This document shows, piece by piece, positions 1 through 20,000 of a stretch of DNA of 20,000 nucleotides. Position 1 is the first letter of the stretch; each line of letters starts with the position of its first letter. The notes beneath the pieces are model-generated. The model worked only from the letters and a program-made list of their open reading frames with translations. It ran no database searches and was not told the DNA's origin. A program made the position numbers and the translations under genes. This DNA is from an uncultured virus (IMG/VR IMGVR_UViG_3300031276_000162) (Duplodnaviria > Heunggongvirae > Uroviricota > Caudoviricetes). The stretch is from the IMG/VR virus record IMGVR_UViG_3300031276_000162; one strand, given 5' to 3'.

Positions 1-14
1 CAGCAGGCGATCTG

Positions 15-680
15 ATGAAGGATGTGTTCGTGGTCATGGACGACCAGGGGCGTAAGATGGATGAGGAGGACATCCACCCCGGCGCGATGCTGATCGGCTA
101 CCAGCAGGGGTTCGAGCCCTACGTGTTCGCCGTGGTCGACCCCGAGGGCGACGAGGTACCAGAGTCGGACGCGGACGACGCGGTGGACGAGTACATTGCC
201 AAGGAGTTCGACGAGGAGGAGGCCGAGTCGTTCGAAGAGCCCACCTACATGGTGCGGGTGACCGAGGACGACCTGCCCGATTGGCCCGTCGCCTACATCG
301 TGGAGTACACGAACACCAACTCCAACGACTGGAGCGAGAACGGGTGGGGGGTGTTCACCTGCACGGTGCGAGATGACGCCATGGACGAGGTAGTGAGCGC
401 GCTCAAGGAGCGCTTCATCGAAGAGGTGTTCAGCGAGGAAGCGAAGGAAAAGGGCGACACGCCGGAGAAGGCCGATGACCGCGCCGTCTACTACATGTGG
501 ACGGACTGGGATGCGTACAGCCAAGAGGAGGTGGACGAGATGGAGGAGGCCGGGGAATATCCCGAGCACTCCACCGAGCTGGTCCAGATCAACAGCGTGA
601 AGCGCGTCGACCAAGCGGCGCTCGATGCATACGAGGAAAAGCACGGGGAGCCCGTGTTCGAGTACGACGCGACGGAGTAG
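15..680 (+). CDS. Hypothetical, extremely acidic protein (221 aa)
   Basis: Clean ORF with strong GC3 codon bias. The ATG overlaps a TGA (TGATG at 13-17), suggesting coupling to an upstream gene outside the window. Hand count gives about 66 Asp+Glu versus about 15 Lys+Arg. No recognised motif. Confidence 0.85.
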   Translation: MKDVFVVMDDQGRKMDEEDIHPGAMLIGYQQGFEPYVFAVVDPEGDEVPESDADDAVDEYIAKEFDEEEAESFEEPTYMVRVTEDDLPDWPVAYIVEYTNTNSNDWSENGWGVFTCTVRDDAMDEVVSALKERFIEEVFSEEAKEKGDTPEKADDRAVYYMWTDWDAYSQEEVDEMEEAGEYPEHSTELVQINSVKRVDQAALDAYEEKHGEPVFEYDATE

Positions 681-683
681 GGG

Positions 684-713
684 TTGCTTTAGCGCTGCGG
701 CGGTGGTTAAGCT
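684..713 (+). promoter_or_regulatory. Putative sigma70-type promoter TTGCTT-N18-TAAGCT upstream of the formyltransferase
   Basis: Lies in the 48 bp intergenic gap, in the right orientation, with the same 18 bp spacing as four other candidates in the window. Confidence 0.45.
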
Positions 714-728
714 AGCGGCGGAAACCCT

Positions 729-1454
729 GTGAACCTCATTCTCTGCGCCCACCACCAGATCGGCTGCCGCGTGCTGGAGTGGGTGTTGCGCGCCGGTTGC
801 GCCGACCGGTTGGCGGTATTCACGCACGTGAGCCGGGAGCACGAGGGCAACGTGCTGGAGTTAGCGCGTGCCCACGGTGTGACGGCCACGACGGCCAGCG
901 TCAACCGGGCGCCGCTGCCGTTCCGGCCGGACATCATCGCCAGCGTGTACTATCGCGGCATCATCAAGCCGCACGTCATCGAGGCGTGCGGGGGTCGGAT
1001 CTTCAATGCCCACCCGTCGCTGCTGCCCAACCATCGGGGCTGCTCGGCCGTGCCGTGGGCCATCATCGAGGGCGACGCGGTCACGGGCATGACTTACCAC
1101 TACATCGACGAGGGCATCGATACCGGCCGGGTGCTGGTGCAGGCCGCGGTGCAGATCGACCTGGACGAGACGCAGCTGTCGCTGTACGAGAAGTGCATGG
1201 CGGTGGGCGCGCGCTACTGGCCGGCCGCGTTCGAGCTGGTGCAGGCTGGTTTCCCAGGAGTGCCGCAGCTCGGCCGCCGGCAGAGCTACCATCGGCGCGG
1301 CTGTCCCTACGGCGGCGAGATCCAGCCGGGTTGGTCGCTCGATCAGGTGGAGCGCTTCATCCGTGCGATGCACTACCCGCCGCTGCCGGGAGCGCGATTT
1401 CGTGGTCGGCCGGTGGGTAGCGTGAAGGAGTACCGTGCGTTGCTGCCCGTCTAA
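729..1454 (+). CDS. N10-formyl-THF-dependent formyltransferase, probably NDP-amino-sugar N-formyltransferase (WbkC/WlaRD/ArnA-formyltransferase-like)
   Basis: GTG start. Motifs NAHPSLLPNHRG, PWAIIEGD..TGMTYH..DEGIDTG and C-terminal RFIRAMHYPPLPGA. At 241 aa it is too short for a full Fmt with its tRNA-binding domain, and it sits beside sugar-pathway genes. Confidence 0.85.
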   Translation: MNLILCAHHQIGCRVLEWVLRAGCADRLAVFTHVSREHEGNVLELARAHGVTATTASVNRAPLPFRPDIIASVYYRGIIKPHVIEACGGRIFNAHPSLLPNHRGCSAVPWAIIEGDAVTGMTYHYIDEGIDTGRVLVQAAVQIDLDETQLSLYEKCMAVGARYWPAAFELVQAGFPGVPQLGRRQSYHRRGCPYGGEIQPGWSLDQVERFIRAMHYPPLPGARFRGRPVGSVKEYRALLPV

Positions 1455-1543
1455 TCGTTCCTTGCCCTAATCCAAGACGTCGTCAGTCGGTACCTCAATG
1501 GGAAGCGGATCTCGGTTCACAGGACCGAACTCCTACCAGTCGT

Positions 1544-2752
1544 TCATGGTGAAGTCGCGCAGCAGCGAAAGCCGGTGGCGGGTTGGGGCAGGGAGCGCGC
1601 GGCGGAGGCGGGACTGTTGCAACGTAGGTTGCCGCTGGCCTGGGTGTTCCCGTAGCACCCTCCGCGGATCGGGCACTCATCGTTGGCTCCTCCCTCGATG
1701 GAGCACTCTCCCGTCCACTCCCACACATTGCCACTTAGGTCGAGCACACCCCTGTAGCTGGGTGCTGTGGCCTGGCAACTGGCCAAAGAGCCCACAGGCA
1801 GGGCGGTGTTGACGACGGGATCCGAGTTCCAATACTCGTATGAGTTGCACGCATCGGACACGTAGGTGCTGGAGGCGTAGGGGTAAATGTTCTGGCCGCC
1901 CGAGCTGCATGCGTTGTACCACTCGTCCTGTTCTGGATCGTTCAGGTCGACCGTTGTGGCTCCGCCGACTGCTCCGCATAGGTGCTTGCCCATGTCCTGA
2001 CAGTAGGCGTAGGCCGAGCACCAGTCGATGCAGGTGCGGGGGTGCGTGCCGCACTGGTCGCCGGCGCAGACCTTGGGGTGGGAAGTGCAGGCGGGGTCGG
2101 GGGCGAAGCTTGTCAGGTACGCACAGGCCGGCGGCATTGCGGGAGTCGGAGCGAGCGCGAGCCAACGGTCGTACTGGTCGCGGACGACCTCGGTCCGGTC
2201 GATCAGGTAGGAAACTCCGGCCGGGGTGGAGAGCGCGACCATGGCCGTGGAGCACATTCCGGAGCGGCACTGTTCTCCGAAAGCGCATTCGTCTTCGTCC
2301 TCCCAGGCGCCGCTTGCCGAGCAGAAGCGGGGCAGGCCGTTGCTGCATTTGCGCTCTCCTGGAATGCAGTCGTCTCCCCCGCCCCCAGCTCCTGCCCTGC
2401 CCCCCGTGGTCTGCGACTCTCCCCCACCGCCGAGTCCCGCTACACCTCCAGATGCCGGCTGACCGGCCGCGCCGGCTGATGCGCTGCTGGAGCCAGCCCC
2501 GCCGACCAGGTTGGAACCCCCTGCTGCCGCCGCCTGGCCGCCTTCAGGTGCCCCGGCGCTCCCAGCGCGCGCTACTACTGCCCCGCCCCCTCCATCTCCG
2601 CCAGACGTGGCGGGATGCGTCGCCTGGGCGCCTCCCATCCCGGCCCATCCCGCCGTGCCGGCAGAGAGGTCCCGTGGGTCGCCCCGCCGCGTGGAGCTGC
2701 CCGAGCATGCAGTGAGAGTGGAAAGCATTAGGAGCAGGGTGGCGGTTTTCAT
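1544..2752 (-). CDS. Lipoprotein with Gly/Ala-rich linker, Cys-rich repeat and C-terminal formylglycine-generating-enzyme (FGE/SUMF1, CLec-fold) domain
   Basis: Signal peptide with lipobox LTA-C and a GGAGG RBS. FGE motifs IDRTEV, CIDWCSAYAYC..GKHLC, EWYNAC, DLSGNVWEW, RGG.Y and GFRCC. Confidence 0.88.
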   Translation of the reverse strand: MKTATLLLMLSTLTACSGSSTRRGDPRDLSAGTAGWAGMGGAQATHPATSGGDGGGGAVVARAGSAGAPEGGQAAAAGGSNLVGGAGSSSASAGAAGQPASGGVAGLGGGGESQTTGGRAGAGGGGDDCIPGERKCSNGLPRFCSASGAWEDEDECAFGEQCRSGMCSTAMVALSTPAGVSYLIDRTEVVRDQYDRWLALAPTPAMPPACAYLTSFAPDPACTSHPKVCAGDQCGTHPRTCIDWCSAYAYCQDMGKHLCGAVGGATTVDLNDPEQDEWYNACSSGGQNIYPYASSTYVSDACNSYEYWNSDPVVNTALPVGSLASCQATAPSYRGVLDLSGNVWEWTGECSIEGGANDECPIRGGCYGNTQASGNLRCNSPASAARSLPQPATGFRCCATSP

Positions 2753-2807
2753 GATTGCCTCCGAATCGATCCTACGTTGCTGCTACCGGCGAGCTTCCCC
2801 TTGACCT

Positions 2808-3629
2808 TCAGATTTCTGCCAGCCGCCCCAACAACTCGTCCCAGTTCGTAGTGTAGAGGCACCCATGGGGCGCTTGTTGCCGTAGGAATGCGTCGACAAA
2901 GATCGGCTCGTGCCCACTCACGCACAGCGGTTTGCCCACCGCCGCGCTGAACACGAAGCCGCCTCCAATGCCGATGTGCACTGACGCCACCGCGTCCCGG
3001 ATGTAGGTGCAGTCCTGTCGCAGCTGAGCAAGTCTCATCTCGTGATCCGGACTGAAGGTGCCGATGGTCAGATCGGTCAGTTCAAGCGAGCGGCTTAGTT
3101 CTGAATAGATGGAGTAGATGCGCCCCGGTCCGTGTTCCCGGTACTCGCGGCTCGGCTCCATTTCCTGCTCGCCGAGCAGCACCAGTTGGTAGCGCTGGGC
3201 AAGCGACTGAAGGGCACGTAGCAGTTCGGGCCAGCGCGCATCGAACACCTTGCGGGGCATAAACCTCACCTTGGTGTTGAGCACCACGTAGGGGCGCTCC
3301 GTGTGTAGCGCCGGTCCAGCACAAAGCACGTTAGCTAGCCGTGGCCACTGCGGCCTGGCCCCGAAGTGGATGTACATGCACTCATCGGTGCAGTGTGTGG
3401 CTTGCAGTCCCGGCACTACGACGTAGGGGGGGCAGTCGAATATGAGCCGAGCGAAGCGGGTAGCAAAGTCGCGGTAGCGGGCACTCCGAAAGTGCAGAAT
3501 TTCGCGGGCGAAGCCCACCCGCACTTCACGACAGTGGGCCACCACTGGGTCGAGCTGCGCTCTGCCCAACACGAGATCCCCCAACCCGAGAGCCAGCCCT
3601 ATCTGGAAGCTTTCTGGTGCTCGATCCAT
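2808..3629 (-). CDS. Putative GT-B (GT9-like) glycosyltransferase, paralog family A copy 1
   Basis: N-terminal GLGD. Shares PYxxLxTKVR, LLGE, IYSIY, DLT, LRQDC and GIGG..A.G with three other ORFs in the window. Confidence 0.7.
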   Translation of the reverse strand: MDRAPESFQIGLALGLGDLVLGRAQLDPVVAHCREVRVGFAREILHFRSARYRDFATRFARLIFDCPPYVVVPGLQATHCTDECMYIHFGARPQWPRLANVLCAGPALHTERPYVVLNTKVRFMPRKVFDARWPELLRALQSLAQRYQLVLLGEQEMEPSREYREHGPGRIYSIYSELSRSLELTDLTIGTFSPDHEMRLAQLRQDCTYIRDAVASVHIGIGGGFVFSAAVGKPLCVSGHEPIFVDAFLRQQAPHGCLYTTNWDELLGRLAEI

Positions 3630-3647
3630 GCCGTCCCGCCCAGGTGG

Positions 3648-3677
3648 AGATTGCCACTACGCTGGGCTGCGCACCAA
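3648..3677 (-). promoter_or_regulatory. Putative promoter TTGGTG-N18-CAATCT (with TG extension) for the 3629 gene
   Basis: In the divergent 3630-3694 gap, 18 bp spacer, TGG immediately before the -10. Confidence 0.35.
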
Positions 3678-3686
3678 TGATAACAT
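3678..3686 (+). promoter_or_regulatory. Putative extended -10 (TGA-TAACAT) 8 nt before ATG 3695; possible leaderless transcript
   Basis: TGnTAnnnT match. No clear Shine-Dalgarno between it and the ATG. Confidence 0.4.
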
Positions 3687-3694
3687 AGGCGCCC

Positions 3695-4687
3695 ATGGTC
3701 ATCTATGTTGCTTTCCCCGAAGATCCGGATGCCTACCCCGAGCGGGAGAGCATCAACCCCAACGTCGTGGCGTGCCACTTCATCTACTACGCGCTCAAGC
3801 GCAAGTTCGGGGAGAAGGTGGAGTTTCTACACTGGAGTCTGCGGCCGGACTATCAGCCCGAGGACGTGGTGGTGGGTCTGCTGCCGGGCCAGAGCCTGAA
3901 CTACTGGCCGCGCCGGGTGGTGGTGAGCAACGATAACTTCGACGTGAACAAGTGGAAGCACGGGAAGTTCTCCAAGTACGGGATGAACTTTCAGACGGAT
4001 CACACGTTCGGCTACAACCATGTGCTGAAGGACTCATGGGCTTGCGTCTTCATGACCAACGACGTGGCCATCAAGAAGTGGGATGAGGACCACCCCGACG
4101 TGAAGGAGAAGAAGGATTGGCTGCTCGACAATGTGGGAAGCATGCGCTTGATGCAGCACCCATTGGACAAGGAGCGGCTGGGAGCGAAGTTTGATCCTAA
4201 CCGTCGCTACGACCACTTGCGTATGCTGATCTACCACGACGGCTGGCGCAAAAATGCCCAGCAGCTCATCGACCTGCTGGGGCGCATCGGGCTCAAGCAG
4301 AAGGTGAGCTACGACGTGACGGGATGGGTAGACAAGACCAACCCTGGCAAGATCGACGCCGTGCTCAAACACTACGCCTACCTCGCTCACGTCAGCGTGA
4401 GCGAGGGGTTCCCCTACATGGCCAATGAGTTTCTGTGTCAGGGACTGCTCCTGTACGGACACGAGGAGTGGTGGGACGGGTACGGTTACCAGGGATTGCG
4501 GTGGACCTACGACCCAGATCGTGAGGCCCAGAACGTCGCGTCGCTCAAACTGATTCTGGGTGACGCCTACAAGGAGCAGTATTACCAGATTCGCGACGAC
4601 GTATGGAGCCGGCACATGAACCGTACGGACAACACGTGGGAGGCGTTCAGCGCGGCCGTAGTGGAAGAGGTGGAGCGCCACCTATGA
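3695..4687 (+). CDS. Divergent GT4-like (GT-B retaining) glycosyltransferase
   Basis: RKNAQQLI resembles the GT4 RKN/G..LI motif. SVSEGFPYMANEFLCQG matches the GT4 EX7E motif (S.EGFP....EA...G). Confidence 0.7.
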   Translation: MVIYVAFPEDPDAYPERESINPNVVACHFIYYALKRKFGEKVEFLHWSLRPDYQPEDVVVGLLPGQSLNYWPRRVVVSNDNFDVNKWKHGKFSKYGMNFQTDHTFGYNHVLKDSWACVFMTNDVAIKKWDEDHPDVKEKKDWLLDNVGSMRLMQHPLDKERLGAKFDPNRRYDHLRMLIYHDGWRKNAQQLIDLLGRIGLKQKVSYDVTGWVDKTNPGKIDAVLKHYAYLAHVSVSEGFPYMANEFLCQGLLLYGHEEWWDGYGYQGLRWTYDPDREAQNVASLKLILGDAYKEQYYQIRDDVWSRHMNRTDNTWEAFSAAVVEEVERHL

Positions 4688-5589
4688 AGCTTCTGGTCAC
4701 CACCAGTCAGGGCGGTCTGCTGTACGACCCCGAAACGCGCCGCAAGACGCCGGTGGAGCGGGGTGCGGAGGGGAGCACGGACTGTTTTGGTGTGACCTGG
4801 ACGCGGCAGGGTCGGTTGTACATCGCCTGGCGCTTTCCGGCTCAGATCCTGGAGTATGATGAAAAGCTCGCGCCCACGGGTCGTCGCCTGATTTCGCCGC
4901 ATGGAGAGAGCTTCGACAAGCAAAAGCTCAACTGTGCGCCCCACCAGCTGCTGTGCATCGGCAACTTCATTCTGGTGGCTGATACGGGGTGGAACGAGGT
5001 GACCGTTTTCGATGCCGACACGTTGCAGTGCGTCAGTCGTTGGTGCCCGCACGTGGATACGCAGCCGGACGGGGCACGTTCGGAGTGTCGCCACTACAAC
5101 TCACTGTACTACGAGCCAGGTGTCCTTTGGACTGTAGCTCACATGCATACCCAGCAGGAGTCGCGCGTATGGTGCGTGAGCTACGACGAGGAGCGCGGTC
5201 AGGTGGGCGGTCTGCTGGCTACTGTCGACTGTGGTTGGGGGGCGCACAACATTTTTCGGCTGGGCGGCAAGCTGGCCATCTGTGATTCGATGCGCCACCG
5301 GGTGCGCTACATTGGGGGCGAGCAAACCACTATTTACCAGGAGCCATCCTCGGCGGTGCTACGGGGGGTATGTTTGCCTGAGCCGGAACAGCTTGCGGTG
5401 GTCGGTGGCTCGCAATTAACGGTGCAGAGGGAGTGCCGTTGGTCTGGCGGCGGCTGGTTGCTCATCTGGCGTAACCCGGGTATGCGGGGAGATCCGGAGA
5501 TGCACGAGCTAGGCCCGGGTCCTGTGCAGGATGTGCGCTGTCTGGACAGCCCGGACGCGGCTCACTCGCCGGTAGCACCTTTCTGGTGA
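4684..5589 (+). CDS. Probable beta-propeller protein (loosely TIGR03032/DUF4915-like) associated with the glycosylation locus
   Basis: True start is likely ATG 4684 (ATGA overlap with the GT4 stop), giving MKLLVTTSQGG. Repeated blade-like motifs FGVTW, APHQL, VADTG, HYNSL, AHNI, ICDS, LRGV and VGGS. Confidence 0.6.
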   Translation: MKLLVTTSQGGLLYDPETRRKTPVERGAEGSTDCFGVTWTRQGRLYIAWRFPAQILEYDEKLAPTGRRLISPHGESFDKQKLNCAPHQLLCIGNFILVADTGWNEVTVFDADTLQCVSRWCPHVDTQPDGARSECRHYNSLYYEPGVLWTVAHMHTQQESRVWCVSYDEERGQVGGLLATVDCGWGAHNIFRLGGKLAICDSMRHRVRYIGGEQTTIYQEPSSAVLRGVCLPEPEQLAVVGGSQLTVQRECRWSGGGWLLIWRNPGMRGDPEMHELGPGPVQDVRCLDSPDAAHSPVAPFW

Positions 5590-6254
5590 CCGGACTTATC
5601 GCATTGCCGGTAGCGCACGAGCCACTTGCCCAAACGCTCAGGTACCAGGCCAGCCCGCTCGGACATCACCTCCACTGAGCGGCCGAGGAAGAAGAAGCAG
5701 TGGTACTTGGAGTGGGCGTACTCGTACTCATAGCAGGGTGTGCGGTGGAGCATAGTACCGCCCGGTGCCAGGTAACCGAGCATCTCGACCAGCGCGGCAA
5801 CTGGGTCCTGAAAGTGCTCCAGCACGTTGTTCGACATGATCCCATCGAATTGCGCCCGGGCCGGTAGCTGGGCGCGGATGAGCGGTCGCGTCTGGGCCAG
5901 GAAGGGATCGTAGCCCGTTAGGCGCACCCCCTGCGTGCGCGCCTCGCTGCATGCTCTGGAGATGGCCCCCGAGCCCCAATTGAGATAGCTGTGCCCGATC
6001 TGTGGTGGAAATTGTGCCAGCACGGCCAGCTCATCGTCTGTGGCGTCGTAGCGAGCGGGGTGGCGAGCATGCAGTTGTCGGTACTCCTCCGCTAGCTCCT
6101 CTGCGTTGAGTGCTAGCATACGCTCAGTACCGAAAACCACGCCGCAGTCAGGGCACTCATATCGCACTAGCTCTTCCTGACTAAAGAAGCACCGGGAGCG
6201 CCGGATCTTCATAAAAGGCCCGCCACTCAGGCAGATGGGACAGGTGCTGGGCAT
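5562..6254 (-). CDS. Class I SAM-dependent methyltransferase (Methyltransf_23-like) with N-terminal Zn-ribbon
   Basis: Start taken at ATG 6254 (MPSTCPIC). CPIC...CPDC pair, motif I LNWGSG, GYDP, and FDGIMSNNVLEHFQDP...LAPGG. Its 3' end overlaps the convergent propeller gene by 28 bp. Confidence 0.82.
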   Translation of the reverse strand: MPSTCPICLSGGPFMKIRRSRCFFSQEELVRYECPDCGVVFGTERMLALNAEELAEEYRQLHARHPARYDATDDELAVLAQFPPQIGHSYLNWGSGAISRACSEARTQGVRLTGYDPFLAQTRPLIRAQLPARAQFDGIMSNNVLEHFQDPVAALVEMLGYLAPGGTMLHRTPCYEYEYAHSKYHCFFFLGRSVEVMSERAGLVPERLGKWLVRYRQCDKSGHQKGATGE

Positions 6255-6874
6255 GCAACCGCGCGGAGCGCAAATATGGCGTTGTTGTGGTCGGTACCGT
6301 GGAGCAGATAGTGCCGGTGGAGCATGTCGACTAAAGGCTGCAGGCCGACAATCCAGTGCTCGACGCACAGGATCTCCGGTAGGGCGATGGCCCGTTGGAT
6401 CATGGGCTGCAGCACTTGCAACTCGGTACCCTCTACGTCTAGCACCATGAGCTGTGGTTGAGGGAGGTCGAGCGCCTCAACGAGATATGGGTAGGTTCGG
6501 CACTGGACTTGGTATTGCTCGAAAGCGCAATCCTTGTGGCGCAGCGCGGCCAGGTGCTCAGTGGTGTGGCAGAGGGAACCTTGCCCGAAGTCACGCCCAT
6601 GGACCGGGTGGATTGCGTGGCGGAATGGGGCCACGCAGTTCTGATCCCAAAGGGCTAGCTGCAGGTTGAGCGCGTGAGGGCGGTTGGAGCAGAGCCGGCG
6701 GTACAGATCCGGCACGGGCTCCAGGTTGAGACCACGCCAGCCCTGGTCGCGCTCCAGGGGCAGGCCCACTGCATCGATGAGACCATCGAAGGCGCCCGCC
6801 TCGATGAAGAACCCTGGCCGAGCCGGGAGCAGGCCATTGCGCGCCAAGTACCTGCTAGGACCGTATAGAGGCAC
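6227..6874 (-). CDS. FkbM-family methyltransferase
   Basis: FFIEAGAFDG...LE...GWRGLNLEP....L..NRP, LDVEGTELQVL, ILCVEH. Confidence 0.88.
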   Translation of the reverse strand: MPLYGPSRYLARNGLLPARPGFFIEAGAFDGLIDAVGLPLERDQGWRGLNLEPVPDLYRRLCSNRPHALNLQLALWDQNCVAPFRHAIHPVHGRDFGQGSLCHTTEHLAALRHKDCAFEQYQVQCRTYPYLVEALDLPQPQLMVLDVEGTELQVLQPMIQRAIALPEILCVEHWIVGLQPLVDMLHRHYLLHGTDHNNAIFALRAVACPAPVPSA

Positions 6875-6877
6875 GGA

Positions 6878-7684
6878 CTACAGCTCCGAGAGAAGGTGGA
6901 GAAACTCGTCGGCGTTGCGCAGCACGTTGGCATGCGCCACTGGACCCTGGTTGTAGAGGTAGTTGAACACGGGATTGGGATCCGTGCGCCAGCCCAGCGT
7001 CTCGCCCACAGCAGTGATGACGCAGAACAGTCCTGACAGCCCGATGGTGATACACCGGTGGGCATCGCGCATGTAGGTGCAGTCCTGGCGTAGCTTGCTC
7101 AGGTTGGGCACAGTCAGCCCTAGCCGAGGCACGGTGAGATCCACTAGGGGCAGCTCGTCCTTCATGTCCTGGTATATGGAGTAGACGTTGTCGGCCCCGT
7201 GGACTGCATACTCCTCATTGTACTCGACCTCGCGCTCACCAGTGAGTACCAGGTCGTAGCGATCTGACAGAGTGCGGAGCGCCTGGTAGAAACGGGGACG
7301 CATCTCCTCATACTGTTTGCGGTGCAGATCTCGCACCTTCGTCATAAGCAGCAGGTAAGGCCGGTCGAGCGCGAGGGACTCCCCCGCACACAGCAAGTGT
7401 GGCAGCCATGGCTTCTGGGGCAGGATGTGGTCCTCCTGCCAGATCCCGTAGTTGTTCGTAGCCTTGGCCTGCGAGTGAGGAGCGATCACGTAGGGAGAGT
7501 CGAGAAACAGCACACGAGCGAGATCCAACACGAAGGGGCGATGCCCCTCAGTACGGCAGTGCAGAAACTCCCAACGGAAGCCGACCTCAATGCAATCAAA
7601 GCGATCTCGCACCGCATCCATCTGCGCGCGGTGATAGATCAGATTGCCGATACCGATGGGAATGCGTGCAGCGTAGGTGGTCAC
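6878..7684 (-). CDS. Putative GT9-like glycosyltransferase, family A copy 2
   Basis: GIGN, PYLLLMTKVR, LTGE, VYSIY, DLT, LRQDC. GTG start overlaps the stop of copy 3. Confidence 0.7.
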   Translation of the reverse strand: MTTYAARIPIGIGNLIYHRAQMDAVRDRFDCIEVGFRWEFLHCRTEGHRPFVLDLARVLFLDSPYVIAPHSQAKATNNYGIWQEDHILPQKPWLPHLLCAGESLALDRPYLLLMTKVRDLHRKQYEEMRPRFYQALRTLSDRYDLVLTGEREVEYNEEYAVHGADNVYSIYQDMKDELPLVDLTVPRLGLTVPNLSKLRQDCTYMRDAHRCITIGLSGLFCVITAVGETLGWRTDPNPVFNYLYNQGPVAHANVLRNADEFLHLLSEL

Positions 7685-8493
7685 GGGATGGCTTCGAGGC
7701 GCTCAATGAACTCCCGCCAGTTGCCAGTCACAAAAGCCTGGTCGGTGCGAGCAAGCGCGAGTACGGACGTGATGCATTCAAAACCCGAGCAACAGTGCAG
7801 TGCCAGGGTGTTGCCGGTGGCGATTGCCAAGGAGGTGTTGCCTCCAATGCCGAAGTTAATGTTCAGAACGGCGTGGTGCATAAGTGAGCAGTCGCGCCGC
7901 AGGCGAGACAGCCCGAAACCTGCGGTGTCATAGGCGCCGAAGGTGCGGTCCAGCACGGGTATCTGCTCGGCAATGACGTCCTCGTAGATGGAGTAGATGG
8001 CGTCCGGGCCCCAGTGGGTGTACTCGCCAATGCGGGCCAGTTTGCGCTCGCCGAGCAGCAGTATGGGGTAGCGCCCGCTCAGCTGGCGTAGCACCGAGAA
8101 GAACGGCTCCCGGATGAAATCGAAGGCCGGGCGACCCCAGAAGCGTACCTTGGTGTTGAGAGTGAGGTAGGGAGTATCGGGAATGGGAGCGTCGGGTATG
8201 CACAGCAGTTCAGAAAAGTAGGGAAGCTGCGGCGGCATCCCTTCCTGGTACAGGTCGCAGTAGGTCTTGTAGGGGAAGCGCCCATCGGCCACAAACTCAT
8301 AGGGGGGTGAAGTAAACAGCAATTGCGCAAACTGCGAGCCGAAGTCGCGGTAGCCGTGGTCACGCATCTCCAGCTGTTGCCAGTTAAGGGTGACACGGAC
8401 CCGCGCGAGTCTATCGCGTTGTGTGTCGAGGGTGGCCCGGGCGTAGAGTTGCTCGCCTAAAGCCAGGGGCAGGCAGATGCTGTAGTCAGCCAC
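7681..8493 (-). CDS. Putative GT9-like glycosyltransferase, family A copy 3
   Basis: ALGE, PYLTLNTKVR, LLGE, IYSIY, DRT, LRRDC, FGIGG..LA.ATG. Confidence 0.7.
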   Translation of the reverse strand: MADYSICLPLALGEQLYARATLDTQRDRLARVRVTLNWQQLEMRDHGYRDFGSQFAQLLFTSPPYEFVADGRFPYKTYCDLYQEGMPPQLPYFSELLCIPDAPIPDTPYLTLNTKVRFWGRPAFDFIREPFFSVLRQLSGRYPILLLGERKLARIGEYTHWGPDAIYSIYEDVIAEQIPVLDRTFGAYDTAGFGLSRLRRDCSLMHHAVLNINFGIGGNTSLAIATGNTLALHCCSGFECITSVLALARTDQAFVTGNWREFIERLEAIP

Positions 8494-8499
8494 GCGCCC

Positions 8500-9597
8500 T
8501 CATAGCGCCTCGCTCAGTGCCGAGGCCACCGCGTCCACGATCTGTGCGGTCACGTGCTCACCGGTGGGTAGGTTCATCCCGCGATCGGCAAGCCACCGGG
8601 AAGTGGAGGGCGGCGGCCTACCGGCTGCAGCCGCTTCATGAAAGGGAAGGGTTGACAGAGAAGGAAAGAAGGGTCGGCTATCAATTTCTGCTTCCCGCAG
8701 CGCAGCGACCGCCCGGGCGCGGTCCTCCGGCTCCTCGAACACCACACTGAACAACCAGCACACGTCATCGGCCCACTCCCGAGTGGCGGGCAGCTTCAGG
8801 GGCAAGGAAGCCAGCGCGCTGCGATACCAGGCATCGTTCTGGCGCCGCACGGAAAGGATCTGCTCTAGGCGCTCAGTCTGGGCGAGTCCGAAGGCCGCAC
8901 ACAGGGCGGACATGCGGTAGTTGTAACCAACGTCAGTGAACCAGTAGGTGCGCTGCGCATCGACGCAATGACCTCGGTACGAGCGCAATTTGGCTTCCAG
9001 ATCGGGGTCGCTGGTGCACACGATACCGCCTTCGCCGGTGGTGAGCAGCTTGTTGCCGTAGAAGCTGAAGGTGGAGGCGTCGCCGTAGGAGCCGACAGGG
9101 CGCTGGTTGAGATGCGCCCCATGCGCTTCCGAGGCATCCTCAATCACAAACAGCCCGTGGGCGTCGGCGATGGCGCAGATCTCGTGCATGTCAGCCGGCT
9201 GCCCGTATAGGTGCACCGGAATGATACCCACGGTGCGGGGCGTGATAAGTGAGCGGACGCTCTCCGGACTGATGCACCAGGTGTCGCGGAGCACATCGGC
9301 AAAAACAGGAGTGGCCCCGCAGTAGCTCACGGCGTTGGCGGTAGCAACGTAGGTAAGGTCGGGAACGATGACCTCGTTTCCTGGCCGACAGCCGAGGGCG
9401 ACCAGCGCGAGGTGCAAGGCTACGGTACCATTGCAGCAGGCGACGGCGTGCTGAGTTTGAATACGCTCAGCAAACGCCCGCTCGAAGCGTTGGACGAAAG
9501 GCCCAGCGCCGGACACGAATCCTGAGTCCAGCGCTTCCAGCACGTAGCGTCGCTCCAGGTCGGTGATGGACGCGCTGGCTACGGGGATCCCAATCAC
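8500..9597 (-). CDS. per: DegT/DnrJ/EryC1/StrS PLP aminotransferase, GDP-perosamine synthase-like
   Basis: NGTVALHLAL, VHLYGQPADM, IEDASEAHGA, SFYGNKLLTTGEGG (PLP lysine), GYNYRMS, GMNLP. Start set to GTG 9597 because the ORF-track extension overlaps the upstream gene. gmd is in the same locus. Confidence 0.9.
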   Translation of the reverse strand: MIGIPVASASITDLERRYVLEALDSGFVSGAGPFVQRFERAFAERIQTQHAVACCNGTVALHLALVALGCRPGNEVIVPDLTYVATANAVSYCGATPVFADVLRDTWCISPESVRSLITPRTVGIIPVHLYGQPADMHEICAIADAHGLFVIEDASEAHGAHLNQRPVGSYGDASTFSFYGNKLLTTGEGGIVCTSDPDLEAKLRSYRGHCVDAQRTYWFTDVGYNYRMSALCAAFGLAQTERLEQILSVRRQNDAWYRSALASLPLKLPATREWADDVCWLFSVVFEEPEDRARAVAALREAEIDSRPFFPSLSTLPFHEAAAAGRPPPSTSRWLADRGMNLPTGEHVTAQIVDAVASALSEAL

Positions 9598-9604
9598 GCA
9601 GGTC

Positions 9605-9634
9605 AGGATAGCGCTTACGGTGTGGGCACCACAA
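9605..9634 (-). promoter_or_regulatory. Putative internal promoter TTGTGG-N18-TATCCT, 7 nt before the per GTG (possibly leaderless)
   Basis: Occupies the only sizeable gap (9598-9653) in an otherwise tightly coupled minus-strand run. No Shine-Dalgarno before GTG 9597. Confidence 0.45.
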
Positions 9635-9653
9635 GTGACAAGTGCGCCGCTGG

Positions 9654-10460
9654 CTAGAGTTGGCGCAACCGCTGCAGAAACATCCCCGTATCGTGGGTGA
9701 GTACCACTCCGGGCTGGGTGGCGTCGCGGTAGAGGATGTCCAGGGTGGGGTGCACATCGCCACGCAGCCCGAGCACGCGCCCCACCGACAGGGCCAGGCA
9801 CAGGGCGCCGCCTAGCCCAATGGTCACGCAGCACTTCGCCGAGCGCATCACTTCGCAGTCTTGGCGTAGCTTCTGCAGGTCTGGAGGCGTCACTCCCAGC
9901 CGTTCAAAAGTGCGGTCCAGTACGGGCAGCTGCTGCAGGTCTGGATAGATGGAGTAGATGAGCTGTTCGCCGTGGTAGGCATACTCCTCGTTCGGCTCCA
10001 CGATGCGCTCGCCGAGCAGTACCAGGTCGTAGCGATCCCCGAGCCCTCGCAATGCCTCCAGGATAGGGCCCTTGGATGCGTGCCAGCGCTCTTGCGAAAA
10101 GTCGCGCACTTTGGTCTGCAACACCAGGTACGGGCGGGGCAGCGGTGGTGATTTGCCCGCACACAGCAGGGATGCAAGGCGCGGATGTTGGGCCGGGAAA
10201 TCGCAAGCTCGGAGCGTGTGGACGTCATGCTGCGGCAGGTTGGCTGCGTAGTCGATGACGTAGGGGTGCTGTCCATCAAACAGCAAACGGAAGAACTGAT
10301 CCACGAACGTGCGGTACTGCTCGGATCGGTAGCGCAGTAGTCCCCAGGAGGGACTGATCCGGATGCGTTCGTAGTGGTGCTTTTGGGCATCGAGTTGCGC
10401 TTTGATGAGGCACAGGTCGCCAATGCCGATCGAGAACGAGGAGTCGAAGGTGCAGCCCAT
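9654..10460 (-). CDS. Putative GT9-like glycosyltransferase, family A copy 4
   Basis: GIGD, PYLVLQTKVR, LLGE, IYSIY, DRT, LRQDC, IGLGG..LA..VG. Confidence 0.7.
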   Translation of the reverse strand: MGCTFDSSFSIGIGDLCLIKAQLDAQKHHYERIRISPSWGLLRYRSEQYRTFVDQFFRLLFDGQHPYVIDYAANLPQHDVHTLRACDFPAQHPRLASLLCAGKSPPLPRPYLVLQTKVRDFSQERWHASKGPILEALRGLGDRYDLVLLGERIVEPNEEYAYHGEQLIYSIYPDLQQLPVLDRTFERLGVTPPDLQKLRQDCEVMRSAKCCVTIGLGGALCLALSVGRVLGLRGDVHPTLDILYRDATQPGVVLTHDTGMFLQRLRQL

Positions 10461-10462
10461 GG

Positions 10463-10768
10463 TCAGTACGTCTTGTGCTGCTCCTGGAGAAATCCCGTAC
10501 CTACCAGGTCTTCATCGGTGAGCACCGCGCGAATCAGCTCGATGAGTCGCAGGTCAAGTGCGTGAATCATGCTGGAGCGCTGCACGTTCAGGTCGCACAC
10601 CTTCTTGAGACACTCATACAGCTCCAGCATCCCCTCGTCTCCGGAGTACTTATGCTGGAACTCGTGAAACTGCATGCGCCGGATGGCATAGAACAACTCT
10701 TGATTGTGCCACATCTTCAGGTCGACGGTGAGCAGCTTGTCGACGGTCTGACCAACGGTATCAGTCAT
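10463..10768 (-). CDS. Small helical DUF4254-like protein (101 aa)
   Basis: Start ATG 10768 behind GGAG. TVGQTVDKL.TVDLKMWHNQE...IRR and DLNVQRS.MI..LD resemble DUF4254-type motifs as I recall them. Confidence 0.6.
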   Translation of the reverse strand: MTDTVGQTVDKLLTVDLKMWHNQELFYAIRRMQFHEFQHKYSGDEGMLELYECLKKVCDLNVQRSSMIHALDLRLIELIRAVLTDEDLVGTGFLQEQHKTY

Positions 10769-10772
10769 GCTT

Positions 10773-11387
10773 TCACTCCAGCTTTCTGGCGGGCACGCCC
10801 ACGTACACACCGGGCTCCGCCAAGTCCTTTACCACGGCAGCGCCGACTCCGACCAGGACGTCGTCACCGATAAACACGTTGTCGCGCGTGGACACTCCTG
10901 CTCCCAACATCACCCTGTGGCCGAGCCAGTTGCGCCCAGAAACGTTGACCCCGTAGGCGGTGGTAAAAAAGTCGCCAGCATGCAGGTCATGTCCCAAGTA
11001 GGTGCCAACGTTGATGAGCGACCAGCTGCCCAGCAGTATGTTGCAAGTGAGGTTGCAGTGCGCCGAGATGATGGAGCCGTGCCCAACCACTATGGAAGAG
11101 GGGTGTAGTAAGGTGGCGCCCGGATCGATGAGGACGGGAAACTCCGTATCGGGATTGCGGGTGGTGAGCAGGCGAGCCAGCCGACATCGCTCGGCTGGGC
11201 TGCCCAGTGCGATAGCCGCACTGTGCAGCTGGGGGTTGAAGAAGCTCTCGTCGCGCACCGCGGTGTCGAGTACGGACTCAGCAGGCGCGGGCTCGATGAA
11301 TGCCTCCACCTGGAGGCGCAGCCGCTGTGCGATGAGAAGCACCTCGCGCCCGCACCCGCCGGCTCCGAAAATGCACAAGGGCTTCAT
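10773..11387 (-). CDS. Sugar N/O-acetyltransferase, PerB/PglD/NeuD family (left-handed beta-helix)
   Basis: Start ATG 11387 (ATGA overlap). IFGAGGCGREV, AIALGSP..R, hexapeptide repeats, catalytic GHD, VYVGVPARKL. Confidence 0.88.
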   Translation of the reverse strand: MKPLCIFGAGGCGREVLLIAQRLRLQVEAFIEPAPAESVLDTAVRDESFFNPQLHSAAIALGSPAERCRLARLLTTRNPDTEFPVLIDPGATLLHPSSIVVGHGSIISAHCNLTCNILLGSWSLINVGTYLGHDLHAGDFFTTAYGVNVSGRNWLGHRVMLGAGVSTRDNVFIGDDVLVGVGAAVVKDLAEPGVYVGVPARKLE

Positions 11388-12292
11388 GTTTGGCTGAGTT
11401 CCTTTTCCACTTGGGCCACGAAGGGTTTGGGACCTACGTCGCGGCATTGAGTGACGCTACAGCTGAGTGGTATGCGGCCTTCCATTTCGCTTCCCAGCCA
11501 GTGGGGACGGGCCACGCTGGAGAAGGTGAGAAACCGCGCGGGACGCTGCAGCAAGTTGGGCTGGATCATGGAGAAAGTGTAGGCTCCGCTGAAGCGCCCT
11601 ACGATGAGATGGCAGCGGGTGCTGAGGTAGCCGCACTCATTGAGATCGATGACGCCCTCCCGAATGCCAATCAGGTCGCGGGAGAACACGACGTTGGTCG
11701 GCAATCTCACCGATGGCTCGTGCTCGCGGTTGGTGTAGATGAAGAGGACGTCTGGGTGCTTGCGTCCCAGTTCGGAGAGCGGTGGCAGCATGGGAAACAG
11801 CGGTGCCTGCCCGGCGGTGGCGCGGCCGTTGGCCACCAGCACGCGGCGCACACCAGGCAGCATCTCCAGGGCCTGCTGCGCCGGTGCCACCCGGAAAAAC
11901 GAAAAGTCGATGTCGGGCAAGAAATGCGGTGGCGGAGCCAGCTCGCCGAGGGAGAATCCCAGTCGACTGGTGGCCACGTGCTCAAACATCCGATAGAGGG
12001 TATCGAATAGCGCGGCCTGACCGTCGCGCACGAAGCGCCCCTCGCCGGCGGCGTACCAGGTATTCACGAAAAGCGAGTCGTCTTCGATGAAGTCGGATTG
12101 TGCCGCGTGCACGTATCGCTCCTGAAAATCAGGAGGCAGCGCAACTTCCAGCCCACAGTCGGCTAGTATCCGGTTTCCGGCGTTGTAGTAGTAGCAAGGG
12201 ACCGAGACGTGCTGGGCGATGGATCGTACGAACGAACGAGACACGTGAAGATCTCCCAAGCGCGCGTGGGAGAAGAATATGATGCGCTTCAC
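11384..12292 (-). CDS. Putative GT-B (GT9-like) glycosyltransferase, family B copy 1
   Basis: LGDLHVSRSFV, FVNTWYAAG, GQA, DLNECGYLST.C.LIVGRFSGAYT. The C-terminal motif parallels GT9 A.L.IG.DSG..H. Confidence 0.65.
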   Translation of the reverse strand: MKRIIFFSHARLGDLHVSRSFVRSIAQHVSVPCYYYNAGNRILADCGLEVALPPDFQERYVHAAQSDFIEDDSLFVNTWYAAGEGRFVRDGQAALFDTLYRMFEHVATSRLGFSLGELAPPPHFLPDIDFSFFRVAPAQQALEMLPGVRRVLVANGRATAGQAPLFPMLPPLSELGRKHPDVLFIYTNREHEPSVRLPTNVVFSRDLIGIREGVIDLNECGYLSTRCHLIVGRFSGAYTFSMIQPNLLQRPARFLTFSSVARPHWLGSEMEGRIPLSCSVTQCRDVGPKPFVAQVEKELSQT

Positions 12293-13194
12293 GGAAGCAA
12301 CCCTAGCAACAGTTTGACGGCTTCATTGCGGCTGGTAGTGCGCGATTGAAGCACGCTGCACCGCAGCGCCGAGCGCTCACGATACCAGGGGCCAATTGCA
12401 AGCGGGTAGGGGAGCGTCGAAAACTCCAAAAAGCGAGTGGAGCGCTGCACCAGGTTCTCATGACACAGCGCGTAGGTGTAGCTGCTGGAGTTGCGCCCGG
12501 CGATGACTTGGCAGTAGGTCGAGATGAAGGCGTTTTCATTCAGGTCGATGCCCTCACGCACTCCGTGTACATCCCGGGTCCAAACGCAATTACCCGGGAG
12601 TGCCGCCCTCACTGGCGCAGCCGCCCAGGTGTAGTAGAAGGTAACGTTGGGACGCTGGGACGCTGCCGCGCGCAGTACCGGGATAAGAGGAAAGTTGCTT
12701 GCCTGTCCCGAAAGGCAGTCCACTGTGTCTAAAAACACGCGGCTGCCTTGGGCGTGCGAGTTCATGTAGTCGGACACCTGGTTAGTGGCGGGGAACGCTT
12801 TCCAATTGATGCGCGGCAGAAGTGCCGTCGGGGTGCCCATCTGCTCCATGCTCAAGTCTAGCCGTTGGCAGGCTTCCTGAAACAGACGGTACAGGCAATC
12901 AAAGGTTACTAGATCATCTGCGTGGGGAGATCGGAACCGGTGTTTGCCGGCGGCGTACCAGGTGTTGATGAATAGGCTCTCATTTTTCAGAAATGTGGTG
13001 GTGTAGGACCACTGCCGATTCTCTATTTGAGAACGTGGGCGGTGCTGCACCTGGATGTCGCAGAGCAGTGCCGGGTCTTCTGCGTGGTAGTAGCAGCAAG
13101 GCACCTGAGACAGCTCCGCGATCCTCTTCACGAAACTACGCGACACATGCAGATCACCTTTACGCCCCCAGTTGTGAAAGCAAATCTCCTTCAT
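12289..13194 (-). CDS. Putative GT-B (GT9-like) glycosyltransferase, family B copy 2
   Basis: Start ATG 13194 (ATGA overlap). KGDLHVSRSFV, FINTWYAAG, SGQA, DLNENAFIST.C.VIAGRNSSSYT. Tandem paralog of 11384-12292. Confidence 0.65.
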   Translation of the reverse strand: MKEICFHNWGRKGDLHVSRSFVKRIAELSQVPCCYYHAEDPALLCDIQVQHRPRSQIENRQWSYTTTFLKNESLFINTWYAAGKHRFRSPHADDLVTFDCLYRLFQEACQRLDLSMEQMGTPTALLPRINWKAFPATNQVSDYMNSHAQGSRVFLDTVDCLSGQASNFPLIPVLRAAASQRPNVTFYYTWAAAPVRAALPGNCVWTRDVHGVREGIDLNENAFISTYCQVIAGRNSSSYTYALCHENLVQRSTRFLEFSTLPYPLAIGPWYRERSALRCSVLQSRTTSRNEAVKLLLGLLP

Positions 13195-13856
13195 GCGCTG
13201 CCGAGCCTTTCGTGCCCGGGCCAACCTTGCACTTGGCGTTGACGAAACACTTCCTGGTCGCGCTCCCAGTGCCGGTCGTTGGCTTGCTGGTAGTCCGTCT
13301 TCGCGCGCCCGCCCCGCATCCAGTGGTCATGGTACTGGGTCAGGTCGGCGCGTTGCCAGAACACGCCGAGCAGCTGAGCGACGTGGAACAGCTCCTCGTC
13401 GCCATAGAATGCGTTGTACTGCGGACAGAAGGGGCCCCGGCCCCGGTAGGACGTCTGCAGCCACCCGCGCCCGAGCCATGGCGAGCCACAGATGCGGTCG
13501 GTGCCGTCGAGGTCATCGCCGATGGGCTGCATGACCCCGAATCCGTCCGGCCAGCGCGCGAAGAACTCGCGGGCGACGGTCTGCGGGTCCGCGTTGGGGT
13601 CCGGGTACATGTCGTCGCCGCCGGCGACCACAATGTCGCGTCTGCCGGGCAATTTGCGGCAGAGCAGGTTGGTGGCGCGCCAGTAGCCTGGGTAGGTGTC
13701 CACGTGCATGCAGAAGTCGGCCTCGACGTCCGGCACGCCCGGGTCGAGCAGGACGGCGGTGCGGTAGCCGCGCGCGCGCCACTGGGCGAGGCAGTCGCGG
13801 GCGCGCTGCGGGTCAGCAGACGGAATGGCGTACCAGATACGGTAGTGCTCAGACAT
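13191..13856 (-). CDS. Putative GT-A (GT2-like) glycosyltransferase, family C copy 1 (221 aa)
   Basis: WYAIPSA, IVVAGGDDMYP (DxD-like), GD.EL, H.HW. Confidence 0.7.
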   Translation of the reverse strand: MSEHYRIWYAIPSADPQRARDCLAQWRARGYRTAVLLDPGVPDVEADFCMHVDTYPGYWRATNLLCRKLPGRRDIVVAGGDDMYPDPNADPQTVAREFFARWPDGFGVMQPIGDDLDGTDRICGSPWLGRGWLQTSYRGRGPFCPQYNAFYGDEELFHVAQLLGVFWQRADLTQYHDHWMRGGRAKTDYQQANDRHWERDQEVFRQRQVQGWPGHERLGSA

Positions 13857-14514
13857 GTGCGGCTCGTTCGTGTCCCGGGAAGTCGGCGGCTAGGCGGGCC
13901 TCGAAGATCTTCTGGTCGGGCTGCCAGTACAGCTGCTGGTTGCGCTTCTGGTAATCCTTGCGCTGTCGGGTGCGCCACCAGTGTTCGTGGCGCTGCACCA
14001 GATCCGGCCGGGGCCAGAACACGCCGAGCCGCTCGGCCACGAGCTTCAGCTCCTGGTCCCCGAACCACACCATGTAGTCCTGGCAGAGGGGCCCGCTCCC
14101 CCGGTATGCCTCGCGCACCCAGGCGCTGCCCAGCCACGGGCTGCCGGCCACCAGGTCCGTGCCCCAGAGGTCGTCGCCGGTGGGCTGCATCACGCCGAAC
14201 CCGTCGGGGAAGCGCTCGAAGAACTGCTCCGCGATTTGCTGGGCGTCCAGGCGGCCATCCGGGAACATGTCGTCGCCGCCGGTCACCACGATGTCCGCTT
14301 CCCCGATCTGCTGGCACAAGGCGCAGACCGAGCGGTAGTAGCCGGGCCAGGGAGAGGTGTGCACGACTAGATCAGCTTCTTCCGGCCGCCTCTGCCCTTC
14401 CTCACATAGCAGGGCGACCCGGTAGCCTCGCCCGCGCCAGGCGGCAAAGCACGACTGGGCGCTGTCCGGTTTGGCTGAGGGGATGGCGTACCAGACGTTG
14501 TAGGGGGGAGGCAT
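13849..14514 (-). CDS. Putative GT-A (GT2-like) glycosyltransferase, family C copy 2 (221 aa)
   Basis: WYAIPSA, IVVTGGDDMFP, PDGFGVMQP.GDDL.GTD, GSPWLG, GDQEL, HEHW. Tandem paralog of 13191-13856. Confidence 0.7.
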   Translation of the reverse strand: MPPPYNVWYAIPSAKPDSAQSCFAAWRGRGYRVALLCEEGQRRPEEADLVVHTSPWPGYYRSVCALCQQIGEADIVVTGGDDMFPDGRLDAQQIAEQFFERFPDGFGVMQPTGDDLWGTDLVAGSPWLGSAWVREAYRGSGPLCQDYMVWFGDQELKLVAERLGVFWPRPDLVQRHEHWWRTRQRKDYQKRNQQLYWQPDQKIFEARLAADFPGHERAAHV

Positions 14515-15170
14515 GGCTTCTGTTTGACCGATGGAGTCCTGGGGGGCACGTGGTCAGCGGCGGGGGGCGGGGCGAGGTGCAGGAAGATGTCGTCGTTGTC
14601 CGGGGGCGCTCCAATCGGCGTCCGCTTGTCGCTTCGGTAGCGGTACCAGTACATACACCGGGGGAGCATGGCGTGCGTTTCGAGCAGGGGTAGCAGTCCC
14701 GACGAGTATTCGTGATCCTCGCCGTGGTTGAGGGCGGGGAAGCCGACCTGGAGGCCCAGCTCGCGCGCCACCGGGTTCAGGTGGTTGGGGCACCGGTAGT
14801 GCACGCCCTCGTAGGTGAACCAGTCGTTGTAGTCGAGCGAGTGAACGAAACGCGCGCGGCCGTGTCCGTCGGTGGTCACGACGCCCCAGTAGCCGAGGCA
14901 GTCGATGTCCGGATGCTCCGCCAACTCGTGCATGATGTCGGCCACGTAGTAGCTGGGGACCCAGTCGTCGTCGTCCACGAAGGCGATGTACTCGCCCTTG
15001 GCGCGGTGCAGGAGGGTGGTCCGCTTCTGCCCGATGGAGGTGTTGCCGCCATCCACCTCCGTGAGGATCTCCACCGGCAGATCACCGATCTGCTCCTGCA
15101 AATGCTTCACGAGTGGATTGAGCGCGTGGACGCGCTGCTCGACCGAACAGATGAGGATGCTGAGTTTCAT
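14367..15170 (-). CDS. GT2-family glycosyltransferase (compact type); C-terminal tail questionable
   Basis: Start ATG 15170 (ATGA overlap with gmd). [47 protein letters not shown]. The last about 50 aa overlap the next gene by 148 bp. Confidence 0.85.
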
Positions 15171-16177
15171 GACGCGGCGTTCCCGGCGGCGTCGGCGGCT
15201 TCTCGTTGGGCGAGCTTGAGGTCGTGGTCGACCATCAATCTTACCAGTTGAGCGAAGGAGGTGCGTGGCTGCCAACCCAGCACCCGGCGTGCCTTGGCCG
15301 CGTCGCCACAGAGGTGGTGGACCTCGGCGGGGCGCTCGTAGCGAGCGTCGTGCTGGACGTAGTAGCGGTAGTCGAGCCCCACGTGACCGAAGGCATGACC
15401 GCAGAACTCCCGCACGCTGTGGCTTTCGCCGGTGGCGATGACGAAGTCGTCCGGCTCGGCAGTCTGGAGCATCATCCACATGGCCTCGACATAGTCCTGG
15501 GCGTGTCCCCAGTCCCGCTTGGCGTCGAGATTGCCGAGGTAGAGCGCGTCTTGCAGGCCGTGCTTGATACGGGCTGCGGACCTGGTGATCTTGCGGGTGA
15601 CGAAGGTTTCTAATCTGCGCTCAGATTCGTGATTATGCAGGATCCCATTCGCGGCGAACATCCCGTAGGCTGCCCGGTAGGTCTTGGTGATGTGGTAGGC
15701 GTAGACCTTGGCAACGGCGTAGGGGCTGCAGGGCTGGAACACGGTGCTCTCGCTCTGGGGCGCAGGCGCATTGCCGAACATCTCGCTGGAGGATGCCTGG
15801 TAGAAGCGGGCGTTCGGCGCGACCTGGCGCATGGCTTCGAGCAACCGTACGGCGCCGAGCGCCACGGTCTCGCCGGTGTACTCGGGCACGTCGAAGCTCG
15901 TGCGCACATGACTCTGGGCGCCGAGGTTGTAGATCTCGTCGGGCTTGGACTGCTCCAGCGCGGAGCGCAGCGATGAGCTGTCGGTCAGATCCCCGTAGAT
16001 GAGCCGCAGCCGCGGGTCATCCGTGTGCGGGTCCTGGTACAGGTGGTCGATGCGGCCCGTCGTGAACGTGCTGGAGCGCCGGATGAGCCCCCAGACCTCA
16101 TAGCCCTTGGCGAGGAGCAGCTCGGCCAGGTAGGAGCCGTCCTGGCCGGTGATGCCGGTGATCAGGGCGCGGGGCAT
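15167..16177 (-). CDS. gmd: GDP-mannose 4,6-dehydratase
   Basis: [89 protein letters not shown] before ATG 16177. Confidence 0.97.
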
Positions 16178-16218
16178 GGCGGGCGACTCTCCGGGACCGC
16201 TGGGTGCTCCATGGCGCG

Positions 16219-16248
16219 AAGGTACCACCGGTGCGCGGCGGTGCGCAA
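16219..16248 (-). promoter_or_regulatory. Putative promoter TTGCGC-N18-TACCTT (TG-extended) heading the gmd operon
   Basis: In the 16178-16252 gap, correct orientation, 18 bp spacer. Confidence 0.45.
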
Positions 16249-16252
16249 GAAC

Positions 16253-16504
16253 CTAGTAGACGCTGTGCCAGGGCAGTGATGCAGGGCGCAGAATGAGGAA
16301 GACGCGGTGCTCAGTCGCCCAGCAGTAGCCCGCGCCGGTCTTGCGCTCCTCCACGTGGACGACGTCGATCACCTCGTAGTCGCGCGGCAAATCCTCTCCG
16401 TCCTGGATCTCGTTGGCCGTGTAACGTACGCGCTCGCCGCTCCGAGGCGCCTGGCGGGGGTTCCACGCTTTGACGACGATGCCCTGCGGGTTTTCTACTG
16501 CCAT
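16253..16504 (-). CDS. Small hypothetical protein (83 aa, MAVENPQGIVVKAWNP...)
   Basis: GAGGAG RBS before ATG 16504 and GC3 bias. Overlaps the upstream gene stop by 10 bp. Confidence 0.65.
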   Translation of the reverse strand: MAVENPQGIVVKAWNPRQAPRSGERVRYTANEIQDGEDLPRDYEVIDVVHVEERKTGAGYCWATEHRVFLILRPASLPWHSVY

Positions 16505-16947
16505 CGGGTATGCTCCTCGGCGATCTCGAAACACTTCTGGCGCGCCCGCTCGATCGCGGCGCAAACGCGCAGGATGGTGGGCTCGTGGCCGCCGCAGCGC
16601 TCCGCGAGCCAGCGGGCGGCGTCGCTGGGTTGCGACAGCGGCGCCCATCCCGACGGCCGGCGGCCCTTGGGGAGCGCCTCGAACAACGTGCCGAGGTCGA
16701 AGAAGAGCCGCTCCGTGCTCTTCGGGGCGGGTTGCCGGAGCCAGAAGACGCATCGCGCCCCGCGGCGCAGTCGGCACCGCACGCCGATCCCCGTCCTACG
16801 TGAGGGCTGGTGGGCGCTGATGGCCACTCGGCACATGTGCCGCGCGCCCTCGAAGCTCTGCATCCCCGCCAAGAACAGCGCTTGGGCGGGCCGCGGGTGG
16901 CCGTTCAGGATCGCGCAGGCCAGTTTGCGTTGGAGCTTGGTTGCCAC
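16495..16947 (-). CDS. Hypothetical basic protein (150 aa)
   Basis: GTG start 9 bp after the ATPase stop with a GAGGTG RBS. Fills the gap in the operon. No recognised motif. Confidence 0.55.
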   Translation of the reverse strand: MATKLQRKLACAILNGHPRPAQALFLAGMQSFEGARHMCRVAISAHQPSRRTGIGVRCRLRRGARCVFWLRQPAPKSTERLFFDLGTLFEALPKGRRPSGWAPLSQPSDAARWLAERCGGHEPTILRVCAAIERARQKCFEIAEEHTRWQ

Positions 16948-16956
16948 GCGCCCACC

Positions 16957-18114
16957 TCACCGATTCTGCAGCAGCCCCGCCCGCTGGAACAGCTCAATGA
17001 ATGGGTCCAGCTCCTTGAGATCCCCGAGCCGCGCCCGGATTGCCTCGGGCATCTGCTCGATGAGCACGGTGACGGCGGCTGCTGCCACGTCAGACTTGCC
17101 GGCGACCTGGGCCGCGCGCGCAAACACGCGCATCCCGGCGATCCAGCGCTCCGGCGTGGGGTCCGTCATGACGGCGCCTGCCACGCTGCTCATGATGGCG
17201 TAGGCGCGGTCGGCCCGCTCGGGGAGCACCAGCCGCGACGGGTCGGCGAGCAGATCGCGCGGGTCCGGCAGGTCGAGGTCGCGGGCGTAGGTCAGAAACT
17301 CGCGGGCTAGGCCCGGCCCGACGCAGCCGCCGATCAGGATGGCCACCACGTCCCCTTCGAGCGGTTCCCCGAGGGCGAGACAGGCCGCGAGCAGGTCGCG
17401 TGCCCAGTGCCAGGTGCGGAAGGAGGGCCAGGAGCCACTGCGCTGGTCGGCGGAGTCCGGACACTGCTGCATGTGCGCCGGGAAGCTCCGGCAGTAGCCG
17501 CTGATCCACCCCTTGGTGCGAGGCAGAAAACGTGCGCGCCAATCCTGGGGCAGGGCGGCCGGCGCGGGCGGAGGCGGGAAGTCGGCGATCTGCTGCTTGT
17601 CCCACCACTCGGCGGGTGGGTTCCACGCGATGTGGACGAAGCGGTTGGCCAGCGCCGCGCTCAGCTGGTAGCCACCCTCGGCGCTGTCGGGAGGGTTCAT
17701 GGCGCTGACGGTGGCGAGGTTGTCGATCCGCACCTCGCCCCAGACGCTCTCCATGACGCCGCGCAGCGCCGCGGCACGCGTGGCCGGCGGCGCGCTGCTC
17801 AACTCATCGAGGAAGAGACCCACCGACTGCCCATTCTGCGCGGCATGTAGCTCATGCACCCAGCGATTGGGCAGCAGGGCGACATAGCGGTCGCCGCCCT
17901 CAGTCTTCGAGGGCACCGGGTAGCCGCCGAAGTGCGCCGGCTCGTGCAGGGCGGCGATGCAGGTTTCGTGGGCGGCGCAGGTGCTGTCCAGGATGGTTTC
18001 GACGATGCTGGTCTTGGCATTGCCGGGCTCACCCTCCAGCAGCACGGGAGTGCGGGTGCGCACGGCGATGCCGACGGCGCGGATGGTTGCCTCAAAGCGC
18101 TGAAGGGTACTCAC
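16957..18114 (-). CDS. MoxR-like AAA+ ATPase (AAA_5 type, partner of DUF2201 proteins)
   Basis: Walker A GEPGNAKT, Walker B LFLDELSSAPP, sensor AMNPP, arginine finger ALANRF, PSFRTW. GTGA overlap with the upstream ORF puts the start at 18114. Confidence 0.9.
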   Translation of the reverse strand: MSTLQRFEATIRAVGIAVRTRTPVLLEGEPGNAKTSIVETILDSTCAAHETCIAALHEPAHFGGYPVPSKTEGGDRYVALLPNRWVHELHAAQNGQSVGLFLDELSSAPPATRAAALRGVMESVWGEVRIDNLATVSAMNPPDSAEGGYQLSAALANRFVHIAWNPPAEWWDKQQIADFPPPPAPAALPQDWRARFLPRTKGWISGYCRSFPAHMQQCPDSADQRSGSWPSFRTWHWARDLLAACLALGEPLEGDVVAILIGGCVGPGLAREFLTYARDLDLPDPRDLLADPSRLVLPERADRAYAIMSSVAGAVMTDPTPERWIAGMRVFARAAQVAGKSDVAAAAVTVLIEQMPEAIRARLGDLKELDPFIELFQRAGLLQNR

Positions 18115-18452
18115 GCGCGCCACCGCTTGGCGTAGTGCCTGATCAGGCGGGCGAGCGTAGGAGAGGTACGAGTTCTAGCATGCAGCGCAGGACGACCCTG
18201 GTTCGTGCGCCACAGCTGAAGCTCGTGCACCAGCCGCGCGAGCATGTAGTAGTCGTCGCGGTCGAGGTCGCCAGCGGTGGTCAGGTCTGCACTGTCCGGA
18301 TCATGCTCAGGCGGCCCATCATCGGGGCTGTCGTCGGCGCACAGCTCGGCAAAGCCCCAGCAGGCTTCGAGCAGGTCGGCCTTGGAAACCAGTTCGCCCA
18401 GGCTCTGGGCCAAGTGCGGTACGGCCGCGCGTCGTTTTCCACGTTCGGACAT
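18111..18452 (-). CDS. Hypothetical protein (113 aa)
   Basis: Strong AAAGGAG RBS before ATG 18452. Stop coupled to the ATPase start. Confidence 0.7.
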   Translation of the reverse strand: MSERGKRRAAVPHLAQSLGELVSKADLLEACWGFAELCADDSPDDGPPEHDPDSADLTTAGDLDRDDYYMLARLVHELQLWRTNQGRPALHARTRTSPTLARLIRHYAKRWRA

Positions 18453-18505
18453 TGGTTGCTCCTTTGAATGTTCTACGCCACGGCGGCGACGTTGCTTCCC
18501 TCAAC

Positions 18506-18535
18506 TTGACGATACGGCCGCACCGGCGGTATCAT
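18506..18535 (+). promoter_or_regulatory. Near-consensus sigma70 promoter TTGACG-N18-TATCAT
   Basis: 5/6 matches to both TTGACA and TATAAT in a GC-rich background. Lies in the divergent gap upstream of 18604. Confidence 0.65.
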
Positions 18536-18603
18536 GAGGACAGACAGCCCCGCAAGGGAAGGTTCTGGGGGCGGCGGGCGTAGGACGAACGAGGAGATTG
18601 AGC

Positions 18604-18978
18604 ATGACTGACGACGACCAGCCCCGTGGACCAGCCCCGATGCTCTTCGGCCGCCCGCTGACGTGGGAGGCTCCCAAGAATGGCATACCGGGCCGTTGGC
18701 TGCTGCGCTTGGCTTCTCCCGAGGTCACCATTCTGGTATTGCCATCCACCTACCCCGAGCATCACCGGGACATGATTACGGCGCAGCCGCTGCAGAACGA
18801 GATGCGCGGCATCTTCCCGCACATCCAGCGCTGGGCCGATGAGTACACGGTGCAGGATGTGTGTGACAGCATTGAAGATCACGTATTCCTGTGGCATCAG
18901 CAGTTGGGGCGGCTCCTGGAGAGGGCAAAGTCGACGCGGCCGAAGGACGTGATCGACCGAGTCTTCGCGGAGGACTGA
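18604..18978 (+). CDS. Hypothetical protein (124 aa)
   Basis: GAGGAG RBS then ATG 18604, GC3 bias. Confidence 0.7.
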   Translation: MTDDDQPRGPAPMLFGRPLTWEAPKNGIPGRWLLRLASPEVTILVLPSTYPEHHRDMITAQPLQNEMRGIFPHIQRWADEYTVQDVCDSIEDHVFLWHQQLGRLLERAKSTRPKDVIDRVFAED

Positions 18979-18982
18979 GGCG

Positions 18983-19372
18983 ATGAAGTTCCTGTACGCG
19001 GGCCTGCCGCCCCCGGAAGCGGTCCAGGAGCAGCTGGGCGCGGCGGCCGAAGCTCTGGAGGCCGGGGCCGCCATAGCGTGGCGCGTGATGGAGTCGCAGC
19101 AGCAGCGGCCCGGCGAATTCTTCGCCCTGTTCTTGGCCATAGATGATCTGCCGCCCACGATGACCATGTTTCGGGTTGAGCAGCTGGAATCCAACCCAGA
19201 CTTGCGGGATGTGTTCGACAATCTTCCCGGTGGCACGCGTCAGGAGTTCGAGTCAGCGCTGACGCGCGACGCCGGCGGGATGCTGCGCGTTTTGTACGTG
19301 GGGTTTCTGGATGGTCACAGCTGCTGCGTTGCATTGTGGATTCCTCCTCCCGGCCAAGGCATACCCTCGTGA
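18983..19372 (+). CDS. Hypothetical protein (129 aa)
   Basis: Starts 4 bp after the previous stop with a GAGG RBS. GC3 bias. Stop overlaps the next GTG. Confidence 0.7.
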   Translation: MKFLYAGLPPPEAVQEQLGAAAEALEAGAAIAWRVMESQQQRPGEFFALFLAIDDLPPTMTMFRVEQLESNPDLRDVFDNLPGGTRQEFESALTRDAGGMLRVLYVGFLDGHSCCVALWIPPPGQGIPS

Positions 19373-20000
19373 GCGACGACATCTTCAGTCTCATCCGACT
19401 GCACGCGGTGGCCGTGCGTCCCTACTATGCACGCGCGCTGTTTGCGGCCACCCCCATGCGGGTGGAGAAGCTGGGCACGTTTGCCATCGATCGCTGGGCG
19501 CGCGTCTACTACGACGACGAGATCATCGACCCGAGCCTCCGCCCGGGCAAGCTGCCCGACGGTCGGCAGAAGAACACCCTGCCGGAGGGGGGGAGCATCC
19601 TCATCCACGAGGTGGAGCACTGGCTGCGCAAGCACTTCGTGCGCGCCGAGGTGATCGTGAAGGCCAGCGTGCTGCCGGCGCTGACTGCGCGCTTCATCAA
19701 TCTCGCTCAGGACGCGGAGATCAACGATGACTTGGTCGAGCAGCATCTCCCCATGTGGCGTGACGTGCCGCCCGTGTATCCGCGCGACTTTGGTTGGCCG
19801 GATGGATTGCTCTGGGAGGAGTACTACGGCTTCATCCGGAAGGATCTCCCGAACATCGAGCAGCGGGTGCTCAAGCAACTCCAGGACGCGACCCGCCAGC
19901 CGCCGGAGCAGTGGCTGCCGAGCATCGCGGCCGACCTGGGCAAGTACGGCCAGGTAGTGGTCGCTCTGCAGTGTGGCAGCGGCGCCCATGGCCTTGGGCA
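19369..20000 (+). CDS. DUF2201-type putative metallopeptidase (N-terminal part; VWA-like domain expected beyond the window); 3' truncated
   Basis: Missing from the ORF track because there is no stop. My translation from GTG 19369: MSDDIFSLIRLHAVAVRPYYARALFAATPMRVEKLGTFAIDRWARVYYD...ILIHEVEHWLRKH...NLAQDAEIND...WEEYY...CGSGAHG. HExxH, N.A.D.EIND and CGSGA.G are characteristic. Confidence 0.88.
   Translation, partial: MSDDIFSLIRLHAVAVRPYYARALFAATPMRVEKLGTFAIDRWARVYYDDEIIDPSLRPGKLPDGRQKNTLPEGGSILIHEVEHWLRKHFVRAEVIVKASVLPALTARFINLAQDAEINDDLVEQHLPMWRDVPPVYPRDFGWPDGLLWEEYYGFIRKDLPNIEQRVLKQLQDATRQPPEQWLPSIAADLGKYGQVVVALQCGSGAHGLG

Follow-up and report, generated by a model that had tools for sequence, protein, structure and literature searches.

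A perosamine glycosylation island in an uncultured high-GC virus and its possible role in coating virus particles

Why would a virus carry about ten glycosyltransferases together with enzymes for a rare amino sugar, and what would it glycosylate? We addressed this in a 20-kb window, the whole stretch of DNA that was analysed, which is best explained as a piece of an uncultured bacterial virus from salt marsh that is large and rich in GC. The sequence is free of assembly artefact, with Logan contigs of run X1, perhaps the run from which it came, covering the window at a depth of 10–13 with 0 differences; runs X2–X4 hold short exact pieces only, at low depth. GC across the window is 58–72%, its repeats are attributable to paralogy or chance, and it contains no tRNAs and no capsid, terminase or other hallmark virus genes. 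The features are as follows.

729..1454, + strand: g02, sugar N-formyltransferase of the GDP-perosamine formyltransferase type (PF00551; PDB 5vys)
1544..2752, − strand: g03, FGE-sulfatase-domain protein (PF03781)
2808..3629, − strand: g04, famA GT9-like GT-B glycosyltransferase (35–38% identity to g09/g10/g12)
3695..4687, + strand: g05, viral GT4-like glycosyltransferase (Atlas 0.97, viral GT1/GT4 clusters)
4684..5589, + strand: g06, orphan, beta-propeller-like by eye
5562..6212, − strand: g07, SAM methyltransferase (Methyltransf_23)
6227..6874, − strand: g08, FkbM-family methyltransferase (PF05050, TIGR01444)
6878..7684, − strand: g09, famA GT9-like glycosyltransferase
7681..8493, − strand: g10, famA GT9-like glycosyltransferase
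8500..9600 (start codon ~9600), − strand: g11, GDP-perosamine synthase-like PLP (DegT-family) aminotransferase (PF01041)
9654..10460, − strand: g12, famA GT9-like glycosyltransferase (AF2 model)
10463..10768, − strand: g13, DUF4254-like small protein (weak PF14063)
10773..11387, − strand: g14, 4-amino-sugar N-acetyltransferase of the VioB/PglB/PerB (NeuD/PglB) type (TIGR03570)
11384..12292, − strand: g15, famB GT9-like GT-B glycosyltransferase (AF2 model)
12289..13194, − strand: g16, famB paralogue (39% identity to g15)
13191..13856, − strand: g17, famC GT-A-like protein (motifs, fusion, context)
13849..14514, − strand: g18, famC paralogue (52% identity to g17)
14367..15170, − strand: g19, GT2 of actinobacteriophage type with a Pro/Ser/Thr-rich tail (PF00535, phrog_14775)
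15167..16177, − strand: g20, GDP-mannose 4,6-dehydratase, Gmd (TIGR01472)
16495..18123, − strand: flank, g22 and a MoxR-type AAA ATPase
19336..20000, + strand: flank, DUF2201_N metallopeptidase/vWA, AAA partner, cut by the window end

Profile matches and coordinates recover every enzyme named in a preliminary description of this DNA (gmd, Per-like aminotransferase, acetyl- and formyltransferases, two methyltransferases), and its count of about ten glycosyltransferases is borne out: four famA, two famB, two famC, g05 and g19. Only g19 scores in Pfam; the other nine match nothing in Pfam, NCBIfam or PHROG and were assigned by AF2 models (famA, famB), Atlas features (g05), or motifs, neighbours and a natural GT2 fusion (famC).

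The GDP-perosamine gene set is complete by homology, comprising Gmd, a Per-type aminotransferase and an N-acyltransferase, without Fcl. Gmd scores 482 bits against TIGR01472 (cut-off 415). The best PDB match of g11 is the perosamine synthetase 3bn1 (E 8e-92; next non-perosamine entry 3e-75), and that of g02 is the GDP-perosamine formyltransferase 5vys (E 1e-38, versus 2e-22 for ArnA). g14 matches TIGR03570 below its cut-off (E 4e-36) and, in the PDB, VioB (3e-21) and PerB (1e-10). These matches agree with the perosamine chemistry proposed earlier, and the predicted route from GDP-mannose through GDP-perosamine to its N-formyl or N-acetyl form is well supported at the level of sequence. In this route, Gmd would convert host-supplied GDP-mannose to a 4-keto-6-deoxy sugar, amination by g11 would give GDP-perosamine, and the N-formyl or N-acetyl group would come from g02 or g14; ManB and ManC are absent from the window. 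Perosamine and viosamine are epimers at C-2. Perosamine is also a typical O-antigen sugar, which counts against a glycan on virions. Bacterial N-formyl/N-acetyl-perosamine O-antigen loci, which are of the gmd-per-wbkC or perB type, have the same nucleotide-sugar enzymes as the island, but the island lacks wzm/wzt, wzx/wzy and a priming transferase, and its glycosyltransferases belong to viral families.

Six of these glycosyltransferases appear from structural models to form two unnamed GT9/TibC-like GT-B families. The famA members are mutually 34–42% identical, and the AF2 model of g12 (pLDDT 96.5) matches TibC (Z 12.6), the GT9 entry 3tov (Z 12.2), WaaF (Z 11.7) and WaaC (Z 11.4); TibC, a cytoplasmic protein heptosyltransferase, and the LPS heptosyltransferases tie in Z for famA. 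The g15 model representing famB (pLDDT 94.8) has 3tov as its best Foldseek match (TM 0.55). Because the profiles of famA and famB cannot be aligned to each other, we treat the two as separate families; neither matches PF01075 (GT9) in Pfam. Both share the GT-B fold with GT9/TibC/BAHT heptosyltransferases (famA Z 11–13, famB TM 0.55), but they have no sequence similarity to them in Pfam or PDB profile searches and are much shorter (270–300 aa), and the ADP-heptose pathway is absent from the window; their neighbours suggest GDP-sugar donors, not ADP-heptose. The Atlas clusters of g12 and g05 are mostly viral, the one nearest to g12 having 2300 members, 96% from viruses, and close homologues of g05 adjoin famB in two loci (L049 and L015).

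The distribution of famB supports the phage-like context suggested in the preliminary description. Patterns for famB gave 163 matches in IMG/VR contigs, many of 200–480 kb, and the family also occurs in 636-kb and 735-kb phages; the 185,579 GTDB genomes yielded four MAG contigs of 2.5–19 kb, a count from one pattern matching both window paralogues, whereas the IMG/VR count used different patterns. The order famB–acetyltransferase–DUF4254–famA–aminotransferase is repeated in five of 63 dereplicated loci. In jumbo phages, this module lies amid tRNA-repair and replication genes, away from structural genes. Nine smaller-phage loci were checked: in three related ones famB precedes terminase–portal by one or two genes, and five have no head genes within 10 kb. 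Terminase is present in 8 of 22 famB carriers. For famA, single-protein and A1 searches of IMG/VR gave no confirmed loci and a metagenome scan gave two short distant ones, its context being known solely from famB loci and LR756504.1. Among 50,697 GenBank phage records, famA matches one and famB three, all from uncultured huge phages, so at this sensitivity they are not families of cultured cyanophages.

The famC and g19 genes point to a different setting. Across 103 famC sequences, D81-D82, D153 and H176/H178 are near-invariant, and one protein (P0268) is a natural fusion of famC (57%) with a g19-type GT2 (48%). From these motifs, the neighbours and the fusion, we infer that famC is an unnamed GT-A-like family; it has no GenBank phage match and no significant PDB profile match. 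Of twelve phage loci found, seven are annotated, and in each of these famC forms part of the head operon and shares its strand, 0.9–2.4 kb behind the capsid gene in five and between the portal and capsid genes in two; IMG/VR is biased towards contigs that carry hallmark genes, and this nearness is inflated as a result. The seven loci span four PHROG terminase types, and in one locus (L086) the capsid gene is followed by a group made up of famC, a g19-type GT2 and gmd. g19 matches 63 GenBank phage records, all actinobacteriophages, and its homologues include mycobacteriophage Che8 gp108 (E 5e-15) and LittleE gp15 (E 2e-27), the latter encoded directly after the major capsid gene.

Lying next to capsid genes in other phages, these relatives suggest a virion coat. 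We consider it probable that the island encodes a cytoplasmic pathway by which the virus itself decorates its particle proteins with a complex N-acyl-perosamine glycan, with target and glycan deduced from the genes. Also in favour of this reading are the place of famB near terminase–portal in three loci, TibC as the leading famA fold match, the dearth of flippase and priming genes in carriers and the glycosyltransferase/methyltransferase block of the relative G025. Against it weigh the lack of hallmark genes in the window, the absence of significant famC similarity to Che8 gp110/Corndog gp38, the non-structural neighbours of the famB/famA module in jumbo phages and the five smaller-phage loci lacking nearby head genes. 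Glycosylation of particle proteins would start with the GT-A enzymes (both famC proteins and the Che8 gp108-like GT2); the chain would be lengthened by g05, the GT4-like enzyme, and the six GT9/TibC-like ones, and the two methyltransferases may O-methylate or cap it. In this reading the island combines two portable viral modules, one of head-operon type, gmd–GT2–famC, known here from 18–68-kb phage contigs, and one of jumbo-phage type, carrying famB and famA.

Virion glycosylation in the mycobacteriophages Che8, Corndog and Myrna was reportedly described by Freeman et al. in 2023. Two papers cite it for Che8 gp108–110, Corndog gp38 and Myrna (PMC12363180, PMC12619734), and the first also gives Che8 virion proteins as glycosylated (PMC12363180). 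Che8 gp110/Corndog gp38 are the enzymes reported to be essential. Mycobacteriophages and the island have in common soluble phage glycosyltransferases, the homology of g19 to Che8 gp108/LittleE gp15 and related genes in head operons. However, the island has no detectable homologue of Che8 gp110/Corndog gp38 (hhalign probability 0.14% for famC, against a template of two sequences; 4% against the gp109 type), has ten glycosyltransferases to the three of Che8, would supply the virus with a rare amino sugar of its own and draws on GT-B families of GT9-like type. Giant viruses (PBCV-1 GMD, Mimivirus viosamine) likewise synthesize nucleotide sugars from host GDP-mannose and share with the predicted island product an N-acylated, O-methylated 4-amino-4,6-dideoxy sugar (PMC9614988); the island differs in its bacterial-virus context and in its predicted perosamine rather than viosamine.

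The flanks, described earlier as orphans plus AAA/DUF2201 genes, are confirmed as such, and their AAA–g22–DUF2201 triad is common to DTR-ended viral genomes. g22 and the MoxR-type AAA are lineage markers of 125–179-kb high-GC viral contigs; in one phage-like relative (G025) the triad and a tail-fibre-like gene flank a different glycosyltransferase/methyltransferase block, and another locus (L099) has phage-type RNase H and exonuclease genes. No terminase, portal or HK97 capsid was recognized in five AAA-linked relatives or among 60 large G025 ORFs. G021–G025 gave no match to famC or to A32-type ATPase and PRD1 capsid profiles (the PRD1 control was positive nowhere), and a single-protein scan for AAA relatives found none. 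More speculatively, an undescribed, maybe tailless bacterial-virus lineage might build an O-antigen-like particle coat of methylated N-formyl/N-acetyl-perosamine with two GT9-like families. If so, this would be a bacterial-virus counterpart of Mimivirus/chlorovirus glycan coats, and many uncultured jumbo phages would be glycan-coated too, as phages of 200–735 kb have both families. In the portions of the literature surveyed, measurements of glycosylated phage particles come from actinobacteriophages only, and large-phage sugar-gene clusters are usually classed as host-LPS modifiers; the island joins both, with a head-operon-related module and a conserved jumbo-phage perosamine pathway. We found no published account of this perosamine/GT9-like module in the open literature, and no mention of perosamine or GT9 in the huge-phage/megaphage literature sampled.

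The main rival, to which we give roughly one chance in four, is remodelling of the host surface, in which N-acyl-perosamine would be added to host lipid-linked intermediates (for LPS core, O-antigen, capsule or surface lipoproteins) and exported by the host's flippase and ligase, blocking superinfection or grazing. famA and famB share their fold with the LPS-core heptosyltransferases WaaC/WaaF, PF14063 also matches in Bacteroides thetaiotaomicron, and a secreted-type lipoprotein gene, g03, lies within the island. This is also the reading published, itself as a proposal, for the 'LPS' clusters of cyanophages P-SSM2, S-SCSM1 and S-SCSM2R, which resemble the island in being large and variable, with epimerases and many glycosyltransferase families in big genomes (PMC7824862, PMC12801897). 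As the preliminary description held, multi-pass proteins are absent: in a hydropathy scan no real ORF exceeded two hydrophobic segments, a maximum reached in the extended DegT frame, whereas the controls E. coli Wzx, WzxC and Wzy have 6–11, and the window has no flippase, polymerase/ligase or Wzm. Nor do the 22 carrier records hold a virus-encoded set of bacterial type: Wzx (PF01943) and priming transferase (PF02397 only, not WecA-type PF00953; control 9 of 14) occur in none, Wzy/WaaL (PF04932) in none above cut-off, and an ABC2 transporter (PF01061) in one, a giant-virus bin, with controls positive in 9–14 of 14 genomes. Such absences do not exclude the host surface, because cytoplasmic O-antigen glycosyltransferases are soluble in any case. 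The missing flippase and priming genes bear out part of the earlier proposal, but independence of a lipid carrier is not established, since soluble viral enzymes could still use host undecaprenol or lipid A intermediates. Host-surface remodelling leaves the head-operon place of famC and g19-type GT2 in unrelated phages unexplained. The island offers three unannotated viral glycosyltransferase families whose candidate donors are clear, accompanied by a DUF4254-like protein, so the choice between virion and host surface is open to tests with purified enzymes.

The preliminary description had left three targets open (virion proteins, DNA or a host receptor); virion proteins are now favoured and DNA disfavoured. 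Hypermodification of viral bases with a complex sugar is unlikely, even though phage GT-A and GT-B enzymes glycosylate 5hmC; in the same source, sugar-hypermodification pathways cluster with 5mYOX or ThyS (bioRxiv 2023.12.21.572611). No base-modifying gene is present in the window, TET/JBP appears in 2 of the 47 records from carriers or their relatives (one above cut-off, a giant-virus bin; control 0 of 14, sensitivity unproven), thymidylate synthase in 4 of 22 gives canonical full-length matches throughout, and T4 beta-glucosyltransferase is not among the listed fold matches of famA/famB. Least probable of all is an ordinary O-antigen, capsule or S-layer locus, on a bacterial chromosome or island, with its membrane genes elsewhere: it would fit the GC content, the standard O-antigen enzymes (Gmd, Per, formyl- and acetyltransferase), the closest AAA relatives without recognized terminase or capsid and the four famB MAG contigs, but not the 163 IMG/VR matches, the mostly viral g12 and g05 clusters, the L099 phage genes or the flanks, and synteny with LPS loci in bacterial chromosomes was not seen with one famB pattern.

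Two genes absent from the preliminary description deserve mention. The DUF4254-like g13 (PF14063 E 0.0016, below cut-off) is 50% identical to its counterpart in the 636-kb phage and is a conserved core member, adjoining famB in 29 of 80 loci, compared with 14 of 80 for g08-type FkbM genes (raw counts without a null control, from loci 5–41 kb long); a literature search on DUF4254 returned nothing related by title. The orphan g06 has no Pfam, PHROG, NCBIfam or GenBank phage match. The second gene, g03, has no homologue in any locus compared and is probably a passenger in the island; its FGE-domain product combines a lipoprotein-type N-terminus, with a lipobox read off the sequence, and a Gly/Ala/Ser linker.

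Logan contigs of the salt-marsh sequencing run X1 match the window with 0 differences and at even depth, and X1 may be the run from which it came. All of the genes named in the preliminary description are present, most of them in a run of abutting minus-strand ORFs that begins with gmd and ends with a methyltransferase gene. The features are as follows, with famA and famB denoting GT9-like GT-B families and famC a GT-A-like family.

15-680: very acidic orphan g01
left of the minus-strand run, plus: formyltransferase (g02)
1544-2752, minus: lipoprotein-like gene with an FGE-sulfatase domain (g03)
left of the minus-strand run, minus: fourth famA gene
left of the minus-strand run, plus: GT4-like gene (g05)
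4684-5589, plus: propeller-like orphan g06
16177 to 5562, minus, in gene order: gmd, GT2 (g19), two famC, two famB, acetyltransferase, DUF4254-like gene, famA, aminotransferase, two famA, FkbM, methyltransferase
14367-14600, minus: C-terminal tail of g19
16495-20000: AAA ATPase and g22 (minus) and DUF2201 gene (plus), with three small ORFs between

The orphans g01 and g06 had no match in any library or locus tried. The g19 tail is rich in Pro, Ser and Thr, has a lower GC3 and shares about 150 bases with the beginning of g18.

The donor-sugar genes point to perosamine. Gmd (g20) exceeds its equivalog cut-off, the best solved relative of the aminotransferase g11 is perosamine synthetase (E 8e-92), and the formyltransferase g02 matches GDP-perosamine formyltransferase best (1e-38), with ArnA well behind; the acetyltransferase g14 is of the VioB/PglB/PerB type. 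Neither Fcl nor ManB/ManC was found in the window. From these sequence matches, the predicted products are GDP-N-formyl-perosamine and GDP-N-acetyl-perosamine, made from host GDP-mannose.

The GT2 protein g19 is the sole glycosyltransferase candidate of the island that matches Pfam, and all-against-all BLAST placed eight others in three paralogue sets. The famA model (pLDDT 96.5; the family counts 278 representatives at E ≤0.001) is a compact GT-B fold whose best matches, TibC, GT9 3tov, WaaF and WaaC, are effectively tied (Z 12.6-11.4, rmsd 3.4-4.0), and GT9 3tov is also the top structural match of the famB model (pLDDT 94.8). Neither family matches PF01075, no profile similarity was found between the two, and the system falls outside sequence-defined GT9. 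In ten relatives of 600-1030 residues (P0002-P0009, P0011 and P0013), two or three famA domains stand in tandem, which would fit sequential steps of one pathway; four of these tandem proteins were scanned against Pfam and gave no match. Several proteins of this set also carry an unrelated N-terminal domain. The protein g05 scored as a match to viral GT4-like clusters (0.97). In famC, residues D81-D82, D153 and H176/H178 are conserved in ≥99% of the 103 sequences, which resembles the pattern of inverting GT-A enzymes, and one relative (P0268) fuses famC to a g19-like GT2; famC is probably a glycosyltransferase.

The preliminary description had seen no obvious multi-pass membrane segments in the island, and this held: in a hydropathy scan of the window no protein was multi-pass, against 6-11 segments for Wzx, WzxC and Wzy of E. 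coli. Profiles of membrane-linked glycan machinery were searched in 22 of the longest famB records (9 at least 90% complete), with 14 control genomes. Wzx (control 13/14) and Bac_transf (control 9/14) occurred in 0/22 carriers, Wzy_C in one, below cut-off and with a stop (control 9/14), and ABC2 in one, a giant-virus bin (control 14/14). Because flippase, priming, polymerase and exporter profiles are absent or nearly so from these carriers, a self-contained O-antigen pathway is excluded; host lipid carriers may still serve the island enzymes. By type, the island is not an O-antigen locus. Terminase was detected in 8/22 carriers and the Gp23 capsid in 4/22, so tailed-phage status is not established for every carrier.

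The window is very probably viral. For the flanking AAA protein, the closest viral relatives (42-49%) come from contigs that measure 38-179 kb and share with the window the triad of AAA, g22 and DUF2201 genes; two of these contigs carry direct terminal repeats. The triad forms one row in these relatives, and we read its order in the window as a local rearrangement. A MoxR-vWA-metallopeptidase pair is described for jumbo phages in PMC7824862. One relative (G025, L110-L118) is a complete IMG/VR genome of 179 kb, DTR-ended, with 64% GC. It encodes endolysins, an integrase, DnaB and RecET, and behind its tail-fibre-like gene, immediately ahead of the AAA gene, lies a block of glycosyltransferase and methyltransferase genes of its own. 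No terminase or capsid was recognised among 60 large ORFs of this genome or by Pfam profiles. The genome has a Mg-chelatase-like AAA within a 1091-residue protein.

A search of 50,697 GenBank phage records matched famA to LR756504.1 (636 kb) alone, and famB to that phage and LR756501.1/LR756503.1 (735 kb) and no others. LR756504.1 (26% GC) carries famB, acetyltransferase, DUF4254-like, aminotransferase and famA genes consecutively. famB is encoded in 163 IMG/VR stretches, the best 80 of which yielded 78 loci; GenBank added two more. In these 80 loci, raw counts of partners near famB were 52 for the aminotransferase, 44 for a Gmd-like SDR (42 at E <1e-60), 29 for the DUF4254-like gene, 16 for famA and 15 for the acetyltransferase. 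After merging at 90% famB identity and counting recognised genes only, the order famB-acetyltransferase-DUF4254 was found in 11/63 groups and the five-gene order of the window was complete in 5/63. A search of 185,579 GTDB genomes with one famB pattern returned 4 contigs of 2.5-19 kb, all from MAGs; these short contigs (L096-L099) resemble mis-binned viral fragments, and L097 has 20% GC. In a 459-kb phage (L005, 15725-19710), the island is extended by GT29-like, DHDPS-like, DAHP/KdsA-like and cytidylyltransferase genes, which suggests a viral ulosonic-acid pathway. In three jumbo phages (L004, L007 and L012), Thg1 and RNA ligase genes repeatedly flank the famB module. In the 636-kb phage (L001, 22754-24913), a DUF2201/vWA gene lies about 2 kb from the glycan module, as it does in the window.

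We conclude that the island is real and viral, and we infer its target to be virion protein. Relatives of famC were found at 12 loci, of which 7 were annotated; the rest were four near-duplicates and one 4.7-kb contig. In 7/7, with four terminase types, famC lies within the head operon, and its company there often includes methyltransferases, GT29-like or GT2 genes, and gmd or a different epimerase. IMG/VR favours hallmark-bearing contigs, which inflates this count, but does not explain why famC follows the capsid gene by at most 2.4 kb in 5/7. g19 matches 63 GenBank phage records, every one an actinobacteriophage, including LittleE gp15, which adjoins the major capsid gene. A further match of g19 is Che8 gp108. 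Virion proteins of Che8, Corndog and Myrna are glycosylated, with gp110 and gp38 essential, according to PMC12363180. Membership in the Che8 system is partial: g19 matches gp108, whereas famC has no detectable relationship to gp110 or gp38, which counts against a virion-protein target. Of nine smaller loci checked, three related ones have famB next to terminase-portal genes and a fourth has it no more than 6 kb away; in the other five it is not near them. In jumbo phages it sits among RNA-repair and replication genes.

Conversion of the host surface by the island enzymes, the reading in print for cyanophage clusters in PMC7824862 and PMC12801897, is the main rival, less likely than a virion-protein target. 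DNA modification is unlikely: TET/JBP was found in 2/47 records and thymidylate synthase in 4/22, whereas DNA sugar-modification pathways cluster with such genes (bioRxiv 2023.12.21.572611). Most likely, the island resembles mycobacteriophage virion glycosylation in how it works, joined to sugar synthesis in the style of giant viruses (PMC9614988). The general idea of virion glycosylation is already in print for actinobacteriophages and is raised for moraphages in PMC12619734. In the openly accessible papers searched, no description of famC or of the famB-acetyltransferase-DUF4254-famA-perosamine module was found.

No homologue of g03 was found in any fetched locus. The protein has a lipobox-like LTAC and a linker with 38 Gly, 24 Ala and 12 Ser within 113 residues. 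Such proteins are reminiscent of myxobacterial lipoproteins, and g03 is possibly a hint to the host or a glycan acceptor.
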